The notes beneath the pieces were generated by a model that made no database searches, had not been told where the DNA came from, and was given only the letters and a program-made list of their open reading frames with translations. A program made the position numbers and the translations under genes. A stretch of DNA of 64,000 nucleotides from Candidatus Acidiferrales bacterium (GTDB taxonomy: Bacteria > Acidobacteriota > Terriglobia > Acidiferrales > UBA7541), in assembly GCA_049592615.1 (NCBI GenBank), contig JBAWGF010000080.1, forward strand, positions 1,206 to 65,205, in the 5' to 3' direction. Positions 1-64,000 of the stretch are shown piece by piece. The first letter of the stretch is position 1. Every line of letters starts with the position of its first letter.

Positions 1-85
1 GTGCATGTGCCTGCCAGGCCGCGCTGACCACGACCAGCACAACAAGTCTTGTCAATGCGCTCGTCCCGCGAACGTTTAGCTGCAT
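1..85 (-). CDS. 5' end of a secreted-protein gene that runs off the left edge (partial)
   Basis: The reverse strand reads AGGAG-N6-ATG, then MQLNVRGTSALTRLVVLVVVSAAWQAHA. This is signal-peptide-like (basic n-region, hydrophobic core, AxA). The frame is open to the window edge. Confidence 0.4.
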   Translation of the reverse strand, partial: MQLNVRGTSALTRLVVLVVVSAAWQAHA

Positions 86-244
86 TGGTTTCTCCTGAGA
101 TAGGGTTCTGTCGTTATACCACCGGAAGGCCGAGCCATGCTCATGCTAGAAACTTGTCGTTGGACCATACGACTGAGTCCCGATTTGTCGGCTAAACGGA
201 CATCATCGTACCGGAATCCACTTGTCCGGTAACCTCTGCGTTAA

Positions 245-1006
245 TCAGGCATGTGCACGAAATGTGGAGAGTTTGAGCCAGTCTGCGAAACGTGTTTCGC
301 CAAGCCGCGCCCCCTCGTCCGGAACCAGTGAGCGCTCGCTCAGTTCTGAGCCGAAGTAGCGTGCGTGCGGATCGGTAACAACCTCACGCGGATCGTTGCT
401 CGCCCTTAGATTCTGTCGGATGAGTTCGTCGAAGCGGAACACTTCGGGTCCCGCCACTTCTACCGTGCCCTTCAAAGGCGAATCCAAAGCGACTCGGCTC
501 ACTGCACTGGCAACATCCGCACCCGCCATGGGCTGGAAGAGCACCGGTGCCAGGCGCACCTGCTTGCCCTTTGTCGCCTCATCGGCGATGCCCCCCACGA
601 ACTCGAAGAATTGCGTGGCTCGAACAATTGTGAAAGGGACGGGCGATTCTTTAATGAGTTTCTCCTGAGCGACCTTCGCGCGAAAGTAGCCGTTCTCTGG
701 AAGTCGGTCGGTCCCAACTATGGACAACGCAACGTGATGTCCCACGCCCGCAGCCGCTTCATAGGCGAGGAGGTTACGGGTTGATGTCTCGAAGAACTTC
801 AGTACAGCCGAGTCTTCCCACGAGGGAGAGTTCGATACGTCAACGACCACCGACGCACCCTTCAGCGCTTCGGCCAGCCCCTTGCCAGTAAGGGTGTTAA
901 CGCCCGATTTCGGTGACGCCGCAACTGCCTCATGGCTCTGCTCACCGAACCTCTTTACGAGCTTTGACCCGATGAGCCCACTACCACCAATGACTACGAT
1001 TTTCAT
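245..1006 (-). CDS. NAD(P)-binding NmrA/atypical-SDR family oxidoreductase
   Basis: 253-aa ORF with an N-terminal Rossmann motif MKIVVIGGSGLIGSKLV (GxxGxxG). Length and layout are typical of NmrA-like SDRs. Confidence 0.75.
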   Translation of the reverse strand: MKIVVIGGSGLIGSKLVKRFGEQSHEAVAASPKSGVNTLTGKGLAEALKGASVVVDVSNSPSWEDSAVLKFFETSTRNLLAYEAAAGVGHHVALSIVGTDRLPENGYFRAKVAQEKLIKESPVPFTIVRATQFFEFVGGIADEATKGKQVRLAPVLFQPMAGADVASAVSRVALDSPLKGTVEVAGPEVFRFDELIRQNLRASNDPREVVTDPHARYFGSELSERSLVPDEGARLGETRFADWLKLSTFRAHA

Positions 1007-1129
1007 AATTCACCCCTCTTTTTCGACCGCTACTCAGTTTGCATTCACGACTTCATGATTTCGAGGATGTCGGGGTTCACCGCGTCCACAAGGAGTAGGC
1101 GAACTGGGTGGGCTGGTTGATACTTTAAT

Positions 1130-1225
1130 TTTCAAATTATTCCGAGTCAAGTCCCGATGAGTCGTGATGCCGGTATAGAAATACTCCGCGTCCTGGTCGC
1201 TCTGCAAAATGCAGAGGTATTTCAC
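1130..1225 (-). pseudogene. GIY-YIG nuclease-family remnant (N-terminal ~30 codons only)
   Basis: The reverse frame reads VKYLCILQSDQDAEYFYTGITTHRDLTRNNLK. From memory this resembles the YVYILxS...FYTGxTxDLxxRLxxHN core of small GIY-YIG proteins. Similarity is lost afterwards and the segment is locally AT-rich. Confidence 0.35.
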
Positions 1226-1261
1226 GGAGAGGTCCGCCTCCGCAAAAAAGCTCCGGCGCGA

Positions 1262-1357
1262 CAGCCTTCGCTCGCTGATTTCCTTGGCCTGCCGAGCCGT
1301 AGCTCGCCGATTTTGAAGGTACGCCCGGTGCTATGTCAACTTGGCGAGCGAAGGCTG
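1262..1357. repeat. Perfect 14-bp inverted repeat (CAGCCTTCGCTCGC / GCGAGCGAAGGCTG) with a 68-nt spacer
   Basis: The arms are at 1262-1275 and 1344-1357. The right arm overlaps the last 2 nt of the tRNA-Arg 3' CCA. On the minus strand the structure is followed, 12 nt later, by TTTTTT (1244-1249). Confidence 0.7.
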
Positions 1358-1432
1358 GTGGGCCTGGGGAGAGTCGAACTCCCGACAAACGGTTTAGGAA
1401 ACCGCTGCTCTATCCATCTGAGCTACAGGCCC
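1356..1432 (-). tRNA. tRNA-Arg (anticodon CCU), CCA encoded
   Basis: The reverse complement is GGGCCTGTAGCTCAGATGGATAGAGCAGCGGTTTCCTAAACCGTTTGTCGGGAGTTCGACTCTCCCCAGGCCCACCA. It has a 7-bp acceptor stem GGGCCTG/CAGGCCC, a D-loop AGCTCAGATGGATAGAGC, an anticodon loop TTCCTAA and a T-arm GGGAGTTCGACTCTCCC. Confidence 0.93.
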
Positions 1433-1532
1433 GCTGGAAAAACTCTGCTGGCGACTAGAGTAACACAGGCAACCAGGGCCTATCCTGCGAGGCAACATTG
1501 CTGCGCTATGGCATAATAACAAGGCAGATGAA

Positions 1533-1564
1533 GGCGGCGGAGGGGTGAGAGCCGCCGTTTTTTT
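1533..1564 (+). terminator. Rho-independent terminator-like hairpin with no upstream plus-strand gene
   Basis: GGCGGC-ggaggggtgaga-GCCGCC followed by GTTTTTTT. It ends 10 nt before the GTG of the radical SAM ORF. Confidence 0.55.
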
Positions 1565-1573
1565 GCAGGCATT

Positions 1574-2611
1574 GTGACAGCCCGTAAGAAAATTCGCAGG
1601 AAGTTGCTTGCGATGCATCGCAAGCTCCGGGAAATCCGGATGATCGCGAAGGGGCTCGCCTCGACGCGCCATCCGCTCCTCGTGCATATCATTCCCATCC
1701 GGCGCTGCAATCTGGCATGCACGTATTGCAACGAATTCGACGACTTCTCAAAGCCGGTGCCGACCGAGGAGATGTTCCGCCGGATTGACCGACTGGGCGC
1801 GATGGGGACCGCCATCATTACGATCAGCGGCGGCGAGCCGTTGCTGCATCCCGACCTCGACGCCATCATCACACGCATTCGCAAGAATGGGATTATGGCG
1901 GGCCTGATCACGAACGGTTATCTGCTGACGGAGGAACGGATCGGGCGGCTCAACGAGGCGGGACTCGAATACCTGCAAATCAGCATTGATAACGCGATGC
2001 CCGATGAAGTCTCGAAGAAGAGCCTGAAAGTGCTCGACAAGAAGCTCGAACTCCTCGCTGAACATGCGGAATTCCACGTGAACATCAATTCGGTCCTGGG
2101 AAGCGGCATTCACAATCCGGAGGATGCGCTGGCCGTCGCGCATCGCGCCATCGGGCTGGGTTTCACATCCACGGTGGGCATTCTGCATGACGGGAACGGC
2201 CAGCTTCAGCCACTCGGGCAGCGCGAACGGGAAATATTCGAAGAAATCATGTCGCTGGGAAAGAGTTCGTTCACTAGAGTAAATCAATTCCAGCACAACA
2301 TCGCTGCGGGGCAGGAAAACAACTGGCGATGCCGCGCCGGCTCACGATACCTGTACATATGTGAAGACGGCCTGGTGCACTATTGCTCGCAACAGAGGGG
2401 CTACCCGGGCGTCCCGCTCGAGAAATACACGGACGAGCAGCGCCACCGCGAACTTTACACGAAGAAGGCTTGCGCCCCCCGCTGTACCGTTTCCTGCGTC
2501 CACCAGATTTCCATTGTCGATTTTTGGCGCGCCCCCCAGACGATCGAATCGAACTCCTCTCCTTCTCCCGACTCGCTCGTTCAGCTCTCCGGCTCGACAT
2601 CGCGCGAGTAG
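1574..2611 (+). CDS. Radical SAM enzyme with a Cys-rich C-terminal (SPASM/twitch-like) region
   Basis: CNLACTYC (CX3CX2C) lies near the N-terminus and GGEPLL follows. C-terminal cysteines are [19 protein letters not shown] and [10 protein letters not shown]. The start is uncertain (GTG 1574 or ATG 1613). Confidence 0.8.
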
Positions 2612-2886
2612 CGCACATCCCGGCTCCTCGCGACTTCCCCTGTACACTAGATCGTCGATGCGACGCTACAAGAACGGCCGCTGCCCAATTAAGCAAAACG
2701 AATACATGCCGTTAAAGATTTCTATTGCAAAGAGTTAGGGGTTGGATTAGAAGTCGCACGGCATGTTGATCCGGACCCTTGGGGTGCGGGGACGGTCGCT
2801 GTCACCCTAGGTTTTCTTATCAGGGTGGGCGAACGGCCAGGCGGCCGTCAGAATCGATCACAACAAATTCAGGGGAGGGTATAGCG

Positions 2887-5800
2887 ATGCGTCTGCGCAA
2901 CCTGTTTTTCTTCAGTTTGCTGTTTGCCGGACTGTTCCTGGCATTCCCCAATCGGATCGCGGCGCAGACCAATACTGTCAATTTATCCGGAACGGTGCTC
3001 GACCCCCAGGGCCTTGTTGTGGGCGGCGCCAAGATTACCATGCAAAATCTGGCCACAGGGGCCGAGCGCAACGCCAAGAGCGACGGCAATGGCCGGTACG
3101 ATATCGTAGGGCTTCCTCCGGGAAACTATTCAATGACGGTGGAAGCGGAAGGCTTCGCCACGCTGAAGAATCCCGTCCTTAAGCTGACTCTGGGCGTAAT
3201 CGCCGAGTATGACCCTCAGTTGCAATTAAAGACGACCTCGGAAACCGTGAGCGTGACCGCCGCCCCCGATCTGGTGGAAACTGGCAAAACGGATGTATCA
3301 ACATCCATCACGCAGACTCAAATCGACAATCTGCCGATCAACGGCCGGAATTACATCAATTTCACACTCCTGAATTCACAAGCGGGACGCGATGACACGC
3401 CTTCGATCGGCGCAGCACCCACAAGCGGTCTCAACTTCGGCGGGCAGCGCGCGCGTTCCAACGAAGTGTCGGTGGACGGCGCGGATGCCGTGGATAATTC
3501 CGTGAACGGCGTGCGTGCGACAGTTTCGCAGGAAGCGGTGCAGGAATTCCAGGTCATCACGAGCAACTACATGCCGGAGTATGGCCGGGCAATGGGCGGC
3601 GTCGTCAATATCGTCACGAAATCCGGATCAAACGAGGTGCATGGAAACTTGTTCGGGTTCTTGCGCGACAGCGCGATTCAGGCGCGAAACCCATTCTCCG
3701 TGCAGGTCGTCCCGAATGCGACGACTGGCTTTGAGGCCGAACCGGTGAAGCAGTCCTACACGCGCGTGCAGGGCGGCGCAACGATCGGCGGACCCATTCA
3801 GAGAGACAAGACTTTCTTCTTTTTCGCGTACGAAATCACGCGGCGGCAGGAGACCGGTTTTTCGAGCATCGGGCAAAACAATTTCGGTCTTGTAAACACG
3901 CCGTTTGCCGCGGGCGGACCAGCCTGCGGACAGCCGAGCGGCTTACTCACGCCGCAGCAGGCCGCGTATGTCACAGGGACAGGGGATGTGGCGTATTACT
4001 GCCTTGCCGCGGCAACGTCGGCCACCGCGCTTTTCGGAAATACGCCGGGGTTCCCGGTCAATACTTTCCCCAACATATTCGGTCTTGCACCGGCAGCTAC
4101 TCTGCCAACGTCCTACGTTGGATTGGCCTCGATTGTCGGGAATTTCCCGACCTCGGAGGGAACAAGCCTGTACTCGTTGAAGCTCGACCACATCTGGAAT
4201 TCAAAGAACAGCTCGTTTGTCCGCGCGAACGTATCTCCCTCGACCATCAACGGAATCGAGGTGAATGCAGAAAACCAGAACTTCGGCCAGAACGCCGGAT
4301 CGCGGACTTCCACGCAACAGACGCGCGATCTTGCCGTCGTTGGGCAGCACACAACCGCTATCGGCAGCAACATGTTCAATGAATTCCGATTCCAGTTTGC
4401 CCGCCGAGGCCTGCACTACGGCTTCTCCGATCTTCCCGGCGGCGACCAGACGGCAGTGAACATCACCGGGTTTGCGTTCTTCGGACGCGAGCCCTTCTCA
4501 ACCGAAGACCGAACCGAAAAGCGCTACGAATGGACCGACAATTTCACGTGGTCGAAGGGAACACACACGTTCAAGTTCGGCGTGGACGTGAACTACCTCA
4601 AACTAACGTCTTCCAAGAGTCAGATTTTTACTTTGAACTACGGCGGCGTCTATTCCTTCGGCAGCGTTGACGCAGGAACGTTCGGGTTCGCCGGCGCGCC
4701 TGCGCTCACAGCCGTTCAGGCGTACGGCCTCGGGTTCCCGGCGTCCTTTATTCAGGGAATCGGACAGTCGAATCGCCCGTTCGATAACAAGACGTTTGGA
4801 GCCTTCGCGCAGGATAGCTGGAAGATCAACCGGAACTTCACCTTGAATTACGGGGTGCGCTACGACATTGAAAAGTTGCCGAGTTTCCCCGCCGGGAGCG
4901 CGGTGAATGCGGCCGCGGAACAGGCGTTTGGCGTAATCCAGGGGGTTCCGACGGATTCCAACAACTGGGCGCCCCGGATCGGCATTGCGTGGGACCCGTG
5001 GGGGAATGGCAAGACCGTCATCCGCGCGGGGTATGGATTCTTCTATGACCACCCGGCGCTCGCACTTGCATTCCTTGCAAACGCGTTTGACGGCGACGTC
5101 TCGACGCTGTTGGAAGCAGGCCCGGGCGCTCCGTCCCGAGTAAACGTTGACGATCCAACGCAATTCACGGCGCTGAACGCTGCGACTGTATTTCAGGGCG
5201 TATTGACGAGCACGGTGGTGGGTGGAAACGTAGTGGGGATAACGGGCTGTTCCACTGCGACCCCACAAATGTGCTACCTCCCGAATCAACAGCGGTTCAA
5301 TGCGCTTCAGCCCAACTCTCTTTTCAACAATCAAAGTTTTCTTACTGTAAACGGCGGGTTCGGTTTCCCTCTCCCCTTCTTGCCGTTTACGATTCCCGTG
5401 GCAAAGAATTTTCAATACGCTCTGGCACAACAGGCAAACGTGACGATTGAAAGGGAGCTGACGAAGGATTGGAAGTTCAGCGTGGGATACAACTTCACGC
5501 ATGGCACGCATCTCGACCGGACGATCAATACGAACGTCACGAATCCCGGAATGCTGGTGAACAACGCCAACAACGCGATTCTTGCCGGTTTTGACGCACC
5601 CGGGACAAACCCGCTAGCCATCTCTTTGCCCGCATCGAGTGCCTGCCAATCGCTGGGGGGGAATCCGTTTTTCGGAAGTTACTCGTCAACGCCGATTCTT
5701 GCCGTCCTGTTCCCCGCAGGTAATTCCACTTGCTCTGTTGCGCCTGCAGGATTCGTCGGCTCGCCCGCCGTGTTCAATTTCTTCCGACCCGGAGGGCCCA

Positions 5801-6738
5801 ATCCATCGTTTGCCGGGCTTGTCGGTGGGTACCCGGCACTCGTCGCTGTCGCTGGGTCAGCCGGGTTCCCCACGGGCATTTCGAACGCACAGGGACCCGT
5901 CCCCATACCGTGGAGCGACGTGGACCCACAGACTTCGTCCGGAAATTCCATTTACAATGCATTCACGCTGACGGTGACGAAGCGCTTCGCGAACAATTTC
6001 GAAATGCTTTCCAGCTGGACGTACTCCCACACGATTGACGATTCGACCGATCTCTCAACGCTCTTGAATCCGCAGGACAACAGCAACCCCAACGGCGACC
6101 GCGGCAATTCGGATTTTGACCAGAGGCACCGATGGATTACCAGCGCCGTCTTCATGAGCCCGTATCACAAACACGACGAGGGCTTCTGGAGGAAGTTCCT
6201 GGCGGATTTCACGGTAGCGCCCATCATCGAGGTCGCTTCCGGGCGTCCCTACAACGTGCTGATTGGCTCGAACACGAACCTTGACTTTGGCACCGCGACA
6301 AACCGGCCTTCGGTGCAGCTCGCGGGGGCGGCGCAACCGCCGGAGATCAATCCGGGCGTCTTCCAGCCCGTCACGTCGCCCTTTATCAAAGGAGTGCAAT
6401 TTATCGTCCCGACGAGTTGCGTTAACAGCGATGGATCGAGTTTCGGGCCGGTGCCGTTTGCACTATCGCCACCGTTCGGCTGCGTGGGAGATCTCGGCAG
6501 GAACGCTTTTACGCGTCCCGGGTTTTTCCAGGTTGACCTGCGCATCGAGCGCAAGTTCACGGTCACCGAGCGCGTGAACCTGCAAATCATCGCCGACGGT
6601 TTCAACATACTGAACCGGTTCAACGTGAGCGATGTGAGTCCTCTCTGCGACCCGACTTCCGGGGCTTGCAATGCCGGGCAGCCGACGGCGTCGTATGACC
6701 CGCGCACGTTCCAGTTCGCGGTGAAAGTCAGCTTCTAG
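2887..6738 (+). CDS. Large TonB-dependent outer-membrane receptor with an N-terminal carboxypeptidase-regulatory-like domain
   Basis: Signal peptide MRLRNLFFFSLLFAGLFLAFPNRIAAQ; CarboxypepD_reg-like LSGTVLDPQGLVVGGAKITMQN...GRYDIVGLPPGNY; plug-like DNLPINGRNYINF...VSVDGADA. The long beta-barrel ends in F. ATG 2887 is chosen over the ORF-track start because the signal peptide begins there. Confidence 0.85.
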   Translation: MRLRNLFFFSLLFAGLFLAFPNRIAAQTNTVNLSGTVLDPQGLVVGGAKITMQNLATGAERNAKSDGNGRYDIVGLPPGNYSMTVEAEGFATLKNPVLKLTLGVIAEYDPQLQLKTTSETVSVTAAPDLVETGKTDVSTSITQTQIDNLPINGRNYINFTLLNSQAGRDDTPSIGAAPTSGLNFGGQRARSNEVSVDGADAVDNSVNGVRATVSQEAVQEFQVITSNYMPEYGRAMGGVVNIVTKSGSNEVHGNLFGFLRDSAIQARNPFSVQVVPNATTGFEAEPVKQSYTRVQGGATIGGPIQRDKTFFFFAYEITRRQETGFSSIGQNNFGLVNTPFAAGGPACGQPSGLLTPQQAAYVTGTGDVAYYCLAAATSATALFGNTPGFPVNTFPNIFGLAPAATLPTSYVGLASIVGNFPTSEGTSLYSLKLDHIWNSKNSSFVRANVSPSTINGIEVNAENQNFGQNAGSRTSTQQTRDLAVVGQHTTAIGSNMFNEFRFQFARRGLHYGFSDLPGGDQTAVNITGFAFFGREPFSTEDRTEKRYEWTDNFTWSKGTHTFKFGVDVNYLKLTSSKSQIFTLNYGGVYSFGSVDAGTFGFAGAPALTAVQAYGLGFPASFIQGIGQSNRPFDNKTFGAFAQDSWKINRNFTLNYGVRYDIEKLPSFPAGSAVNAAAEQAFGVIQGVPTDSNNWAPRIGIAWDPWGNGKTVIRAGYGFFYDHPALALAFLANAFDGDVSTLLEAGPGAPSRVNVDDPTQFTALNAATVFQGVLTSTVVGGNVVGITGCSTATPQMCYLPNQQRFNALQPNSLFNNQSFLTVNGGFGFPLPFLPFTIPVAKNFQYALAQQANVTIERELTKDWKFSVGYNFTHGTHLDRTINTNVTNPGMLVNNANNAILAGFDAPGTNPLAISLPASSACQSLGGNPFFGSYSSTPILAVLFPAGNSTCSVAPAGFVGSPAVFNFFRPGGPNPSFAGLVGGYPALVAVAGSAGFPTGISNAQGPVPIPWSDVDPQTSSGNSIYNAFTLTVTKRFANNFEMLSSWTYSHTIDDSTDLSTLLNPQDNSNPNGDRGNSDFDQRHRWITSAVFMSPYHKHDEGFWRKFLADFTVAPIIEVASGRPYNVLIGSNTNLDFGTATNRPSVQLAGAAQPPEINPGVFQPVTSPFIKGVQFIVPTSCVNSDGSSFGPVPFALSPPFGCVGDLGRNAFTRPGFFQVDLRIERKFTVTERVNLQIIADGFNILNRFNVSDVSPLCDPTSGACNAGQPTASYDPRTFQFAVKVSF

Positions 6739-6758
6739 CTATCTCTCTGATTCTTCGT

Positions 6759-6801
6759 GGGGAGCCCCAGGGCTTCGAGCGCCGGGGTTCCTCTTTTTTT
6801 T
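6759..6801 (+). terminator. Rho-independent terminator of the TonB-dependent receptor gene
   Basis: An imperfect GC-rich hairpin GGGGAGCCCCAGGGC-ttcga-GCGCCGGGGTTCC is followed by TCTTTTTTTT, about 20 nt after the stop codon. Confidence 0.75.
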
Positions 6802-6906
6802 GAGGTGCGATTCTTCGACGCAAAACGTCTTCTCCCCGCTTGCGGTTCGCGCTAGAGTGTTCGGAAGGGTCTTTGAGCCAGTGCGAAACGGAGAGGCAAA
6901 TCACGT

Positions 6907-7995
6907 ATGAGTCCGGCTGTGTGGTTCACCATCGGAATTGCCGCAATCGTCCTACTCGCAGTGATTGTGTGGTCCACCAGCCGAACCGCGAATGCGCGCA
7001 TTCACGCTGTACAACAGGAGATGCAGAACTCCTTCGCAGCCCAGGGCCAGTCCGTGGCGACGCAAATCAATCATCTGGCGCAGTCAGTGACGCAGCAGCT
7101 CGGACAAGTTCGCCAGGAACTGCAAAGCGGGGTCGCCGACTCCGGGAAACTGGCTGCCAACGCGCAGCGTGACGTATCGCAACAATTGCAATCCGCCACC
7201 GAAGCGGTACGGCAGATCAGCCAGCAGCTAGGCGCTGTCCAAAAGGCAGGAGACGACTTGACGAAAGCGTCTCAGAGTCTCCAGCAAGTGCTGGGCGGCG
7301 TGAAATCCCGCGGGACTCTGGGTGAGATCGGACTGGAACGAATGCTGGAGGATGCACTACCGCAAGGGAGCTATGAGATTCAATACCGCTTCTCAACCGG
7401 CGATGTTGTTGACGCCGTTGTGCGCAGCGGCGAAAGGCTTGTGTCAGTTGACTCCAAGTTTCCTCTCGAGTCCTATCGGCGGCTCATGGAGACAGGCGAA
7501 GATGCACGGAAGGAATTCGCGCAGGCGGTTCGCAAGCACGCCGATTCCATCGCGGCAAAATACATCCGGCCGTCGGAGCATACGCTCGATATTGCTCTAA
7601 TGTTTGTTCCTTCGGAGACGGTTTACTACGAATTGTTGATGACCGAAGACCCCAAGAATGGCCGGCTCGATGCCTACTGCCGGAGTAAAGCGATTATTCC
7701 CGTGTCGCCTAACACTCTCTACGCATATCTGAGCGCCATCCTGATGGGACTCCGAGGAATGCAGATCGAAGAAAATGCGCGGCGGCTGCTCGGGAATCTG
7801 GCGGGACTCAACAAGCAGCTTGAATCCGTCTCCGAAGTGTATGACAAGCTCGGCACGCATCTCCGTCACGCGCAGCAGAGCTACGAAGATGCAGATAGCC
7901 GCCTCAACAAGGCGCGAAATTCTCTCGAGCAGATGTCGCAGGGCGCGCTCCCGGAAGCGCCGCCGAAAGCGCTTGAAACCGCGTCCGGCGAATAA
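6907..7995 (+). CDS. rmuC: DNA recombination protein RmuC
   Basis: N-terminal TM helix, then a long Q-rich coiled coil, then a C-terminal region (KSRGTLGEIGLERMLEDALP...MFVPSETVYYE...PNTLYAYL) that matches my memory of RmuC. Confidence 0.8.
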   Translation: MSPAVWFTIGIAAIVLLAVIVWSTSRTANARIHAVQQEMQNSFAAQGQSVATQINHLAQSVTQQLGQVRQELQSGVADSGKLAANAQRDVSQQLQSATEAVRQISQQLGAVQKAGDDLTKASQSLQQVLGGVKSRGTLGEIGLERMLEDALPQGSYEIQYRFSTGDVVDAVVRSGERLVSVDSKFPLESYRRLMETGEDARKEFAQAVRKHADSIAAKYIRPSEHTLDIALMFVPSETVYYELLMTEDPKNGRLDAYCRSKAIIPVSPNTLYAYLSAILMGLRGMQIEENARRLLGNLAGLNKQLESVSEVYDKLGTHLRHAQQSYEDADSRLNKARNSLEQMSQGALPEAPPKALETASGE

Positions 7996-8048
7996 TTTCC
8001 TTCCCTTCGTTCATCACGGATTCATGCAGATAATCGTTCTTGTCGCGG

Positions 8049-9140
8049 CTAGAGTGCGGCGCGGGCGGCTTCGAGGAGAGTGCGGAAATCGCCGGCAATC
8101 GTGACAACGAGAATTCGGTCAAGGTCACGCCGGATTCTTGAAACGTCACGCGGATGGTGCGCGAGCCGTCCGGCGAGATTTCTTACGGAGCGCTGAAAAT
8201 CCCTTCCTGCCAGGGGCGCTGCTGCTTCGAGGTATCGGCGAGCGGTATCCGGGTCGGGCAGAGGAATCAGCTGCCCGCGGAAAGAGAAATCTCCAGAGCG
8301 AATTGCCCGGACCTCAATGGAGGCGGAATTCTGAGCCCCACCGCTTGTTCGGACCTCCTGCGAATCGCCGCGCAAGAATCGAAGCACTCCGGGAGACTCA
8401 TTCTCCACAATAATAGCCAACGGCTTCTCGAAGCCTTGCGCGCGGACCACGAGCCTGCTCTTTTTCTCAGGAACCAGCGGTGGAACGGGCGGCTCAAATT
8501 CCAGCGAGACAACCGTTGTTGCCGCCATCCATTGCGCTTCGGGTGTATCAATTGAAATTTTCGCCGGTCCGGGCTTTGTCCTGGGTCCCGGGAGGACGAC
8601 CAGGCATTCCGGTGAAGCCGCCAGGACAAGCGCTCGGTCGCCATTGATTCGAGCGCGGTTTGCATCCGCATCGCCGCGGAATTCCGCTCCACAAATCGAA
8701 AACCGATCCGATTGAGAGATCACCGGCGCGATTGCAACACCCTGTTGAGTGCGGACTGGGGCAGCCGGATCAACAAGCGCTGCTGCCGACGCACCGGAAG
8801 CCTTCGCCAGCAGGACTCCGGCTTCAGAAGGCGCCGAGAAAAACGCGCGGCCCGTGGAGTCGGTTTTTACTCGCTGATCTTTTCCCAAGTCAACCGTGAC
8901 ACCGGGTGCAAGCCGCCCGTCCGCACCGAGGACCGCGAGCGTTGCCGGTTGACCTGCGACGACTCTGGGAGGGAGCACGACTGAAACAGACCAGTTCGCG
9001 GAGGTGGAGGTTTGTCCGATTGCGGGAGCTGCGAAGGCGCCCAGAACCAAGACTCCTGAAATCAGGCCTTGCAAGGCGGCAGCGAATGCGCGCCTCGAAC
9101 GGCTGTTCGCAGGTGAGACTGCCTGGTGGTGGAAAATCAT
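8049..9140 (-). CDS. Secreted hypothetical protein, beta-rich (Ig-like repeats possible)
   Basis: 363-aa ORF with a signal-like segment LISGVLVLGAFAAPAIGQ. Its start overlaps the HD-GYP gene stop as ATGA (9137-9140). I recognise no motif. Confidence 0.6.
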   Translation of the reverse strand: MIFHHQAVSPANSRSRRAFAAALQGLISGVLVLGAFAAPAIGQTSTSANWSVSVVLPPRVVAGQPATLAVLGADGRLAPGVTVDLGKDQRVKTDSTGRAFFSAPSEAGVLLAKASGASAAALVDPAAPVRTQQGVAIAPVISQSDRFSICGAEFRGDADANRARINGDRALVLAASPECLVVLPGPRTKPGPAKISIDTPEAQWMAATTVVSLEFEPPVPPLVPEKKSRLVVRAQGFEKPLAIIVENESPGVLRFLRGDSQEVRTSGGAQNSASIEVRAIRSGDFSFRGQLIPLPDPDTARRYLEAAAPLAGRDFQRSVRNLAGRLAHHPRDVSRIRRDLDRILVVTIAGDFRTLLEAARAAL

Positions 9141-11125
9141 TCTCCGGAAGGGCGCGCAACCCGGTCGTATACACGAGCTTCGCGGAAAAGGCGGAACAAT
9201 TCGGGGTCAACTTCTTTCGCACGAACGCAATCGTCGAGAATTCCAAGAGCTCGCTCGATCGGCACGGCGCGCTTGTAAGGCCGGTCCGAGGCGGTGAGCG
9301 CGTCGAAAATATCGCAAATGGTCATCATTTTTGCCGGGAGAGGGATCTCATCGCCCCAGAGTTTGTATGGATAGCCCGAGCCATTCAGTTTCTCGTGGTG
9401 GGCGCGTGCAATTTCAGGAATCTTGATCAGCTCGCGAGTCCACGGAATTTGCGTGAGGAAATTAAATGTGTGGACGACGTGCGATTCAATCTGCTGCCTT
9501 TCGGATGGGTCGAGGCTTCCCTTGGGGATCGAAAGCAACCGGACCTCATCGGCACTGAGGTAGGGGCGCTCGACACCCTGAGGATCGAGAAAAGAATTCT
9601 GAGCGATCTCGCGCAGCAGTTTGAACTGTCCCTGTTCCAAAAGCGTCGGCTCGTTTGTATCCAGGATGAACTGGAAGTAGTCGTCGATTCTTTTCACGCG
9701 CTGGTCGAAGTCTTCGGTGAGTCGCGCGACTTCCGAAAGCGCATCGCCACGGTCGCGCTCGAGGAATACCTGGAGCTTTCGCCGCACCGTGCTTGCTTCG
9801 ATCTCCTTGCGGATGTAGTCGAATCGCTGATGAAGGAGCTCGAGTTGAAGTGGTTGGAGCTTTTTCGCTTTTACGAGGACTTCCTCACGCACGCCGACTT
9901 TTCCGAAGTCATGCAACAAAGCGGCGTAGCGGATTTCCTTCATCTGCTCGCGGTCAAAGCGCGCAGAAGAATAAGGACCGGTAGACTCTCCATCGACCGT
10001 CTCCGCCAGCCCCTGCGTGTAGGTGGCAACTCGGACCGAGTGTCCCGAAGTGGTGGGATCGCGCTGCTCAATGGCTGTAACGGCTGCTTGCACGAACCCT
10101 TCGAACAGCGATTCAATGTCTCCATAGAGCTTGCGATTTTCGTAGGCGACTGCCGCCTGTGAAGCAAGCGAAAGAGCCATACGAACTGCGCGCTCGCGGA
10201 ACGGCTGCACGTGCTTGGCGACATCCGCCGACGAGGTCAATCGCGCGGAAGGATTCCGCTTGGAATTGATTAGCTGCAAAATCCCCAGCACCTCGCCCTT
10301 CGGGTTGCGCATCGGCAGAGTCACGATGGAGCGCGTGCGGTAGCCCGTCTCCTGATCATAATATTCGTTGAACCGAAATGGACGGTCGCCCGGAATCTTA
10401 TAGGCATCGGCATAATTCAGCACTTCGCCGTGCAAGGCTGCGTAGCCGGCCATCGAGTCTTCCGCGAGAGGCAATGTGAATTCCTTGTAAGGAAAGTCGA
10501 GGCTGTCGTTTTGCGTAAGCACAAAGCGCAAATGATGCCGGCCACCGTCTTCGTCTTCGACCAGGTAGAGCGAGCCCGCGTCGGCGCCCGTGACTGCGCG
10601 TGCGTGCGAAAGAATCAAGGTGAGCAACTCGTGGACGTCGCGCTGAGAAGAAAGCGCAACTCCAATCTGGTTCAGCTGCTCACGCTCCCGCTCCGCAATC
10701 TTGAGGGCCTGCCGTGAGGCGCGCTCGCGTTCGGCCAGCTCGATATTTTGAAATGCAGCGGCGAGCGTCTTCTCAACAATGCCAGCGGGGGCACGCGAGG
10801 GAAGATAGGCAAAAACCGAGGGGCTTTTGTCGGCCGAAAGCAAGCCAGGTTGCCGAGAGGAGCGGCCGGGCCTCTCGGGAATGACGCCGATGACGCGCGA
10901 GCCATTGCCTGCGCGGCGAAATCTTGAAGGAAGCGCGAGACCGCCCGGCTTTATGTCCGCAAGCCAGACACTTGGTGCGCCATTCACCCGCGCAGCGAAA
11001 GAACCACGCGAGCCATTTTGCCCTGTCTTCGAAACGGGGTGGAGATCATAGTCCCTGCGCAGAGGGGCGACGAGCCTGGCGGCTGTCGAGCCTTCGAGAT
11101 ACCAGATTTGCCTCTTTGCGGACAT
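9137..11125 (-). CDS. GAF domain-containing HD-GYP phosphodiesterase (c-di-GMP-type) with an insertion inside the HD domain
   Basis: GAF-like segment (GADAGSLYLVE...GILQLIN). HD-GYP metal and signature motifs are GHSVRVA, LLHDFGK, HHEKLNGSGYP and DIFDALTASDRPYK. Confidence 0.85.
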   Translation of the reverse strand: MSAKRQIWYLEGSTAARLVAPLRRDYDLHPVSKTGQNGSRGSFAARVNGAPSVWLADIKPGGLALPSRFRRAGNGSRVIGVIPERPGRSSRQPGLLSADKSPSVFAYLPSRAPAGIVEKTLAAAFQNIELAERERASRQALKIAEREREQLNQIGVALSSQRDVHELLTLILSHARAVTGADAGSLYLVEDEDGGRHHLRFVLTQNDSLDFPYKEFTLPLAEDSMAGYAALHGEVLNYADAYKIPGDRPFRFNEYYDQETGYRTRSIVTLPMRNPKGEVLGILQLINSKRNPSARLTSSADVAKHVQPFRERAVRMALSLASQAAVAYENRKLYGDIESLFEGFVQAAVTAIEQRDPTTSGHSVRVATYTQGLAETVDGESTGPYSSARFDREQMKEIRYAALLHDFGKVGVREEVLVKAKKLQPLQLELLHQRFDYIRKEIEASTVRRKLQVFLERDRGDALSEVARLTEDFDQRVKRIDDYFQFILDTNEPTLLEQGQFKLLREIAQNSFLDPQGVERPYLSADEVRLLSIPKGSLDPSERQQIESHVVHTFNFLTQIPWTRELIKIPEIARAHHEKLNGSGYPYKLWGDEIPLPAKMMTICDIFDALTASDRPYKRAVPIERALGILDDCVRAKEVDPELFRLFREARVYDRVARPSGE

Positions 11126-11234
11126 GTGCTTCCCTGCTCTGCGGGGGTGCCCAAGTATAGCCGAAGCGGGCGGCGATGCAAGAGTTCCGCCTCGGGAAGG
11201 AGGGTCGCCAGCCAGCTGCCTTGTTGTTCTCGTC

Positions 11235-11263
11235 TTGAATCACGGGCAGCCGTTTGTTAGCCT
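11235..11263 (+). promoter_or_regulatory. Sigma-70-type promoter candidate for the CHASE2 cyclase gene
   Basis: TTGAAT-N17-TAGCCT with TGT immediately upstream of the -10 (extended -10-like). It lies 54 nt upstream of ATG 11317 and excludes the ORF-track start at 11254. Confidence 0.3.
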
Positions 11264-11316
11264 TCCGGGTACTTCGATTCTGGCTTCTCAGCGACACGCA
11301 GGAACCCACGCCCGTC

Positions 11317-13695
11317 ATGGCAAAAGGCATCCGCGAAAGAATCACCGGTATTTTCAAACTCTGGTGGAGGCACCGGATATCGTTTGCGATCAGCGTGGTT
11401 GTGACGCTAGTGGGACTGTTCATCTATTACCGCACGTTCCTCGGCGAGCAACCCCTCCCTTTTTCAGATTTCATCTCACGTCTGGAATACGACAGCCTCG
11501 ATCTGCGTTTCCAGTTGCGCGGCAAATGGAAGCCCGATCCGCGCATCGTGATCGTGGATATCGACCAGCATTCGCAGGAAGCTCTCGGTCGCTGGCCATT
11601 CTCCCGGCATTCGGACGCACAGCTCGTCGATGCACTCCGCGATGACGGAGCGCGCGTCGCAGCCTTCGATGTTACTTTCAGCCAACCAGACAAGGCCGCG
11701 GCGCCCCTCCAGCAATTGTCCGCCCAACTGGAAGGACAAAGAAAAAAAGGAGAGCCGGTAGATCCCAAGCTGCTCAAGGAGATCGCGCGTCTTGAAGCGC
11801 AATACGACTACGACAAGGAATTTGCCACCGCCATTGAGCGATTCGGAAAAGTTGTCCTTGGGAATTATTTCTTGTACACGCGTGCCGACATTCAAGGCGT
11901 TACAACCGAAGAGCTCAACCGCTACGCGAATTCGCTCGCATACTTTCCGTTTCCACAGGTGATCGCGCTGCCTTCAGCGGGCAAGGACGGCCTCGTTCAC
12001 CTGATCGAGAAATACGAAGCTCAAGACCTCCTGCCGCTCGGTGCCGAAGCCAACATCGATGTCCTGACCAGCACAGTCGCCGGAGAAAAGGGCGGCACCG
12101 GATTCTTCACTGTCGTCACCGACCCCGACACGGTTGTGCGGCACGCCCCTCTCGCGCTCCCATATGGACGCGACCCCGATAAGGCTAACTGGGACCTGTA
12201 CGCCTCCATGGATGTGCAGGCCCTTCGCATCTACCTCGGACTCACAAATCAGCAGATCATTCTCAATTACGGCGACGCCGGAGTCGTAAGCATCGAATTC
12301 GGTCCTAACCTTATCGTGTATCCTGACCCCATCAGCCGATTGCTCGTAAACTACCATGGGCCAACGCGGACGTACCCCTACGTTTCGTTCTCCGATGTGG
12401 TGCAACACAAATTCCCTCCCGGTACTTTCAAAGACAAAATCGTGCTTGTCGGAGCCTCGGCGACGGGAATCGGAGATCTGCGCGCCACTCCATTCGGCAG
12501 TCTCGACTATCCCGGCGTCGAAATCCACGCCAACGTGATCGACAACATTTTGAATCAGCAGTTCCTAGTGCGACACGGGCCGCAAGTAATCGCCGACGCG
12601 AGCGCAATCCTTTTCTTCGGTCTTCCTTTCGGAATCCTGCTCGCGCTCGTTCCCCCGCGCTGGCTTGTGGCCAGCGTCGCAGTGCTGGCAGGTTTCATGG
12701 GACTAATCTACTGGGCCTTCTTGCACGGCTGGTGGCTGAACCTGATCGTGCCCGCAGTCACTCTTATCGCGAACTCGGGCTTCGTAGCACTCTACCGCGT
12801 GCTCGTCGAAGAAGGGGAAAAGCGCAAAGTGCGCGGTGCATTTGGCCAGTACGTGAGCCCCGAAGTCGTGCGCCGATTGCTCGAGGAACCCGAAAGCGTT
12901 CAGCCGCGCAAAACCGCCATTACTGTGCTCTTCAGCGATGTCCGCGGATTCACAACAATTTCCGAGGCCCTCGACGCGCAGGAGATGGCGTACCTCCTGA
13001 ATGGATACCTGACGGAGATGACGAAAATCATCTTTCGCAACCGGGGCACGCTCGACAAGTACATTGGTGACGCTGTTATGGCGTTTTGGGGCGCCCCGTT
13101 TGCCGAACCGGGTCATGCCGACCGGTGTTGCGAAACAGCTATCCTAATGCACGCGCGGCTCGCGGAACTTCACTCGGAATGGCGCGCGAAAGGACTCCCG
13201 GTTCTTGAAATCGGCGTCGGAATCAACACGGGCACAGCTTCGGTCGGAAACATGGGGTCCGCTCTGCGTTACGGATACACAGCCATCGGCGACGCAGTCA
13301 ATCTTGCATCGCGGCTTGAAGGTCTCAACAAAGAGTACGGCACGCGCATCCTGATTACGGAATCCACCTATATCACTCTGCAGAGCGCAAGCTTTCAGGT
13401 GCGGGAGCTGGATTTAATCCGCGTCAAAGGTAAACTACTCCCCGTGACGATTTACGAGATTCTCACCGGTAAGCTGGCGAGCGAAGATGGAGCGGAACTC
13501 ATCAAGCTCTTCACCAAGGGGCGCGAAGCGTACAAGATGCGCGAATGGAAGGCCGCCAAGGATACGTTTGAAGACGTCCTGCACCGTTGGCCGGAGGACG
13601 GTCCCGCCCGCGTGTTCCACGAGCGTTGCGAGGAATACCTCGTCAAAGAACCTCCTACCGATTGGGAAGGCGTGTACGTAATGACGCACAAGTGA
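11317..13695 (+). CDS. CHASE2 sensor, membrane-anchored class III adenylate/guanylate cyclase
   Basis: N-terminal TM helix, then a ~330-aa extracytoplasmic CHASE2-like region (VIVDIDQHSQEALGRWPFSR), then 3 TM helices. Cyclase motifs are VLFSDVRGFTTISE, DKYIGDAVMAFWGAP and GDAVNLASRLEGL. There is a helical C-terminal tail. Confidence 0.85.
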   Translation: MAKGIRERITGIFKLWWRHRISFAISVVVTLVGLFIYYRTFLGEQPLPFSDFISRLEYDSLDLRFQLRGKWKPDPRIVIVDIDQHSQEALGRWPFSRHSDAQLVDALRDDGARVAAFDVTFSQPDKAAAPLQQLSAQLEGQRKKGEPVDPKLLKEIARLEAQYDYDKEFATAIERFGKVVLGNYFLYTRADIQGVTTEELNRYANSLAYFPFPQVIALPSAGKDGLVHLIEKYEAQDLLPLGAEANIDVLTSTVAGEKGGTGFFTVVTDPDTVVRHAPLALPYGRDPDKANWDLYASMDVQALRIYLGLTNQQIILNYGDAGVVSIEFGPNLIVYPDPISRLLVNYHGPTRTYPYVSFSDVVQHKFPPGTFKDKIVLVGASATGIGDLRATPFGSLDYPGVEIHANVIDNILNQQFLVRHGPQVIADASAILFFGLPFGILLALVPPRWLVASVAVLAGFMGLIYWAFLHGWWLNLIVPAVTLIANSGFVALYRVLVEEGEKRKVRGAFGQYVSPEVVRRLLEEPESVQPRKTAITVLFSDVRGFTTISEALDAQEMAYLLNGYLTEMTKIIFRNRGTLDKYIGDAVMAFWGAPFAEPGHADRCCETAILMHARLAELHSEWRAKGLPVLEIGVGINTGTASVGNMGSALRYGYTAIGDAVNLASRLEGLNKEYGTRILITESTYITLQSASFQVRELDLIRVKGKLLPVTIYEILTGKLASEDGAELIKLFTKGREAYKMREWKAAKDTFEDVLHRWPEDGPARVFHERCEEYLVKEPPTDWEGVYVMTHK

Positions 13696-13712
13696 GCGGA
13701 GGAAGCTGCGTG

Positions 13713-14543
13713 CTACTCGTCAAGACGGACAACGAAAGTGGTCACCTGCTCGCTCGAGCGCAACTGATCGGCAAGACGACGAGCGGCGGCTTCACTTGGC
13801 AGCCGTCCCGCGCGTACTCGATAGAACAATCCATCCGGCGAATCGTACGTCACGATGGTCACGGGCGAGTAGCGCGCTTCAAGTTGCGCCTTCAACCGTT
13901 CGGCATTCTCCCGCACGAGGAACGCGCCTACTTGTACGCAGAAGAATCCGATCTGCGGATTCGGTCCCGAAAGAATTTCCAGACGAACGGGCGCTGTCCC
14001 GGTGCCGATCATTTCAATCGCTTGAGCCGCGGCCATCGATAAATCAATGACGCGGTTTGCCACGAAGGGGCCGCGATCGTTGATCCGTACCTCGATCTGC
14101 CTTCCATTGCGTAGATTCGTCACGCGGACAATCGCGCCAAAGGGCAGCGTGCGATGCGCCGCCGTGAATTGGCGCATGTCGTAGATTTCACCATTTGACG
14201 TTCGGCGACCGTGAAACGGGATGCCGTACCACGACGCCACGCCCTCTTCGAGGTATTGTCCCGACAAAGCCGGATTTCTTTCGGCGGCGGGAGGCGGACC
14301 GGCCACCGGCGGGGCTTCCGGCGGAAGAGTCGGCGTGGTTTCGGAAGTGGGCGTTTGCGCGGGAGGCCGTGTGACGCGCGGATGATGTGCGCATCCGGCG
14401 GCACTAAGTATCGTGATTGCTAACGCAGTGCTAAGTTGTGTGAATATCGTCCACTCATGGAAGAGGATCAACTCCGGTTGTCGGCGAAGTTTCTGTGGCC
14501 GGGGAGAGGGCCTCACGCAGGCTCCCGCTTCACTTGTATTCAC
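13713..14543 (-). CDS. rlpA: Septal ring lytic transglycosylase RlpA-family lipoprotein with a C-terminal SPOR domain
   Basis: Lipobox-like LSAAGC; DPBB core ASWYGIPFHGRRTSNGEIYD...TAAHRTLPFGAIVRVTNLRNGRQIEVRINDRGPF; SPOR-like FCVQVGAF...YRVRAG. The exact start is uncertain. Confidence 0.85.
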   Translation of the reverse strand: MNTSEAGACVRPSPRPQKLRRQPELILFHEWTIFTQLSTALAITILSAAGCAHHPRVTRPPAQTPTSETTPTLPPEAPPVAGPPPAAERNPALSGQYLEEGVASWYGIPFHGRRTSNGEIYDMRQFTAAHRTLPFGAIVRVTNLRNGRQIEVRINDRGPFVANRVIDLSMAAAQAIEMIGTGTAPVRLEILSGPNPQIGFFCVQVGAFLVRENAERLKAQLEARYSPVTIVTYDSPDGLFYRVRAGRLPSEAAARRLADQLRSSEQVTTFVVRLDE

Positions 14544-14610
14544 CCATTTTCTGTATTATAGGAACGCTCTCAAATTCTCGCAAGGAAGCCTATTGCCGCT
14601 CTCGCCGCGA

Positions 14611-15525
14611 ATGCGTTGGAAGCTCGATCGATTGCGTGAACAGATGAAGGGCATCTTTGGCGGCCGCCGCGAGGATGCTCGTCCGAGGCTTTGCCCCGCT
14701 TGCGGTACGCTGGTCGGCTCGACCGCCACTCGTTGCCATCAATGCGGCGCGAGCATGACGTTTTCAATCGCCGCCGCCAGCCGCTCGCTTGAAAAGCTGG
14801 TGCCGACGACGTCCCCTGTCACCTACGGAATCCTGAGCTTGAGCTGTGTGCTTTATGGCTTGTGCCTGCTCGCGACCCTACGTTTAACCGGCCTTCAGCC
14901 GCCGGCGGGTGGAGGACTCTTCGCGCTTTTCAACCTCGGGGGAATTGGCGGAAGCGTCCTGGCGCGGTTCGGCGCTTCGTTGCCGCTGTCTTTCAACCTC
15001 GCGGAGCCGTGGCGATTCGTCACCGCCGTGTTCTTGCACGGCAGTTTGATGCACATCGCATTCAACATGTGGGTGCTGATGGACATCGGCCCGCAAATCG
15101 AAGAGCTATACGGCTCGGGGCGATACCTTTTCATTTATGTCTTGACCGGAATCGGCGGTTACTTGCTGAGCAGCTTTGGGGGTCATTTCAGCGTGGGAGG
15201 GTCAGGAGCACTGCTTGGGTTGATCGGCGTGCTTCTCGCGATCACGACTGGGCGCCGTAGTGCCTCTTTGCAGATGCTCCGTACGCAACTCATCCGCTGG
15301 TTGATCTACATCCTCATATTTGGATTGGTGGTTTCTGGAATCGACAACTACGCGCACTTTGGTGGTCTCGCAACCGGATATGTTCTCGGAAAGATCATGA
15401 CCGATAGGCCCCCTGTTTCGCCGGAGGAGCGGAAGCGGGCGTACTTGTTCGGCTGGGGCTCTGCACTTGTCGTGCTGGCGAGCTTTGCGATGATTGCCCT
15501 TCAGGTCCTAAGACCCCCACAGTAG
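14611..15525 (+). CDS. Rhomboid-family intramembrane serine protease with an N-terminal zinc ribbon
   Basis: CPACG...CHQCG ribbon; TM helices with HGSLMHIAFNM and GGSGALLGLIG (GxSG) motifs, plus a later AHFGG. ATG 14611 is chosen as start. Confidence 0.8.
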   Translation: MRWKLDRLREQMKGIFGGRREDARPRLCPACGTLVGSTATRCHQCGASMTFSIAAASRSLEKLVPTTSPVTYGILSLSCVLYGLCLLATLRLTGLQPPAGGGLFALFNLGGIGGSVLARFGASLPLSFNLAEPWRFVTAVFLHGSLMHIAFNMWVLMDIGPQIEELYGSGRYLFIYVLTGIGGYLLSSFGGHFSVGGSGALLGLIGVLLAITTGRRSASLQMLRTQLIRWLIYILIFGLVVSGIDNYAHFGGLATGYVLGKIMTDRPPVSPEERKRAYLFGWGSALVVLASFAMIALQVLRPPQ

Positions 15526-15533
15526 CAGCGCGG

Positions 15534-16088
15534 TCATTCCCCGGCGTGGAGCCGCCGCGCCACCACAATGCTGTAATGCAGCCATGAAACCAACACAAAA
15601 GCGGCAACTAAATACGTGCATGCGTGCCGCACAATCCAGAGGAATTCGTTATCCCGGATCGCCAGCACCAGGACCAGAACGATCAGGAGAATTTCAAAAA
15701 ACGTTGTCGCCTTGCCGAAGATACTCGGCGGGAACGGCCGATATCCGACCGTTATGAGGATGGCGGCCGCAGCGATCAGCATGAGGACGTCGCGACTAAG
15801 AACGAGAATCGTCAGCCACCAACGGATTTTCCCGTGCAACGCCAGTACCAGGTAAGACGACATCATCAGCAGCTTGTCCGCAATTGGATCGAGATACGCG
15901 CCGAGTGGCGTCCTCTGATTCAATCCGCGCGCGAGCAGGCCGTCGAGCGCATCGCTCACTCCCGCTGCGACGAGAATGATGAGAGCCAAACCGTACCACT
16001 CGTAATGGATTGCGATGATGAAGAACGGAAGGAACGCGAGACGCAGGAAAGTGAGCTGATTCGGGACGGTCAAGATTCGGCTGTTCAT
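15534..16088 (-). CDS. pgsA: CDP-diacylglycerol--glycerol-3-phosphate 3-phosphatidyltransferase (CDP-alcohol phosphatidyltransferase family)
   Basis: Motif DALDGLLARGLNQRTPLGAYLDPIADK (DGx2ARx8Gx3Dx3D) in a 184-aa polytopic membrane protein. Confidence 0.85.
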   Translation of the reverse strand: MNSRILTVPNQLTFLRLAFLPFFIIAIHYEWYGLALIILVAAGVSDALDGLLARGLNQRTPLGAYLDPIADKLLMMSSYLVLALHGKIRWWLTILVLSRDVLMLIAAAAILITVGYRPFPPSIFGKATTFFEILLIVLVLVLAIRDNEFLWIVRHACTYLVAAFVLVSWLHYSIVVARRLHAGE

Positions 16089-16120
16089 GAGGTTGTCCAG
16101 GCAGTTGCGCGCGAACTCGA

Positions 16121-16429
16121 TCAGACAAATTGGGCCAGGTAGTCCGGCAGCGAACGGCCCACCTTCTTCTCGAATACTTCTGCAAGCGATGGAATGGAAC
16201 CGCGAGCCTCGTCGAGCGCAATTCGCTCAATACGCAGCATCGGAAAAAACAGCGTCGGCAAGCCCATGCGGTCGCCCTCCGGATGCAATACCTGGCGCAC
16301 GAAGTCGTCGAACGAGCTCAAATCGATTCCGCGCAACAACACCCCGGCAGTTGAAACGTCCAGCAGTTCTCCCCAGAGTTTTTCCTTTGGGTTTTGCAAG
16401 CTCACCACCACGATCGAATGCGGCTCCAT
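16121..16429 (-). CDS. Hypothetical protein (102 aa)
   Basis: An ORF in an operon-like position between scoB and pgsA. ATG 16429 is preceded by AGGAGAGGCG. I recognise no domain. Confidence 0.5.
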   Translation of the reverse strand: MEPHSIVVVSLQNPKEKLWGELLDVSTAGVLLRGIDLSSFDDFVRQVLHPEGDRMGLPTLFFPMLRIERIALDEARGSIPSLAEVFEKKVGRSLPDYLAQFV

Positions 16430-16527
16430 CGCCTCTCCTGAGAGACTTTGCACGCGTAATCTTATCGCAGGTTGCTCGCCGTCGCGAATCGGATCGGGGC
16501 GCAACAGTTATCTTTTGCCGATGCCCG

Positions 16528-17193
16528 TCACCCTGGCATTGTTTTCAGATTGGGTGCGCGGAGAAGCGAGGGCTCGGTCGCTTTTTGCACGTCTTCGGGC
16601 GTGACTCCCGGAGCAACTTCACGCAGCACCAAACCTCCGGACGTGACCTCGATCACGCCGAGTTCCGTCACAATCAGGTCCACCACACCCACGCCCGTCA
16701 GCGGCAGGGTGCAACGCTTCACGATCTTTGCTCCGCCCTCTTTCGTCGTATGTTCCATTGCAATAATGACGCGCTTCGCCCCCGCGACGAGATCCATCGC
16801 ACCACCCATGCCCTTCAACATTTTCCCCGGGATGGCCCAGTTTGCGAGGTTGCCCTTTTCATCCACCTGGAGCGCGCCAAGGACCGTGACGTGGATTCGA
16901 CCGCTGCGAATCATGCCGAATGAATCAGCGCTCGAAAAATAGGAACAGCCGGGAATCTCGGTAATTGTTTCCTTGCCGGCGTTAATGAGGTCCGCGTCTT
17001 CTTCGCCTTCGAAGGGATACGCGCCGATGCCGAGCATGCCGTTCTCCGACTGGAGCACGACCTCCATGCCCGGCGGGAGATAATTCGGGATCAGCGTCGG
17101 CAAGCCTATGCCGAGATTGACGTAATACCCGTCGCGCAATTCCTGCGCCACGCGCCGCGCGATCAATTCACGTTTATCAACTTTCGGAGCCAT
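16528..17193 (-). CDS. scoB: 3-oxoacid CoA-transferase subunit B
   Basis: [33 protein letters not shown]...SENG... is typical of the family I CoA-transferase beta subunit. ATG 17193 is preceded by GGAGGA, 8 nt after the scoA stop. Confidence 0.85.
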
Positions 17194-17201
17194 CGGTCCT
17201 C

Positions 17202-17906
17202 CTATGCCCGTTTGCGGACCGTTCGCCTCTCGATCCGCTTCAAGTAATTTGTGCCCTGAAAAATTGCGTCCACGAAAATTCCCGGCGTGTGAACGCCATC
17301 CGGGTCCAGCTTGCCCAGCTCGACGATTTCCTCGACCTCGGCAATGACGTAGTCCGCTGCCGTGGCCATCACCGAATTGTAGTTGCGTGCCGTTTTGCGA
17401 TAGACCAGATTGCCCCAGCGATCGCCTTTCCATGCCTTGATGAAAGCGAAATCCCCGCGCAGCGCGGGGACCATAACGTGCGGCCGGCCGTTGAAATCGC
17501 GAATCTCTTTTCCCTCTGCTGCCATGGTGCCGTATCCGGTGGGCGTGAAAAAAGCGGGGATCCCCGCGCCACCGGCGCGAATCCGCTCGGCAAGCGTTCC
17601 CTGAGGGTTCAGCTCGACCTCGAGTTCCTTTTTTAATGCGAGCTGCTCGAATGTTTTGTTCTCGCCGACGTAGCTCGCGATCATTTTCTTTACTTGTCTG
17701 GTCTGGAGCAAAAGGCCGATCCCGAAATCGTCCACGCCGGCATTATTCGACACCAGCGTCAAATCCCTGGTGCCTTTGGTGCGAAGCGCGGCGATGAGAT
17801 TTTCCGGGATGCCGCACAGACCGAATCCGCCAAGCAGGATCGTCGCTCCGTCCTGTATGCGGGCGATGGCTGTTTCCGCGTTTGCTACGCGTTTGTCCAT
17901 CCGCAT
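17202..17906 (-). CDS. scoA: 3-oxoacid CoA-transferase subunit A
   Basis: [22 protein letters not shown]...[12 protein letters not shown] is typical of the alpha subunit. Confidence 0.85.
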
Positions 17907-17948
17907 CTCCTCGATTCACGATTGCATTCAATCAATGCGGAGAGAAGT

Positions 17949-18815
17949 TTACTGCAACTTGTGAAGGATTTTGTAAAGTTCATTCGCGGCGAGGAATTCC
18001 GTCTCGAGTTCCTTGCTCGAAAGCCGCGTGCGAAGGTGATCGACAGCCTGTGCCAGCCGGTCGAGCGAAAGAGAGATGTTTTCCGTGTTCGTGAGGCAGA
18101 TGTCGCGCCAGACGCTATAGGGGCTGCCCGCGAGGCGAAGCACATCGCGAAGGCCGCTTCCGGCAAGGGTGACGGGTAACCCTGACTCATCGGTTTCATC
18201 CTGCACCACGCGCGCCAGTGCGAGCGATAGAAGTTGCGGAAGATGCGAGACGATCCCGACGGCCCAGTCGTGCGTTTCCGCATCGCACCAAACCGGCGCG
18301 GCACCAATTTTGCGAAGCAAAGCTGCAAATGTTTCTACGCGCAGGTCGCCATCGTTCTCCGCACCCATCAACGCATAGTGCGCGCCGCGAAATAACTCGG
18401 AGTCGGCGTGCTCGATCCCCGAGGACTCTTGTCCGGCCATCGGGTGACCACCGAGAAACCTCGGGCCATTTCGAAAATGTTCCCGCGCGATTCGGCAGAT
18501 TACATGTTTTGTGCTGCATGCATCGGTAACCAGCGCGTTCGGTTCGGCATGAGACGCGATCGCTGGAATTGCGTCGATCGCCGCTCCAACGGGCAACGCG
18601 ACATAAACAAGGTCCGCTCCGCGAACGGCACTGATCAAATCCGGAGCTTGCTCGTGTACCACGCGGTGCGCAACCGCGCGATTGAGCACGTCCGGCCGAT
18701 CGAATCCAATCGTGGAGGCGCTGGGGTGGTGCTTGCGCACGGCGAGCGCGAACGATCCGCCGATGAGGCCCGTGCCAAGGATGGCCACGCGATGAAACGG
18801 CGCAGCGTCTCCCAT
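17949..18815 (-). CDS. tyrA: Prephenate (or arogenate) dehydrogenase
   Basis: Rossmann motif VAILGTGLIGGSFALAVRK, downstream GGHPMAG motif, and context in an aromatic-amino-acid operon. Confidence 0.8.
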   Translation of the reverse strand: MGDAAPFHRVAILGTGLIGGSFALAVRKHHPSASTIGFDRPDVLNRAVAHRVVHEQAPDLISAVRGADLVYVALPVGAAIDAIPAIASHAEPNALVTDACSTKHVICRIAREHFRNGPRFLGGHPMAGQESSGIEHADSELFRGAHYALMGAENDGDLRVETFAALLRKIGAAPVWCDAETHDWAVGIVSHLPQLLSLALARVVQDETDESGLPVTLAGSGLRDVLRLAGSPYSVWRDICLTNTENISLSLDRLAQAVDHLRTRLSSKELETEFLAANELYKILHKLQ

Positions 18816-18818
18816 GAT

Positions 18819-19838
18819 TCAGGCCATGCGCCGGCCGACCGCCGGCGCGATAATCTGCAATTCGGCCATGAGCTGCGCGAACTGGTCGGGGAAAAGAGAT
18901 TGCGCGCCATCGGAGAGCGCATGTTCGGGATCGTGATGAACTTCAATCAGCAATCCATCGGCGCCGGCGGCCACTGCGGCGCGAGCCATCGGCGCAACTT
19001 TGTCCCGCCTCCCTGTACCGTGCGAAGGATCAACGAGAATGGGCAGATGGGAAATCTTCTTGATGACGGGGATCGCAGCAATGTCGAGCGTGTTGCGCGT
19101 GTACGTTTCAAACGTGCGGATGCCGCGCTCGCAGAGCGCAACATTGTAATTCCCACCTGACATGATGTATTCAGCGCTCAGAAGCAGCTCTTCAATCGTG
19201 GCGGACATTCCGCGCTTGAGGAGCACGGGCTTGCGTACCTCGCCCAGCGCGCGCAGGAGATGGTAATTCTGCATGTTGCGCGCTCCCACCTGGAACATCT
19301 CCACGTATGGCAGCATCATCGCCACCTGCGAGGGATCCATCACTTCGCTGGCCACGAGCAAGCCATTCTGGTCTGCCGCTTCGCGCAAAAGCTTGAGTCC
19401 TCGCTCGCCCAGTCCCTGAAAGGAATACGGCGAACTGCGTGGCTTGAAGGCGCCGCCGCGAAGGATCTTCGCGCCCATGCGCGCCACGGACTTGGCCACC
19501 GCACCAATCTGCTCTTCTGATTCAACGGCGCACGGCCCGGCGGCTACGACAATCTCGGGGCCGCCGATGCGGACGCCCTTGCCCAAATCGATGATGGTGC
19601 CTTCGGGCCGGAAAGCTCGGCTGGCGAGCTTGTACGGCTGCGTGATGCGCACCACTTCACGCACTCCGTCGAGCAATTCGATGTCGCGAGGGTCATAATC
19701 CGGATGCACGCCGACCGCGCCCAACACGGTGTGCGACTCGCCCGTCGAACGATGTACGTCAAATCCTTTCGAAACCAGCCGGTCGATCACCCGCTGAATC
19801 TGTGCCTCGCTCACTCCCCCTTGCATCACAACGACCAT
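18819..19838 (-). CDS. 3-deoxy-7-phosphoheptulonate (DAHP) synthase, type I-beta, with an N-terminal ferredoxin-like regulatory domain
   Basis: 339 aa; an N-terminal ~70-aa extra domain; core [29 protein letters not shown] and DPSHGTG motifs. Confidence 0.85.
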
Positions 19839-19871
19839 GAATGTCTCCCAGTAAAATGAATTGCGATTGCG

Positions 19872-20204
19872 TCACGGCTTCTGCTTCAAATCACCCGCCT
19901 GCGCCGAATCGTACTCGGGCGAAGTTCCAGCTTGCCTCGCAGCCCGTTCGAGCGACCGCGCCTCATCAATAACGCGTTCAAACAAACGCCGAATTGCCGT
20001 ACCTTCCAGCGGGCCGTGGTTCAGCCGTTCCACGTTGTCAAGAATCTCCTGCTCACGCTCTGGCTGATAGACCGGCAAATCCTGCGAGCGCTTCAAATGT
20101 CCGATCTCCATCGCGCAGCGCGCACGCTCGTTCAGCAATTCGACGAGCTTCTTATCGATCTCGTCAATCAGGCGGCGCCTATCATCAATCGTCATCTGCG
20201 TCAC
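19872..20204 (-). CDS. Chorismate mutase (AroQ class)
   Basis: IDEIDKKLVELLNERARCAMEIGHLK...PVYQPEREQEIL. The GTG start overlaps the trpA stop (GTGA). Confidence 0.8.
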   Translation of the reverse strand: MTQMTIDDRRRLIDEIDKKLVELLNERARCAMEIGHLKRSQDLPVYQPEREQEILDNVERLNHGPLEGTAIRRLFERVIDEARSLERAARQAGTSPEYDSAQAGDLKQKP

Positions 20205-21079
20205 CCCGCGTGGGGCTCCTTGCCCCGTCGGCTGACGCCCTCTCGCGCCGCTCGCTTCAGAGTGCGGATCAAGTCGCCCACACCAGCGGCGGCTGCGTCC
20301 ACCGAACTTGCCTTTTCGATTTCGGCCATCAGCGCAGAGCCAACCACGGCCGCGTCAGCGATTCCACCGAGCACAGTAACATGCGTGGGATGCGATATCC
20401 CGAAACCGACCGCGATCGGCAATTTCGTGAACTGTCGCGCGCGCCGGACGAGCGCGGGCAAATCCTCCGGGAGGGCTTCGCGCGCGCCTGTCACACCGGT
20501 GCGCGAAATCAGATACAAGAATCCGCTCGAAGCTTCGGCAATGATTGTGAGGCGCGCGTCGGTTGAGGTTGGCGCAGCAAGAAAAATCGCATCGAGCACG
20601 TGCGCTCGCAGCGCTGCGCGGTACTCGGATGCTTCCTCCGGAGTCAGATCCGTCGCGAGCACTCCATCGGTACCGGCGGCGGACGCAGCGGCCGCAAATT
20701 TTTCGAGGCCCATTTGTAAAATCGGATTGAAATAGCTGAAGAACACGAGAGGCACATTGGTGTGTGCCCGAAGCCGATGCGCAAGTTCGATCACGCCGGC
20801 AAGCGTCGTTCCGCTTCGCAGCGCGCGTTCGCTGGCGCGTTGGATCGTGGGGCCGTCAGCCACGGGATCGCTGAACGGTACGCCGAGTTCGATGACGTCG
20901 GCACCGGCATCCGCGGCCGCGCGGACAATCTTCTCAGTAGCTTCGAGCGACGGATCGCCCGCGGTGATATAGGCAACCAGTCCCAGCTCGCCTGCGCGAG
21001 CGAGCTCTTCGAATCGCCGCGCGATTCGACCCCCCTGCCCAATGGATGTGGAGGACTTCGAGATGGCGGGTTCAGACAT
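20201..21079 (-). CDS. trpA: Tryptophan synthase alpha chain
   Basis: [28 protein letters not shown] and GFGIS motifs. The start overlaps the trpB stop by 8 nt. Confidence 0.9.
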
Positions 21080-22283
21080 AGCGCGAGAGGATCTCCATAT
21101 CCTTGTCGCCGCGGCCGGAAAGATTGAGGATCACGACATCTTCCTTTTTCATCTTCGGCGCGCGGCGCTGGAGTTCGGCCAAGGCGTGCGCCGATTCGAG
21201 CGCCGGAATAATTCCCTCGAGACGCGCGAGCGTACGAGCGGCGTCGATCGCTTCTTCGTCGCTCACGGCCGTGTATTCAGCGCGTCCCTGTTCGGCAAGC
21301 CATGCGTGTTCCGGGCCGACTGCCGGATAGTCGAGACCGGCCGAAATGGAATGAGTCGTCGAAATCTGCCCGTCGATCGTTTGCAGAACATACGTGTAGG
21401 TGCCCTGCAACACTCCCGGGCGCGCGCCCAAGAATCCATGCGCCGTCGCGAGGCGAGCCGCATGTTCGCCGAGCGACTTGCCACGCCCACCGGCTTCGAC
21501 GCCGACCATTCGAACTCCGGCATCCCCAAGAAATGCGTGAAATAGGCCGATCGAATTAGAGCCGCCCCCCACACAAGCAAAGAGAGAGTCGGGCAGGCGG
21601 CGTTCGGCGCGCAGAATCTGTTCGCGCGCCTCCTCGCCGATAATCTTTTGAAAGTCGCGCACGATCTGTGGGTAGGGATGCGCGCCAAGAACCGAGCCGA
21701 GCAGATAGTGCGACGTCCGAACGTTGGTCACCCAATCGCGCATGGCTTCATTGATCGCGTCTTTCAAAGTGCGGCTGCCTGCATCCACGCCGATTACTTC
21801 GGCTCCGAGAAGGCGCATGCGAAAGACATTGAGCCGCTGCCGCTCCATGTCCTCGGTGCCCATATACACCGTGCAAGAAAGTCCCAGCCGCGCGGCGATG
21901 GTCGCCGTCGCGACACCATGCTGCCCGGCGCCGGTTTCCGCAATCACGCGACGTTTTCCCATTCGCACCGCGAGCAATCCCTGGCCGATGCAGTTGTTGA
22001 TCTTGTGCGCACCGGTGTGGAGCAGGTCTTCGCGCTTCAGGTAAATGCGCGGCCCGCAGAGATTTTCGGTCAGTCGCGAAGCGAATTGCAGCGGAGTCGG
22101 GCGACCGGCAAAGTTGTGCAGCATCGCGTCGAGCTCTTCTTGAAAACTTCGATCAGCGCGTGCCTCCGCATAAGCACGTTCGAGTTCTTCGAGCGGCGCG
22201 ACGAGAGTTTCGGGAACGTACCGCCCACCGTATGGGCCGAACCGGCCGCGGGAATCAGGAACGAGTTTTGGGATCGAGCTCAC
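21072..22283 (-). CDS. trpB: Tryptophan synthase beta chain
   Basis: [32 protein letters not shown]. The start is moved to GTG 22283, which overlaps the trpF stop as GTGA. The ORF-track start at 22376 would overlap trpF by 97 nt. Confidence 0.9.
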
Positions 22284-22915
22284 TTTGATTTGCGCCGCGC
22301 GGCTCGGACTGCCTTCATCAGGGCTTTCACGCGCGCTGCGTCCTTTTTTCCCGGTTTCGCTTCCACCCCACTGCACACATCAATCGCGTAAGGCTTCGCC
22401 ACGCGGATTGCCTCCGCGATATTTTCCGGTTTCAATCCGCCCGCCAGAAAAATTCGCCCGTAGCGCTTTGCGCGGCTCGCGACGGTCCACGCGAATGTTT
22501 TTCCGGTTCCGCCGCGGTGCTTGCGATCGAAGCCGTCGAGCATAATCGCGTCGGCGCCCCGAAATCGCCGGAGCTGCGGTGCGCGAAATGATTTCCCAAC
22601 TTGCACTGCCTTGATCACCGGCAACGTGCGCTTGAGGCGCGCGACCGTCACGGGCAATTCGTCGCCGTGAAGTTGAAAATAATCGAGACCGACCGAGCGG
22701 GCGACATCGAGCATCGTATTCTCTCGCTCGTTCACGAAAACGCCGACCACTTCAATCTTCTTCGGAAGGCGTCGCACAATTTGGCGCGCGCGCGCAGGGT
22801 CAATGTACCGCGGGCTACCCGCATAGAAATTGAAACCGAGAAAATTTGCGCCGGCTTCGACGGCGCGCCGTGCGTCGGTCCAATTCGTGATCCCGCAGAT
22901 TTTGACCATCAACAT
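22280..22915 (-). CDS. trpF: Phosphoribosylanthranilate isomerase
   Basis: [10 protein letters not shown]...[16 protein letters not shown]...FLAGGL. The start is set at ATG 22915, 13 nt after the trpC stop. Confidence 0.85.
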
Positions 22916-22928
22916 CGCTACCTGCCGC

Positions 22929-23807
22929 TCAAGCGGCGTCGTGCCCTTTCCCATCAGGCTCGAGCAACGCCCGAAATGTCACACCAGGGTCGGCATCCTT
23001 CATGAGATGCTCGCCGATCAGAAACGCATCAAAGCCTGCGCTTCGCAGGCGAGCGAGATCGTCGTGGCTGTGGAGCCCCGATTCGCTCACAGCAATGCAT
23101 TCCTCCGGAATCGCTTCAACAAGCCCAAGCGAAGTTTCCAGATGCACCTGGAAATCGCGAAGATCGCGATTGTTCACGCCGATGATTCGCGCGCCAGCGC
23201 CGATCACGCGATCGAGCTCCTCGCATGTATGCACTTCGACGAGCGGTTCCATTTGAAGAGACCGCCCCAGCTCAAGAAGTTCTCGGAGCGCTGAGTCGCT
23301 GAGTATCGCTGCAATCAAAAGGAAGGAGTCGGCGCCCGCCGCACGCGTCTCCCACACCTGCCAAGGATCCACGATGAAGTCCTTCCGCAGGATTGGAATT
23401 TTTGTCACGCGGCTTGCGTCTTTCAAATCACCGAGCGAGCCCGAGAAGAATTCTTCTTCGGTCAACACCGAAAGTGCAGCGGCTCCCGCCTTTTCGAGAC
23501 TCGACGCCAGTGCAGCAGGCGCAAAGTCCTCGCGCAGAATGCCGCGCGAAGGGGAAGCCTTTTTTAACTCGCCAATGATGTTGAATCCTGCACCGACGAG
23601 TGCGCCCGGAAAATCCCGCGGCGGTTTCGCCTTTTTCTCCACGGCGATTTTGAGCGCCACGTCGGGAAGCACACGCTTCCTGTGCGCGACGGATTCGCGG
23701 CGTGCTGCGACAATCCGGTCCAGGATATTTTTCGAGCGTGAACTGATTTCCATGGGCAGAGGTATGAGCCGGTCCCCGATTGCGGGGGGCACATCTTCAG
23801 GATTCAC
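22929..23807 (-). CDS. trpC: Indole-3-glycerol phosphate synthase
   Basis: IIGELKKASPSRG, ALSVLTEEEFFSGS, PILRKDFI, IGVNNRDL. The start may instead be the internal ATG at 23753 (MEISSRSKNILDRIV). Confidence 0.88.
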   Translation of the reverse strand: MNPEDVPPAIGDRLIPLPMEISSRSKNILDRIVAARRESVAHRKRVLPDVALKIAVEKKAKPPRDFPGALVGAGFNIIGELKKASPSRGILREDFAPAALASSLEKAGAAALSVLTEEEFFSGSLGDLKDASRVTKIPILRKDFIVDPWQVWETRAAGADSFLLIAAILSDSALRELLELGRSLQMEPLVEVHTCEELDRVIGAGARIIGVNNRDLRDFQVHLETSLGLVEAIPEECIAVSESGLHSHDDLARLRSAGFDAFLIGEHLMKDADPGVTFRALLEPDGKGHDAA

Positions 23808-23831
23808 CCTGAAGAGAAAATCGCTGGGACC

Positions 23832-23861
23832 ATGCTAGTCGCGCGGCCCCTGTGATGTCAA
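23832..23861 (-). promoter_or_regulatory. Sigma-70-type promoter candidate for the trp/aro operon
   Basis: The minus strand reads TTGACA-N18-TAGCAT. The -35 lies inside an 11-bp palindrome GTCAA-T-TTGAC. It is 25 nt upstream of the annotated trpC start. Confidence 0.4.
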
Positions 23862-23922
23862 TTTGACGTGGCTGTGGACATGATGCCAGCGCGAGTGCGC
23901 CAAGCGCAGGCGGATCGCGGCG

Positions 23923-25602
23923 CTATGGCGTCAGGAGCGGTTGTGAAAACCGGATGGGAATCCCAAAGTTGGACCCACCGAAGCCTTTCAAAACGGCAAA
24001 TGTGACGCCGATGACTTTTCCCTGCTGATTGAAGAGCGGCCCACCGGAGCCACCCGAGGTCGTCTGCGCGTCGAAAACAATTTTATCCGCCAAAACGTCT
24101 CCGATATGCCCCTGGGTGATCAGCGGGCGGATCAGATTTCGCCGCGCCAATTCATCCAGAACCTGCGCGACGTCTCCGCCGCTGCGCGCAATGATCCGCT
24201 GCGCGGAATCTTCATCCGTGCGCGCGAGAATCGCAGCCAATCCGGTTGCATAGCCCATCAAGACGATCGGTTGGCCACTCACTGCAGCGCCTTTGTTTGC
24301 GTCGATCGAGAGGGCAGTGCGTTTCAGGTCTTGCAGGTCCACACGCATCGTCGCGAGGTCCGTATCCTTCGAGACATCCTGAATCTCCGCATGAAACGCG
24401 CGCGGGTCCCCCGGGAAGTAAGCGCGAATCACGGAGATCTCCGGTTGGAATCCCTGGTTCGTCATGTCTTTGAGTTCATCATTCTTCCACCACGGCTCGG
24501 CGACGTGCCTGTTGGTGATAACCCGTCCCGCGGGGCCAGCCAGGAAACCTGTGCCGAAGACGTCCAGCTTCACCTCCGGCCCGCGGCCCTCAACCGTCAG
24601 AATAGGATTGCCGTCGCTGTCTTGAAGCGGTTCTCCCTGCGAATTGAGCCCTGCATAGCGCAAGCGTTGACCGCTTTGCTGATGGCGAAAGGCCACAGAG
24701 ACATGCAACAGGCACACACTCTGGACATCCGCTGAGATGAGGTTCGCAGCTGCGCCGCCCTCTTGCTCCACGCGCTTCAGGCGGGCGTTTGTGACAGCCA
24801 ACTCCTTTTCTAAGTTGGCGACCTCGTCGGAGCCGGCGTTCGCCATTTTTTCCTTCAGCTCGGCGGCGTGTCTTTGCAGTTCGTCTTTTCCGCCGGACAC
24901 GCTGGCCGTCGTACCTTGCTCTTGCCGCAACCTGCGAGCCTCTGCGATCAGGTCCTCCTGACGGACGAGCCCGCCTTCGAGCCTCGCAATGATCGCGTTG
25001 GCTCGTTGATTTTCTTTTTGAGCGCTGCGAGCGAAGAGAAAATAGATAGCCGCCATGATCAGAGCGACGGCGAACACGGCACCGAAACCGATCTTGAGCC
25101 GGCGATCGAGTGAGGTGGCGTCGTTCGCCATTTTTTCGGTGACAGCGAGCGCTTCAAATGCCGTGTGCGCGATCTTTTGACCCTCTTCGGCAATATGCAC
25201 TTTTTTGCGAAGCTGGGTTTCTGTTCGCCGGACGCGTAATTGCGCGCGAACTCTTGCGAGGAGCTCGCTTGCATCCCACGGACCTGACAGTGCGTCGTCG
25301 GCGCCGGTATCGAGCGCTGCGACTCGTTCTCCCGATCCTGAGCCGACAAGGAGGACAACGCGCACACCTTCGGTGGCCGCTGTGCCGCGAACCGCCGCCA
25401 GCGTCTCACGCGCGTTCGCGTCACCCATTCTCGCGTCAAGCAATAGCAGATCCGCACCAGACTGCCGAATCGCATCGAGCCCTTCACGCGCGGTTGCAAA
25501 GGATGTGACGTCGTAGCCGGACGCCTCCAGCGTTGCGCGCAGGTGTTCCCGGTTCGCGGCATTTGCTTCGACGATGACGATTTTCTCGCGTTTGTTATTC
25601 AT
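23923..25602 (-). CDS. Degenerate receiver domain, TM helix, coiled coil and trypsin-like (S1) serine protease fusion
   Basis: N-terminal REC fold with LLLLDARMGD, but EA replaces the DD pocket and G replaces the conserved K (ALSGPWD). TM helix IGFGAVFAVALIMAAIYFLFA. The coiled coil is followed by the protease triad context TNRHV, DTDLATMRV and TSGGSGGPLF. Confidence 0.75.
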   Translation of the reverse strand: MNNKREKIVIVEANAANREHLRATLEASGYDVTSFATAREGLDAIRQSGADLLLLDARMGDANARETLAAVRGTAATEGVRVVLLVGSGSGERVAALDTGADDALSGPWDASELLARVRAQLRVRRTETQLRKKVHIAEEGQKIAHTAFEALAVTEKMANDATSLDRRLKIGFGAVFAVALIMAAIYFLFARSAQKENQRANAIIARLEGGLVRQEDLIAEARRLRQEQGTTASVSGGKDELQRHAAELKEKMANAGSDEVANLEKELAVTNARLKRVEQEGGAAANLISADVQSVCLLHVSVAFRHQQSGQRLRYAGLNSQGEPLQDSDGNPILTVEGRGPEVKLDVFGTGFLAGPAGRVITNRHVAEPWWKNDELKDMTNQGFQPEISVIRAYFPGDPRAFHAEIQDVSKDTDLATMRVDLQDLKRTALSIDANKGAAVSGQPIVLMGYATGLAAILARTDEDSAQRIIARSGGDVAQVLDELARRNLIRPLITQGHIGDVLADKIVFDAQTTSGGSGGPLFNQQGKVIGVTFAVLKGFGGSNFGIPIRFSQPLLTP

Positions 25603-25757
25603 GGGATTGAAGTGGCTCCATGATCTTCTGCGGCGCCTATCCTAGAGGAAATCGGACAAGCTGCATAGAGACCCACGGACGCCATGGTGGTAATACAAAT
25701 AGAATAGACGCGGGCGATCGCCCTGAGGATTCGTGATAACTTTCCAGGGGAGCCGCG

Positions 25758-26444
25758 ATGGACGCACTCGACCAACTCAATCGGCAGGTTGTCGAATGCC
25801 GGAAATGTCCCCGGCTGGTGCGCTATCGCGAGAAAATTGCGCGCGAGAAGCGTCGCGCCTTTCTTAACTGGGACTACTGGGGCAAACCGGTGCCGGGGTT
25901 TGGCGACCCGCACGCGAAATTAATGATTCTCGGACTCGCTCCGGCGGCGCATGGCGCCAATCGCACGGGCCGCATGTTCACGGGCGATCGCTCGGGAGAT
26001 TTTCTCTATCACGCGCTGTTCCGGGCAGGTTTCGCAAACCAGCCGACATCAACCCGCCTTGGTGACGGACTCGAGTTGAAGAACGCTTACATCGCAGCGA
26101 CGCTTCGGTGCGCACCACCGACAAACAAGCCGCTCCCCGCCGAACTCGCCAACTGCCGGCCATATTTCGAGAAGGAACTCGAAATCATGCGCCCGCGGGC
26201 GATTCTCGCGCTCGGCGGCATTGCGATGCGCGCGTATCTCGGCCTGATGAAAGAGCGCGGTGAGATCAAAAGCCTCGCAGCGTTTCCCTTCCACCACGGC
26301 GCGAGCTATCAACTGCCCGGAGATTTGCCGCGTCTCTTCGCGTCGTACCACCCGAGCCAGCAAAATACGTTTACCGGGAAACTCACGAAAACGATGTTGA
26401 TCCGCGTCCTGCGTGAAATTACTCGATGTCTACGGGGCGAGTGA
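25758..26444 (+). CDS. Uracil-DNA glycosylase superfamily protein (family 4/5, UdgB-like)
   Basis: CRKCPRL, GLAPAAHGANRTGRMFTGDRSG, C-terminal HPSQQN. Confidence 0.8.
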   Translation: MDALDQLNRQVVECRKCPRLVRYREKIAREKRRAFLNWDYWGKPVPGFGDPHAKLMILGLAPAAHGANRTGRMFTGDRSGDFLYHALFRAGFANQPTSTRLGDGLELKNAYIAATLRCAPPTNKPLPAELANCRPYFEKELEIMRPRAILALGGIAMRAYLGLMKERGEIKSLAAFPFHHGASYQLPGDLPRLFASYHPSQQNTFTGKLTKTMLIRVLREITRCLRGE

Positions 26445-26458
26445 GATTCGGGACGCAA

Positions 26459-27856
26459 TCAACGCGAGCGGGGCATCCAGATAAGGTACACGACGAAGGA
26501 AATGCCGAAGCCCACGAACCACGCATAGTGATAAAGCCCGTGCAGCGCAGGAACCTTGAGACCGATCAAAGCCACGGCAATTCCCACAGCGAGCGATCCG
26601 ATGGCGCGCCAGTTGAACCCGTTCGAAAATTCATACTCGCCGCCGCGTTCAAACAGATCCGGCGTGCGGATGATTCTTTTTCTCAGCACGTAGTAGTCGG
26701 CGATCATCACGCCCGCGACCGGCCCAAGAAAACTGGAATATCCGACGAGCCATCCCACGATGTAATTTCCATAGCTCTCAAGGAGCTTCCAGGGCTGCAT
26801 CAAGATGCCAACGAAGCAAGTAATCAAGCCTCCGGTTTTGAAGCTGATTCTGCGCGGATAGAGATTCGAAAAGTCGTTTGCCGGCGAGACAACGTTGGCC
26901 GCCACGTTCACGTTCAAGGTTGCGAGCAGCAGGGCCAGCATCGCGACAATGACCGCCACCGGGTTTCCCAACCGGCTCATCACCGCCACGGGATCCCAAA
27001 TCGCGTGGCCGAAGACAACGACCGTTGCAGACGTGACCGCGATGCCGATGAAGGAATAGAGCGTCATAGTCGTCGGCAGCCCCAGCGCCTGGCCGAGCAT
27101 TTGTTCCTTCTGTCCCTTTGCATACCGCGTGAAATCGGGAATATTCAAGGCCACGGTCGCCCAAAAAGCGACCACACCTGTGAGCGACGGAACAAAGAAA
27201 GCGAAGAATTCGCCGAACGTGCGGAATTTCGAAGGCGCTGAAAGCATCGGCCCGAATCCGCCCGCTTTGTGATAAGCCCAGCCGAGCATGGCGAGACCCA
27301 GAATGAGCAGTACCGGAGCCGTGATTCCCTGAAGGAAGCGAATTGTTTGAATTCCGCGCAACACGACGATCAGGTTCAGCAGCCAAAAAAGGAAGAAGCA
27401 GATCCACGCGTGATCCCAGCCCGGAACAATGGCGGCTAGCATCGTGTTGATCGCCTCGCCACCAATCCACGTCTGAATTCCGAACCAGCCGCACGCGACA
27501 AGCGCTCGCAGGATTGCCGGAACGTTTGCGCCAAGCACACCAAACGACGCGCGAGCGAACACTGGAAATGGAATTCCATACTCCGCTCCTGCATGCGCGT
27601 TGAGGAGCATGGGAATCAGCACGATGATGTTGCCGAGGAAAACAGTGAAGATTGCCTGCTTCCAGTTCATTCCGCCGACGATCATTCCGCTTGCGAGCAT
27701 GTAGGTCGGGATATTGACGCTCATGGCGACCCACAATGCCGTGTAGTTGTACGTTCTCCACGTCCGGCGGTCGGATGGGATCGGCGCGAGATCCTTGTTC
27801 CACAGCCAACTCGTTCGGGCGGGTGCGGAATCAGGAGTGGATTCAGTTGAGCTCAT
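26459..27856 (-). CDS. NCS1-family nucleobase/nucleoside:cation symporter
   Basis: 12-TM-type protein with N-terminal NKDLAPIPSDRRTW, typical of NCS1 permeases. ATG 27856 overlaps the hydrolase stop as ATGA. Confidence 0.8.
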   Translation of the reverse strand: MSSTESTPDSAPARTSWLWNKDLAPIPSDRRTWRTYNYTALWVAMSVNIPTYMLASGMIVGGMNWKQAIFTVFLGNIIVLIPMLLNAHAGAEYGIPFPVFARASFGVLGANVPAILRALVACGWFGIQTWIGGEAINTMLAAIVPGWDHAWICFFLFWLLNLIVVLRGIQTIRFLQGITAPVLLILGLAMLGWAYHKAGGFGPMLSAPSKFRTFGEFFAFFVPSLTGVVAFWATVALNIPDFTRYAKGQKEQMLGQALGLPTTMTLYSFIGIAVTSATVVVFGHAIWDPVAVMSRLGNPVAVIVAMLALLLATLNVNVAANVVSPANDFSNLYPRRISFKTGGLITCFVGILMQPWKLLESYGNYIVGWLVGYSSFLGPVAGVMIADYYVLRKRIIRTPDLFERGGEYEFSNGFNWRAIGSLAVGIAVALIGLKVPALHGLYHYAWFVGFGISFVVYLIWMPRSR

Positions 27857-28779
27857 CGAAGGATTTTGTACAGCATCTCCTTCCAGCGGGCAGCATCCAT
27901 CTTCCAGCACACTTCGATATTGGGAGGCTGCTTCGTGACGCCGAGCTGGTCCACGACAGTCATGCCGCGGGTGAGTTCCGATTCCGTCTCGACGTCAACG
28001 TAATGGTGACCGAGCGAAGTGCAAATCGACGAATCAATGGCGATGGACATTGTCACCGGATCGGGCTGCGTGAGTCCCGGCTCGCGATTGAAGCTGATGC
28101 TCGCAGCGAGAGCGCTCCGATTGCAATCGAGCGCGAAATCGCCATATTTCGTTTTGAAGCTGCGAATGTGCGCCATGTCGGCATCATTCAGGACGGATGC
28201 GCCGCGGCAATGCTCCCACCCAACCATCACAATCGGCATGCCGGAGTGGAATACAATCTTCGCTGCTTCCGGATCGACCCAGATATTGAACTCCGCCGCC
28301 GGCGTGATATTCCCGACTACGCAAGCCGCGCCACCCATCACGTAAACGTGCCGCAACTTCCCGGCAATGTCGGGCGCTTGCCGCAGGGCCATTGCGATAT
28401 TCGTGAGTGGTCCGAGAGTCACCAAGGTGTATTCGCCCGGCCGCTCGCGAAGGGTGCGAACGAGCGCATCTACGGCATGCTCCTTTTCGGGACCGCGCTT
28501 AGGGGCGGGATAATTCATACCTCCCATGCCGTCGGGGCCATGGAAAAAATATGCATAGCTCGCTTCGCGCACGAGCGGACGGTCGCAGCCCACATAGACC
28601 GGCGTCTCTTTGCCGCACAATTCGACCACAGTCCCGGCGTTGCGCGTGCCCATCGCCACCGGGACGTTTCCGGAAACGGTCGTGATGGCGTCAACCTGGA
28701 TTTCAGGCGTGCGAAGCGCCATGAGGATTGCAACGGCATCGTCCGAAGCCGTGTCGGTATCAATAAGAAAGCGTCGCAT
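27853..28779 (-). CDS. Nucleoside hydrolase (inosine/uridine-preferring family)
   Basis: N-terminal DTDTASDDAVAILMAL (DxDxxxDD) in a 308-aa protein. Confidence 0.85.
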   Translation of the reverse strand: MRRFLIDTDTASDDAVAILMALRTPEIQVDAITTVSGNVPVAMGTRNAGTVVELCGKETPVYVGCDRPLVREASYAYFFHGPDGMGGMNYPAPKRGPEKEHAVDALVRTLRERPGEYTLVTLGPLTNIAMALRQAPDIAGKLRHVYVMGGAACVVGNITPAAEFNIWVDPEAAKIVFHSGMPIVMVGWEHCRGASVLNDADMAHIRSFKTKYGDFALDCNRSALAASISFNREPGLTQPDPVTMSIAIDSSICTSLGHHYVDVETESELTRGMTVVDQLGVTKQPPNIEVCWKMDAARWKEMLYKILR

Positions 28780-28889
28780 TGTGGCTCATCTCAGTTCGGT
28801 CATTTGCCGAAATGCAAATCACGTGGGCTTATACTCCGAACCGCAAATCCCCTGCAACGTGTTTCTCGCGCCGATTCTGATTCGCCAAT

Positions 28890-28918
28890 TTGACAGCCTC
28901 CGCAGCTGTTGTTAGCCT
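28890..28918 (+). promoter_or_regulatory. Sigma-70-type promoter candidate for the ABC importer operon
   Basis: TTGACA-N17-TAGCCT with TGT just upstream of the -10. The -10 ends 8 nt before ATG 28927. Confidence 0.3.
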
Positions 28919-28926
28919 GCCGGGCA

Positions 28927-29703
28927 ATGAGCTCTCCTGGTTCGAGTGACCGCGTCATCGAGTTTCGCCACGTTTCCTACCACCGCCCAGGTGGGCCAGC
29001 TGTGTTGAATGATCTCAACTTCGAGGTGTTGCGCGGCGAAACACTCGTCCTGCTCGGACGCAGCGGCTCGGGCAAAACGACTGCACTCAAACTGATCAAC
29101 CGCTTGCTCGAAACGAGCGAAGGCGAAATTCGTGTCGAAGGCCGTTCAACGCTGGCATGGAATCCGATCGAGTTGCGCCGCAACATCGGCTACGTCATCC
29201 AGGATGTCGGGCTGTTCCCGCATTTCACGGTCGAGCGAAACATCGCGCTCGTTCCGCGGCTCAAAGGTTGGCCGGAAGCGAAGACACGCGCGCGCATCGC
29301 AGAATTGCTCGCGTTGGTCGGGCTCGATCCGGATAAATTCCTGCGACGATACCCGCACGAACTCTCGGGGGGACAGCGCCAGCGCGTCGGTGTCACACGA
29401 GCACTTGCGGCCGACCCGCCGATTTTGTTGATGGACGAGCCGTTTGGAGCGCTCGACCCGCTGACGCGCGGTGAAGTGCAACGAGAATTTCAGTCGCTCG
29501 AGCGGCGGCTGGGCAAGACCATCGTCATCGTGACGCACGACGTAAGTGAAGCCCTCCTGCTCGGCACCCGAATCGCATTGCTCGAAGCGGGAAACCTCGC
29601 GGGAATCTATTCGCCAAAGGAATTTCTGCGTGCGACCGAGCCCGTTGCGGCGGCCTACGTTGCGAATCTCAGGACCCGGGAACAACTCGAGGGGGGCGTA
29701 TGA
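28927..29703 (+). CDS. ABC transporter ATP-binding protein (osmoprotectant/quaternary amine, OpuC-like)
   Basis: Walker A GRSGSGKTT, signature LSGGQRQR, Walker B LLMDEPFGALD. No CBS tail. Confidence 0.85.
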   Translation: MSSPGSSDRVIEFRHVSYHRPGGPAVLNDLNFEVLRGETLVLLGRSGSGKTTALKLINRLLETSEGEIRVEGRSTLAWNPIELRRNIGYVIQDVGLFPHFTVERNIALVPRLKGWPEAKTRARIAELLALVGLDPDKFLRRYPHELSGGQRQRVGVTRALAADPPILLMDEPFGALDPLTRGEVQREFQSLERRLGKTIVIVTHDVSEALLLGTRIALLEAGNLAGIYSPKEFLRATEPVAAAYVANLRTREQLEGGV

Positions 29704-30335
29704 ACCTGGCCATCTTTTTCCTGCATCATCAACGCGAAATCCTGCAAGCCATGCTCGAACACGTCTGGCTCGTCGGCGCAGCCATGTTCCTTGCAGTCGC
29801 GATCGGCGTCCCGCTCGGCGTTCTTGTGACGCGCCAGCCGTGGCTTTCAAAACCAATTCTTGGCAGCGCCAACATTGCGGAAACGATTCCGAGCCTCGCG
29901 CTTTTTGGATTTCTCCTTCCCGTTCCCTGGCTCGGCGCGCGCGCCGACCGCCTGGCGATCGTGGCGCTCACTCTCTACGCGTTGCTCCCCATCATCCGCA
30001 ACACATCCGCCGGGATCGCAGGCGTGGATCCTGCGGTGCGCGAATCCGCGCGCGGAATGGGAATGACGGAGCGACAAATTCTTTTTCAAGTCGAGCTGCC
30101 GCTTTCTCTTTCAACGGTCCTCGCGGGCGTGCGCGTCGCGACCGTGTTGACAATCGGCATTGCGACGATTGCAGCAGCAGTTGGGGCGGGAGGCCTGGGC
30201 GAATTCATCTTCCGCGGCCTCGCCATGGTAAACGACCAGTTGATTCTGGCCGGCGCAATCCCGGCGGCTGTCCTTGCGATTGCGGCAGATCTTTCTCTCG
30301 GGCTGCTCGAGCGGCGCATGCGTCCGGTGCGATGA
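29700..30335 (+). CDS. ABC transporter permease (OpuC/OpuB-like)
   Basis: 211-aa polytopic protein with an EAA-like loop (ESARGMGMTERQILFQVELP). ATGA overlaps at both ends. Confidence 0.8.
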   Translation: MNLAIFFLHHQREILQAMLEHVWLVGAAMFLAVAIGVPLGVLVTRQPWLSKPILGSANIAETIPSLALFGFLLPVPWLGARADRLAIVALTLYALLPIIRNTSAGIAGVDPAVRESARGMGMTERQILFQVELPLSLSTVLAGVRVATVLTIGIATIAAAVGAGGLGEFIFRGLAMVNDQLILAGAIPAAVLAIAADLSLGLLERRMRPVR

Positions 30336-31240
30336 GACATCAGATGAACGCGCTGCGCGCCTGTTTCGCTTTCGCCATCGCAATTCTTTTGGCCGCATGT
30401 GGCGCCGAGCGGCGCGACACAATCGTCGTCGGCTCGAAGAATTTTTCCGAGCAAGCGCTCCTCGGCGAAATTCTGGCGCAGCATCTCGAGGCGCGGACGC
30501 ACCGGCCAGTTGGCCGCCGCTTCTATCTGGCAGGCTCCTACATTTGCCACCAGGCGCTTCTCGCCGGGCGAATCGACACCTACGTCGAATATACCGGGAC
30601 GGCTTTGACCGCGATCCTCCACGGTCCGATCGAGAGCGATCCGTCGGTCGTTTTCGCACGCGTCCAAAGCGAGTACAAAAAGCGCTTCGGCCTGGAAGTG
30701 ATGCCTTCGCTCGGGTTCAACAACACGTTTGCAATTGTCATTCGTGGAGAAGACGCGCGGCGCTTGAATCTGAGGACGCTAACAGAAGCAGCTCGTTTCA
30801 TGCCCCAATGGCGTGCGGGCTTTGGTTTCGAATTCTCGGAACGCCCGGATGGTTACGAGGGCCTCGCTCGCGTTTACGGATTGAAGTTCGCTGCGTCGCC
30901 GCGAATTCTTGACCTCGGCTTGCTCTATCGCGCTTTGCTCGACAAGCAAGTGGATCTTGTGGCGGGAAATTCGACGGACGGTTTGCTCGCCGCGCGCGAT
31001 CTCGTCATTCTGGATGACGACAAACATTACTTTCCGCCGTACGAGGCCGTGCCCGTCGTCCGCGGGGACGCGCTCTCGCGCCACCCTGAATTGCGGGCGG
31101 CGCTTGCGGAACTAGCCGGCAAGATATCAAACGCGGAAATGCAGAAAATGAACTATGAGGTGGACGGGAACCACCGCGACATCGGCGAAGTCGCGCGCGA
31201 GTTTCTTCGATCGAAAGGTCTCGCTAAGCCGGCCGGATGA
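30332..31240 (+). CDS. Glycine betaine/choline-type ABC substrate-binding lipoprotein
   Basis: Lipoprotein signal AILLAACG, then IVVGSKNFSEQALLGEILAQHLE, typical of OpuBC/OpuCC-like binding proteins. Confidence 0.75.
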   Translation: MRHQMNALRACFAFAIAILLAACGAERRDTIVVGSKNFSEQALLGEILAQHLEARTHRPVGRRFYLAGSYICHQALLAGRIDTYVEYTGTALTAILHGPIESDPSVVFARVQSEYKKRFGLEVMPSLGFNNTFAIVIRGEDARRLNLRTLTEAARFMPQWRAGFGFEFSERPDGYEGLARVYGLKFAASPRILDLGLLYRALLDKQVDLVAGNSTDGLLAARDLVILDDDKHYFPPYEAVPVVRGDALSRHPELRAALAELAGKISNAEMQKMNYEVDGNHRDIGEVAREFLRSKGLAKPAG

Positions 31241-31265
31241 TCCACTGATCGTCTGGCTGCTCCGA

Positions 31266-32312
31266 TCAGTCGGAGGTTGCGATACCCCTGGCCGGTCCGG
31301 ATGGAAGCGTGTCATCGCGGAACGAAAACTCATTCTTGAGATCCGTATATGGCTTTCCATCCAGCTCGGCGTACGGATAGACGAAATAGTTGAGGGCGTC
31401 ACCTTTTTGGGCCGGCTTCAGCCGAATGTCCCGCCCCATCGAGAACATGACGCGGTTTTGATCGGTCGCACCGAAGAAATAGTCGTGCTTTTCCGGATGC
31501 TTCCACGCCTCCGAGGCGTCAACCGGAATCCATCCAATCCCCTGAATGAAGAACTGCGCCCAGCAGTGATAGCCGGGAATGACTCCTTCGTGTGAGTTGT
31601 CGGGCAGCGGGAAACCGATTTCAAAGCGCGCGGGAATTCCGGTGGCGCGAGCCATCCCGATGAAGACAGAATGGAAATCCGTGCAGTTTCCGCGCTTCGA
31701 GTCGCAGGCCCAGATGGCGTCGCCGCGGCCCCAGCCAGTGCCGTTCTTGTCGTACTTCATCGTGGAAACGACGTACTCATAAATCTTGCGCGCCTTCTCA
31801 AGCGGCTGCATGGCGCCATTCGTCTGCGCGTGAGATAGGTCGGAAATCACGCCATCAATCGGCACCATATGGTCCGGCTGCAAAAAGCGGGCCGTCGCAA
31901 CAGTTGGTTCGGTGGGAGCGTCGCTCGTCGAAACCAGCGAAACCCGGTGCTCGAATCTTTGCGCATGAAACGTCAATCGAATGTCGAGTGGCGTCCTGGT
32001 GTCAGCCGTATCGACGACGAAATATGCGTAGCGGTCGTTGTATTCCTTGTCCCGTTCGACTTTATGCGAAATGGGAGCCAGTATCTGGAGATTCGAAATT
32101 CCCTGGGAGCGGTCTTCGTAGGGAAGCGGGACCCAAACTCGCAACTGATGAGTTCCTGGCGGGAGAGCTGGAACATGGACCAGGTAGGTGAATTGAAAGC
32201 TCCGCGAAGGTATCGTCACTGCATCTGAAGCGGACGAAGTTCGCGAGATCAGCCCGACGTAGAGCAGCTCCGAAATCAAAAGTAAGGTAACCAGCAATCC
32301 GATCCGTTTCAT
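31266..32312 (-). CDS. Secreted transglutaminase-like cysteine protease-fold protein
   Basis: Signal peptide MKRIGLLVTLLLISELL. Transglutaminase core GNCTDFHSVFIGMARATGIPARF with later H and D residues. Confidence 0.75.
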   Translation of the reverse strand: MKRIGLLVTLLLISELLYVGLISRTSSASDAVTIPSRSFQFTYLVHVPALPPGTHQLRVWVPLPYEDRSQGISNLQILAPISHKVERDKEYNDRYAYFVVDTADTRTPLDIRLTFHAQRFEHRVSLVSTSDAPTEPTVATARFLQPDHMVPIDGVISDLSHAQTNGAMQPLEKARKIYEYVVSTMKYDKNGTGWGRGDAIWACDSKRGNCTDFHSVFIGMARATGIPARFEIGFPLPDNSHEGVIPGYHCWAQFFIQGIGWIPVDASEAWKHPEKHDYFFGATDQNRVMFSMGRDIRLKPAQKGDALNYFVYPYAELDGKPYTDLKNEFSFRDDTLPSGPARGIATSD

Positions 32313-32530
32313 GCCGAATCCTCCCTTTGTCTTGGGACCGCTCCGAGCCTCACGGGCTCGCGCCGAGTGTCTCCCATCAATGTATCAACGCGAATGGTGT
32401 GAACTGACGCATTGTTCCCTGACCGGTCCCGAGTGTTCCAACCCTGGGGATATTGCCACTAGCGGAGCAAAAATCCAAGTGCAGTGAAACGGGCGAGCGG
32501 AATGATCCTTCAGCAAACCGAGGGCCGGTG

Positions 32531-33436
32531 TCAGGTTCTCTTGACCTTCAACCTCTCGATTTCCTGCTCAAGTTCAGATCGTTCGAGTATTCCTTTGCGA
32601 AAGAGGACGCGCACAACGGCTTCCAGAGCCTCAGCGGTTGTCGTCGGCTGTTTTGGCGTCGGCTTTGCTGCAGGCGCCGGACCGTAAAGCGCGGGTGGAG
32701 GCGGCGAGACAAACGGCGGCTCCTGTTCTCCCAGCGAAGGCGGCGCGATTTGGCGGAGTTTCTGCAGATCTTCTGGACTCATTCCTGTGAACGAGATTCC
32801 CATCCCCATCCCTGGATGGGAGCTCCGCACCTTGCCGCGCGACTGCAAGATTTCTGCGCCCAAATCGAGTCTTAGGTCAACAGCGGAGTCAATGGGAAGC
32901 GGGGACATCATCTCGACGTAGCACCCACCGAGGCAAATGTCCGTGACCCGAGCGGGGAGCCCCATCGAGCTGCCGACAACAGTAACCTGCGCATCGATTC
33001 GGCAGGCGCGTCGCGGAAACTGGCGGCGCTCGCCGCCAGCCCATGGGACTGGCGCACCCGCCGAAACCGACTCCGTTGGCGGTGTGGGCACACCGAGGTC
33101 CGGGTTGGTTGGATCGTATTCATCCGGCACCGATTCTGACAGTTTCACGCCCCAGATATATTTCCCCGGTTCGAGGCTCCGAACACCAACCTGCCCGGCA
33201 TTCGAAGTATTTTCTTGACCCACCCACTGGACATGAAACCACGATTTTTTCCCCTGGAATTCGATCTCGATTTTGCCGCCCGGGCGTTCAATGCATTCCA
33301 AGCCTTCGAGCCTGGCACCAGAGGCGCTCACGTCACTGGTACGCGCAGTCTGAGTAAAGGGGTTTCCGTAGTGGTCCACACCGCGGACTACGATGGGAAG
33401 ATTGGCAGCGATTCGATGCTCGGTGCGACGCCCCAT
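32531..33436 (-). CDS. Tandem PilZ-domain protein (c-di-GMP receptor type) with a Pro-rich C-terminal tail
   Basis: PilZ 1 has RRTEHR (RxxxR) plus DVSASG (DxSxxG). PilZ 2 has RRQFPR plus DICLGG. Confidence 0.75.
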   Translation of the reverse strand: MGRRTEHRIAANLPIVVRGVDHYGNPFTQTARTSDVSASGARLEGLECIERPGGKIEIEFQGKKSWFHVQWVGQENTSNAGQVGVRSLEPGKYIWGVKLSESVPDEYDPTNPDLGVPTPPTESVSAGAPVPWAGGERRQFPRRACRIDAQVTVVGSSMGLPARVTDICLGGCYVEMMSPLPIDSAVDLRLDLGAEILQSRGKVRSSHPGMGMGISFTGMSPEDLQKLRQIAPPSLGEQEPPFVSPPPPALYGPAPAAKPTPKQPTTTAEALEAVVRVLFRKGILERSELEQEIERLKVKRT

Positions 33437-33606
33437 CCAAACTCCAATACAGCGCGCCTAGCCGAACGCAGACCGCCTATCTCCGAGAGGGAACCTCAGC
33501 GTAGCCCCTGATCCATCTAGGGTCAAGCCGCTCAGCGACGCCTTATTCGAGTGAGTAACAAATTGAAAAGAACCGGAAAGTAGATGGGGCTCCAGGAGAC
33601 TGAGGG

Positions 33607-34362
33607 TTAGTCAAATTCCTGAAGCGTTTTGATGTGAGCTTCGAGCGCTGCGCAATACTGGTTTTGGGCCTCGAGTTCCGCCTGGAGTTTTTTCACGAGA
33701 AATTCAAGTCTCCGAAGCTCGTTGCGCAGCTTTTGAATCTCGGCCGGCGGGGCTGCAGCTCGTGGCGCGGGCACCGGAGACGCGGGTGCGGCCACTCGCG
33801 GAGGGACGAATGCGACCGGAGCCTCGGCGCGATGTGCTGCGGGAGCCGGCGCGGCGACCATGGCGGGGGCCGGAGAAAACAAACTCGTCAGCGCACGCGC
33901 TGCGGCAGGCGACGGATCCTGCACTGAATCGGCGCCGTACGCGCTCCCCGGCGCGCCGGCCGGCTTCGGATACAGCAGATTCTTCACACGGATGATCAAA
34001 TCCTGGGGCTGAAACGGCTTTCGGATCAACTCGTCCGCCTTCACGGCCATGGCTTTCTCGGCCACAGTGCGGTTCACAACGCCCGACATCAGAATCACGG
34101 GCGTCTTGCCGAACTGCTCGTGTTGTTTGATGAACTGGCAAACTTCGTATCCGTCTTTGTCCGGCATGATCACGTCGGTGATGACGACGTCCGGCACAGT
34201 TTCATTGAACAGTGCAAGCGCTGATGCGGCGTCGGCGCACGTAATGACGTGGATGCTCTCCTTGCGGAAAGCGATCTTGATGACTTCGCGCATCGTCGCG
34301 CTGTCGTCAATGAAATAAACCGTGGGAGTCCGGGCTGCCGTGAGGGTTTGTGTCTCACTCAT
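33607..34362 (-). CDS. Response regulator: canonical receiver, Ala/Pro-rich linker and C-terminal coiled coil (FrzS-like layout)
   Basis: DD pocket (FIDDS), phospho-Asp (VITDVIMPDKDG), S (LMSG), K (RKPF), then PAPAAHRAEAP..., then EIQKLRNELRRLEFLVKKLQAELEAQ. Confidence 0.8.
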   Translation of the reverse strand: MSETQTLTAARTPTVYFIDDSATMREVIKIAFRKESIHVITCADAASALALFNETVPDVVITDVIMPDKDGYEVCQFIKQHEQFGKTPVILMSGVVNRTVAEKAMAVKADELIRKPFQPQDLIIRVKNLLYPKPAGAPGSAYGADSVQDPSPAAARALTSLFSPAPAMVAAPAPAAHRAEAPVAFVPPRVAAPASPVPAPRAAAPPAEIQKLRNELRRLEFLVKKLQAELEAQNQYCAALEAHIKTLQEFD

Positions 34363-35132
34363 GACGACTCCTTCTCTACATCGTCTCGCTCGCTCTCATC
34401 GAATTCGCGGAGGGCGTCGAGCAGCAGGTCGGTTGAAGAACGTAGGACAGTTCGTTGCGCAGCCGTGGCGCCATACACAAATTTGTAAACGCCTTTTCCA
34501 ACGCCCTGGCAAGTCTTTACGATCTGGGTCACCGCTTCGTCTCCGAAGAGCGTGCCGCATTCTGCGTGCAGAATGTCACCGGCCTCGAAGAAAATGATTC
34601 CGTCGGTGTCGCCAGCGTTTATGTGCAGCGCGCCGGTTTGCCGTGCCTGCTCGAGCATCTGAATTACGCCGGGCAAATCCAGGTGCGAAAGGCTGCCGCT
34701 CAATTCCGTGTCCGCGCTCGCCAGCATCTGCGTCGGTTGAAAACCATCCTGGCGGCTCACAAGAAACCGCCGTACATGAGCTGCAATATCCTCGGGCGGC
34801 CGTCGCCGATCCACATAATCATCGCAGCCGGCGCGGTAGGCCTCGAGCAGCGCCTGATCGCCACCACCGCCCACAGCTATCAGGGGAATGTTCGACGTCT
34901 TAGGGTCGGCGCGCAGAATCGGCGCCATTTCGAGCGCGCCCATCTCGCGCAAGTTTGTGGCGCAAAGAATCGCCATCGGCGTATTCCATTCGAGCATCGT
35001 CAATGCGTAAGTTGCCTGCGTGCTCGGAACCACTTCGAATCCCTGGTGTGCCAGCGCATCGCCCAGACGCTTGGCAAAATAGACGTTGCTGTCGATCAAC
35101 AGAATCCGCGGTAGATTTCCTGGAGCGCTCAT
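34359..35132 (-). CDS. Degenerate receiver domain plus DUF4388 (PATAN-associated) domain protein
   Basis: REC fold with DS instead of DD, no Asp at the phospho-site (AILCATNLREMG), and R instead of K. The C-terminal LSGSLSHLDLPGVIQMLEQARQTGALHI...IIFFEAGDILHAE...GDEAV matches the DUF4388 pattern from memory. Confidence 0.7.
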   Translation of the reverse strand: MSAPGNLPRILLIDSNVYFAKRLGDALAHQGFEVVPSTQATYALTMLEWNTPMAILCATNLREMGALEMAPILRADPKTSNIPLIAVGGGGDQALLEAYRAGCDDYVDRRRPPEDIAAHVRRFLVSRQDGFQPTQMLASADTELSGSLSHLDLPGVIQMLEQARQTGALHINAGDTDGIIFFEAGDILHAECGTLFGDEAVTQIVKTCQGVGKGVYKFVYGATAAQRTVLRSSTDLLLDALREFDESERDDVEKESS

Positions 35133-35599
35133 ACTCGCGCCTCCGGACGGTCCACCACGACTGGTTCTACGGCCGGCGATGTCACCAGCGTTTCCAGATC
35201 CATCACGTCCACGCTCTCAAGACCCACGGAAACCGTCCCTGATACATATTTCGGGCGCTCACCTTCGGGTGGCTTCGCTTCTGCGGTCGCGAGTTCGCAC
35301 TCACCCGTCACTGGAATCGCCGCTGGTTCGCTCACTCTGCCAATTTCACGCCGCGCCACGAGGTAGAAGCGATGTGACGGCGAGCTTTTGCCCAGCAGTA
35401 CCGGGCCGACGTCATAAACGGGTACGATGCGGCCGCGGCGGACAATTACGCCGACGACGAGCGGCGAAGTTTGCGGAAACGTGTGCAGCCGCACCGGCGG
35501 CGCGAGTTCCGACACAATATCCGCGCGCAGGGCGAAGCGGCGGTCTCCGACCTGGAGCAGGACGTATGAATTCTGTCCGGCGTTTTCCGCCGCGTTCAT
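35129..35599 (-). CDS. cheW: CheW-like coupling protein
   Basis: YVLLQVGDRRFALRADIVSEL...VVGVIVRRGRIVPVYDVG. ATGA overlaps on both sides. Confidence 0.7.
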   Translation of the reverse strand: MNAAENAGQNSYVLLQVGDRRFALRADIVSELAPPVRLHTFPQTSPLVVGVIVRRGRIVPVYDVGPVLLGKSSPSHRFYLVARREIGRVSEPAAIPVTGECELATAEAKPPEGERPKYVSGTVSVGLESVDVMDLETLVTSPAVEPVVVDRPEARV

Positions 35600-36129
35600 A
35601 CCTCGACGGCTCCTTCCATGTCGCGCTGGGCCGCAGCCATATTCGCGATGCGATCAAGACGCCGGAATTCATCCGGCGTCAAGAATCCTGCCGGCCGGAT
35701 CAACGGAATCACGTGGTCGTCCAAATATGCGAGTCCGCGATACCATTGGCGCTCCTTGCCTGTAAATCCACGCGGGAGCGGGTACACAGTTGAAATCTCG
35801 GTCATGCGCTCAATCTTGTCCACCAGCACGGCCGTGCGCAATTGGCGCAGGACCAACACGAGATTCGGCCGCGTCACGGGCAGGTTGAAATGTGCGGCGG
35901 CGTTTACGATGTAATACGTCCGGTGCGCCCGCTCGATCGTATGCCGCACTTTCGGCAAATCCGATTGCTCCAGTTCCATTGCCGCGCCCGCCAGGCTGTC
36001 GGTACTGCGGATTTCCTGCACCGCGTCCGCCGCAATCGCAAAAGTCTGATTGGCCACCGCAAAAAGGATCACCGGCTCCGAACGGTGTGCGCGTCGCGTC
36101 TTCGCCGCGTCCTGCGTCGCGAATTTCAT
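35596..36129 (-). CDS. Divergent CheW-like protein
   Basis: ILFAVANQTFAIAADAVQEI...LVLVLR...AVLVDKIERM resembles a CheW fold but is divergent. It lies between cheB and cheW. Confidence 0.55.
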   Translation of the reverse strand: MKFATQDAAKTRRAHRSEPVILFAVANQTFAIAADAVQEIRSTDSLAGAAMELEQSDLPKVRHTIERAHRTYYIVNAAAHFNLPVTRPNLVLVLRQLRTAVLVDKIERMTEISTVYPLPRGFTGKERQWYRGLAYLDDHVIPLIRPAGFLTPDEFRRLDRIANMAAAQRDMEGAVEV

Positions 36130-37244
36130 CGGACTCCCGCCGGGACCATGCGGATCAATTTCGTTACGCGCCTTTCGATCGCCGCGCCGATCTCATCGAG
36201 GCCAAGAACTTCGTCCACGCCCCCGGTCTTGATGGCTTCCGCCGGCATACCGAAAATCACCGACGTGGCCTCGTCCTGTGCGATGACGTAACCTCCGGCA
36301 CGTTTCACAGCCATCACGCCCGTCGCAGCGTCATTGCCCATGCCTGTCAGCACGACACCCACGGTGAGACTGCGTGCATACGAGGCAATCGATTCGAATG
36401 CGACGTTGGCGCAGGGCCGGTAGCCATCAATCCGCGGCCCGGAATCGAGCGCAATTTTTCCTGTCGATGAAAGCCGCAGGTGGTGCGAACCCGGACACAT
36501 ATAAATCATTCCCGGCTGAACCACTTCGTTGGCCTCTGCTTCCTTTACAGGCAGCGGCGCAATCTCCGCCAGTTGCACGGTGAACTGCTTCGTAAAGGTC
36601 GCCGGCATGTGCAGCACGAGAAATATGGCCGCTGCGATGTCCTTCGGCAATCTCGCAAGAACTCGCATCACCGCTGCGGGCCCACCCGTGGACGCTGCGA
36701 TTACAATCAACGGAAACTTTCCGCCATTTTGAGCTGCGAATGCCACGCCTTTCGACTGGCCCGACGAAGCCGAGACTGGCGCGTGAGACGAAGGTAATTT
36801 CGAGCGCGTCGCGGTCCGGACGACGCGGACCTTCGCCGCCAGCTTGAGTTTCCGCGTCAGGTCTTCGCCAACTTTTTTCATGTCCAGATCGATGCCCGTC
36901 GTTGGCTTGGGAACGAAATCGATTGCACCGAGTTCGAGCGCGCGCAGCGTGGTCGTGGCCCCTTCACGCGAATCGGAGCTAACGATCACAATCGGCCGCG
37001 GATTCTGCGACATGATCAGCTCGGTCGCTTGCAGGCCGTCGAGGTGCGGCATGTTGATGTCCATCGTGATGACGTCGGGACGCAAGGATTCCGCCAGCGC
37101 GACGGCGTCGCGCCCGTCGCGGGCCTGCCCCGCCACTTCCATTTGCGGATCGGCGTTGATGATCTCCTGCAGCACCCTGCACATGTAGGCGGAGTCATCC
37201 ACCACGAGCACGCGGATCTTTTTTGCGGTCCCCTTGATCATCAT
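36126..37244 (-). CDS. cheB: Chemotaxis response regulator protein-glutamate methylesterase CheB
   Basis: REC (VLVVDDS, ITMDINMP), then the methylesterase domain (IAASTGGP..., GMGNDAATG). Confidence 0.9.
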   Translation of the reverse strand: MMIKGTAKKIRVLVVDDSAYMCRVLQEIINADPQMEVAGQARDGRDAVALAESLRPDVITMDINMPHLDGLQATELIMSQNPRPIVIVSSDSREGATTTLRALELGAIDFVPKPTTGIDLDMKKVGEDLTRKLKLAAKVRVVRTATRSKLPSSHAPVSASSGQSKGVAFAAQNGGKFPLIVIAASTGGPAAVMRVLARLPKDIAAAIFLVLHMPATFTKQFTVQLAEIAPLPVKEAEANEVVQPGMIYMCPGSHHLRLSSTGKIALDSGPRIDGYRPCANVAFESIASYARSLTVGVVLTGMGNDAATGVMAVKRAGGYVIAQDEATSVIFGMPAEAIKTGGVDEVLGLDEIGAAIERRVTKLIRMVPAGVR

Positions 37245-40219
37245 TAAACCTGATTTAGCGGCACGCCCGCCGCTGAACGCTCTTGAGGCGTCTCGGAGCC
37301 GATCAAATTTGCAACAGTCGAAAGCAGCTGATCTTCCTGCACCGGCTTCGTCAGAAAGGCCGATGCGCCATCCTTCAATGCGCGGTCGCGATGTTTTGCT
37401 CCGGCGCGCGACGTCACGACAAGCACGGGTATCCGCCGCGTCACAGGGTTCTGCCGAAGGTGAGCCATCAGCTCGTAGCCGTTCAGCCGTGGCATCTCCA
37501 GATCGGTAATCACGAGATGACAGCCTGTCTGCGCGATGATTTCCGAAGCTTCCAACCCGTCCGAAGCAAGTCTCACGCGATAGCCTGCCTTCTCGAGCAT
37601 CCGGCCTACGAATTTCCGCACGCTAATCGAATCATCGGCGACCACTACGACGCAGTCGTTTTCAACCGGATCGACCGCTTCCGCTGGAATGCTTCCGGCT
37701 GCGACGGCTTCGGCGCCCGGCGCAAAAACGCGCGCTGCGGGAGACGAGGCAGGGAGCGCGTGGCGTTCGGCCGTATCGGTGGACACGAGCCGGTTCAGAT
37801 CGATGAGAAGGATCAGGCTGCCGTCAGGAGCGATCGTCGTGCCCGGAAAGAGTTTGACGCGGCGCAGATAGTCGCCCAGATTTTTGATGACGATTTCGTC
37901 TTTGCCGAGAACTTCCTCGACGACCACGCCCACATGTTTTCCTGCCACCTTTGCGATGACCATGTGAAAGTATCCGTTCACAGGTTCGAGCGGCGGAAGC
38001 GCGAGTTGCAAGTCGAGCCGCACGACTTCCGTGATCACGCCCCGCACGCGCGTAAGAAGTTTTCCCCCGACATCTTCAATTTCTTCCGGCCGCAAGCGGC
38101 GAATCTCTTCGACCACTGCGAGCGGAAATGCGTACACGGACGCCCCGCAACGGACAAAGAGCGCTTGCGAAATGATCAGCGTCAGCGGCACTTTAACCGT
38201 GAAGCATGCGCCGCGGCCCATTTCGGATCGGACATCGATTTCGCCGTTCAGCGTGTGGACGTTCGCGCGCACAACGTCGAGCCCAACGCCGCGTCCGGCC
38301 AGTTCCGTCATGGACGTTGCCGTCGAGAAGCCCGGCTGGAACAGAATCTCGCGGAGCTCGCGATCGCTTAGCTCCGACGCCGCCACCGGCGACATCGTTC
38401 CCGATTCGATCAAGCTTTGGCGCACGCGCTCGTAATCGATCCCGCGGCCATCGTCTTCCACTTCAATGAAGATGTGGTTGCCGCGGTGATAGGCGCGCAC
38501 CGTGATGTGACCCTTTTCGGACTTGCCATTCTGGCGGCGCGCTTCGGGGTCTTCGATTCCATGTGCAACGGCATTTCGCACCAGATGAATCAGCGGGTCG
38601 GAGATGTGCTGGATGATGTTGTTGTCGAGTTCGGTTTCGGCGCCTTCGAGCGAAAGCTCTACCGGCTTTCCGGTGGCTTTCGCCGCATCCCGCACCGTTC
38701 GCGAAAGCCGCGTGTACAGGTTGCCGATGGGCACCATACGCGCGGCTGTGATTTCGTCTTGCAAGTGGTGCGCGAGTTTCGTGAATTCATCAATGTCCGC
38801 GTCTACGCGGCCCATGAATCCTTCGAGCTGTGTCAGGATCTCGGTGACATCGGCCGAAATTTCCGTGAGCGAACGCGACAGGATGTTGAAGTCGTCGTAG
38901 CGATCCATTTCGAGTTCGCTGAACTCGAGGAGATCGTTCGACGTCATCGCGGGCAGCACTGAAAAACTCCCGCGGAAAGTGTCCTTCTGCGGGCCATGGC
39001 TGCCGGGCACGAGCGACCCGCTCAGGCGGTTGTACTCGTGCTTCTCTTGAAAATCTGAAACTTTGCCGGAGAGCCGCCCCTTCGAGAAATTCAGGACTTC
39101 TACGAGTTTCGAGAGTTCCGTCAGACGGCCAAGCATCCGCGTGCGGTTGATGACCAATTCTCCGACTGCGTTCATCATCCGGTCGAGCCGCTCGAGAGAA
39201 ATTCGCACGGACTTTGCTTGTGGTAAGCCCTGCGCGGCGGCCGGGCGCGGTGATGCGGCAGGCTGAGCCGCTTCCACCGGAGGCACTTCCGTTCCAGTTG
39301 TCGCCTCGCCTTCGGCGGCCCCTTCCGGCGCTTCTTCAGGAGCCAATTCTGCAATCCGCGCGAGCAGTGGATCGACGACCGCTCGCATCTCGGAGTCACT
39401 CGACCACTGCCGGTGCAAGAACTTTTTCAGTACGTCCACGGACTCGAGGCACAAGTCCACGATCTCGGCGCTCGGCTGCAACACACCATCGCGCAAATGG
39501 CCGATCAAGTCTTCCACGCGGTGCGCCACCGCGGAGAGTCGATGCAGACCCACCTGTGCGGCTGAGCCTTTCACCGTGTGCATGGAGCGGAAAAGCCGGT
39601 GGATATCTTCGGCATTCGGATTGGCCTCGAGCGCAAGCAAGCATTCCGTCACGGCTTGCAGATGCTCTTCTGCCTCCGGGATGAAGAATTCGAGAACTTC
39701 GTCGGGAACTTCGCTGTCTTGCGGCAGCCGATCGACGAACGAAGCCGACGGAAATTCTTCGGAAACCGGGTGGCCAAATTCGGGTTCGGCCGCAGCGGGC
39801 TCTCCAGCAGGTTCAGCGGATGGCGGAGGCGGAAAGGCAAACGCGTAGCGCTGCTTGAATGTGGCGATATCGTCCGCGGTCTCAACGCCGCTCGAATTGA
39901 TCTGCAATAGATCGAACTCGAGGACGGCAATGGCATCGGAGATGAATTCCGTCAGAGGACCGTGCATTTCCGCCGTAAGCGCCGCATTCATCGCATAGTG
40001 AAAAATGTGCGCCACTTTTGCAGCGACTTCGGAAAAAAGCGGGAACCCATAGCTGGCGGATGTGCCCGCAAGGGTGTGAGAGGCGATGTAGAGCTTTTCG
40101 AGGTCTTCCGGCCTGGTCTGCGGCTCCTGCAACAGCCCGGAGTACTCCCGCAGATACTGGAGGTTGTCCGAAGCCTCCTGCAGGAACAGTTCGACCGACT
40201 CCTGGTTCGGTCCGCTCAC
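37244..40219 (-). CDS. cheA: Hybrid CheA histidine kinase with two Hpt domains, kinase core, CheW-like domain and C-terminal receiver
   Basis: Hpt 1 IASHTLAGTSASYG; Hpt 2 RSMHTVKGSAAQVG; HLVRNAVAHGIE, DDGRGID and GRGVGLDVV; CheW-like region; REC VVVADDS...VITDLEMP...TKPV. The start is moved to GTG 40219, which overlaps the cheR stop as GTGA. Confidence 0.9.
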   Translation of the reverse strand: MSGPNQESVELFLQEASDNLQYLREYSGLLQEPQTRPEDLEKLYIASHTLAGTSASYGFPLFSEVAAKVAHIFHYAMNAALTAEMHGPLTEFISDAIAVLEFDLLQINSSGVETADDIATFKQRYAFAFPPPPSAEPAGEPAAAEPEFGHPVSEEFPSASFVDRLPQDSEVPDEVLEFFIPEAEEHLQAVTECLLALEANPNAEDIHRLFRSMHTVKGSAAQVGLHRLSAVAHRVEDLIGHLRDGVLQPSAEIVDLCLESVDVLKKFLHRQWSSDSEMRAVVDPLLARIAELAPEEAPEGAAEGEATTGTEVPPVEAAQPAASPRPAAAQGLPQAKSVRISLERLDRMMNAVGELVINRTRMLGRLTELSKLVEVLNFSKGRLSGKVSDFQEKHEYNRLSGSLVPGSHGPQKDTFRGSFSVLPAMTSNDLLEFSELEMDRYDDFNILSRSLTEISADVTEILTQLEGFMGRVDADIDEFTKLAHHLQDEITAARMVPIGNLYTRLSRTVRDAAKATGKPVELSLEGAETELDNNIIQHISDPLIHLVRNAVAHGIEDPEARRQNGKSEKGHITVRAYHRGNHIFIEVEDDGRGIDYERVRQSLIESGTMSPVAASELSDRELREILFQPGFSTATSMTELAGRGVGLDVVRANVHTLNGEIDVRSEMGRGACFTVKVPLTLIISQALFVRCGASVYAFPLAVVEEIRRLRPEEIEDVGGKLLTRVRGVITEVVRLDLQLALPPLEPVNGYFHMVIAKVAGKHVGVVVEEVLGKDEIVIKNLGDYLRRVKLFPGTTIAPDGSLILLIDLNRLVSTDTAERHALPASSPAARVFAPGAEAVAAGSIPAEAVDPVENDCVVVVADDSISVRKFVGRMLEKAGYRVRLASDGLEASEIIAQTGCHLVITDLEMPRLNGYELMAHLRQNPVTRRIPVLVVTSRAGAKHRDRALKDGASAFLTKPVQEDQLLSTVANLIGSETPQERSAAGVPLNQV

Positions 40220-41109
40220 AGGCTTCCCTCCACGAGCACCGGTGTCCGCCGCGCCTCCGCCAGCAAGGGCTTGCGGTACAACCTGCAATCGCCGAGAACC
40301 ATGGATTCAAACTTTACCGGCGCGTTCGAAAGCGTCTCCGAGTGCCCCAGCAGAAAATATCCGCCGGGTTCGAGCGCGTCAAAAAAGCGGCGAAGAATCG
40401 AATGCCGCCGGTCCTCCGAGAAATACATCAACACGTTCATGCAAAAGATGCAGTCGAGCTTTCCGACGTAAACCGACTCGACCAGATTCATTTGCGCGAA
40501 CGAAATCATTTTCCGGATTCGCGGCCGCACCAGAAATCCGTGCTTTGTCGCTGTGAAATACGTCACGAGCTGGCCCAGCGAAACATCCTGCAAGCTGCGC
40601 CGCGAATAGACGCCGCGTTCGGCGTGGCGCAGCGCGCGACGGCTGATGTCGGTCGCGAGGATTTCGATTTCCCACGCTTCCGCAAATTTCAGCGCCTCGC
40701 AGAGCGTCACAGCAATCGAGTACGGCTCTTCACCGGTCGAGCAGCCCGCGCTCCAGATCCGGAGCGTCCGCGGAACCTGCCAGAATTTCCGCTCCTGCAC
40801 TTCCGGCAAAATCTTTTTTTCGAGTGCGTCAAACACAGCGGGATAGCGGAAGAACGAAGTCTCCTGGGTCAGCAAACGCTCGAGCAGCGCCTCGTACTCA
40901 ATGCTCGAGCTGCGCACGCTTCGCAGCATCTCGGTTCCGTTCGCCAGCCCTTTTTCTTCGATGTATTCGCGCACGCGCGCCGAGAAAAACCGCTCACGCG
41001 AGGAGTCGAACAGAATTGCCGACCGCTGTTCAATCAGCGTCCGGATCTCGTCGAGCTCATGCTCGGTTAGCCTCGCGGCCGTAGCTGGATGCTGTTTCAT
41101 GTTCGGCAC
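40216..41109 (-). CDS. cheR: Chemotaxis protein methyltransferase CheR
   Basis: ETSFFRYP, RIWSAGCSTGEEPYSIA, CMNVLMYF. Confidence 0.9.
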   Translation of the reverse strand: MPNMKQHPATAARLTEHELDEIRTLIEQRSAILFDSSRERFFSARVREYIEEKGLANGTEMLRSVRSSSIEYEALLERLLTQETSFFRYPAVFDALEKKILPEVQERKFWQVPRTLRIWSAGCSTGEEPYSIAVTLCEALKFAEAWEIEILATDISRRALRHAERGVYSRRSLQDVSLGQLVTYFTATKHGFLVRPRIRKMISFAQMNLVESVYVGKLDCIFCMNVLMYFSEDRRHSILRRFFDALEPGGYFLLGHSETLSNAPVKFESMVLGDCRLYRKPLLAEARRTPVLVEGSL

Positions 41110-41152
41110 AAGTCAGCGGCCGGCCGTTTTGCGCCGGCACGCGGATCCGCCG

Positions 41153-42598
41153 TTAGCGATTCGCCCCCACGGGCGCAGTGGGCCGCGCCTCCTCAGCCGC
41201 CTCCGATTGACGCCCCGACTGCGATCTGAATTGTGCGAGCGCCTCGTTGAGCTGCTCCGAAAGCTTGACCATGTTTCCCACGGTCGAAGCCGTCTGCCGC
41301 GCGCCTTGCGTCGTCTGGCGAGTGATGCCGGAGATGATCTGCATCGCATTCGCCACGCCTTCCGTTCCGCGCACCTGCTGCTTCGAAGCGAGCGAAATCT
41401 CCTGTACGAGTTCGGCCGACTGCCGAACAACGCTTGAAATTGCTTCGAGCGCCTTTCCGGCTTGGTCGGCGAGCCCCGCTCCGACTTCCACTTCGCGAGT
41501 GCCTTCTTCCATCACGACCACCGCTTCGTTTGTCTCCGCCTGAATCGCTTTGATGAGCGCGGCAATGTCTTTCGTCGCGCTGCGGGAGTGCTCGGCCAGC
41601 TTGCGAACCTCGTCTGCGACGACCGCGAATCCGCGACCTGCCTCGCCCGCCCGCGCTGCTTCGATCGCCGCGTTGAGCGCGAGCAGGTTTGTCTGCTCGG
41701 TGATATCGTTAATCACGTTAATGATTTCTGAAATTTCAAGCGAGCGATCGCCGAGCGATTTGATTTTCTTCGCCGTCGCCTGCACCGAAGCGCGGATGCG
41801 CTGCATTCCTTCGAGCGTATCACGCACAGCGCGGTTTCCCTGTTCGGCGGCGTCGAGCGCGCGTCGTGCCGCTTCGGCGCTCGCTTCCGCGTTGTTCGAC
41901 ACCTGCTTCATCGAGACCGTCAGCTCTTCGACGGCCGACGAAGTGTTCGTGATTTCCTGGTCCTGCTGCGTCGCGCCGGCCGTCATATCGTCCGCGGCTT
42001 CGAGAATCTGGTTGGCGCTCGTGCTGACATCCACAGCCGCCTTGCGCACGCGCTCAAGAACTTTCGTGAAGTTGTCGAGCATGAAGTTCACGGAGTCCAC
42101 GACGTTGCCGAGCGCGTCGTTCGTCACCTTTCCGCGAATAGTCAGGTCGCCGCGCGCCACTTGATTGATCGTGTTGAGCAAATCGGTGATGCTCCGCTGC
42201 AATGAATCCTGAGCCTGCTGATTCGTGATGGCGTGAGCCACTTTTGCGGCGCTGCGGTTGAAATTCTCCGCGATGAATCCGAATTCGTCGTCGGAGTCGA
42301 CTTCTGCGCGCGCGCGAGAATCCCCGGCCACCAGCCGTTCTGAGAATTTCGCGAGCTCGCCCACGGGCCGGAGCACGCGCTTGCTCAGCACCATCACAAT
42401 CGAGATCGCCGCAATTACGGCAAGCGCGATGGCGCCGAGTAAGGCTCCGCCAGCACTCCCCGGAAGCGATGGCGCTTCGGTGAGCGAGAGTCCGCCCGAG
42501 TGTGCGCCCGCGTGGTAGGCGAGCCACAGCACGCCAAACAGCGCCACGCTGACGAATAGGACTAAGCCCCAAATTGCGGAACTCAAACGAGCTTTCAT
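41153..42598 (-). CDS. Methyl-accepting chemotaxis protein with a minimal periplasmic loop (2 TM, HAMP, signalling domain)
   Basis: Two TM helices are separated by ~25 residues. HAMP motif ([17 protein letters not shown]). Highly conserved hairpin [36 protein letters not shown]. Confidence 0.9.
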
Positions 42599-42650
42599 GA
42601 CTTCCTCCCAAAAACTTGTTTGCCTTGAGCGGCTCTCAGCACGAGCAGCC

Positions 42651-43181
42651 TCAAATCACCGGGACCGGAAAGACATCGGTCAATCGCCGTAGATCAACGA
42701 CGAGCGCCAGACGATCGTCATGCCGCAACATCCCGCGGCAATGTGGCACGTTGTTGGGCGCCTGGTCGAGCAGCGCCTCTTCCGTCGCCGAAAATGTGCC
42801 GATCACTTCATCCGTCGCAATTCCAAGCCTCAAATCTTCGCGATGCGGGTCGCCTTTCACGGAGGCCACCACCACATGCTTCGGGAGCAGCCCAGGCCGG
42901 CGCCCTTCCGTAAACGCGATGTCCACCAACGGCACGATCGTCCCGCGGAGATTGAAAACTCCCATCAGGAATGCCGGCGCCAGCGGAATCCGCGTCACGA
43001 TGGGCCAGTCCACGACTTCCTCGACTTCCAGCACTGAAAGGCAGAATCGCTCGCGTCCAGCGCGGAACACGCAGTATTGACGTTCGGGAAGCCTCTCCTC
43101 CGAGAGCGATTCGCTCTCGAGGAATTCCCCGGCTTCGAGTTCGACCGGTAGGCCCGCGTTTTGCTGCTCGTTCGCCATCAA
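42651..43181 (-). CDS. cheW: CheW coupling protein
   Basis: [22 protein letters not shown]...[15 protein letters not shown]. Confidence 0.85.
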
Positions 43182-43552
43182 GCAAACCTTTTCACCGCGT
43201 TAATCAATTCGTCCGGTGTGAATGGCTTCGCGACGTATCCATTTGCGCCTTGTTGCTCGCCCCAGTACCGGTCGCTCGGCGAGGTTCTCGAAGTCACCAG
43301 AATGACGGGTATCTTCGAATACAATTCCTGACTTTTGAGGTCTCTACACACCTGAAAGCCGTTGCGTTGTGGCATCACGACGTCGAGGAGAATAACGTTT
43401 GGCCGTTCTTCCTCTATCGCGTCTTCGATTTGTGTGGGGTCGGAAATCCCGACCGAGTGAAAACCGCCCCGCTGCAGCATCGACTGCATCAGGTGAACTT
43501 CCGCTACCGAGTCATCGACAATCAGGACCTTCTTCACTACTGCATTCACCAC
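43178..43552 (-). CDS. cheY: CheY-like single-domain response regulator (PilG/PilH position)
   Basis: KVLIVDDS...VILLDVVMPQRNG...ILVTS...AKPF. The start is moved to GTG 43552, preceded by GGAGG-N7. The stop overlaps the cheW start by 4 nt. Confidence 0.85.
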   Translation of the reverse strand: MVNAVVKKVLIVDDSVAEVHLMQSMLQRGGFHSVGISDPTQIEDAIEEERPNVILLDVVMPQRNGFQVCRDLKSQELYSKIPVILVTSRTSPSDRYWGEQQGANGYVAKPFTPDELINAVKRFA

Positions 43553-43587
43553 AGCCGCACCTCCGCGGGGAAACCCCCAAAGATAAT

Positions 43588-43603
43588 TGCAACTCCGCAG
43601 CCA
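43588..43603 (-). promoter_or_regulatory. Sigma-54 (-24/-12) promoter candidate upstream of cheY/che1
   Basis: The minus strand reads TGGCTGCGGAGTTGCA (TGGC-N7-TTGCA; GG-N10-GC spacing exact). It lies 36 nt upstream of GTG 43552, in the 132-nt gap after the preceding gene. Confidence 0.6.
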
Positions 43604-43684
43604 CCTTTCGCCCTGTATTCGCGCTTTGCGAACTCTTTGCAAACCTCTTTCGTTTGTATAATTTACGAGCCATGTGCACGCCCC

Positions 43685-44383
43685 TCAGGTGCCTGTGACC
43701 AGGCGATGGGACTCCCTTTCCGTCTCAGCCTGAGACTCTTTCTCACCGGCCCGCACTTCGGCCGCAAGGGATGAGAATCGTTGCACGATCTCGTTGAGCC
43801 GGAGCGCCATTGTGTGAATCGTCCGGATTTGTTCGCGACAATCCGCCGAAACCTGTCCCGGTTCGAGGAGAAGCAGATCGGCATTGCCCAAAACTGATGT
43901 CAGCGCATTGTTCACGCTCGGACGCATCTCAAGCATGTAGCGGCCGAGAGTCGCGTGGCCCTGGCTTTCGTGCGCAAGTCGCTCCGCGCGCTGTGCGCGG
44001 CTCAAGGCTTCTACTCGGCGAAGCGCTTCGTTCGAAACCAGAATTAGCGTTCCGGTCCAGCCATCCTGTCGCGGCACAATCAGGAGATGAGGGTATTCCT
44101 CGCGCAGGGAGGAAATCTCTTTTTCTTCCCCGGCGACGTATACGGCAGTCGTGGCGGGCTCTGCATCAAGAGCAGAAAGAATCTCGGATGATTTCCCGTG
44201 TCTGACTGGCCCTACGATCACGAGTTGATACCCTTCCCCGCTGCCCGAGTGCCAAACGTCGCTGGTCGCGAGCGTAATTTCCGGGACGTGGCGCTCCGCC
44301 TGCCACCGTGCGGCGACGCTGCGCGCAAATTCCGTGTCGTCCGAGACGATCAGGACGCTGGCGAGGTTCAAGAGACCCCCCAC
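43685..44383 (-). CDS. Pseudo-receiver plus DHp-like (HisKA-like) domain protein lacking the phospho-acceptor His and any ATPase domain
   Basis: REC-like VLIVSDD..., but G at the phospho-site (LVIVGPV). The H-box-like EMRPSVNNALTSVLGNADLLL aligns with VAHEVNNPLAAIVGFTDLLL of the kinase at 48447-50435, with Pro in place of His. The start is uncertain (GTG 44383 or TTG 44371). The ORF-track start at 44677 would overlap the upstream gene. Confidence 0.6.
   Translation of the reverse strand: MGGLLNLASVLIVSDDTEFARSVAARWQAERHVPEITLATSDVWHSGSGEGYQLVIVGPVRHGKSSEILSALDAEPATTAVYVAGEEKEISSLREEYPHLLIVPRQDGWTGTLILVSNEALRRVEALSRAQRAERLAHESQGHATLGRYMLEMRPSVNNALTSVLGNADLLLLEPGQVSADCREQIRTIHTMALRLNEIVQRFSSLAAEVRAGEKESQAETERESHRLVTGT
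43722..43736. promoter_or_regulatory. Perfect 7-1-7 dyad GTCTCAG-C-CTGAGAC, candidate enhancer-binding-protein site
   Basis: It lies ~120 bp upstream of the -24 element at 43603, inside the 3' end of the preceding gene. It shares the 13-mer CGTCTCAGCCTGA with 46558-46570. Confidence 0.4.
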
Positions 44384-44396
44384 TCCTCTCTGCACT

Positions 44397-46007
44397 TCAG
44401 GGTTGAAGCATTTCCGCTTCTTCAATGAATGAAAGTAATCGTTTCGTGCTGATCCCCAGATTGACGGCAGCTTCTGTATTCTTCGCTTGCTTCGCCTGCT
44501 CGACTCGTCCCTGGAAATAAGAAACTTCACTTCGAGCCAGCAATAGAGCCGATGCAAGGGCGTTCGATTCGCCGGAGCGCTTGCGCTGGTCCATGGCAAC
44601 CGCCAGCAACGCACGCGCAACCACGGCGCGCCGCAAATCCTCCGCTTCCTGCCCGCCCTTATCGACGAACGCAGCAACTTCCCAGGATGAAAGCAAAACC
44701 TTCGTGTCCTGTAAAACGACCGTGGACATCGAGCGCCCGCGCGAAGGCGGAGCCGCGATCAATTGTTCCCATATCGCCTCGAGGCACTTCTCCAATTCGG
44801 CTTGCGGGGTCGGCTGCGCGGGGGCTTGCGCGACAGGTTTTGCCGGTCGATTCACTCCTTCAGGAGCAAAAGGCGCTTTCGGCTCATTCGGAATCACATC
44901 GGAGTGCGCCTCCTTGTTTTGCGGCGCCGGAGGCGGCGGAAGGACGTGCGCATCGCCTGGCGGAGGCACGCTCAGAATCGGAGTGACTGGTTCTTCCGAC
45001 TCCGATTCGAAAATGTCGAACTTGCGTTCCGGCACAAGTGCCGTTGCTGGTGCAACATCAGGCCGCTCGCGCCCCAGTGCCTCCTCCAGGTCCGCGCGCA
45101 ACGCCAGAAGCTGTTCAAACGCGTGGCTGACAGAGTTTGCGGTGTAGTCCTTGTGAAAGGGCTGCCGCCAATTCTCGCAGTAATACCGGAGCTGCGTCGT
45201 CGGCTCGGCAGCCGAAAATCCCGCGCGGCGGCAATCCACTGTTTTCACGCCGCTCACGTCCAGTGCATCCACCCCGTCTTTTAGCGCTTTCAAGTCCGCA
45301 TGCAGCATTCGAATGAACGCGCGTCGAAGGAGAAAATTGAACCGGGTGAAGGCCACGAGGGCGGCCGGATCGTAAAACATGCATCCGGCGGATTCTTTGA
45401 GCAGCCGGCCCTGTTCGAGGAGTCCGTGCTCCATCATGTCGCGCAGGCTGTGACAATTCTCGACCGCAAAGAGGATTTCCTCGAGCGGCTGGCACCATTC
45501 AAGCGGTGTTGCATCCGCTTCGGCAAGCACGGGCTGAAGGACGCGCGCAACGTCTGTGAGCTTGATCTCGGCGCGGTAGAGTTCCTCGGGTGCACACAGC
45601 GCGAAGTACTGCACGAGCAGAAGATCGATCTTGTCGCGGTCCACCGTCGATTTGTCCGGCTTCCTCAACTGCCGGTGAATAAACGCGCGGAGACCTTGCT
45701 CGCTGGCATTCAGGACCTCCGGAGGGAGCTGGCGAATTTGATAGGCGCGAAGTTTTTCATCGACTGCCTCGAGCCATTTCATATCGCTGTCGAATGCTTC
45801 CCGCGTGGGCCGCGCCGGAGGAAGTTCGCCGGCCGGATGAGGCAGCGGCGAGAAATTAAATTGAGTCGCGAGCGCTTCATAAAGGGGATACGCGAGCCGC
45901 GCCTCGTTCCATCGCGAGTCAAAATCAGCTGGCGCAGCTCCGCCGAAACCTAAATCCTGGGTTTCGGAAGGGAGTTTTATCGTGGTGACGGGAGATTTTG
46001 TGGTCAT
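44397..46007 (-). CDS. Hypothetical cytoplasmic protein, 536 aa, no recognisable domain
   Basis: A long ORF with coding-like composition. A helical N-terminal ~330 aa is followed by a Pro-rich linker (PPPGDAHVLPPPPAPQ...PAQPTPQ) and a ~130-aa C-terminal domain. Its start overlaps the upstream gene stop as ATGA. Confidence 0.7.
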   Translation of the reverse strand: MTTKSPVTTIKLPSETQDLGFGGAAPADFDSRWNEARLAYPLYEALATQFNFSPLPHPAGELPPARPTREAFDSDMKWLEAVDEKLRAYQIRQLPPEVLNASEQGLRAFIHRQLRKPDKSTVDRDKIDLLLVQYFALCAPEELYRAEIKLTDVARVLQPVLAEADATPLEWCQPLEEILFAVENCHSLRDMMEHGLLEQGRLLKESAGCMFYDPAALVAFTRFNFLLRRAFIRMLHADLKALKDGVDALDVSGVKTVDCRRAGFSAAEPTTQLRYYCENWRQPFHKDYTANSVSHAFEQLLALRADLEEALGRERPDVAPATALVPERKFDIFESESEEPVTPILSVPPPGDAHVLPPPPAPQNKEAHSDVIPNEPKAPFAPEGVNRPAKPVAQAPAQPTPQAELEKCLEAIWEQLIAAPPSRGRSMSTVVLQDTKVLLSSWEVAAFVDKGGQEAEDLRRAVVARALLAVAMDQRKRSGESNALASALLLARSEVSYFQGRVEQAKQAKNTEAAVNLGISTKRLLSFIEEAEMLQP

Positions 46008-46354
46008 GGTTTGATGATCCAGTTTCCAACTTCGCTCGCGAAGCGCGCCGCCACTGCCTTGCGGCCTTCGTGATAGCGCACGGCAACCACGGTAGCGCGT
46101 GCGTCGAGTGAACCGTCTGAATTCAGCAACCGCACGTGATCTTCGAATTCGAGCGGTAATGCAGACGCAAACAGCACTTCCCTCGCGGTGCCGAATTCAA
46201 TGAGCGTCTGTTCCTGCAATCGCCGCCGCCCTGCGCCAAGCGTCATGACGCGCACAGGAATGCGCACCGGCGAAGCGCTGGGAAAGAGCTGAGCCAGTTT
46301 TTCCACACATGATTGTCCTGCGGATGCTGCGACAACTCCGGCCTCACGTGTCAC
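46004..46354 (-). CDS. Small hypothetical protein, possibly a degenerate PilZ-like domain
   Basis: 116 aa with a GTG start. It contains RIPVR (RxxxR-like), but the second PilZ motif is not conserved (IEFGTAREV). Confidence 0.5.
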   Translation of the reverse strand: MTREAGVVAASAGQSCVEKLAQLFPSASPVRIPVRVMTLGAGRRRLQEQTLIEFGTAREVLFASALPLEFEDHVRLLNSDGSLDARATVVAVRYHEGRKAVAARFASEVGNWIIKP

Positions 46355-46461
46355 GGGTTCCCCAATCCTTTCGCCCTCTACCGAGCCAATTCGTTCCTCA
46401 TTTCAAGCGGAATCAGCCGGGCAGACGAAATCCGATGCGAAACACTCGCCCGGGAGGAGAT

Positions 46462-46477
46462 TGCACGAGCGCGGCCA
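46462..46477 (-). promoter_or_regulatory. Sigma-54 (-24/-12) promoter candidate upstream of the three-gene unknown operon
   Basis: The minus strand reads TGGCCGCGCTCGTGCA (GG-N10-GC spacing exact; the -12 is GTGCA). It lies 108 nt upstream of GTG 46354, in the 297-nt gap downstream of the EBP gene. Confidence 0.5.
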
Positions 46478-46558
46478 AAGATTTCGGCATGCGCGCAATC
46501 CTAAGTGGCGTGCTTGCTTACAGTTGGTAGAGCAGGATCGAAGAAGTCTCGCGATTTC

Positions 46559-46573
46559 GTCTCAGCCTGACAC
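46559..46573. promoter_or_regulatory. Near-perfect dyad GTCTCAG-C-CTGACAC, candidate enhancer-binding-protein site
   Basis: It lies ~85 bp upstream of the -24 element at 46477. It shares the 13-mer CGTCTCAGCCTGA with 43721-43733. Confidence 0.4.
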
Positions 46574-46651
46574 ACTTGCGTCTCAAGTGCGCTTGTCAGA
46601 ATGTGTCGACAGAACGGGAATGGAAACCGGCGCGAAACGTCTCACGATCAT

Positions 46652-48052
46652 CTATTGAAGGGTTTCGACCGGCTGTTTGTGCGAGGAACGTAGTGGAATG
46701 TTATAACGTTTTAGTTTTCGATAAAGCGTCGCCCGGCTGATGCCAAGCATTCTCCCCGCGAGGGCCTTGTCTCCTCCGGCCTGGTCGAAGACGCGCAAGA
46801 TTGTCATTCTTTCGAGGTCCGCAAGCGCCGTGGTGGAAAGCGCTGCTGCATCGGGGCCGTCCGCGCCGCCGTCGAGGGCCACGTTGATATTGGGCGGAAG
46901 ATCTGCCACGTCAATCACGCGATGATCACCCAGAGCCACGGCGCGGGCGATGCAATTTTCCAGCTCGCGAACATTTCCCGGCCAATCGTATTGCAGGAAG
47001 CCTTTCATCGCCGCAGGAGTCACCTGAATATTCTTGTCGGGTGCGTAACGATCGAGAAAGCAGTGCACGAGCTGCGGAATATCGGAGCGGTGATCGCGCA
47101 GGCTGGGCAGGTGCACTGTGACGACGTTCAACCGGAAATAGAGATCCTTGCGAAACGTCCCGGCCCGATACGCCGCTTCCAGGTCCCGGTTTGTCGCCGC
47201 TATGATGCGCACGTCCACCGGAATTTTCTCGTTGCTGCCGACGGGCCTCACTTCTTTTTCTTGCAGCACACGCAACAACTTCGCCTGCATTTCCAGCGGC
47301 AACTCACCGATCTCGTCGAGAAAGATTGTTCCGCCATTCGCCGCTTGAAACAATCCGGGCTTTGATTTGAGCGCTCCTGTGAATGCGCCCTTCTCGTGGC
47401 CGAAAAGTTCGCTTTCCATTAGCGTGGGGACCAGCGTGCCGCAATCCACCGCGATAAAAGGCATTTGCGCCAGCGGCCCGCGGAAGTGAATTGCGCGCGC
47501 CACCAGTTCTTTTCCCGTCCCGCTCTCGCCCATGATGAGGACCGGCGTGCGTGTCTCCTTCAAGCGCGAAACCATCCGCATCATGTCCTGAATCTTGGCT
47601 GAAGTCCCCACGATGCCGTCGAGCTGCGATTCCGTATTCACGCGCTCGCGCAGAAATTGATTTTCTGTCACGAGCCGCACTTTCTCAGCCATTCGCTGCA
47701 AAAGCTGGCGCAGCTTTTCCACGCGGAATGGCTTCTCAATGTAGTCGTAGGCACCCTGACGCATCGCATCCACGGCTGATTCGATCGAGCCGTGCCCCGT
47801 CATGATGGCGACCTCGGTTCGCGGCAATTGGTCCTTAATTTTGCGCAGCAGGTCCGCGCCAGACAGGCTCGGCAGCTTCAAGTCGGTGACGACGATATCC
47901 GGTGGCGCCGTCTCGAGCGACTCGAGTGCTGCCTCCGCCGTCTCCGCTTCGAACGATTGAAAGCCCAGCCCCTGCCCGACCGTCATGCAAAGCCGCCGGA
48001 TGCTCTGCTCGTCGTCCACAATCAAAAAACGAAGCCTCTGTTCGTCTTTCAT
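46652..48052 (-). CDS. NtrC-family sigma-54-dependent transcriptional activator (REC, AAA+, Fis-type HTH)
   Basis: REC ([19 protein letters not shown]); Walker A GESGTGKE; GAFTGA present; Walker B FLDEIGE; C-terminal [17 protein letters not shown]. Confidence 0.9.
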
Positions 48053-48450
48053 GATCTCCCGATCGTTTTCTCAACCGCGACCATGAGCTGCTGGACGCGA
48101 AAGGGTTTTTCTACGCACGGCGTTCCGTCCTGCGCAAGGAGCGCGACAGTTTCGGCACTCGCCGTGTCTCCGGTAATGAAAATAATGCGCGATGTCAGTT
48201 CGGGCCGGTGCCGGCGGATCCAGTCATGTACGTCGGCGCCCGTAATTCCTCCCGGAGTCCGGAAATCTGAGATGACTCCGCGAAAATCTTCCGTCGCCAG
48301 CAATTGCAAACCCTCGGCGGCCGATGAAGAAGGAACCACCTCGTAGCCGCGCCGCTCGAGCGCCGTGCGCATGAAGGCGGCAACCGATGGTTCATCCTCT
48401 ATCACCAGGATGCGCGCCCGCGGTGCCGCTGCACCTTTCGAACCATTCAT
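48049..48450 (-). CDS. Single-domain response regulator
   Basis: ILVIEDE, VISDFRTPG, FITGD, EKPF. ATGA overlaps with both neighbours. Confidence 0.85.
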   Translation of the reverse strand: MNGSKGAAAPRARILVIEDEPSVAAFMRTALERRGYEVVPSSSAAEGLQLLATEDFRGVISDFRTPGGITGADVHDWIRRHRPELTSRIIFITGDTASAETVALLAQDGTPCVEKPFRVQQLMVAVEKTIGRS

Positions 48451-50435
48451 TGCGAGGCCTCTGCTGCCAGCAATTCGGCCGCTTTACTTGCTACAGGGAG
48501 CCGCACAAGGAAGGTGCAACCCACGCCGTCGGGATTGTTGCGCGCCACAATCTCGCCGCGATGCGCGCGCACAATGCCGTAACAAATGCTCAGACCCAGT
48601 CCGGTGCCTTTGCCGACTTCTTTCGTCGTGAAGAACGGATCGAAGATTCGGTCGGGTTGCGAAATGCCGGGCCCGTTATCACGAAACACAATCTCGAGAT
48701 GATCGTTGCGGTGCGAAGTCTCAATCTCGATTTTTCCGCGCCTTCGAGTCTCCTGCACGGCATCGTAGGAATTGTTCAGGATGTTGAGAAACACCTGCTG
48801 CAATTGGTGCGGATCGCCCACCATTTCCGGCAGTTCTTTTTCGTACCGCTCGGAAAGCTCAACGCCGTGATTCGAAAAATCGTACGCTCGCAATTTCAGC
48901 GTCTGACGCAGAATCGAATTCACCTGTACGGGCTCGCGCTGCGCCGGCATCTGCCGCGCAAAGCTGAGTAGGTTCTGGACGATCACGCGCGTGCGCTGCG
49001 CTTCCTGGAGAATCACTCGCAATTCTTCCTTTGCCGGCTCCGGTATCTCGGGATTCTCGAGCAGCAGGTCCGTGAAGCCGACGATCGCCGCAAGCGGATT
49101 GTTCACTTCGTGCGCAACGCCAGAGACAAGTTGGCCGAGCGCCGCCATTTTTTCCGTGTGCATCAGCTTGGCCTGCAAATCGGCAGCATCCGTGATATCC
49201 GTCATCACCACCACGATGCTGTTGATGTCTCCCTGCTCGTCGCGCATCGGACTCAGGCTGATGGAAAATTGACCCGCCGTCCCATTGCCACGGACGAGCG
49301 GAACCTCAAGGTTATCGAGCGCCGCTCCTTGCAGCGTTCGCTCGAGTGCCTCGGCCAGCAGAGGACGCCGCGCTTGCGGGATCATCTTGACCAGCGGCTG
49401 ACCCAACAGATCTTGTTCGCGATAGCCTGATTCGAAACATCGGCGATTCGCATAGCTGACCAGCCCTGCCGTATCGAGCACGAGGATCATGCTCTGTGTA
49501 TTGTTCAGAATATTTTTGTTGAAGTCGCGCTCGCGCCGGTAGCGCCGCTCGGCTTCGCGTCGGTCCGTGATGTCTTTAAGGACGTGAATCGTGCGCAGAT
49601 CATCCTGGTGGCCGGTGTGAATGCGCGACGCGGAGACCAGATACGTGCGCTCCGCGGCTTGGTGGGTGAATTCCTCTTGTGCCGCCTTCGAATCTCGGCA
49701 GAACGGGCATCGCCCCGGCTGCATCGTTGACCCAAGGAGTTCCAGCTTTCCCATGTCCCGGCCGATCGCTTCCGTGGGACGCACCCCCAGTGCACTTGCG
49801 AGCGCACGATTCAAACGAAGCACGCGGTTCTTGTTGTCGTGCACGACAATGAAATCGGAAATGGCATCGAAGTCCTCGACCCACTGCTTTCGCGACTGCT
49901 CGATTCGCGAGAACAGCCGTACATTCTCGAGCGCAACCGATGCGTGTCCCGCCAACGCTTCGAGCAGTTGCCGCTCCGCCGCAGTAAGTTCACGCGCCAA
50001 ATCCACGAGGCACAGCACGCCGAGCAATTCCCCACCGCTTCCCATCAGGCGCGTGAGGACCAATTCTCCCCAGCTCAGCGCTTCCGCCAACTCGCGCCCT
50101 AACAACCGCTCCGCTGGGGTGCGCCGCAGCTCGACAAAAGACGCGGGGGCCTGTCCCGCCAATGCCTGTCCTAGCCGCTGCTGAACGCGCGCGTCCCAGC
50201 GATGAGCCGGACCACTGAGCGCCGCAATCTCCCATTCGGAGCCGCACTCGAGCGTTAAGACCGCTGCGCGAGCGCCGAGCATTTCCGCGGCACGCGCGGT
50301 CAACCGCCGAGCAAATTCTGTAGTGCCAAGCGACGGGTTCAGTTCCAGCGTCGTGGCGGAAAATTGGGCCAGCAGACTCTCAAATGATCCATCGAGACGA
50401 GTAGGCACTTCGCGAATTCGCTTTAATGCGCGCAT
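48447..50435 (-). CDS. Cytoplasmic sensor histidine kinase (GAF, two PAS, HisKA, HATPase)
   Basis: No TM helix is evident. GAF-like N-terminus, two PAS-like segments, H-box AHEVNNPL, N-box NILNNSYDA, G-boxes DNGPGI and GTGLGLSI. Confidence 0.88.
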   Translation of the reverse strand: MRALKRIREVPTRLDGSFESLLAQFSATTLELNPSLGTTEFARRLTARAAEMLGARAAVLTLECGSEWEIAALSGPAHRWDARVQQRLGQALAGQAPASFVELRRTPAERLLGRELAEALSWGELVLTRLMGSGGELLGVLCLVDLARELTAAERQLLEALAGHASVALENVRLFSRIEQSRKQWVEDFDAISDFIVVHDNKNRVLRLNRALASALGVRPTEAIGRDMGKLELLGSTMQPGRCPFCRDSKAAQEEFTHQAAERTYLVSASRIHTGHQDDLRTIHVLKDITDRREAERRYRRERDFNKNILNNTQSMILVLDTAGLVSYANRRCFESGYREQDLLGQPLVKMIPQARRPLLAEALERTLQGAALDNLEVPLVRGNGTAGQFSISLSPMRDEQGDINSIVVVMTDITDAADLQAKLMHTEKMAALGQLVSGVAHEVNNPLAAIVGFTDLLLENPEIPEPAKEELRVILQEAQRTRVIVQNLLSFARQMPAQREPVQVNSILRQTLKLRAYDFSNHGVELSERYEKELPEMVGDPHQLQQVFLNILNNSYDAVQETRRRGKIEIETSHRNDHLEIVFRDNGPGISQPDRIFDPFFTTKEVGKGTGLGLSICYGIVRAHRGEIVARNNPDGVGCTFLVRLPVASKAAELLAAEASQ

Positions 50436-50716
50436 GGAGGATAGAGGACCTGTGCTCGTTTCGCCTTTACTAGGTTGACGTTACGGTCTCATCTCATTTT
50501 GAGTCAAGGCATGTACCTAGGCGTGTTGCCGTAACGGGCAATCAGGCCCGCGTCGCAACCTGAGACTCAAAACTCACGCTATGGGGACGTTTGAGACGCT
50601 CATCTGCCGACATCCCTTTGATCCGGAGAAGTCGCGCGTCTAGTAACCACTTCTGAATCAATTGTTTAGCATGCTCCACAGCTATTTCTTGACGACCCCA
50701 AAGTTCACCTCCTCCA

Positions 50717-50732
50717 TGGCATTGCCATTGCA
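50717..50732 (+). promoter_or_regulatory. Sigma-54 (-24/-12) promoter candidate upstream of the TonB-C gene and che2
   Basis: TGGCATTGCCATTGCA (TGGCAT-N5-TTGCA, close to consensus TGGCAC-N5-TTGCA). It lies 44 nt upstream of ATG 50776, which has a GGGGAGGG RBS. Confidence 0.65.
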
Positions 50733-50775
50733 TTTTCTGACGTGGGAGCTTTCCCTCAACTGGGGAGGGATACAC

Positions 50776-51129
50776 ATGAAGCAGAGATTCGGGGTTGCGG
50801 GACTTGGACTTTTGCTGCTGTTACTGGGATCGGCGGTCGTACCGCCGAAGGCTGTCGCGCAAGATGCATCCAGCGAGTCGCCCAAGCGCAAAGTAAAGAC
50901 CCGCGCTGTGCCTGAGTATCCTCCGCTTGCCAAGCAGTACAACGTCACCGGAAAAGTGAAAATCGAGGCAAAGATTTCATCCGACGGGCACGTAGTCGAG
51001 ACGAAGGTGATCGGTGGCAGCCCGTTGCTGGTGGGTGCCGCAATCGAAGCACTAAAAAAGTGGCGTTTTGAACCTTCGGCAAAAGAATCGAGCGAAGTTT
51101 TCGAGTTTAGTTTTTCGGGCCTGAACTAG
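50776..51129 (+). CDS. Periplasmic TonB C-terminal-domain protein (no TM/Pro-rich TonB body)
   Basis: Signal peptide MKQRFGVAGLGLLLLLLGSAVVPPKAVAQ, then PEYPPLAKQYNVTGKVKIEAKISSDGHVVETKVIGGSPLLVGAAIEALKKWRFEP. Confidence 0.75.
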   Translation: MKQRFGVAGLGLLLLLLGSAVVPPKAVAQDASSESPKRKVKTRAVPEYPPLAKQYNVTGKVKIEAKISSDGHVVETKVIGGSPLLVGAAIEALKKWRFEPSAKESSEVFEFSFSGLN

Positions 51130-51186
51130 CATCCGTCAGCCTGCCATTGGGGGCATCGCGACGCGCGTGGAGTGGAGGCGTTTCAC

Positions 51187-53190
51187 ATGACGATCAGTAA
51201 GAAATTGTATTTGGGATTCGGCGCCATTCTGGCGATCATGCTCGGCCTGTTCATCATCAACATCTTCACGGTCATCCGCGAATATAGCGCGCGCTCCACC
51301 GTGGCCGTCACGCTCGCCGATGTGCAGACCATCGAGACGGTCCGCTTCCAGATGATGGAAAATCGCCAGTACCTCGGGAATTATCTCCTGAGCGGCGATC
51401 TGCGCGATGAAGACAGGGCCAATCATGGAATCAACGACCTTCACGAGCTTTTGCGCGAAGCAGGAAATAAAGCGCACGATGTCTATCTCCGCTCGGCTCT
51501 CACTCAAGTGGAGGAAAATGAACACAACTGGGCGGACAATTTTGCGAAACCGATGATCGCCAAACGTCACCAAGTGGACGCGGGCGATGCTACAGTTTCC
51601 GACCTCCAGATCTTCTATCTGCAACACGATCCTGGTTCGTGGATCAACAAGTCCTCGGGCGTGCTCGACGAGGCCAATCGCGCGGTTCGCAGGGCGCTCG
51701 AAGAATCGAACTCGTCAGCCTCTTCCGCCACGGCTGTCAGCACGGGCATCACCACGGCCGGAACATTGCTTGCCATTCTCCTCGGAGGATGCATCGCCTT
51801 CTACACGGCCAAGTCGATTCGACAACCGCTATACCACTTGATTGATGTCGCGCATCGGATTGGCGAGACGGGTGATCTGGATCAGACGATCGACATCCAC
51901 CGCGCCGATGAAGTAGGCATGCTCGCGAATAATTTCAACAAGATGATCGTCCATTTGAAGGACATGGCCGCTGTCTCTGCATCCATTGCCGAGGGTCAAT
52001 TGTCGGTTGCGGTGCAGCCACGATCGCAGCAGGACACCATGGCCAAGGCATTCGCGCGAATGACGCAGGGACTTCGCGATCTCGTCCGCCAGGTTCGCGA
52101 CAGTGCCGGACAGGTCGCGAGCGGCGCGGGACAGATGGCGAGCGCCTCCGATGAATCGGCCAAGGTCAACGTGCAGGCGGCCTCGGCAATCGATGAAGTC
52201 ACGAGCACGATGCACGAGATGAGCATCAATGTGCAAAACGTCGTGAAGAATACGCAGGTTCAGGGATCGAGCGTCGCCGAGACCTCCGCATCGATCGACC
52301 AGATGGTCACTTCGATCGACCGCGTCGCCGACACGGCCAAGCTACTCGTTGACATATCGCACCGCTCTCGCGAAGAAGTTCAAACCGGCATGGTCACCAT
52401 GGACAAGGCCACCCAGGGTCTCAATCGTACGAGTCACGCAATCCAGTCGTCGGCCGAAATCATCGATGTGCTCGGGCGTCGCGCGGACGATATCGGCAAG
52501 ATCATCGAAGTGATCGACGATCTCGCCGAACAGACGAACCTGCTCGCGTTGAACGCCGCGATCGAAGCGGCTCGCGCCGGGGAGCACGGTCTTGGGTTCG
52601 CCGTGGTCGCGGAAGAAGTGCGGAAGCTCGCGGAAAAATCCACGCAGTCCACGAAGGAAATTTCTGAACTGATTGAAGGCATTCAAAAAGAGGCGCGCGA
52701 AGCCGTCGAGAACATGGAAAAGAGTACGACCATGGTGCAGGAAGGTTTGTTGCTGAACAAAGACCTCGGCCTAGCGCTTGAGAAAATCTCCGAAGTCGTC
52801 GGTGAGGTTTACAAATTCTCTCAGGAAATCGGCGCAGCCACTATGGAGCAGTCGAGCGGCTCGGCGCAGATTGCCAAGGCCACCAATCGCCTCACCGAAA
52901 TCACGCAGGAGATCACCTCTTCGGTCGAAGAGCAGGCATCGGGAGCGCAGGCGGTGGTCCGTGCGATGGAGAAAATGCGCGAGTTGGTCCAGCAGTCCAC
53001 CTCGAGTTCCACGGAACTCGCAGCTGCCGCCGAACAAATGTCGAAGCTGTCTCGCGCGCTTCTCGAAACCATGGATCGCTTTGTGATCGAGGAAAACTAC
53101 AACGACGGCCGGCGATATCCCGCGCGGCGCCCGGAGCCGGGCGGCGAACGAAATCCTCAGCACGAGTACGCAGAAGCGATTCGCTCTTGA
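51187..53190 (+). CDS. Methyl-accepting chemotaxis protein with a four-helix-bundle-type periplasmic sensor, HAMP and signalling domain
   Basis: TM1 [19 protein letters not shown], a ~170-aa helical ectodomain, TM2, HAMP, and conserved [36 protein letters not shown]. Confidence 0.9.
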
Positions 53191-53207
53191 GGGCTCACTC
53201 GCAAATC

Positions 53208-53699
53208 ATGCAAAAGGAACTTCAGATCGTCGGATTCCGGATCGGGCGCGAAACGTTCGGGCTGCCCATCTCCCTGGTCCGGGAAATCGTGCGCGTCCCG
53301 GAAATAACCTCCGTGCCGAACGCACCCGACTACATTGAAGGAGTGATCAACCTCCGCGGCCGGATTATTCCCGTCGTGGATCTGAGGAAACGATTCCATG
53401 AAGAGGTGGGCGAACCGAATAAGAAAAACCGAATCGTTGTGGTGGAGCTGGAGAGCCGCGCGATTGGTTTGATTGTGAATTCGGCTTCGGAAGTATTGAA
53501 AATTCCACCCTCCGACATCCAGGCGCCGCACGAAGTTTTTCCGGAAGGCGAGATGGACTACATAACCGGCGTGGGAAAGCTGAAAGGGCGGCTTGTGATC
53601 CTGCTCGACCTGAATCGCATTTTGCAGCGCGGGGAGCTGCATCGTCTGGATGAAGTCGCCGATTCCGCAGCCACTGTTCCGACCGGCAGCATGAGATGA
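53208..53699 (+). CDS. cheW: CheW coupling protein
   Basis: LQIVGFRIGRETFGLPISLVREIV...GVINLRGRIIPVVDL. The start may instead be TTG 53187, which overlaps the MCP stop. Confidence 0.85.
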   Translation: MQKELQIVGFRIGRETFGLPISLVREIVRVPEITSVPNAPDYIEGVINLRGRIIPVVDLRKRFHEEVGEPNKKNRIVVVELESRAIGLIVNSASEVLKIPPSDIQAPHEVFPEGEMDYITGVGKLKGRLVILLDLNRILQRGELHRLDEVADSAATVPTGSMR

Positions 53700-53741
53700 A
53701 CTTTCTGAGCCGCACTCGGGGGAAATAACGACGAGGGACGA

Positions 53742-54647
53742 ATGTCCACACTCAGTACTGAGGTCCCGCTCACCGATGCCGAATTAAAGCTCCTGCAGAC
53801 GCTCGTCTACCAGGAGTGCGGCATGTATTTCGACGAGCGCCGCACTCATTTCCTGCGCGATCGCCTCCAACGCCGCCTGAAAGCATGCCAGATGGAATCC
53901 TTCTACAGCTACTACCGGCTGCTGACCAGCCGGGAGGGCAAGCAGGAGCTCGTGGCGCTGCTCGAAAATCTTACGGTCAATGAGACCAGCTTCTTCCGCA
54001 TTCGCCCTCAACTCGATCTCTTCCAGAAAGTCGTTCTTGAAGAAATCCTGAAGCGAAAGCAGGAGCGCCGGGATTGGTCCATTCGCATCTGGAGCGCGGG
54101 CTGCTCAACGGGCCAGGAGCCATACTCGCTCGCAATCCTCGTTTGCGACGCCCTTGCTTACTACTACCTGCGCAACCCGCTTCCCTTCGAAATGCCCACT
54201 CCGAAGCCGCTGATTCCCCCGCCGTGGAAGGTGGAAATCATCGCTTCCGACATCAACTACTCGGCCTTGCTCACCGCGCAACAAGGAATCTACAGCGAAT
54301 CGCAGATGGAAACGGTGGAATACACCTGCCGGCTGCGCTATTTCGACAAAGTCGGCGATAAGTACGCCGTAAAACCAGCCTTGAAGAATCTGGTCCAGTT
54401 CGACTTCCATAATTTGAAAACGGAATATCTACCGCAGCGCAACGATGCGATTTTCTGCCGCAACGTCATGATCTACTTTGACGAAGCAGAGCAGAAGCGC
54501 CTGATCGAAAAATTCCATCGGTGTCTCAATCCCGATGGCTATCTCTTCGTCGGCCACGCGGAAAGCCTTTTCGGTCTGACAACGAAGTACCACATGATCC
54601 ATCAAAACAATGGGACCGTTTATCAGCGGCTCGAGGTGACGCAGTGA
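53742..54647 (+). CDS. cheR: Chemotaxis protein methyltransferase CheR
   Basis: ETSFFRI, RIWSAGCSTGQEPYSLA, CRNVMIYF. Confidence 0.9.
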   Translation: MSTLSTEVPLTDAELKLLQTLVYQECGMYFDERRTHFLRDRLQRRLKACQMESFYSYYRLLTSREGKQELVALLENLTVNETSFFRIRPQLDLFQKVVLEEILKRKQERRDWSIRIWSAGCSTGQEPYSLAILVCDALAYYYLRNPLPFEMPTPKPLIPPPWKVEIIASDINYSALLTAQQGIYSESQMETVEYTCRLRYFDKVGDKYAVKPALKNLVQFDFHNLKTEYLPQRNDAIFCRNVMIYFDEAEQKRLIEKFHRCLNPDGYLFVGHAESLFGLTTKYHMIHQNNGTVYQRLEVTQ

Positions 54648-56734
54648 ATTATTTTTCCGACGACCGCGCTTCCGAGCTGCGCGAGCTTTTCTTTGAAAGC
54701 GCTGCAGAAATTCTGCAGGGCATGAACGAGGCGGGGCTCGCCCTCGAAGCAAGTCCTACTGATCAGGAAAGTCTGCGCCGCGTGCGCCGCGCTGTCCACA
54801 CGCTGAAGGGTGATTCGGCGGCTTGCGGGTTCCGCGAGCTCAGCGAACTCTCGCACGAACTCGAAGACGTCCTGACGCCGGAGCTGGCCAAAGAAAATGC
54901 AGGATTGATCGCAGAGGTAGTCCTTACCGCCGCCGACACGTTTCACGAAATGCTCGCGGCTTATCGCGATCGTCTCAGACCTCCCGACGGCAAGGCCCTC
55001 CGCGAGCACATCCAGCGCCTATTGCGAAAACCGGTCGCGAAGCCGCAAAAGCCTGCGGCGGAAACGCACTTCGAGTGGACCGAATACCAGCGGCTTATGA
55101 TTGCAGAGGCGTTCCGCAAGGGCGAGACGGTGTACCACGTCGCGATGCACCTCGATCCCGAGGCGTTCCTGCCCGCTGCGTCCTATGAATTGGCCCGCAA
55201 GGCCCTCCAGAGCGCGGGAAAAATTCTTGCTCTGCATCCGGAAACCGCGCCGGTCGCCCACGTCGGCCTGATGGAAGCAGCGATCTCGAGTGCAAAGTCC
55301 GCGGATTGGATCAAGAAACGGTGCCGTGTGCCTTCCGTCGTGGTGAAGATTTCCGTTGAAAAATTGCCCGTCCCGAAATCCGTGCCGCGCGACCTGCTGG
55401 AAATCCTCCTCGAATCCGAAGCGGCTGCAGTTTCAGCGGGGATTACGCCCGCGCGAACCGAATCACCGGAAAGCCACGATGCGGAATCGGGAGCGCCCGG
55501 CGCGGCACCGGGAGGTGCTCATGCTGCCGCTGAAAACACCTTGCGCGTGGATGCCGGACGCATCGACGTCGTGATGAATCTGGTCGGCGAACTCATCATC
55601 GGAAAATCCATGCTGCATCGGACTCTCGACGAATTCGCACGGCGGCACTCGAAGGATCCACTGCAAGGAAAATTTGCCGACGCGCTCGCCTTCCAGTCGC
55701 GCATTCTCGGGGAATTGCAAAAGTCTGTCATGAAAATCCGAATGGTGCCGGTCGAGCAGCTCTTCCGCCGCTTCCCACGGGTCGTGCGAGACGTCGCCAA
55801 GCAGCGAAATCGCGACATTACCCTCGAACTCGCCGGACAGACGACCGACCTCGACAAAAGCATCCTCGACGCGCTCGCCGAACCGCTTGCTCACCTCGTG
55901 CGCAATGCAGCCGACCACGGAATCGAATCAGCTGCCGATCGAGCAGCCGCTGGAAAACCGGAACGCGGCACAATTCGAATGAACGCCTATCACGAAGGGA
56001 ACCAGGTCGCCATCGAGGTCTCGGACGATGGGCGCGGACTCGATCGCGAAAAAATTGTGCGCCGCGCAATTGAGTCCGGCATCATCCAGGCCGAAGAAGT
56101 CGCCCGGCTGAATGAAACAGAATCGCTTCAGCTTGTTTTCAAACTGGGACTCAGTACGGCAGACGAAGTGACCGAGATTTCTGGCCGTGGAGTGGGACTC
56201 GACGTCGTTCGGTCAGCTCTCGAAAACCTGAAGGGCTCCATCGAACTCGAAAGCAGGCCCGGCAAGGGCACCACGTTCCGGCTCATGGTCCCGCTAACCC
56301 TTGCGAGCATTCAAGCTCTCCTGTTCCGCGTTGCTGCACGCCTCTACGCCGTCCCGCTCGCTTCCGTTCAGGAAATCACGCGCATTCACGAAAACGAGAT
56401 TCACCGCGTGGATGATCGGGAAGTCTTTCAACTTCGCGAACAGGTTCTCACGCTGGTCCGGCTCGATCGCCTCGGGCCTAAAGAAGCACGCGGGCGCGCT
56501 GACCGTATTTTCGTGATCGTGATCGGTGCGGGAAGCCGCCGATTCGGACTTGCAGTGGACACTCTGATGGGCGAAGAGGAACTTGTGATCAAAGCTCTCG
56601 AAGATCGCCTGATCACTTCTCCCCTCGTGAGCGGCGCCTCCATCCTCGGCGATGGAACCGTGGTTCTGATCTTGAATGTGCCGGCTGTGATCGCTCATCT
56701 CTCGAGAATCCCGGCAGTGGGGGCCACGGCATGA
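54644..56734 (+). CDS. cheA: CheA histidine kinase (single Hpt, no receiver)
   Basis: Hpt AVHTLKGDSAACGF, HLVRNAADHGIE, DDGRGLD, GRGVGLDVV, C-terminal CheW-like domain. GTG 54644 overlaps the cheR stop as GTGA. Confidence 0.9.
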   Translation: MNYFSDDRASELRELFFESAAEILQGMNEAGLALEASPTDQESLRRVRRAVHTLKGDSAACGFRELSELSHELEDVLTPELAKENAGLIAEVVLTAADTFHEMLAAYRDRLRPPDGKALREHIQRLLRKPVAKPQKPAAETHFEWTEYQRLMIAEAFRKGETVYHVAMHLDPEAFLPAASYELARKALQSAGKILALHPETAPVAHVGLMEAAISSAKSADWIKKRCRVPSVVVKISVEKLPVPKSVPRDLLEILLESEAAAVSAGITPARTESPESHDAESGAPGAAPGGAHAAAENTLRVDAGRIDVVMNLVGELIIGKSMLHRTLDEFARRHSKDPLQGKFADALAFQSRILGELQKSVMKIRMVPVEQLFRRFPRVVRDVAKQRNRDITLELAGQTTDLDKSILDALAEPLAHLVRNAADHGIESAADRAAAGKPERGTIRMNAYHEGNQVAIEVSDDGRGLDREKIVRRAIESGIIQAEEVARLNETESLQLVFKLGLSTADEVTEISGRGVGLDVVRSALENLKGSIELESRPGKGTTFRLMVPLTLASIQALLFRVAARLYAVPLASVQEITRIHENEIHRVDDREVFQLREQVLTLVRLDRLGPKEARGRADRIFVIVIGAGSRRFGLAVDTLMGEEELVIKALEDRLITSPLVSGASILGDGTVVLILNVPAVIAHLSRIPAVGATA

Positions 56735-57858
56735 GCGGAAAGATTCGCGTCCTCGTGGTGGATGATTCGGCGCTGATGCGAAAGCTGATCCCGCAGGCGT
56801 TGCAGCACGATCCCATGATCGAAGTCGTCGGCACGGCAATGGACGGCGAACTTGGATTGAAGAAAATCGAAGAGCTGCGACCAACTGTTGTGACGCTCGA
56901 TCTCGAGATGCCCCGCATGGATGGGATCGAGATGCTTCGCCAGATCACGCGCAAGCATCGCGTGCAGGTAATCGTCGTGAGCGCGCACACGCGGGAAAGC
57001 GCGGGTCTCACGCTGAAAGCTCTCTCTCTCGGCGCGTTCGATTTCGTCACGAAGCCGCAGGACGCCGCTTCCGGCCGTATCGATCAGATCGCAGCGGACC
57101 TTGCCATGAAGATCAAGGCCGCCGCGGTTTCCGGTGCGCCGAAGATGATCATCACGGTTCCATCAGCGAAACAAAAGGAGCACCGGCGCTCGCCGCAACC
57201 GCATTGGCCTTCGCGCATCGTAGCCATCGGCGTGTCCACCGGCGGGCCCAACGCGCTGCAGTATCTATTCTCCCAGCTACCAGAGGATTTTCCCGGATGC
57301 CTGCTCGTCGTGCAGCACATGCCCGAAGGATTTACGGAGATGTTCGCCCGGCGCCTCGATGAGTCTTCGGCCATTGAAGTTAAGGAAGCGCAGTCGGGTG
57401 ATCTGTTGCTCGGCGGGCGCGCGTTGATCTGTCCAGGAAACCGCCACATTAAAGTGCGCCGCATGGATCACGGCAATATCGCCATTCTCGTGGACCAGCC
57501 GCGCGTGAATGGTCATCGTCCGTCGGTGGACGTGCTGTTCCAATCGGTCGCGCAGGAATTTGGCGCCAGGGGAATTGCAGTCTTGATGACCGGGATGGGT
57601 GATGACGGAGCCGTGGGCATGGGAGCGGTGAAGTCCGCCGGCGGCATCACGATCGCACAAAGCCCGGAAACTTGCGTCGTGGACAGCATGCCGCGCGCCG
57701 CGATCGAACGCGGCTTCGTCACACGAGTTGTATCACTTTCAAATCTTTCGAGTGTTCTTCAATCGAAATGCGTACCGGATCGGAATTTTGCAGACCCGGA
57801 TGCGGTTGCGTCCCCCGCGGGCGCAACTGCCGGAGAAGTGGCTTCGCGAAGGAGATAG
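56731..57858 (+). CDS. cheB: Protein-glutamate methylesterase CheB
   Basis: REC (VLVVDDS, VTLDLEMP), then IGVSTGGP and GMGDDGAVG. ATGA overlap with cheA. Confidence 0.9.
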   Translation: MSGKIRVLVVDDSALMRKLIPQALQHDPMIEVVGTAMDGELGLKKIEELRPTVVTLDLEMPRMDGIEMLRQITRKHRVQVIVVSAHTRESAGLTLKALSLGAFDFVTKPQDAASGRIDQIAADLAMKIKAAAVSGAPKMIITVPSAKQKEHRRSPQPHWPSRIVAIGVSTGGPNALQYLFSQLPEDFPGCLLVVQHMPEGFTEMFARRLDESSAIEVKEAQSGDLLLGGRALICPGNRHIKVRRMDHGNIAILVDQPRVNGHRPSVDVLFQSVAQEFGARGIAVLMTGMGDDGAVGMGAVKSAGGITIAQSPETCVVDSMPRAAIERGFVTRVVSLSNLSSVLQSKCVPDRNFADPDAVASPAGATAGEVASRRR

Positions 57859-57860
57859 TT

Positions 57861-58310
57861 ATGAAACAGTTTGAAGCATTGACGCGAAAGAAAGACAGTC
57901 AGGCAGTCCGCTATTTGATTGTGGACGACTCTGTCTTCGCGCGAAAGAGTCTGGCGAAGATGGTCGAGTCGTTCGCAGGCCAGGTGGTGGGCGAAGCGGG
58001 TGACGGGTGCACGGCGATCACTGAGTACGCGCGGACGAAGCCCGACATCGTCCTCATGGATATCACCATGCCGCAGATGGAAGGAATCGAAGCGGTCGAG
58101 CGAATCGTGGCAGAGCATCCCGAGGCTCGCATCGTCATGGTTTCTTCGGTCGGCTACCAGGACAACATTTTGGCCGCGCTCCAAAAGGGCGCGCGCCATT
58201 TTGTCCAGAAGCCGGTGAAGCCCGATGCGCTCTACGAAATCATCCGGTACGTGCTCAACGATGACGGCGTCACTTCGCCGGTCGGCGCGGGAGGGGAGAA
58301 TTCGCGATGA
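57861..58310 (+). CDS. cheY: CheY response regulator
   Basis: YLIVDDS, VLMDITMPQMEG, MVSS, QKPV. GGAGA RBS 6 nt upstream of ATG 57861. Confidence 0.88.
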   Translation: MKQFEALTRKKDSQAVRYLIVDDSVFARKSLAKMVESFAGQVVGEAGDGCTAITEYARTKPDIVLMDITMPQMEGIEAVERIVAEHPEARIVMVSSVGYQDNILAALQKGARHFVQKPVKPDALYEIIRYVLNDDGVTSPVGAGGENSR

Positions 58311-58807
58311 GGATGGATTTGATTCAACCATTCATCGGGTCGCTCGACACCGTGCTTGCCGAAATGACGAAGGCTCCCGCAAAGATTGTGGACCTCACGA
58401 TGGAAGAGGAGGGTTATCGGCGCAAGGGCCTGGCAGCTGTCGTCACCTTCAAGGGCCAGATTGAAGGCCGCATCATCCTCGACATGGAGCCGCGCGCGGT
58501 CGTGCAGGTGGCAAGCTTCCTCTCCGGGGCGGAGGTTGATCCCTCGGAGTCCATCATTCCGGAGACTGTCTGCGAGTTGGCGAACATGGTGATAGGCAAT
58601 GCTGTGACGCAGCTCAACGATCGCGGATTCCAGTTCAAGGTTTTCCCGCCACAGATTCTTACGCAGGAACAGTGCGATGCGGCCGGTCAGGACTCCGAAG
58701 CAACGATCCTGTGCTTTGAATCTCCTTGCGGCAATGTGTTTTTGAACATCTCGATGCACTATCACCGGCGCAGGACTCGCGAGCGGACGTCGGTTGGTGT
58801 TGGCTAA
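58307..58807 (+). CDS. cheX: CheX/CheC-family CheY-P phosphatase
   Basis: 166 aa; ELANMVIGNAVTQL matches the CheC/CheX active-site helix pattern (E-x2-N). ATGA overlap with cheY. Confidence 0.7.
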   Translation: MRMDLIQPFIGSLDTVLAEMTKAPAKIVDLTMEEEGYRRKGLAAVVTFKGQIEGRIILDMEPRAVVQVASFLSGAEVDPSESIIPETVCELANMVIGNAVTQLNDRGFQFKVFPPQILTQEQCDAAGQDSEATILCFESPCGNVFLNISMHYHRRRTRERTSVGVG

Positions 58808-58837
58808 AGAATCGAGCGAGATTCGGGCGCAGCAGAA

Positions 58838-59707
58838 CTAATGAGCGCGTGGACCTACCCTGCGATATTCTGTGCCGTGCCGGAATAATCCCGCCTTGGG
58901 CATTTCTTCTGAATAGATTACGCGTGCGGGAAGGAAAATATTCGCTGCGTTGGGCGCGTAGGGAACGGCCACATCGATCGGCGTCTCCGCATCGTACCGG
59001 CGCTTGCTGCGGAAACACATTCCGATCGGAGAAATATCCTCGCACACGGCAAGTTCGTCGTCGAATCCGGCCTGGCGTATGCACGCGGTGAGCCGGGTCT
59101 TCATTCGAATGCGCAGGCGCTCCCGTTTGTCGGTTTCAGGGGGGACCTTGTCTTCCGATTCCTGGCCGCGGCGTCCACGTGCCGCGCGCGAGGCGAGTTT
59201 CTTTTCATCTTCATGCGGGGCCTGCGTCCAGATGCTGGGGACCCCGCAGGTCTTGCAATGTCGCGCAATACCCCGGTTGGTCTCGAATCCGCGAAGCTCC
59301 AGTTCGTTGAGGTAAACCACCTCGCGGCTGCGGCAATAACTGCACTCCATCAGCATCCGCGCCACCGCCTCATCCGATTCCGCTAGAGGTGGAAATTCGA
59401 TCCCCCATAGGTCGTCGGCGCTGTCCAGAATCTCGATCCCGTAAAGATAGCCGTCTTTTTGCCGTCCGAATTGCCCGACAATGCGCACGCTGCTGTGGCG
59501 GTGGGCCTCGGTCGGCGCTTGCCGCTTGACGTGAATTTGCTGGTCGGTCTTGAGTTCCCGCGGGAGCACGATCACCGCGCCCGTCCTGTTGATCATCAGT
59601 GTATGGGTGGGCTCCTGGAATGGCTGGCCGAAACTGTCCGTGCCGGATGCTTCGAGCAGCAAAGTCAGCGAGACACGATCGCTACGACGCCGCGACGGCA
59701 ATTCCAT
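58838..59707 (-). CDS. PilZ, four-Cys zinc ribbon and PilZ protein
   Basis: N-terminal RRRSDR with a degenerate second motif. Central CSYCRS...CKTCG. The C-terminal PilZ has RERLR plus DISPIG (canonical). ATG 59707 is preceded by GGGAGGG. Confidence 0.7.
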   Translation of the reverse strand: MELPSRRRSDRVSLTLLLEASGTDSFGQPFQEPTHTLMINRTGAVIVLPRELKTDQQIHVKRQAPTEAHRHSSVRIVGQFGRQKDGYLYGIEILDSADDLWGIEFPPLAESDEAVARMLMECSYCRSREVVYLNELELRGFETNRGIARHCKTCGVPSIWTQAPHEDEKKLASRAARGRRGQESEDKVPPETDKRERLRIRMKTRLTACIRQAGFDDELAVCEDISPIGMCFRSKRRYDAETPIDVAVPYAPNAANIFLPARVIYSEEMPKAGLFRHGTEYRRVGPRAH

Positions 59708-59884
59708 GCGGAACCCTCCCTCAGAAGACAGGACTTCCCTTCCGTGAAGATAACATACCGGAGTCCAGGTGGGGCTTCGGCAACACCGCCTGTTCGTCAA
59801 ACCCTAACTTCCCACTCACTGCGATACTATGGACGCGCAGGCATCCTGCGTCCTAGCCCTCTAAGAAAATACAGGAATTGGCGA

Positions 59885-62254
59885 ATGGCCGCGAATATCC
59901 CACACAGGCTGAAGTCATATCGCATCCAGCTGGCATCTGTAGCCGTATATCTTTGGCTGGCCGCGACTTGCGCACCCCTCGCGCGAGCGCAGGATTTCCA
60001 CGTCGAGGGCGTCGTGAGCGACACCAGTGGCGCAACGGTGCAGGGCGCGCAAGTTGTGCTGCGCACGAAATCCTATTCATCCACAGTTTCTATAGGCGCG
60101 CCTGGCACATTCAGCTTCGAGCATATTCCAGATCCTTCCGGAACGATCATCGTGGTTGCGAAGGGCCTGCAGCGCGTCGAGCAGGCCTGGACCGTCGCTT
60201 CGGGAAATACGGCGCACATTGAGATTGTCCTTCGGCCGGAGCCATCAAATCAAAGCGTCGTCGTCACTGCCGCGCGAACTGAAACTCTTTTGACCGATGT
60301 CCCCATGAGCGATATCCAGCTCACGCGCGACGATCTGCAGTCCACGCCGAACGAAAGGCTCGACGACGCGCTCCGGCAAATCCCTGGATTCAGCATATTC
60401 CGGCGCTCCAGCAGCCGCACAGCGAACCCAACCACGCAGGGGGTTTCGTTGCGAGGTTTGGGGTCAAGCGGTGCGAGCCGCGCGCTGGTGCTCGAAGATG
60501 GAATTCCGCTGAACGATCCTTTCGGTGGATGGGTTTACTGGGATCGCGTGCCCTCCGAATCGATCTCAAAAATCGAAATCGCGCAGGAGGGCGCATCGAG
60601 CCTTTACGGCAGCGATGCACTTGGCGGTGTCGTCCAAGTCTTGACGCGCCCCGCCGAGCCAGCCGGGATTTCCATTGTGACGTCGTATGGCAATCAGAAT
60701 TCGCCGGATCTCTCGCTCTGGGCTGGCAGCCAGAAGGGCACGTGGGAAGCGTCAATCGGAGGTGAAGTGTTTCACACGGTTGGTTACATTCTGATTCCAG
60801 AAGCCGATCGCGGTAGCGTGGACACAAAAGCAGGCGTTTCAGACGGCTCGCTCGACGTCATGATCGGACGGAAGATCGGCCAGAGAAGCGAGATTTTCGC
60901 GCGCGGCTGGTATTTTGACGAGTCGCGCAACAACGGAACCCCAATTCAGACAAACGAAACGCGTCTTGCGCAGGGCACCCTGGGTGCAAATCTACAGCTT
61001 GGCAATTTCGGTGCGCTCACGCTGCGCTTTTATGGAGACGCGCAGACGTATCATCAGAATTTTTCCTCCGTCGCAGCGAGCCGGAATACTGAAACGTTGA
61101 CGGATATTCAAACCGTTCCCTCGCAGGGTGTCGGAGGTTCGGCGCTTTGGTCGCGCGCGATGGGAAACCATCAGACGCTCGTGGCCGGTTTTGACGAGCA
61201 TGAAGAGATCGGCACCAGCAACGAGATGTTGTTTTCCGGCGGAAACCCTTCGGCCGATACTTTTGCTGGGGGGCGTCATCGCACCGTCGGAGTTTTCGGC
61301 GAAGACCTGATCCAACTCGCCCCGCGCTGGCTGCTCTCCGCGAGCGTGCGATTCGACCACTGGCGTAATTTTGATGCGGGAATGCTGCGCGATCCGATCA
61401 CCCCACCGGGCCCGCCGATCGATACACCCTTCGCAGACCGCACCGAGGAAGCCGTCAGCCCGCGGCTGACGCTGGTCCATCAGTTCAATGCGAATGTTTC
61501 GTGGACCGCTTCGGCCTTTCGCGCGTTCCGTGCGCCGACTCTGAATGAACTGTACCGCTCGTTCCGCCAGGGAAACGTCTTCACTGGATCGAACGCCAAC
61601 TTGAGCGCCGAGCGGCTGACGGGTGGCGAAGGCGGCGTCGCGGTGAACGGGTTCAACCGGCATCTCGAAGTTCGCGGAACATTTTTCTTCAATGAAATTA
61701 TCGATCCAATTGCGAACGTCACCTGTCAGATGGCAGGCCAAACTCCCATGACATGCGTGGGATTGAATTCCACCGCGACATTGATAACACGCCAGCGGCA
61801 GAACCTGGGCCGAACGCGCGCGCCCGGAGTGGAACTCGACGCAACCGCGCGCATCACCGATCACTTTTCTCTTTCCGCCGGCTATCAATTGGTCGCTGCA
61901 ACCGTGGACAGTTTTCCTGCAAATACTGCGCTCGTGGGCCTTTGGGTTCCGCAGGTTCCGCGGCATGTTCTCACGTTCCAGGCGCGTTACATGAATCCCT
62001 CGCGGATATCGATTTTTGTGAACGGCCGCATGGTCGGAAAACAATTCGACGACGACCAGAACCAGTTTCCACTCGGGAGATTTTTTGTGCTCGACGCGAT
62101 GGCGTCGCGCGCCATGGGAGGCGGCATCGAACTCTTCGCCGCCGCGGAAAACCTGCTCAACGCGCAATACGCCACGGCCGCAACGCCGGTTCCGCAGCTT
62201 GGTTTACCCATCACAGCGCGTTTCGGCCTGCGCTTTCAATTTCCTCGACGATAA
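59885..62254 (+). CDS. TonB-dependent outer-membrane receptor with an N-terminal carboxypeptidase-regulatory-like domain
   Basis: Signal peptide ...AATCAPLARAQ; VEGVVSDTSGATVQGAQVVL; plug (IPGFSIFRRSSSR...GVSLRGLG...LEDGIPLNDPFGG); long beta-barrel. Confidence 0.85.
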   Translation: MAANIPHRLKSYRIQLASVAVYLWLAATCAPLARAQDFHVEGVVSDTSGATVQGAQVVLRTKSYSSTVSIGAPGTFSFEHIPDPSGTIIVVAKGLQRVEQAWTVASGNTAHIEIVLRPEPSNQSVVVTAARTETLLTDVPMSDIQLTRDDLQSTPNERLDDALRQIPGFSIFRRSSSRTANPTTQGVSLRGLGSSGASRALVLEDGIPLNDPFGGWVYWDRVPSESISKIEIAQEGASSLYGSDALGGVVQVLTRPAEPAGISIVTSYGNQNSPDLSLWAGSQKGTWEASIGGEVFHTVGYILIPEADRGSVDTKAGVSDGSLDVMIGRKIGQRSEIFARGWYFDESRNNGTPIQTNETRLAQGTLGANLQLGNFGALTLRFYGDAQTYHQNFSSVAASRNTETLTDIQTVPSQGVGGSALWSRAMGNHQTLVAGFDEHEEIGTSNEMLFSGGNPSADTFAGGRHRTVGVFGEDLIQLAPRWLLSASVRFDHWRNFDAGMLRDPITPPGPPIDTPFADRTEEAVSPRLTLVHQFNANVSWTASAFRAFRAPTLNELYRSFRQGNVFTGSNANLSAERLTGGEGGVAVNGFNRHLEVRGTFFFNEIIDPIANVTCQMAGQTPMTCVGLNSTATLITRQRQNLGRTRAPGVELDATARITDHFSLSAGYQLVAATVDSFPANTALVGLWVPQVPRHVLTFQARYMNPSRISIFVNGRMVGKQFDDDQNQFPLGRFFVLDAMASRAMGGGIELFAAAENLLNAQYATAATPVPQLGLPITARFGLRFQFPRR

Positions 62255-62311
62255 ACTGCTCCGATTTCCTCGATTGCAAGTCGAAACGAAAAAGGACCAA
62301 CGGGGAACTGA

Positions 62312-63988
62312 CTATTTGCTCGCAGGGGGCGAGGTTGTCAAGTCGGGTGGCGGGTACTCAGGCAGCTTGGCATTCTTGGCGTCCGTGCGTTTCACTTCAA
62401 GCTCATCGAAGAGGACCGAAGGAGCGATGACGGTCGTGGGAATTTGGCCCTCGCGATTGCTGACGAGTGGATCATTGCCGACGGCGATCAGATTGTTGCG
62501 CAGCGTGCGTGTATCGAGTTCGTCGAACACCGCGCCGCGCACAAGTTCTTCGTGCCCATCCTTCTCATACACGCGGTAGAGCAGCCGCGGAGCATACCCA
62601 GCCCCGAGAGTCTCCGCGTAATACCCGTACGGCTTGCCCTCCCGCCGGCAGACCTCGATCAATTTTTTCTTTAGCTCTTCGGGCGACGCGGCTTCCTTCG
62701 ACTGCACGATGAGATTCCCAAAGCTGGGCGCCGGAGGCTGCCCCGGCGCGGCGCGGCCGTGGCCATTCGATTCTGGAAAATCGCGGATCGGGTCGCGGCC
62801 GAGCAGATAGTTCACGAGATGCCCCTCTTGGATCACTGGAACCGCTGCGGCGCGAACGCCCTCGTCGTCAATTTCGTAGCTGCCAATCAGAGTTTTGCCC
62901 TGGAATGTTTTCACGGTGGGATCGTCGATCACGGAAACAAAATTCGGCAGCACACGGCTCTTGTAAGCCGAAGCGAATTCACCTTCGGTCCTCGCCGAGT
63001 CTCCGGGTTTTGGCCGGCGGCCAAGGATGTTCCCGCCGATCATACCGTTAAATACGTCGCTCGCTGAGTCGGAGGAGAAAAGCACGGGGCCGCGATATTC
63101 CTCATCCACCACCGGGGCCTCGCGGAGTTTCTTAAGTGTCTCGAGCATTTTGCGCGCATCTTCGATAAATTGTTCGGGTGTGGGCAGGTCGCGGAGGGTC
63201 CCGGCGTTGTAACCGGGCGAGCGATCGAGGCGCATGCCGTCCGCCGCCTGCGTGGAGGAGGAAAAAATCATGGAATACACCGCGTAGCCGTGGCGCGTGA
63301 CGGTCCCTTCCGTGTTCACGAAATATTGGTTCACGGCGCGAAATCGCAGTGTGGCTGAAAGCGATTCGATTTTCGGGTCGGTTCGGAACAGCGCCGTGGA
63401 TTTTTCGAGCATCTCCGTCCAGGGCGCAGGATCAAATTCCAGCTTCGCGAGCGGGCCAATCGATTCCAGCGCTGGTTCGCGCGCAAAATCATCGAAGGGC
63501 TGGTCGGTGGTGTACTGGCTGAGCAACGCCTTCTTGGACGCGAGCGCCTCGCTCGCTGCTTTGTATGCGCGGTCCGTTCCGAGCCACAATTGCCGTCGAA
63601 GCGCGATCGGATTGTCGTCGAGAGGTCCGAGATCGATCACGCCCATTCCCCGCCCGTAATAGCTGTCCTGTTTGTAATCGCCGACGCGCACAACCACGCG
63701 GAGGCTACGTGCGCGCGAACGTTGCTTCTGGCGCAACGCTCCGAATGCCGCTTCGGCGTCGAACTCGTCCACGTCCGAAAGCCGGTACTCGATGTAGTAC
63801 GGCGCCGCGACATTGTCCATTTTGAGCCTGGATTTCGAGCGGTCGAGCTCCGCGCTCATCGCACTGATTACAGGGTCAGACGTCTCGGCGATTGCGCTGG
63901 GAGTTGCAAGCGAATTGGGCTTCGCGCCTTTTTTCTGCGCTGCGGCAGGATGGCTACACGCCAACACGAGCAACGGCAGGAGTCCCAT
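62312..63988 (-). CDS. TldD/PmbA-family metallopeptidase-like protein, exported
   Basis: 558-aa ORF with a signal-like N-terminus. Overall resemblance to TldD/PmbA is from memory, with no diagnostic motif checked. The N-terminus may extend beyond the right window edge. Confidence 0.55.
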   Translation of the reverse strand: MGLLPLLVLACSHPAAAQKKGAKPNSLATPSAIAETSDPVISAMSAELDRSKSRLKMDNVAAPYYIEYRLSDVDEFDAEAAFGALRQKQRSRARSLRVVVRVGDYKQDSYYGRGMGVIDLGPLDDNPIALRRQLWLGTDRAYKAASEALASKKALLSQYTTDQPFDDFAREPALESIGPLAKLEFDPAPWTEMLEKSTALFRTDPKIESLSATLRFRAVNQYFVNTEGTVTRHGYAVYSMIFSSSTQAADGMRLDRSPGYNAGTLRDLPTPEQFIEDARKMLETLKKLREAPVVDEEYRGPVLFSSDSASDVFNGMIGGNILGRRPKPGDSARTEGEFASAYKSRVLPNFVSVIDDPTVKTFQGKTLIGSYEIDDEGVRAAAVPVIQEGHLVNYLLGRDPIRDFPESNGHGRAAPGQPPAPSFGNLIVQSKEAASPEELKKKLIEVCRREGKPYGYYAETLGAGYAPRLLYRVYEKDGHEELVRGAVFDELDTRTLRNNLIAVGNDPLVSNREGQIPTTVIAPSVLFDELEVKRTDAKNAKLPEYPPPDLTTSPPASK

Positions 63989-64000
63989 CTGACCAAATTG

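Follow-up and report, generated by a model that had tools for sequence, protein, structure and literature searches.

In the 64 kb of DNA analysed here (hereafter the window, from a Candidatus Acidiferrales MAG), positions 32531–59707 form a contiguous 27-kb block in which nearly all genes encode signalling proteins (Pfam), and we asked whether this arrangement represents a single regulated unit or a collection of independent modules. A sequence-only reading had proposed such a block, and Pfam bears out both its contiguity and its parts (a Pil-Chp-ordered che1, a three-gene operon, a kinase–receiver–activator locus and che2), although the 34 genes originally counted must be revised to 26, the number that fits the space left between the intergenic gaps. 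At the center of the block, a soluble histidine kinase with GAF-PAS-PAS architecture is encoded together with a single-domain receiver and an NtrC-type sigma-54 activator. Divergent from the kinase gene run a TonB_C gene and the canonical che2 operon, while 3′ of the activator lie u1, u2 and u3, followed by che1; each outer edge is occupied by one PilZ gene.

This is a clade-specific signalling block of an order of uncultured soil Acidobacteria, kept together in at least 80 species. The synteny comparison that the sequence-only reading had called for was run and passed: the order activator locus–u genes–che1 is kept in nearly all of 80 species-representative loci (protein identity 45–93%), and che2 is also carried by 79 of them (L042 has no che2 within 10 kb). 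Past the right-edge PilZ gene, by contrast with the block itself, the genes vary between genomes. Because the 80 loci all belong to a single order, shared ancestry accounts for part of this conservation, the sole control being the unconserved adjoining intergenic columns.

Two chemosensory operons between PilZ genes

The che1 operon and the left-edge PilZ gene comprise the following features.

43178..43552 (-): CheY1, canonical single-domain receiver, first che1 gene (Pfam; catalytic residues conserved)
42651..43181 (-): CheW1 (Pfam 3.9e-24)
41153..42598 (-): MCP1, two TM helices ~25 residues apart, then HAMP and MCP signalling domain (Pfam and sequence)
40216..41109 (-): CheR1 (Pfam CheR 4.3e-57)
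37244..40288 (-): CheA1 hybrid, two Hpt, dimerisation, HATPase, CheW and C-terminal REC (Pfam; start codon uncertain)
36126..37244 (-): CheB1, REC and methylesterase (Pfam)
35129..36129 (-): two CheW genes, 35129–35599 and 35596–36129 (Pfam CheW 1.5e-12 and 1.4e-8)
34359..35132 (-): pseudo-receiver and DUF4388/PATAN (PatA_N) protein (Pfam DUF4388 1.9e-16)
33607..34362 (-): canonical receiver, Pro/Ala-rich linker and C-terminal coiled coil (Pfam Response_reg 8.8e-24)
32531..33436 (-): PilZ2x, 301 aa, two PilZ domains (Pfam PilZ E 9e-16, two stretches)

The core of che1 (CheY–CheW–MCP–CheR–CheA with two Hpt domains and a C-terminal REC–CheB–CheW) follows the pilGHIJK-chpABC order of Pseudomonas aeruginosa Pil-Chp, whose CheA is likewise a multi-Hpt protein ending in REC; pilus function there has been linked to PilZ-type proteins and to a TonB-family gene (PMC6321873), and both kinds of gene occur in the block here too. 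Departures from Pil-Chp are nonetheless several: che1 has one leading receiver where P. aeruginosa has PilG and PilH, it adds three genes (a further CheW, the pseudo-REC-PATAN protein and the REC-coiled-coil protein), no pilus genes lie near it, and it is preceded by a predicted sigma-54 promoter. CheA1 carries two Hpt domains (motifs HTLAG and HTVKG) against about eight in ChpA, and MCP1 is almost without the large periplasmic domain of PilJ. The closest PDB relatives of CheY1 are the receivers of MtrA, PhoP and PleD, not CheY, and both later CheW genes overlap their adjoining genes by 4 nt.

The two terminal che1 proteins differ in their receivers. In the DUF4388 protein, the REC match falls below the Pfam cut-off (29.1 against 30.2) and all 65 of 65 orthologs replace D57 with A, T87 with G and K109 with R; the REC-coiled-coil protein keeps D12, D13, D57 and K109 in 18/18 orthologs, with T or S at position 87. 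PATAN (DUF4388) serves as an output domain, binding PilB1 and PilC of the cyanobacterial type IV pilus motor (bioRxiv 10.1101/2021.06.11.447907), and che1 resembles the cyanobacterial Tax/Pix systems with PatA-type (PATAN-REC) regulators in combining a pilus-control-type operon, a CheA-REC hybrid and a PATAN protein. Here, however, REC precedes PATAN, the reverse of the PatA arrangement, and the receiver is without a phospho-accepting Asp.

The second operon, che2, has the canonical order MCP–CheW–CheR–CheA–CheB–CheY–CheX by Pfam (spanning 51172..58807) and is listed here with the TonB_C gene and the right-edge PilZ gene.

50776..51129 (+): small, secreted TonB_C-domain protein, first gene of the che2 operon (Pfam TonB_C 4.5e-14)
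51172..53190 (+): MCP2 (Pfam)
53187..53699 (+): che2 CheW (Pfam)
53742..54647 (+): CheR2 (Pfam)
54644..56734 (+): CheA2 (Pfam)
56731..57858 (+): CheB2 (Pfam)
57861..58310 (+): CheY2 (Pfam)
58307..58807 (+): CheX (Pfam)
58838..59707 (-): PilZ_r, 289 aa (Pfam PilZ 5.8e-10, one stretch)

CheY2 has genuine CheYs as its closest PDB relatives (~1e-25). The TonB_C gene is present in ~74/80 loci (not detected in L071, L072, L076 and L080), and che2 recurs in L081 and L083, where PilZ_r holds the same place with other genes beyond it. PilZ_r, convergent with the CheX gene, has a PilZ domain at its C-terminus, a CxxC...CxxC motif and, at its N-terminus, a PilZ-like region that is degenerate; its RxxxR arginines and the residues of D224-x-S226-x-x-G229 show little or no variation. 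PilZ2x shows by eye RTEHR and DVSASG in its N-domain and RQFPR and DICLGG in its C-domain; its counterpart in L084 likewise follows che1, and a homolog in L089 also adjoins an OpuAC gene. This left-edge protein is fast-evolving, its best metagenome relative being only 57% identical. Judged by motif inspection, the c-di-GMP input through PilZ that the sequence-only reading proposed is putative, and protein-level cross-talk between the two che pathways is likewise hypothetical.

The central locus and the unannotated u operon

Between the two chemosensory operons lie the central two-component genes and a three-gene operon (43685–46354) that has no Pfam annotation.

48447..50435 (-): soluble histidine kinase, GAF-PAS-PAS-HisKA-HATPase (Pfam)
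48049..48450 (-): single-domain canonical receiver (Pfam; residues conserved)
46652..48052 (-): NtrC-type enhancer-binding protein, REC, AAA+ sigma-54 interaction domain (Sigma54_activat) and HTH_8 (Pfam 7.5e-70)
46004..46354 (-): u1, 116 aa (AF2 model, pLDDT 78)
44397..46007 (-): u2, 536 aa, all-alpha, unannotated family of 537 cluster representatives
43685..44371 (-): u3, pseudo-receiver and His-less DHp-like domain (weak HisKA match in 30/30 orthologs)

The activator displays GAFTGA, a REC with conserved Asp and HTH_8; none of the NCBIfam equivalogs reaches its cut-off for this protein. In L165, whose u2 is ~45% identical to that of the window, the activator gene still adjoins u1.

The u1 stop overlaps the u2 start. 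The best Foldseek matches of the u1 model are PilZ domains of BcsA, Alg44, MotI, VCA0042 and YcgR (E 2e-3 to 3e-2, TMq 0.46–0.55), and u1 is thus predicted to adopt a PilZ-like beta-barrel; it carries R31xxxR35 without DxSxxG, matches no Pfam family, and gives no hhalign match to the edge PilZ family. Of the three PilZ or PilZ-like proteins proposed earlier, the two at the edges are confirmed by Pfam, and the third, u1, matches PilZ through its predicted fold. For u2, no match was found in Pfam or PDB sequences, and the fold search returned nothing better than E 0.12 (TM 0.17). u3 is best described as a pseudo-receiver (D57 is G in 72/76 orthologs) joined to a copy of the neighbouring kinase's dimerisation domain (31% identity over 87 aa, E 6e-7) in which Pro replaces the phospho-His. 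The u operon is tied to che1 at deeper divergence, a point that the earlier reader missed and which argues that it is not a free-standing module.

Shared promoter elements and a proposed regulon

The control regions of che1, the u operon and che2 contain two kinds of cis-element.

43588..43603 (-): che1 -24/-12 element TGGCTGCGGAGTTGCA, 36 nt 5′ of the CheY1 GTG
43722..43736: palindrome GTCTCAG-G-CTGAGAC, candidate activator site for the promoter of che1, within u3 at its 3′ end
46462..46477 (-): u-operon -24/-12 element TGGCCGCGCTCGTGCA, ~110 nt 5′ of u1
46557..46590: TTGAGACGC then GTGTCAG-G-CTGAGAC, candidate activator sites for the u operon
50491..50597: kinase/che2 divergent region with ATCTCA-TTT-TGAGTC palindrome (50491–50505), CTGAGAC (50560–50566) and TGAGAC (50592–50597)
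50717..50732 (+): che2 -24/-12 element TGGCATTGCCATTGCA, 44 nt 5′ of the TonB_C ATG

The GG-N10-GC signature is conserved upstream of u1 in 77/77 loci, che1 in 76/76 and che2 in 78/78, with the TGG and TGCA columns at least 95% conserved and the spacers variable. Searching the whole window for TGGCAC-N5-TTGCW (up to two mismatches) gave 32 matches against 29 expected, not above chance, which leaves the placement of the elements and their conservation across species, rather than match quality in the window, as the basis for calling them promoters. The u-operon promoter has three mismatches to the TGGCAC-N5-TTGC consensus. With TGGC-N7-KTGCA, the window holds four matches against 1.28 expected, three of them the promoter sites. 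This footprinting strongly supports the sigma-54 output or control proposed earlier, although the u operon separates che1 from the activator locus, which it had been stated to flank. No rpoN gene lies in the 64-kb window.

The density of the TGAGAC/GTCTCA hexamer is 6.46 per kb in the three regulatory regions against 0.19 per kb in the rest of the 80 loci (33-fold), mostly arranged as TCTCA-N3-TGAGA palindromes of variable center, 90–230 bp upstream of the -24/-12 elements. The columns of the che1 palindrome are at least 95% conserved, and it is kept in loci without u3; the cis-elements likewise persist where u1 and u3 are absent. Both kinds of element are kept in L166 and L167 (u2 there 36–47% identical), including the che1 sigma-54 element in L167.

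That three promoters have a palindrome in common speaks for one regulon and against independent modules, supporting at the transcriptional level the earlier suggestion of one unit, and the combination of shared sigma-54 promoters with one palindromic site means that the three outer operons are probably switched on together by the central activator. We favor, with a probability of roughly 0.6, a clade-specific transcriptional regulon driven by that local activator, which would itself be the palindrome-binding protein. The soluble kinase would sense a cytoplasmic cue and phosphorylate the activator, with the intervening single-domain receiver probably serving as phosphate sink or modulator. Once activated, the NtrC-type protein would bind the palindromes and drive sigma-54 RNA polymerase at the three promoters, co-expressing u1-u2-u3, che2 (a canonical chemotaxis pathway of CheY/CheX type, with the TonB_C gene at its head) and che1 (a Pil-Chp-ordered pathway with hybrid CheA-REC kinase and non-phosphorylatable receiver-PATAN protein). 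u3 would be produced only with the activator on; for this reason, and as a copy of the kinase dimerisation domain that lacks the phospho-His, it may exert feedback on the kinase or its receivers. The cue, the target of each che pathway and the u3 role are points that we infer; with no pilus or flagellar genes in the window, any output assigned to che1 or che2 is a guess.

That the modules are functionally independent, adjacent only through gene order inherited in a young clade, seems hardly credible: the restriction of all loci to one order, the solitary distant u2 homolog of L164 (away from che genes and any activator) and the missing che2 of L042 would suit it, but the order survives divergence of the proteins to 45–70% identity, the flanks are unconserved, and the same two cis-elements recur at three separate promoters. 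It is also improbable that the palindrome serves a regulator encoded elsewhere (another enhancer-binding protein, a repressor or a nucleoid protein) while the local two-component system controls something else. We infer palindrome binding by the activator from sequence, the activator has no NCBIfam equivalog, and the view of the genome extends to 64 kb only, all of which leave room for such a regulator; against it, the activator gene stays beside the u operon in L165, the sites have the usual enhancer-binding protein geometry, and one cluster of them falls within the activator operon's own divergent control region.

The proposed regulon driven by the local activator has partial precedents. In Geobacter and Rhodobacter sphaeroides, species with several pathways, the text consulted describes -24/-12 promoters, predicted or shown, upstream of che clusters, and reports there no shared upstream site or adjoining dedicated activator joining two pathways and an accessory operon (PMC2577667). 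Another parallel is Myxococcus xanthus, where the Che3 cluster lies beside the kinase CrdS and the NtrC-type sigma-54 activator CrdA, and CheA3 acts on CrdA~P (PMC3147164). By such logic the activator here would be the output of one or both che pathways, CheA modulating its phosphorylation alongside the dedicated kinase, with the single-domain receiver and the CheA1-REC hybrid as routes of phosphate exchange. We regard this as possible if rather doubtful: in Che3 a CheY is missing and the output is CrdA, whereas each pathway here has receivers of its own (CheY1, CheY2 and REC-coiled-coil are all canonical, and a CheX phosphatase accompanies CheY2, a genuine CheY), and, judging by the conserved promoters, control runs from the activator to che transcription, not the reverse. 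It would nevertheless fit the regulon as an extra layer and, if true, would make gene expression, not motility, the main product of the block.

Gene content and conservation of the block

We mapped the block at 32531-59707 from the ORF listing, translation and Pfam scans, which together gave 26 genes rather than the 34 consecutive genes proposed by the sequence-only reading; with neighbors mostly overlapping by 1–4 nt or separated by <55 nt, 34 genes would not fit. In that reading's picture of a signaling supercluster, the content and the promoters stand and the gene count does not.

Genes of the block (coordinates, strand, description; domains by Pfam)
48447-50435, minus: GAF-PAS-PAS-HisKA-HATPase kinase, first in transcription order
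48049-48450, minus: single-domain receiver, after the kinase
46652-48052, minus: REC-Sigma54_activat-HTH_8 activator, after the receiver
44397-46007 (u2), minus: u1 (116 aa), u2 (536 aa) and u3 (228 aa), each without an above-threshold Pfam match
3' of u3, minus: che1, comprising CheY1, CheW, MCP1, CheR1, CheA1, CheB1, CheW, CheW
3' of the second member of the CheW pair, minus: REC-DUF4388 protein, then REC-linker-coiled coil protein, closing che1
32531-33436, minus: two-PilZ-domain protein, preceded by a 170-bp gap
50776-51129, plus: small TonB_C protein, divergent from the kinase, heading the che2 operon
3' of the TonB_C gene, plus: che2, comprising MCP2, CheW, CheR2, CheA2, CheB2, CheY2, CheX
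58838-59707, minus: right-edge PilZ protein, convergent with CheX

A 298-bp gap separates the activator from u1. The remaining window is housekeeping (trp operon, DAHP synthase, CoA transferase, TonB-dependent receptors), and no pilus genes, flagellar genes or rpoN were found within the 64 kb. Other features of the window include a divergent second-messenger gene pair at 9137-13695, formed by a GAF + HD/HD_5 protein (9137-11125, minus) and a CHASE2 adenylate/guanylate cyclase (11254-13695, plus); a protein at 23923-25602 (minus) whose receiver is joined to an unusual output domain, a trypsin-like peptidase; and a 363-aa ORF (8049-9140, minus) with no Pfam match at E <= 0.001.

An alignment of u2 homologs, used as query over one genome per GTDB species, identified u2 relatives in 179 species; the best 80 of these loci were taken with 10-kb flanks and searched by tblastn with all window proteins (identities 43% to 93%). 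In essentially every one of the 80, CheA2-CheR2-CheW-MCP2-TonB_C diverges from the kinase side, which runs kinase-REC-activator-u1-u2-u3-CheY1-CheW-MCP1-CheR1-CheA1-CheB1-CheW-CheW-REC/DUF4388. In about 74 of 80 species the first che2 gene encodes the TonB_C protein; four loci are missing both it and the single-domain receiver. At one exceptional locus (L042) che2 is absent within 10 kb, and this second kinase-activator-u-che1 copy shares a bin with locus L041 (MAG CAWBGC01); its presence reflects either true paralogy or two strains binned together. Several TPA_asm MAGs that carry the block (those of loci L005, L021, L043, L069 and L074) bear the titles Binatus, Limnocylindrales, Cybelea or Verrucomicrobiia, and these non-acidobacterial titles on an acidobacterial block suggest mislabeled bins.

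At the right edge, the PilZ gene is convergent with CheX on two long contigs, beyond which the genes differ. Left-edge synteny rests on two or three informative contigs: one 89-kb metagenome contig repeats che1, the REC-coiled coil protein, PilZ, transglutaminase and OpuAC, and a second has a PilZ homolog adjoining OpuAC. Remoter homologs of the fast-evolving left PilZ protein had no adjoining che genes.

More distant u2 homologs define the depth of the association. At 36–47% u2 identity (L166 and L167) the full che1 set still lies 3' of u1-u2-u3, and at L165 the activator (70% identical) still precedes the three genes; one further homolog (37% identity; JGI 3300067032 contig, genes at 7905-11727) sits in a PAS-u2-MCP arrangement. 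u2 recurs beside chemoreceptor genes. At 33% identity (L164) u2 stands alone. Since u1-u2-u3 travels with che1 at such depth, the operon described as being of unknown function is best viewed as extending che1 in the upstream direction.

Sigma-54-type promoters and a shared upstream palindrome

The claim that sigma-54-type promoters precede these operons draws its weight from position and from comparison between species. In the window, TGGCAC-N5-TTGCW with <=2 mismatches gave 32 matches across the whole window against 29 expected, which is uninformative alone. The relaxed core TGGC-N7-KTGCA gave four against 1.28 expected, three of them at the needed promoter positions; the fourth (18202-18217, minus) falls within the coding sequence of prephenate dehydrogenase and most likely arose by chance.

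Candidate -24/-12 elements (position, strand, downstream gene)
36 nt before the start, coding strand: CheY1, first gene of che1
~110 nt before the start, coding strand: u1
44 nt before the start, coding strand: TonB_C gene, head of the che2 operon

In all three, GG and GC lie exactly 10 nt apart within TGGCAC-N5-TTGCW-like sequence. Comparison across the 80 loci supports the claim: the best GG-N10-GC of each intergenic region is the same element in 77/77 cases before u1, 76/76 before che1 and 78/78 before che2. MAFFT alignments show >=95% conservation in the TGG and TGCA columns but not in the five spacer bases or in most flanking columns, a pattern that is a phylogenetic footprint. On this comparative evidence we put the probability that the three predicted sigma-54 promoters are real at about 0.9. 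A scan of the window for sigma-70 promoters and terminators returned nothing exceeding shuffles (one “terminator” in its output is the palindrome described below). By eye, a sigma-70-like sequence for the kinase (TTGACT-18-TAACGT) overlaps palindrome c; as the scan did not call it, we claim no such promoter.

The same alignments contain conserved blocks 90–230 bp upstream of each promoter, every one with TGAGAC.

Conserved upstream elements (position, sequence)
Before u1: TTGAGACGC...GTGTCAG-G-CTGAGAC
Before che1, within the u3 3' end: GTCTCAG-G-CTGAGAC
Before che2: ATCTCA-TTT-TGAGTC, then CTGAGAC and TTGAGAC

Four of the six CTGAGAC heptamers in the window fall inside these regulatory regions, and over the 80 loci the density of the TGAGAC/GTCTCA hexamer is 6.46 per kb within the three regions vs 0.19 per kb elsewhere. 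Half-sites of the palindrome are kept in the 80 loci, with the central three bases varying. The location of the che1 element inside u3 raises the alternative of a coding constraint; this does not hold, because the element is intergenic yet present in three loci without u3. The distant loci L166 and L167 likewise keep both -24/-12 elements and GTCTCA-N3-TGAGAC palindromes; L165 yielded the palindromes but no TGGC-type -24/-12 element, and at L164 the motifs are all absent.

The geometry and dyad symmetry of the palindrome fit a candidate enhancer-type site for a dimeric HTH protein. The obvious candidate to bind it would be the adjacent activator, in which Response_reg, Sigma54_activat (7.5e-70) and HTH_8 were all matched by Pfam, and which combines the phospho-accepting Asp, the GAFTGA motif and the Fis-type HTH of the NtrC family. 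No named activator equivalog (AtoC, NtrC, PrsR, ZraR and others) passes its NCBIfam cut-off; AtoC, the best match, reached 433.6 of the 714 bits required, and the PEP-CTERM regulator PrsR was rejected on the same grounds. Of the proposal that the block forms one integrated circuit, it is the transcriptional integration that is well supported, by the shared promoter type and the conserved palindrome.

Proteins of the two pathways and of the u operon

CheY2 has genuine CheYs as its nearest solved relatives (~1e-25 in PDB) and its gene is followed by that of CheX, from which che2 looks like a conventional chemotaxis pathway. CheY1 is nearest to generic receivers such as MtrA, PhoP and PleD. The Pil-Chp gene order ascribed to che1 is confirmed by Pfam: the operon follows pilG/H-pilI-pilJ-pilK-chpA-chpB-chpC (order as in PMC6321873) and encodes a multi-Hpt CheA, CheA1, with two Hpt domains and a C-terminal REC. 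MCP1 has ~25 residues between its two TM helices and so lacks the large periplasmic sensor of PilJ. The DUF4388/PATAN protein of che1 has the order REC then DUF4388, rather than the PatA-type order of PATAN then phosphorylatable receiver; its receiver is without Asp57, Thr87 and Lys109 in 65/65 orthologs (position 57 is Ala in all 65), and the protein therefore cannot be a conventional phospho-switch. A PATAN domain binds PilB1 and PilC in Synechocystis (bioRxiv 10.1101/2021.06.11.447907). From the che1 order, the CheA-REC hybrid and the PATAN domain, control of pili by che1 is a lead, not a finding. A parallel between the TonB_C protein and tonB3, listed among the P. aeruginosa genes needed for twitching motility (PMC6321873), is likewise a lead only.

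Both edge proteins match PilZ in Pfam (left, E 9e-16 in two stretches; right, E 5.8e-10) and carry the putative c-di-GMP motifs RxxxR and D/NxSxxG, the left in its N-domain and the right, invariant or nearly so, in its C-domain. Between its two PilZ-like halves the right-edge protein has an invariant CxxC...CxxC (residues about 122–154), probably a zinc ribbon.

Pfam found nothing for u1 in any of 28 orthologs, and hhalign did not match it to the edge PilZ family. AlphaFold (pLDDT 78) models it as one helix with a barrel of six strands. The top PDB matches of this model are the PilZ domains of BcsA, Alg44, MotI, VCA0042, PA0012 and YcgR, at E 1.8e-3 at best (up to 3e-2) and TMq ~0.5, at most 0.55; split-barrel flavoproteins match as well. 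RxxxR is kept, without DxSxxG. Only the predicted fold points to PilZ, and suggests that u1 may be PilZ-like.

The u2 of the window is 100% identical to a hypothetical protein from a Candidatus Acidiferrales MAG, and clustering at 50% leaves 537 representatives of its family. The prediction is of an all-alpha protein in which a disordered linker rich in Pro and Ala connects two domains; u2 gave no Pfam match, no PDB sequence match and no PDB fold match by Foldseek. One source labels it “HPt domain-containing”; we rejected this, no HxxKG-type His being conserved. The three of 80 loci that are missing both u1 and u3 (L031, L048, L079) keep u2, along with both sigma-54 promoters and the TGAGAC elements; we therefore regard u2 as the core gene of this unnamed operon.

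The N-terminal half of u3 is receiver-like, with Gly replacing the phospho-Asp in 72/76. Its C-terminal half has a weak HisKA score in 30/30 orthologs and can be aligned to the neighboring kinase's DHp (E 6e-7; 31% over 87 aa), Pro occupying the position of the kinase's phospho-His; a PDB profile search gave nothing useful.

Persistence of u1-u2-u3 beside che1 to ~40% u2 identity, together with the PAS-u2-MCP case, leads us to offer, tentatively and as less likely than not, that the three proteins may be previously unrecognized accessory components of a pilus-type chemosensory array that couple the array to the adjacent two-component system. u2 would then be a chemoreceptor- or CheA-associated protein, and u3 might close a feedback loop by serving as a decoy for the kinase or its receivers.

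Relation to known systems

Sigma-54 promoters before che operons have been predicted in Geobacter and shown in Rhodobacter (PMC2577667). In the Che3/CrdS/CrdA system of M. xanthus a kinase and an NtrC-type activator lie beside a che cluster (PMC3147164). Che3, however, has no CheY and uses the activator as pathway output, whereas both clusters here encode canonical receivers; neither che1 nor che2 is thus a CheY-less cluster with an NtrC-type output. A search of the paper library consulted returned nothing on the block or on chemotaxis in this order. The distinguishing feature is one conserved candidate enhancer motif that ties two pathways and an unannotated accessory operon together and, putatively, to one adjacent activator, an arrangement kept across an order of uncultured Acidobacteria.

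With the palindrome and -24/-12 pair as a search pattern, the full regulon could be delimited in complete genomes, and u1, u2 and u3 are cheap, specific targets in the search for new chemosensory accessory proteins. The host group is an abundant but uncultured one of soil and peat. Where bacteria have several chemosensory pathways, each is usually regulated separately; here, two different pathways and an accessory operon appear wired to one activator via a recognizable DNA site.

Follow-up and report, generated by a model that had tools for sequence, protein, structure and literature searches.

Three predicted sigma-54 promoters with a common upstream palindrome point to one regulon of two chemosensory clusters beside an NtrC-type activator gene in Acidobacteriota

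Introduction

Are three GG-N10-GC motifs that surround a single activator gene in a 64-kb stretch of Acidobacteriota DNA (the whole stretch analysed, hereafter the window) genuine sigma-54 promoters and, if so, which protein acts on them? A sequence-only reading had taken the motifs for -24/-12 promoters placed around one gene for an enhancer-binding protein (EBP). This proposal is supported by phylogenetic footprinting of 80 syntenic Acidobacteriota loci, among which the activator is 74-88% identical, and by a palindrome common to the upstream regions of all three motifs. We conclude that the three promoters (P1, P2 and P3) very probably belong to one sigma-54 regulon consisting of the che1 cluster, the unkABC operon and the TonB_C-che2 cluster, and that the adjacent activator most likely controls it; this is a well-supported prediction of an ordinary kind of bacterial gene circuit. 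(Note that the support for the sigma-54 reading comes from the comparison across the 80 loci, whereas the evidence from the window by itself is modest.)

Results

Promoter motifs and the genes that they face

All three 16-mers occur at exactly the coordinates and on the strands that had been reported for them (Table 1). Each is intergenic, points at the next gene and keeps the GG-N10-GC spacing, and in spacing, position and orientation upstream of a transcription unit all three agree with the -24/-12 class. The motifs had been placed 36-108 nt upstream of start codons, in agreement with our own measurements: P1 lies 38 nt from the cheY GTG at 43549, P2 ~107 nt from the start of the unkA ORF at 46354 (a start that is uncertain by ~40 nt), and P3 43 nt from the TonB_C ATG at 50776, which agrees with the public gene call. 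Leaders counted from the predicted transcription starts would be 28-33 nt for P1 and P3.

Table 1. Features of the window. Promoters, activator sites and their targets are predicted.
Feature	Positions	Strand	Details
P1, sigma-54 type, che1 cluster	43588..43603	-	TGGCTGCGGAGTTGCA; GG 43602-43601, GC 43590-43589; predicted start ~43577
P2, sigma-54 type, unkA-unkB-unkC	46462..46477	-	TGGCCGCGCTCGTGCA; GG 46476-46475, GC 46464-46463; predicted start ~46451
P3, sigma-54 type, TonB_C-che2	50717..50732	+	TGGCATTGCCATTGCA; GG 50718-50719, GC 50730-50731; predicted start ~50743
Putative upstream activator site 1	43722..43745		perfect palindrome GTCTCAGCCTGAGAC 43722-43736; TGAGA half-site 43741-43745
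Putative upstream activator site 2	46559..46585		minus-strand reading TGAGAC-N6-GTGTCA-GGC-TGAGAC; palindrome 46559-46573; extra half-site 46580-46585
Putative upstream activator site 3	50552..50597		palindrome GTCGCAACCTGAGAC 50552-50566; TGAGAC half-site 50592-50597, 31 bp downstream
che1 cluster, P1 target	36126..43549	-	Pfam, synteny; cheY 43178-43549, cheW 42651-43181, mcp 41153-42598, cheR 40216-41109, cheA-REC 37244-40288, cheB 36126-37244
unkABC, P2 target	43685..46354	-	unkA 46004-46354, unkB 44397-46007, unkC 43685-44395
TonB_C-che2, P3 target	50776..58310	+	Pfam, NCBIfam, synteny; order after TonB_C: mcp 51172-53190, cheW, cheR, cheA 54521-56734, cheB 56731-57858, cheY-like ~57903-58310
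TonB_C-domain protein, secreted	50776-51129	+	heads che2
NtrC-type EBP (REC, AAA+ with GAFTGA, HTH_8), presumed activator of P1-P3	46652..48052	-	Pfam and motifs
Single-domain response regulator	48049-48450	-	Pfam
GAF-PAS-HisKA-HATPase sensor kinase	48447-50435	-	Pfam
Sigma-70-type promoter, kinase-response regulator-EBP operon	50478..50507	-	-35 TTGACT 50507..50502; -10 TAACGT 50483..50478
Palindrome-like ATCTCA-N3-TGAGTC, candidate autoregulatory site	50491-50505		overlaps the -35/spacer of the kinase operon promoter; 2 mismatches

The synteny of che1 and che2 is kept across the related loci. No Pfam or NCBIfam family was found for unkA, unkB or unkC, and a predicted model of UnkB gave no fold match. 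UnkC consists of a receiver-like domain and a His-less DHp domain, the latter of which aligns to the DHp domain of the local kinase (E=5e-7).

That the gene between P2 and P3 encodes an NtrC-type activator with GAFTGA was confirmed both by Pfam (Response_reg, 6.7e-26; Sigma54_activat, 7.5e-70; HTH_8, 2.6e-11) and by direct reading of its motifs (receiver Asp D56, Walker A and B, FLDEIG and GAFTGA). The protein has the receiver Asp, the AAA+ domain and the HTH_8 domain of NtrC-family response-regulator EBPs, and its closest solved structure is the NtrC-family entry 4l4u. It scores below the NCBIfam equivalog cutoffs, with AtoC as the best match (433.6 bits vs 714). With ntrC it reaches 412.8 where the cutoff is 558.6 and is therefore not an NtrC equivalog; ZraR, NtrX, GlrR and other named equivalogs were rejected in the same way as AtoC and NtrC, and judged by these models the activator represents an uncharacterised subfamily. 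Among 81 orthologs the HTH stays at least 95% invariant, but the sequence of this domain is not diagnostic because it is alike in many activators. The reading frames of the kinase, the response regulator and the EBP overlap each other (4-nt overlaps), which argues that the three genes form one operon. In the promoter assigned to this operon, TTGACT is present in 70 of 70 loci and TAnnnT follows 17-18 nt downstream in 65 of 67 unique sequences.

Conservation of the promoter motifs across loci

At P1, TGG-N9-TGC is found at a fixed distance in 66 of 70 orthologous loci, as against 1 of 70 on the opposite strand. P2, in the form TTTGG(C)-N8-(G/T)TGCA, is kept in 69 of 69 loci (opposite-strand control 2 of 69), and P3, in the form TGGCA-N7-(G/T)TGC(A/C), in 75 of 75 (control 27 of 75, counted over a wide zone of 790 nt), the P3 motif lying 436-510 nt from the mcp2 start in 65 of the 75. 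The TGG(C) and TGC(A) blocks are near-invariant (~2 bits in each column); they are separated by exactly 12 nt and keep a constant distance to the gene downstream, whereas the spacer of 7-8 nt and the flanks carry ~0 bits and are fully diverged. Because the invariant TGGC/TGCA occupies a fixed position around a free spacer, the pattern is the signature of a sigma-54 promoter; moreover, the bases so conserved are the sigma-54 determinants, and this holds for three unrelated promoters and in two clades. The predicted start of P1 coincides with a conserved G-run, and each of the three promoters keeps GG(G/A) at about +2 to +5. For a weaker fourth match that had been proposed on the minus strand at 11177-11192, a comparison of 68 orthologous loci showed no conservation, and that part of the sequence-only reading is not supported.

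Counts made within the window carry less weight. The strict pattern TGGC-N7-TTGCA, described as expected only ~0.5 times by chance, fits sites 1 and 3 only, site 2 having GTGCA; its 2 matches are not significant against 0.71 expected (17 of 100 shuffles reach 2), and the claim of rarity could not be upheld. The looser TGG-N9-TGCA has 11 matches where 7.2 are expected. The argument that the matches fall in the few percent of the window that is non-coding does hold, but modestly: 3 of these 11 matches are in promoter-like slots (intergenic and no more than 130 nt upstream of a same-strand start), which make up 2.26% of positions and strands (binomial P=1.7e-3). With an approximate sigma-54 weight matrix, P3 is the top match in the whole window at 15.7 bits, and sites 1 and 2 score 8.4 and 7.3 bits, ranking 33rd and 51st in the window and 5th and 8th if intergenic positions alone are counted. 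Both match the general sigma-54 consensus (TGGCAC-N5-TTGCW) weakly, the bases at -22/-21 not being AC and that at -15 often being G.

A palindrome common to the three upstream regions

Upstream of all three promoters is a 15-bp palindrome, GTCTCA-N3-TGAGAC, accompanied by one or two extra half-sites. In an unbiased count of 6-mers, GTCTCA/TGAGAC came first or joint first upstream of every promoter, at fixed offsets (66 of 66, 66 of 67 and 71 of 71). (A further TGAGAC is present near site 2 at 46639-46644.) The palindromes stand in the alignments as isolated conserved blocks with their centres 126, 91 and 158 bp (±1) upstream of the GG of P1, P2 and P3, and the intervening DNA is unconserved. 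Allowing at most one mismatch, we counted 224 copies of the palindrome in 1.54 Mb, every one of them within these three regulatory regions, and the four loci without a canonical P1 are also without the P1 palindrome. The second hallmark of the sigma-54 promoter class is a conserved upstream activator site, and a putative one, held rigidly at 91-158 bp, is found at each promoter. Note that the palindrome-promoter distances differ in helical phase (91 vs 126 and 158 bp), and that no conserved IHF-like bending site was found between palindrome and promoter.

The site 1 palindrome lies within the 3' tail of unkC, where its Ser codon is TCT in 57 of 59 unique sequences and where, at some codons, a third-position T is invariant though the amino acid varies. 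The constraint is therefore on the DNA and not on the UnkC protein. A fourth, palindrome-like site overlaps the -35/spacer of the kinase operon promoter, which suggests that this operon probably autoregulates.

Alternative explanations

Could the palindromes act as RNA instead, either in leader structures or in hairpins at which upstream transcripts end or are stabilised? Site 1 is at the 3' end of unkC, and GTCTCAGCCTGAGAC, which could fold into a hairpin of 6 bp, was marked as a terminator-like sequence on the plus strand. The variants argue otherwise, with 147 cells departing from the consensus so as to break complementarity and 11 that compensate, a balance that speaks for a site bound by protein rather than a hairpin in the RNA. 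The transcribed (minus) strand lacks a T-run, no Rfam family matches in the region, and on these three grounds the identity of an intrinsic terminator or structured leader was rejected. Moreover, the element recurs upstream of P3, where the divergent region is not transcribed, and its distance from the promoter GG varies by no more than ±1 bp; we give a role as RNA scarcely any weight. It is highly improbable, too, that the TGG...TGCA blocks are sites for another factor or belong to another promoter class (sigma-70 or ECF). The general matrix does give sites 1 and 2 modest scores, and rpoN was absent from the window and from 2.08 Mb of related-locus sequence. A 2011 survey found RpoN encoded in 3 of 3 Acidobacteria genomes (PMC3372290). 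What argues against such a reading is that conservation falls on exactly the sigma-54 determinants around a free spacer, that the 12-nt spacing fits neither -35/-10 nor ECF promoters, and that a search of 43400-51000 for sigma-70 consensus promoters found 0 where 1.8 were expected; an enhancer-like site also lies 91-158 bp upstream of each block, and a GAFTGA activator is encoded next to them. As for chance matches without function, the window counts given above do not exceed expectation, but 66-75 loci keep the elements amid flanking DNA that is saturated with changes. This conservation effectively refutes the idea, against which the location test within the window also speaks, and we consider it barely conceivable.

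The alternative that leaves P1-P3 as genuine sigma-54 promoters concerns the protein on the palindrome, which might be encoded elsewhere (another activator, a repressor or an anti-activator), the adjacent activator then having other targets. Such bacteria usually encode many activators with near-identical HTH helices, NCBIfam puts the local activator in no characterised equivalog, and the link between protein and site is indirect: we assign the palindrome to the local activator because of adjacency and conserved synteny, which form the whole basis of the assignment. Against another binder, synteny ties the activator gene to the three palindrome/promoter pairs in essentially all 80 loci, the window has no second activator gene, the 224 palindrome copies counted in 1.54 Mb all belong to this locus, and a palindrome-like site lies over the promoter of the activator's own operon, as expected of an autoregulated regulator. 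We regard a binder encoded elsewhere as quite unlikely, and the local NtrC-type activator as most likely the protein that binds the palindrome.

Discussion

Our findings suggest a circuit in which sigma-54 RNA polymerase would read P1-P3 as a closed complex unable to open the DNA unaided. The NtrC-type activator would, most likely, bind the palindromes and half-sites through its Fis-type HTH, and the co-transcribed GAF-PAS kinase may phosphorylate it on Asp56. The phosphorylated activator would then form an ATPase ring whose GAFTGA loop contacts sigma-54 by DNA looping, and the promoters would open. The predicted output is the coordinated expression of two complete chemosensory pathways (che1 and TonB_C-che2) and of unkABC. 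The kinase operon itself would be expressed from its own conserved sigma-70-type promoter and would probably be autoregulated.

A broader idea, which we offer tentatively and think unlikely, is that in this uncultured soil/peat order of Acidobacteriota both chemosensory pathways are not constitutive but 'on-demand', gated by one switch of a GAF-PAS kinase and a sigma-54 activator that also drives the lineage-specific unkABC. UnkC lacks an ATPase domain and, in this clade, the phospho-accepting His as well, and its DHp domain is paralogous to that of the cognate kinase; within this idea it could feed back on the kinase-activator pair as a decoy or phosphatase, or could link the Che pathways to that pair. 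If true, this would be a new circuit design joining chemosensory systems and sigma-54 control.

The textbook sigma-54 promoter is glnAp2 of enteric bacteria, which is controlled by NtrB/NtrC from upstream NtrC sites; NtrC sites also overlap and repress sigma-70 promoters. The present locus resembles this system in its GG-N10-GC promoters with palindromic activator sites ~100-150 bp upstream, in having a REC-AAA+(GAFTGA)-HTH_8 activator and a PAS-type kinase in one operon, and in the extra site that overlaps a sigma-70-type promoter of the regulator's own operon. It differs in the site itself (GTCTCA-N3-TGAGAC here vs TGCACC-N5-GGTGCA for NtrC), in a kinase that carries GAF and PAS sensor domains, and in its predicted targets, which are chemosensory clusters and not nitrogen assimilation genes. 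AtoS/AtoC, the best NCBIfam matches of the kinase and the activator, share the activator's domain architecture and the PAS-HisKA-HATPase kinase, but the scores are far under the equivalog cutoffs for the activator (433.6 vs 714) and the kinase (282.6 vs 646) alike, and there are no acetoacetate genes nearby.

In the Che3 system of Myxococcus xanthus a Che pathway without CheY has the activator CrdA as its output, and the targets of CrdA are given as unknown (PMC3147164). As with CrdS/CrdA, an NtrC-like activator and a kinase are encoded here beside a chemosensory cluster, a small envelope protein heads a che operon (CrdB there and the TonB_C-domain protein here) and one neighbouring CheA is a CheA-REC hybrid. 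The resemblance is one of layout only, and a module of the CrdS/CrdA-Che3 type was rejected, both che clusters here encoding CheY-like receivers. These clusters are the predicted targets of the activator. CrdS is a membrane HAMP kinase, whereas the kinase here is a soluble-looking GAF-PAS protein. The 'on-demand' circuit, if true, would be the reverse of, or form a loop with, the CrdA/Che3 logic.

Sigma-54 promoters have also been predicted for the che clusters of Geobacter, with starts placed 16-50 nt before the first start codon, in a study that cites sigma-54 regulation in Rhodobacter sphaeroides as well (PMC2577667). There, as here, whole chemosensory clusters are placed under -24/-12 promoters. 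The Geobacter predictions are matrix scores from single genomes, without an assigned activator or enhancer, whereas in the locus described here, which is from a different phylum, the promoters are conserved across 80 loci, have a common upstream site and flank a candidate activator.

Location of three sigma-54-type elements in the window

The sequence-only reading had placed three sigma-54 -24/-12 matches around a gene for an NtrC-type enhancer-binding protein (here called the activator). These matches, sites 1, 2, and 3, correspond to the promoters P1, P2, and P3 and precede, respectively, the chemosensory cluster che1, the operon unkABC, and a TonB_C-domain gene followed by a second chemosensory cluster, che2. 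Reading the window sequence, we found the positions, strands, and GG-N10-GC spacing of all three 16-mers to be exact. The strict pattern TGGC-N7-TTGCA, which had been offered as evidence, fits sites 1 and 3 only, site 2 having GTGCA. Moreover, neither this pattern (2 matches in the window against 0.71 expected, with 17 of 100 shuffles reaching 2) nor the looser TGG-N9-TGCA (11 matches against 7.2 expected) is significantly over-represented in the window. The three sites are modestly beyond chance by location, not by count: 3 of the 11 TGG-N9-TGCA matches occupy promoter-like slots (P=1.7e-3), defined as intergenic positions at most 130 nt ahead of a start on the same strand, which make up 2.26% of position/strand slots.

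When the window was scored with a sigma-54 weight matrix that we approximated from the published consensus, the best match of all was site 3 at 15.7 bits. Sites 1 and 2 came 33rd and 51st overall, or 5th and 8th when only intergenic positions are counted; the matrix alone is thus convincing for site 3 only. (Note that the second-best intergenic match, CGGGCAAAACGACTGCA at 29069-29085 on the plus strand, scores 10.1 bits, and a 99-aa ORF without a family lies 47 nt downstream; the match is missing the T of TGG and has no copy nearby of the palindrome described below.) Site 3 also has a palindromic look, ATGGCA-T-TGCCAT (50716-50728), which we regard as coincidental because orthologs are without it. 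The same perfect palindrome was also flagged as a terminator-like stem.

Features of the regulatory locus, with genes as annotated by Pfam
Feature	Position	Strand	Remark
cheB (che1)	36126-37244	minus	
cheA-REC (che1)	37244-40288	minus	
cheR (che1)	40216-41109	minus	
mcp (che1)	41153-42598	minus	
cheW (che1)	42651-43181	minus	
cheY (che1)	43178-43549	minus	site 1 next
Site 1 (P1), TGGCTGCGGAGTTGCA	43603..43588	minus	GG-N10-GC
unkC	43685-44395	minus	236-aa protein
Site-1 palindrome, GTCTCAGCCTGAGAC	43722-43736		perfect
unkB	44397-46007	minus	536-aa protein
unkA	46004-46354	minus	site 2 next
Site 2 (P2), TGGCCGCGCTCGTGCA	46477..46462	minus	GG-N10-GC
NtrC-type activator	46652-48052	minus	regulator operon
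Single-domain response regulator	48049-48450	minus	regulator operon
GAF-PAS-HisKA kinase	48447-50435	minus	regulator operon
Divergent intergenic region (341 nt)	between kinase and TonB_C genes		contains site 3
Kinase operon -10, TAACGT	50483..50478	minus	sigma-70 type
Palindrome-like ATCTCA-N3-TGAGTC	50491-50505		overlaps -35/spacer
Kinase operon -35, TTGACT	50507..50502	minus	sigma-70 type
Site 3 (P3), TGGCATTGCCATTGCA	50717-50732	plus	GG-N10-GC
Secreted TonB_C-domain protein	50776-51129	plus	first gene, che2 side
che2: mcp, cheW, cheR, cheA, cheB, cheY-like	to ~58310	plus	after TonB_C gene

Conservation of the promoters in orthologous loci

A scan with the activator protein, taking one genome per species, yielded 80 loci, all from Acidobacteriota MAGs ('Ca. 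Acidiferrales/Acidoferrum'), in which the activator is 74-88% identical and gene order is essentially the same. (Five fully syntenic loci with activator identities of 76-86%, L011, L027, L028, L034, and L053, come from MAGs that carry the labels Binatus/Binatia, Verrucomicrobiia, Dormiibacterota or Eremiobacteraceae, and mis-binning or mislabelling of the contigs is the probable cause.) Several of the MAGs originate from the SPRUCE and Stordalen 'palsa'/'fen' sites. We extracted the three orthologous upstream regions and found that TGG-N9-TGC keeps a constant distance to the downstream gene in 66 of 70 loci for site 1, 69 of 69 for site 2, and 75 of 75 for site 3. On the opposite strand, the control counts were 1/70 (site 1), 2/69 (site 2), and 27/75 for site 3, whose search zone was much wider. 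In element-anchored logos, TGGC and TGC(A) reach about 2 bits per column, and the 7-8 nt spacer and the upstream flank stay at about 0 bits; neutral positions are thus saturated with change, and only the sigma-54 determinants have been held. A more distant clade has TGGCA-N7-GTGCC at site 3, with its position unchanged.

The predicted starts are 43577 (P1), 46451 (P2), and 50743 (P3). All three have in common a GG(G/A) that is conserved near +2 to +5 (~43574-43577, 46447-46450, and 50744-50746 in the window); it may reflect a favoured initiation sequence or mark where a shared leader element begins. Of note, the TonB_C gene is absent in L029, L040, L031, and L032, where no more than 137-207 nt separate P3 from the start of mcp2, and L008, L012, L014, and L023 have ~400 nt of extra sequence between P3 and mcp2.

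A weaker fourth match, at 11177-11192 upstream of an HD-GYP gene, did not survive the same kind of comparison: the GG is not retained across 80 orthologous loci of that gene, and a GG-N10-GC anywhere in the zone occurs in 27 of 68 loci, which is chance level. What is conserved instead, over 63 unique orthologous sequences of the region 11126-11269, is a TATACT -10-like box ~35 nt upstream of the HD-GYP ATG (~11156-11161, minus strand). The same comparison revealed a conserved block of ~37 nt (~11233-11269, CGCGCAAGGCTAACAAACG...GATTCAAG) that overlaps the start of a divergent CHASE2-cyclase gene.

A palindrome shared by the three promoters

The sequence-only reading had missed a candidate upstream activator site common to P1-P3, the palindrome GTCTCA-N3-TGAGAC. 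Although TGAGAC is present in the window at chance frequency (27 copies against 28 expected), the three regulatory regions contain 8 of these copies. In an unbiased 6-mer count of the 250 nt preceding each promoter in the orthologs, GTCTCA/TGAGAC came first or tied first at each (66/66, 66/67, and 71/71), with fixed offsets. MAFFT alignments show the palindrome elements as conserved islands amid unconserved DNA: TGAGA-N5-TCTCA-N3-TGAGAC in region 1, TGAGAC-N6-GTnTCA-N3-TGAGAC in region 2, and GTCnCA-N3-TGAGAC with a second TGAGAC 31 bp away in region 3. The distance from palindrome centre to promoter GG is 126 bp at P1, 91 bp at P2, and 158 bp at P3, each ±1 bp, and the DNA between is unconserved; IHF-like sites in that interval are not conserved (6/66, 1/69, and 6/72 loci).

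Searching 1.54 Mb and allowing up to one mismatch over the 12 bases, we found 203 copies of the palindrome inside the three zones, which make up 4.7% of that sequence, and 21 elsewhere. The latter are not true exceptions: each of the 21 belongs to one of the same three regions, in a locus for which the zone definitions had failed, so that the regulatory regions account for 224 of 224 copies.

Because the site-1 palindrome sits in the 3' tail of unkC, we considered at what level it is constrained. Among 59 unique sequences, 57 use TCT for its Ser, and in two codons the third-position T is invariant while the amino acid varies, which places the constraint on the DNA. The idea that the palindromes form an RNA hairpin was rejected, as deviations from the consensus disrupt complementarity in 147 cells, leave no more than a possible G:U in another 50, and compensate in 11.

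The four loci without canonical site 1 are also without its palindrome. In L078 and L079 (~13300-13500) unkC, P1, and the palindrome are all missing and cheY follows unkB by ~30 nt, so that che1 would there be served by P2. In L031 and L032 unkC is kept, but neither the palindrome nor the canonical -24/-12 element remains. This co-loss of P1 and its palindrome is natural variation in operon structure.

The promoter of the kinase operon

The kinase-response regulator-activator operon has a sigma-70-type promoter whose TTGACT -35 is found in 70 of 70 loci and whose -10 fits TAnnnT, 17-18 nt downstream of the -35, in 65 of 67 unique sequences. NtrC sites are known over sigma-70 promoters, and the position of the palindrome-like ATCTCA-N3-TGAGTC suggests that it is a candidate autoregulatory site. 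Other searches of 43400-51000 gave no sigma-70 consensus promoters by the tool's criteria (0 against 1.8 expected), terminator-like matches at chance level, and no Rfam families.

The activator and the products of unkABC

The activator gene is the only one of its kind in the window, and its product carries a receiver Asp (D56), Walker A and GAFTGA motifs, the Walker B sequence FLDEIG, and a C-terminal, Fis-type HTH (residues ~400-466). This HTH is at least 95% invariant across 81 orthologs, which is consistent with the invariant palindrome, but the HTH is not diagnostic. Gene annotation places no rpoN gene within the window; a tblastn search of the window and 160 loci with a C-terminal RpoN segment also gave no match and is uninformative, since these sequences are genome fragments only. 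RpoN is encoded in all three Acidobacteria genomes of a 2011 survey (PMC3372290).

Pfam, NCBIfam, and PDB sequence searches with UnkA, UnkB, and UnkC were empty except for a weak HisKA match in UnkC, and the public names are all 'hypothetical'. UnkB belongs to a family of >3,396 such proteins, none with a Pfam domain. Its AlphaFold model (pLDDT 70) comprises a pair of all-helical domains with a disordered Pro-rich linker between them (residues 314-400) and finds no fold match in the PDB (best E=0.037); a single JGI label of 'HPt' is accordingly unsupported. UnkC combines a receiver-like N-terminus with a DHp (HisKA-like) domain and lacks an ATPase domain. Its DHp is paralogous to that of the local kinase and aligns with it (31% over 87 residues, E=5e-7). 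The phospho-accepting H-box His persists in the distant clade (KH[S/N]VNNAL, 25 loci), and the clade of the window has Pro in its place (RP[S/G]VNNAL, 21 loci). A feedback or relay role for UnkC is possible.

Elsewhere in the window, genes for a REC-DUF4388 protein, a 251-aa response regulator, and a PilZ-domain protein lie downstream of che1 (32531-35132, minus strand), and their products are possible outputs of the che1 pathway. A tRNA gene at 1359-1432 on the minus strand (Rfam RF00005, 67 bits) overlaps a spurious plus-strand ORF (1157-1516).

Proposed mechanism and comparison with known systems

Taken together, we consider P1, P2, and P3 very probably genuine sigma-54 promoters. It is also likely, though with less assurance, that they are opened by the adjacent activator, which would be phosphorylated by the co-transcribed GAF-PAS kinase, bind the GTCTCA-N3-TGAGAC sites, oligomerise, and reach the three promoters by looping. 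The predicted outcome is that one cytoplasmic GAF/PAS signal would co-induce two chemosensory systems, che1 and TonB_C-che2, together with the conserved unkABC operon.

The locus offers a complete, testable cis-regulatory map, with three promoters, a new motif, rigid spacings, and a probable autoregulatory site, and it provides a specific DNA site and a protein with which in vitro work can proceed without culture. The map concerns widespread, uncultured soil and peat Acidobacteriota, in which, to our knowledge, almost nothing is known of transcription control.

The architecture is the classical design of NtrC and glnAp2 with a different site sequence, and because this is the standard sigma-54/enhancer paradigm, the locus extends known biology without changing it. 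The activator falls in no named NCBIfam equivalog, scoring 433.6 against a cutoff of 714 for AtoC and 412.8 against 558.6 for NtrC. Sigma-54 promoters have been predicted upstream of che clusters in Geobacter, in a paper that also cites sigma-54 regulation in Rhodobacter sphaeroides (PMC2577667). The nearest analogue in layout is CrdS/CrdA-Che3 of Myxococcus xanthus, in which CrdA is the output of a Che pathway without CheY and its targets were unknown (PMC3147164); here, in contrast, both che clusters have CheY and are themselves predicted targets of the activator.

Follow-up and report, generated by a model that had tools for sequence, protein, structure and literature searches.

Spo0B and ChpT are dimeric DHp-like helical hairpins that lack a functional ATP-binding domain. 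In Myxococcus xanthus, the NtrB-type kinase CrdS acts on the NtrC-type activator CrdA, in the neighbourhood of the Che3 cluster (PMC3147164; PMC3510030). In four HisKA kinases, kinase activity alone requires the acidic residue at position +1 from the phospho-acceptor histidine, and phosphatase activity alone the Thr/Asn at +4; a His-to-Ala mutant of CrdS retains most of its phosphatase activity, and the phosphatase activity of its P376A mutant is reduced (PMC3510030).

We use "window" for the whole stretch of DNA that was analysed, 64,000 nucleotides from Candidatus Acidiferrales bacterium (GCA_049592615.1). Its minus strand encodes three proteins, here called P1, P2 and P3, between an NtrC-type activator and the chemosensory operon che1. 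As with CrdS and CrdA, a kinase and an NtrC-like activator are found beside che clusters (PMC3147164, PMC3510030), but both che clusters of the window, unlike Che3, have their own CheY. P3 resembles bifunctional HisKA kinases such as CrdS in that its DHp domain is homologous to that of the adjacent kinase, which is of the H-E-V-N-N-P type, and keeps the phosphatase Asn. It differs from CrdS in having an N-terminal receiver-like domain and no ATPase domain, sensor domain or acidic residue at His+1, and in the absence of the His from the window's clade. Likened to Spo0B and ChpT from their general description, P3 shares a DHp without an ATP-binding domain, near a single-domain receiver gene, whereas the window's P3 has no His and carries an N-terminal pseudo-receiver instead of a C-terminal CA-like domain.

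P1 recalls the PilZ adaptors (PilZ of Pseudomonas and Xanthomonas, PlpA of Myxococcus), being a small stand-alone six-stranded barrel whose best structural matches are PilZ domains and being linked to a pilus-type chemosensory cluster. It departs from them in that the Pfam PilZ model misses it, both binding motifs are degenerate family-wide, no FimX, PilB or MglB equivalent was found for it, and its translation is coupled to that of a novel protein, P2. P2 is similar to FimL/FimV of Pseudomonas and to RomR-type hubs in its folded domains with a long Pro-rich disordered linker and in adjoining a Pil-Chp/Tax-like cluster; unlike them, it resembles no PDB entry detectably in sequence or fold and has no TPR, Hpt or receiver domain. 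The promoters of the locus follow the pattern of NtrC/PilR-type sigma-54 regulons, with -24/-12 elements preceded at about 100-130 nt by a site of dyad symmetry, except that one copy of the palindrome lies inside the P3 coding sequence.

Results

P1, P2 and P3 form a compact three-gene minus-strand operon that is conserved across soil Acidobacteria. The coordinates confirm its placement between the sigma-54 activator and che1, which the original prediction had reported from the sequence of the window:

50435..48447, minus strand: GAF-PAS-HisKA-HATPase kinase (Pfam)
48450..48049, minus strand: single-domain receiver (Pfam), between kinase and activator
48052..46652, minus strand: REC-AAA+-HTH sigma-54 activator (Pfam)
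46652..50435, minus strand: upstream regulatory block (kinase, receiver, activator), syntenic with P2
46354..46004, minus strand: P1, 116 aa, GTG start; the majority of homologues likewise have 116 aa
46007..44397, minus strand: P2, 536 aa, ATGA overlap with P1, AAACCATGACC
44371..43685, minus strand: P3, TTG start, 228 aa, per the source record

An alternative GTG start at 44383 would lengthen P3 to 232 aa, and the gap from the P2 stop to the P3 start is accordingly 25 nt (TTG 44371) or 13 nt (GTG 44383). The predicted operon structure is borne out by the ATGA overlap, this gap of 13-25 nt and a -24/-12 element of the operon's own. The start of cheY is most likely GTG 43552; with this start the P3 stop lies exactly 132 nt upstream, the distance originally given. 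Homologues of P1, P2 and P3 number at least 3396, at least 1590 and at least 6453, respectively, at E <= 1e-3, and the open reading frames are therefore real genes rather than chance. All three proteins are soluble, and an ATP-binding kinase domain is present in none of them. Neither Pfam nor NCBIfam assigns the trio to a family, and a literature search found no description of a P1-P2-P3 module, in agreement with the claim that it is undescribed. The three proteins do not all fall in well-characterised families, with Foldseek placing P1 as PilZ and P2 nowhere. The trio is apparently a genuine, conserved and previously undescribed module.

The promoter elements were located by a pattern search of the window (GG/GC with an N8 spacer for sigma-54) and by comparison among related loci:

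46462..46477, minus strand: -24/-12 element of the trio, TGGCCGCGCTCGTGCA, 107 nt upstream of P1, with correct GG/GC spacing
46559..46585, minus strand: candidate UAS of the trio promoter, TGAGAC-N6-GTGTCA-GGC-TGAGAC, invariant in 8 aligned diverged intergenic regions
43722..43736, minus strand: perfect palindrome GTCTCAGGCTGAGAC, candidate UAS of the che1 promoter, within the P3 3' end
43588..43603, minus strand: che1 -24/-12 element TGGCTGCGGAGTTGCA, 35 nt before cheY, kept in 76/78 loci

The predicted sigma-54-type promoter of the trio was thus found, and a motif of this type occurs upstream of P1/P2, at similar distances, in 62 of 77 related loci. Of 92 loci, 82 have the palindrome at the trio promoter, where it precedes the -24/-12 element by about 97 nt. 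The che1 palindrome codes for the conserved P3 tail E-S-Q-A-E-T; 77 of 79 loci have it, spaced 130-133 nt from the -24/-12 element of che1. The divergent che2 operon has a palindrome at 50552-50566 and a -24/-12 element at 50717-50732, a signature seen in 9/11 loci. The palindrome motif has 7 matches in the whole window, against 0.7 expected. GTnTCA-N3-TGAGAC, located ~100-130 nt upstream of -24/-12, is common to the trio, che1 and che2 promoters; no described activator site was matched to this palindrome in our analysis. The flanking che operons share this arrangement with the trio, which is therefore most likely part of the regulon governed by the neighbouring GAF-PAS kinase, single receiver and NtrC-type activator. 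By its promoter elements, P1-P2-P3 is predicted to be a conserved sigma-54-dependent operon.

The che1 contents include a REC-PATAN protein, a REC-coiled-coil protein and a di-PilZ protein. By inspection, the che1 MCP appears to have almost no periplasmic domain. The idea that che2 lacks a CheY, as Che3 does, and uses the activator for output was rejected in that form, since che2 has its own CheY and CheX.

To compare linkage, 145 loci were used, in which P1 and P3 are found with P2 more consistently than che1 is. P2 is linked to P1 in 110/129 loci, to P3 in 97/111, to the activator in 91/104 and to the kinase in 90/96, and CheW/MCP lies downstream of the trio in 78/94. In distant lineages (33-40% P2 identity), P1 accompanies P2 in 17/22 loci and P3 in 13/16, with che1 downstream in only 1/9; P1 and P3 persist beside N-domain-only versions of P2 where che1 is missing. 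In two loci (L091, L089) the trio adjoins housekeeping genes, unlinked from the activator, and still keeps the palindrome and the -24/-12 element. The expectation that the trio always accompanies che clusters does not hold in these loci or in the distant lineages. The association of full-length P2 with che1 holds to about 30% P2 identity (L114, L125, L142), and P2 also occurs without che or two-component neighbours, che genes being absent, in four loci (L081, L130, L131, L134). The single receiver and P3 are jointly present or jointly absent in 83 of 84 scorable loci. The counter-example, L003, keeps P3 without the single receiver, and one lineage (L005-L009) is missing P1, P3 and the single receiver together, a joint loss that is one evolutionary event only. 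The trio is tied more closely to the kinase/receiver/activator block and its regulatory DNA than to the chemosensory array.

P1 (46004..46354, minus strand) is, according to its AF2 model (pLDDT 82) and Foldseek, a six-stranded beta-barrel of the PilZ fold with degenerate c-di-GMP motifs. PilZ domains make up most of the top ~20 Foldseek matches in the PDB (E 1.6e-3, prob 1.0, TM about 0.5), among them those of Alg44, MotI, BcsA, PA0012, YcgR and MrkH. Sequence comparison gave no match to Pfam at E <= 1, the PilZ model (PF07238) included, and a P1 profile found only noise, and no PilZ, among PDB sequences. In 111 sequences of the P1 family the c-di-GMP motifs RxxxR and (D/N)xSxxG are absent in intact form: R31 is conserved, position 35 is Q in 49/111 and R in 42/111, and the position of the second motif (DxSxxG) reads T50-x-(V/I)52-E-F-G55, the motif positions having been placed on the fold by strand position and not by structural alignment. 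P1, first described as possibly PilZ-like, is thus modelled as a PilZ-fold barrel without c-di-GMP motifs.

P2 was predicted to consist of a helical N-domain, a Pro-rich linker and a C-domain, all of which are seen in the model confidence and the composition:

45066..45932, minus strand: P2 N-domain, aa 26-314, all-alpha, pLDDT above 90
44808..45065, minus strand: P2 linker, aa 315-400 (disordered over aa 316-401), pLDDT below 50
44397..44807, minus strand: P2 C-domain, aa 401-536, helical bundle, pLDDT 80-95 over aa 401-532

The N-domain, with the motifs DRDKxDxLLVQYF and RFNFLLRR, is the conserved core of the family, which is present in at least 590 species genomes. It carries conserved basic residues (R92, R124, K126, R201, K204, R228), a cluster that might bind a phosphorylated or nucleotide ligand. 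The linker (26% Pro, 14% Ala) varies in length and sequence among relatives and is occasionally coiled-coil-like. Alignments of close relatives show a nearly invariant C-domain (motifs SSWEVxAF, LRRAVxAR); this domain is gone in some lineages, where P2 is an N-domain-only version of ~290-370 aa.

No family in Pfam or NCBIfam matched P2 (46 + 10 members for Pfam), a P2 profile had 0 matches among PDB sequences at E <= 10, and Foldseek with the whole model returned nothing meaningful (best E 0.23 in the PDB and 0.014 in BFVD, TM below 0.2). Long homologues of 600-785 aa gave no fused domains. That the 536-aa protein has no recognised motif is therefore supported: no relative of it was found in Pfam, NCBIfam, the PDB or BFVD. 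Three candidate assignments were rejected. A C-terminal Fis-type HTH (NTEAAVNLGISTKRLL) was dismissed on the change of 'LGIS' to 'LAAT' in distant members, with no HTH_8 and no match to a DNA-binding fold. One source labels a homologue 'HPt', but Pfam Hpt is absent in the 46 + 10 members, a read-through of the C-domain translation showed no His, and no Hpt or CheA-P1 structure is among the Foldseek matches. The weak match of the P2 profile to a REC protein at 33607-34362 reflects Pro/Ala low complexity only. P2 is a new two-domain helical protein family.

P3 combines a receiver-like domain with a DHp-like domain, the combination originally described as pseudo-receiver/DHp:

44006..44371, minus strand: P3 receiver-like N-domain, aa 1-122, with Gly54-Pro55 where the phospho-Asp is expected
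43757..43981, minus strand: P3 DHp-like domain, aa 131-205, a paralogue of the neighbouring kinase's DHp

The similarity of the N-domain to receivers is weak: hhalign against a 386-sequence receiver profile gave a probability of 31% (P 5e-4, 80 columns in register), and against an 8-sequence profile 2%. Pfam Response_reg (PF00072) did not match P3, and a P3 profile found nothing among PDB sequences. The receiver phospho-Asp aligns to Gly54, which is Gly in 96 and Asp in 2 of 101 orthologues. The pseudo-receiver part of the description thus agrees with a receiver-like domain without phospho-Asp, and the DHp part with homology to the kinase at 48447-50435, which BLASTP matches to P3 with 31% identity over 87 aa (E 6e-7) and the P3 profile scores at 8.9e-8. 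Pfam HisKA reaches 19 bits on P3, below the cut-off of 26.9, and is sub-threshold in 43/44 members. Pfam detects no HATPase_c or other catalytic ATP-binding domain in P3, which stops about 25 aa past the DHp.

The H-box of P3 in the window's clade reads M-R-P151-S-V-N-N. The phospho-acceptor position is Pro151 (codon 43921..43919) in the window's P3 and in all 44 close homologues, and 95/101 orthologues at greater distance, outside that clade, retain the His. All but one of the orthologues (100/101) have Asn at His+4 (Asn155 in the window), and His+1 is acidic in just one (1/101). By these motifs, the P3 DHp is predicted to keep the phosphatase-specific Asn without the kinase-specific acidic residue, and the earlier statement that the trio has no enzymatic residues was too strong. 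The replacement of His by Pro across a large clade, with the rest of the H-box invariant, fits a His-independent function.

Discussion

The reading that we prefer, with a probability of about 0.4, places the trio in the activator's regulon and takes P3 to be a feedback phosphatase or decoy. Its mechanism is inferred from motif logic and gene neighbourhood. P3 would dimerise via its DHp and dock a phosphorylated receiver domain, most likely that of the single-domain receiver or the activator and less likely a CheY-like protein; the docked receiver would then be dephosphorylated or sequestered. Because the activator would drive P3 expression, the result would be a negative feedback or threshold-setting loop on the expression of both che systems. 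P1, translationally coupled to P2, probably binds the P2 N-domain, and the P1-P2 pair may regulate or position P3. Several observations weigh on the other side. The Ala at His+5, where kinases carry Pro, counts against phosphatase activity, and at the specificity positions +7 and +12 the P3 DHp does not match the adjacent kinase, so that any receiver named as its partner is a candidate. The His of 95/101 orthologues is also compatible with phosphotransfer. P2, the largest and most conserved component, has no role in the mechanism proposed for P3, and it also occurs without P1 and P3. It is doubtful that P2 is a new signalling domain specific to Acidobacteria that, with P1 and P3, makes up an auxiliary complex setting the phosphorylation of the NtrC-type activator and hence the expression of two chemosensory systems.

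The scaffold or adaptor role first suggested for the trio, in which non-enzymatic proteins would help to build or position the che1 (Pil-Chp/Tax-like) array or supply its input and P2 would be a FimL/FimV-like hub, is possible in itself and is not the best-supported reading; we consider it unlikely. The trio is directly upstream of che1 and co-regulated with it, CheW/MCP follows in most loci, P2 remains associated with che1 down to about 30% identity, its order of folded domain, Pro-rich linker and folded domain is typical of hub proteins, and P1 resembles PilZ-type adaptors. Yet linkage to che1 is the looser one: P1 and P3 are still there in the distant lineages where che1 follows in just one of nine loci, the trio can lie beside housekeeping genes, P2 is found where che genes are absent, and similarity to array components or to Hpt/CheW folds was not found. 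Still weaker is the idea that the trio serves type IV pilus motility or cell polarity as an output or effector module, co-expressed with the che systems without regulating them. P1, with a PilZ fold minus the binding motifs, would then act like the non-binding adaptors PilZ of Pseudomonas/Xanthomonas and PlpA of Myxococcus, and P2, with its Pro-rich linker architecture, would be a polar landmark; the REC-PATAN, REC-coiled-coil and di-PilZ proteins of che1 are typical of such control. Neither pilB/T/M-Q nor mglA/B was identified in the annotated parts of the window, however, the trio proteins do not resemble known polarity factors, and the DHp of P3 indicates two-component chemistry.

That chemistry could also be phosphotransfer, with P3 as a Spo0B/ChpT-like histidine phosphotransferase in a relay from the kinase to the single receiver, to the P3 His and on to the activator's receiver, and with the His-to-Pro clade degenerate or rewired. 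The His of most orthologues, the lack of an ATPase domain and of the acidic residue needed for autophosphorylation, the conserved single-domain receiver gene between kinase and activator, and the matching presence and absence of that receiver and P3 all agree with a relay, which we nonetheless hold to be rather improbable. An essential relay step should not tolerate loss of the His, and a large clade (all 44 close homologues aligned) has Pro in its place in a protein that is otherwise strongly constrained. Nearly all orthologues have the phosphatase-type Asn at +4, L003 has P3 and no single receiver, and a relay is not required, since the activator has its own receiver beside a complete kinase.

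Conclusion

Acidobacteria rank among the most abundant bacteria of soils, and to our knowledge hardly any work has been done on their signalling and motility. The module described here is present in hundreds of species, in which a single, readily recognised DNA motif connects one sigma-54 activator with two chemosensory systems, and it defines a candidate regulon of UAS and promoters that can be searched for genome-wide. A candidate activator-binding palindrome lies within coding sequence, where it constrains the C-terminal tail of P3. P3 itself is a candidate stand-alone DHp phosphatase or decoy, and comparing its natural His/Pro variants could reveal for which activities the His is required; P2 adds a widespread, confidently folded family without a known relative. 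If the proposal of a P2-P1-P3 auxiliary complex is true, it would represent a new class of two-component accessory regulator.

Organization of the operon

The three genes, which we call P1, P2 and P3, lie between the gene for a sigma-54 activator (REC-AAA+-HTH) and a chemosensory cluster, che1. All relevant genes are on the minus strand.

46477..46462, minus: -24/-12 element of the trio, TGGCCGCGCTCGTGCA, canonical GG/GC spacing
46354..46004, minus: P1, GTG start, 116 aa
46007..44397, minus: P2, 536 aa, ATGA overlap with P1
From TTG 44371 (228 aa, source-record call) or GTG 44383 (232 aa), minus: P3
32531-36129: che1 past CheB; two CheW-like proteins, REC-PATAN (DUF4388), a REC-Pro/Ala-coiled-coil protein and a di-PilZ protein
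50662-59800, plus: che2, a divergent second cluster; TonB_C-like small protein, MCP, CheW, CheR, CheA, CheB, CheY, CheX
58838-59800: PilZ-domain protein, convergent with che2

The P2 stop is 25 nt from the P3 start at TTG 44371, or 13 nt from that at GTG 44383, and the most plausible start of cheY is GTG 43552, 132 nt past the P3 stop. These coordinates bear out the original prediction of a three-gene operon with an ATGA overlap, a short P2-P3 gap and 132 nt before cheY; the operon's own sigma-54-type promoter, also predicted, is real as a motif. The source record gives P1 a length of 100 aa from an internal GTG and most homologues have 116 aa; the 116-aa start, with its GGGGA ribosome-binding site, is better supported. 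At E <= 1e-3 there are at least 3396 homologues of P1, 1590 of P2 and 6453 of P3, nearly all labelled hypothetical and from Acidobacteriota MAGs (Acidiferrales, Acidoferrum, Terriglobia). No membrane-spanning segment was found in any of the three proteins.

Beyond che2 the gene order is a kinase (GAF-PAS-HisKA-HATPase), a single receiver and the activator, all on the minus strand, then P1-P2-P3, then che1, in which CheY, CheW, MCP, CheR, CheA (two Hpt domains and a C-terminal receiver) and CheB precede the accessory genes. By inspection, the che1 MCP (41153-42598) has two N-terminal hydrophobic segments before HAMP; these are only about 25 residues apart, so the protein is essentially without a periplasmic sensing domain. 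The first PilZ-like domain of the che1 di-PilZ protein has canonical RxxxR and DxSxxG motifs.

Conservation of gene order

The whole arrangement is syntenic in 80 genome loci among the loci listed. Linkage was counted over these and another 65 loci, from metagenomes, whose P2 is a more distant relative, wherever there was enough flanking sequence.

Linkage to P2
P1: 110/129 loci
P3: 97/111 loci
Activator: 91/104 loci
Kinase: 90/96 loci
che1, downstream: 78/94 loci
che2, upstream: 74/80 loci

Exceptions are of several kinds. In L005-L009 a full-length P2 (about 10001-11680) lies between the activator and che1 without P1, P3 or the single receiver, a joint loss that probably happened once; L003 has no single receiver and keeps P1 and P3. 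In many lineages P2 consists of the N-domain only (about 340-370 aa) and is accompanied by P1, P3 and an isolated CheR. In L091 and L089 the trio is found beside lnt and prfB, with its palindrome (see below) and -24/-12 element retained, and in L081, L130, L131 and L134 P2 stands alone among housekeeping genes. The L081 homologue (9353-10753, minus) has murJ-like and housekeeping genes beside it and converges on the gene for a 466-aa protein with canonical-looking PilZ motifs (RKRPR ... NVSSAG) at its N-terminus.

The syntenic cluster that Acidoferrum records carry occurs, with 44-47% P2 identity, in nine MAGs (third-party annotation; L011, L020, L035, L042, L055, L067, L070, L075, L079) titled Dormiibacterota, Verrucomicrobiia, Saccharimonadales, Eremiobacteraceae, Eisenbacteria, Dongiaceae or Udaeobacter. 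The taxonomic labels of these MAGs look unreliable.

A palindrome common to three promoters

When eight diverged loci were aligned between the activator gene and P1, one element proved invariant, TGAGAC-N6-GT(G/T)TCA-N3-TGAGAC; it lies upstream of the trio -24/-12 element. The palindrome within it, GTnTCA-N3-TGAGAC, is matched 7 times in the window, where chance would give 0.7. Since both strands are scored and a palindrome can match on each, these come down to four distinct sites, three of which are in promoter regions.

46559-46573: palindrome upstream of the trio -24/-12 element; about 97 nt apart; palindrome in 82/92 loci, -24/-12 upstream of P1/P2 in 62/77
43722-43736, minus: perfect palindrome of the che1 promoter, GTCTCAGGCTGAGAC, inside the 3' end of P3; in 77/79 loci, 130-133 nt from the -24/-12 element (133 nt in the window)
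43603..43588, minus: che1 -24/-12 element, TGGCTGCGGAGTTGCA, 35 nt before cheY; in 76/78 loci
50552-50566: palindrome of the che2 promoter, one mismatch, between the kinase gene and divergent che2
50717-50732, plus: che2 -24/-12 element, TGGCATTGCCATTGCA, near-consensus, pointing into che2; together with the palindrome in 9/11 scorable loci, about 166 nt apart

At the level of sequence, then, the trio is a conserved operon with a sigma-54-type promoter, and one upstream palindrome, a candidate activator site, is common to it and the two che operons. GTCTCAGGCTGAGAC is likely the activator site of the che1 sigma-54 promoter. It overlaps the codons of the conserved P3 tail, (K)ESQAET, so conservation of this tail may partly reflect constraint on the DNA, overlapping that on the protein. 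A promoter and terminator scan found no terminator between P3 and cheY; the only stem-loop it flagged as "terminator-like" is the 43722-43736 palindrome itself. The che2 -24/-12 element is within a TTG-started ORF (50662-51129), the true start of which is therefore probably further downstream.

The three proteins

P2 is a novel helical protein. Its N-domain (aa 26-314) is all-alpha with pLDDT above 90, its linker is disordered (26% Pro, 14% Ala), and its C-domain is helical (pLDDT 80-95); model and composition thus agree with the architecture predicted originally, a helical N-domain, Pro-rich linker and C-domain. The absence of a recognizable motif was likewise upheld: no match was obtained in Pfam or NCBIfam, even for 46 diverse members of the family and 10 of unusual length, or among PDB sequences, and Foldseek searches of PDB and BFVD gave none either. 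An exhaustive profile search recovered 601 clusters (50% identity), of which 282 reach E <= 1e-30, and a scan of species-representative genomes confirmed at least 590 relatives. P2 is outside every described family and makes up the one new protein family of the module.

Pfam, NCBIfam and PDB sequences gave no match for P1. Its AlphaFold model (pLDDT 82) has six strands, and PilZ domains (Alg44, MotI, BcsA, PA0012, YcgR, MrkH) make up most of its top 20 or so Foldseek matches (E about 2e-3, probability 1.0, TM about 0.5). Among 111 orthologues, Q and R are about equally common at the second Arg of a possible RxxxR, and T-x-(V/I)-E-F-G stands where (D/N)xSxxG would be expected. The suggestion that P1 is PilZ-like therefore stands for its modelled fold, but not for the sequence criteria of the family, since its motifs are degenerate and Pfam is silent. 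P1 folds like the PlpA-type non-binding PilZ adaptors (PMC8316039) and may work like them.

P3 carries a DHp-like domain, a paralogue of a kinase DHp, and has no catalytic ATP-binding domain. Its DHp-like region is 31% identical to that of the adjacent GAF-PAS kinase (87 aa, E 6e-7), a P3 profile recovers this kinase at 8.9e-8, Pfam HisKA matches are sub-threshold in 43 of 44 close homologues, and no ATPase domain follows. Though related to HisKA kinases, P3 is no kinase. The H-box reads M-R-P-S-V-N-N in P3 and A-H-E-V-N-N-P in the kinase. Among 101 orthologues from related loci the phospho-acceptor position is His in 95, the following residue is Ser, Asn or Thr and is acidic in only one, and the +4 residue is Asn in 100. 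In CrdS and three other kinases the +1 acidic residue is needed for kinase activity only and the +4 Thr/Asn for phosphatase activity only, and CrdS H371A retains most phosphatase activity (Willett and Kirby, PMC3510030). Given these residue roles, P3 resembles a DHp that cannot act as a kinase but keeps a phosphatase-type motif, and the original view that the trio has no enzymatic residues goes too far. The phospho-acceptor position is Pro in the window and in all close homologues, so that this clade has also lost the His; at codon 151 (43919-43921) the natural His-to-Pro switch is clade-wide and the rest of the H-box is invariant.

The N-domain of P3 begins VLIVSDD and can be aligned for 80 columns with a receiver profile (P 5e-4, probability 31%); the phospho-Asp position is then Gly, as in 96 of 101 orthologues. 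A smaller receiver profile gave nothing useful and Pfam found no match, so that of the predicted pseudo-receiver/DHp protein the DHp part is supported, as a DHp-like domain, and the pseudo-receiver is plausible but not secured.

Possible role of the module

We propose that the adjacent activator binds the palindrome, and that P3 would dock a receiver domain, that of the single receiver or of the activator, and dephosphorylate or sequester it, creating feedback; P1 and P2 might modulate or position P3. The original prediction, that the trio is a scaffold or adaptor of the chemosensory array, persists as an unlikely rival. A scaffold dedicated to che1 is disfavored by a che1 linkage looser than that of P1 and P3: at 33-40% P2 identity, P1 is kept in 17 of 22 loci and P3 in 13 of 16, and che1 is downstream in only 1 of 9. 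A relay of the Spo0B type via the His of P3 seems somewhat less probable still, and the His-to-Pro clade argues against its being obligatory; we give about the same small weight to a pilus or polarity effector.

The neighborhood of the trio recalls CrdS/CrdA/Che3 (PMC3147164), but here both che systems have their own CheY. No description of the module was found in the literature. We rate the module as akin to the auxiliary regulators known from two-component and chemosensory signalling, its new part being the P2 family.
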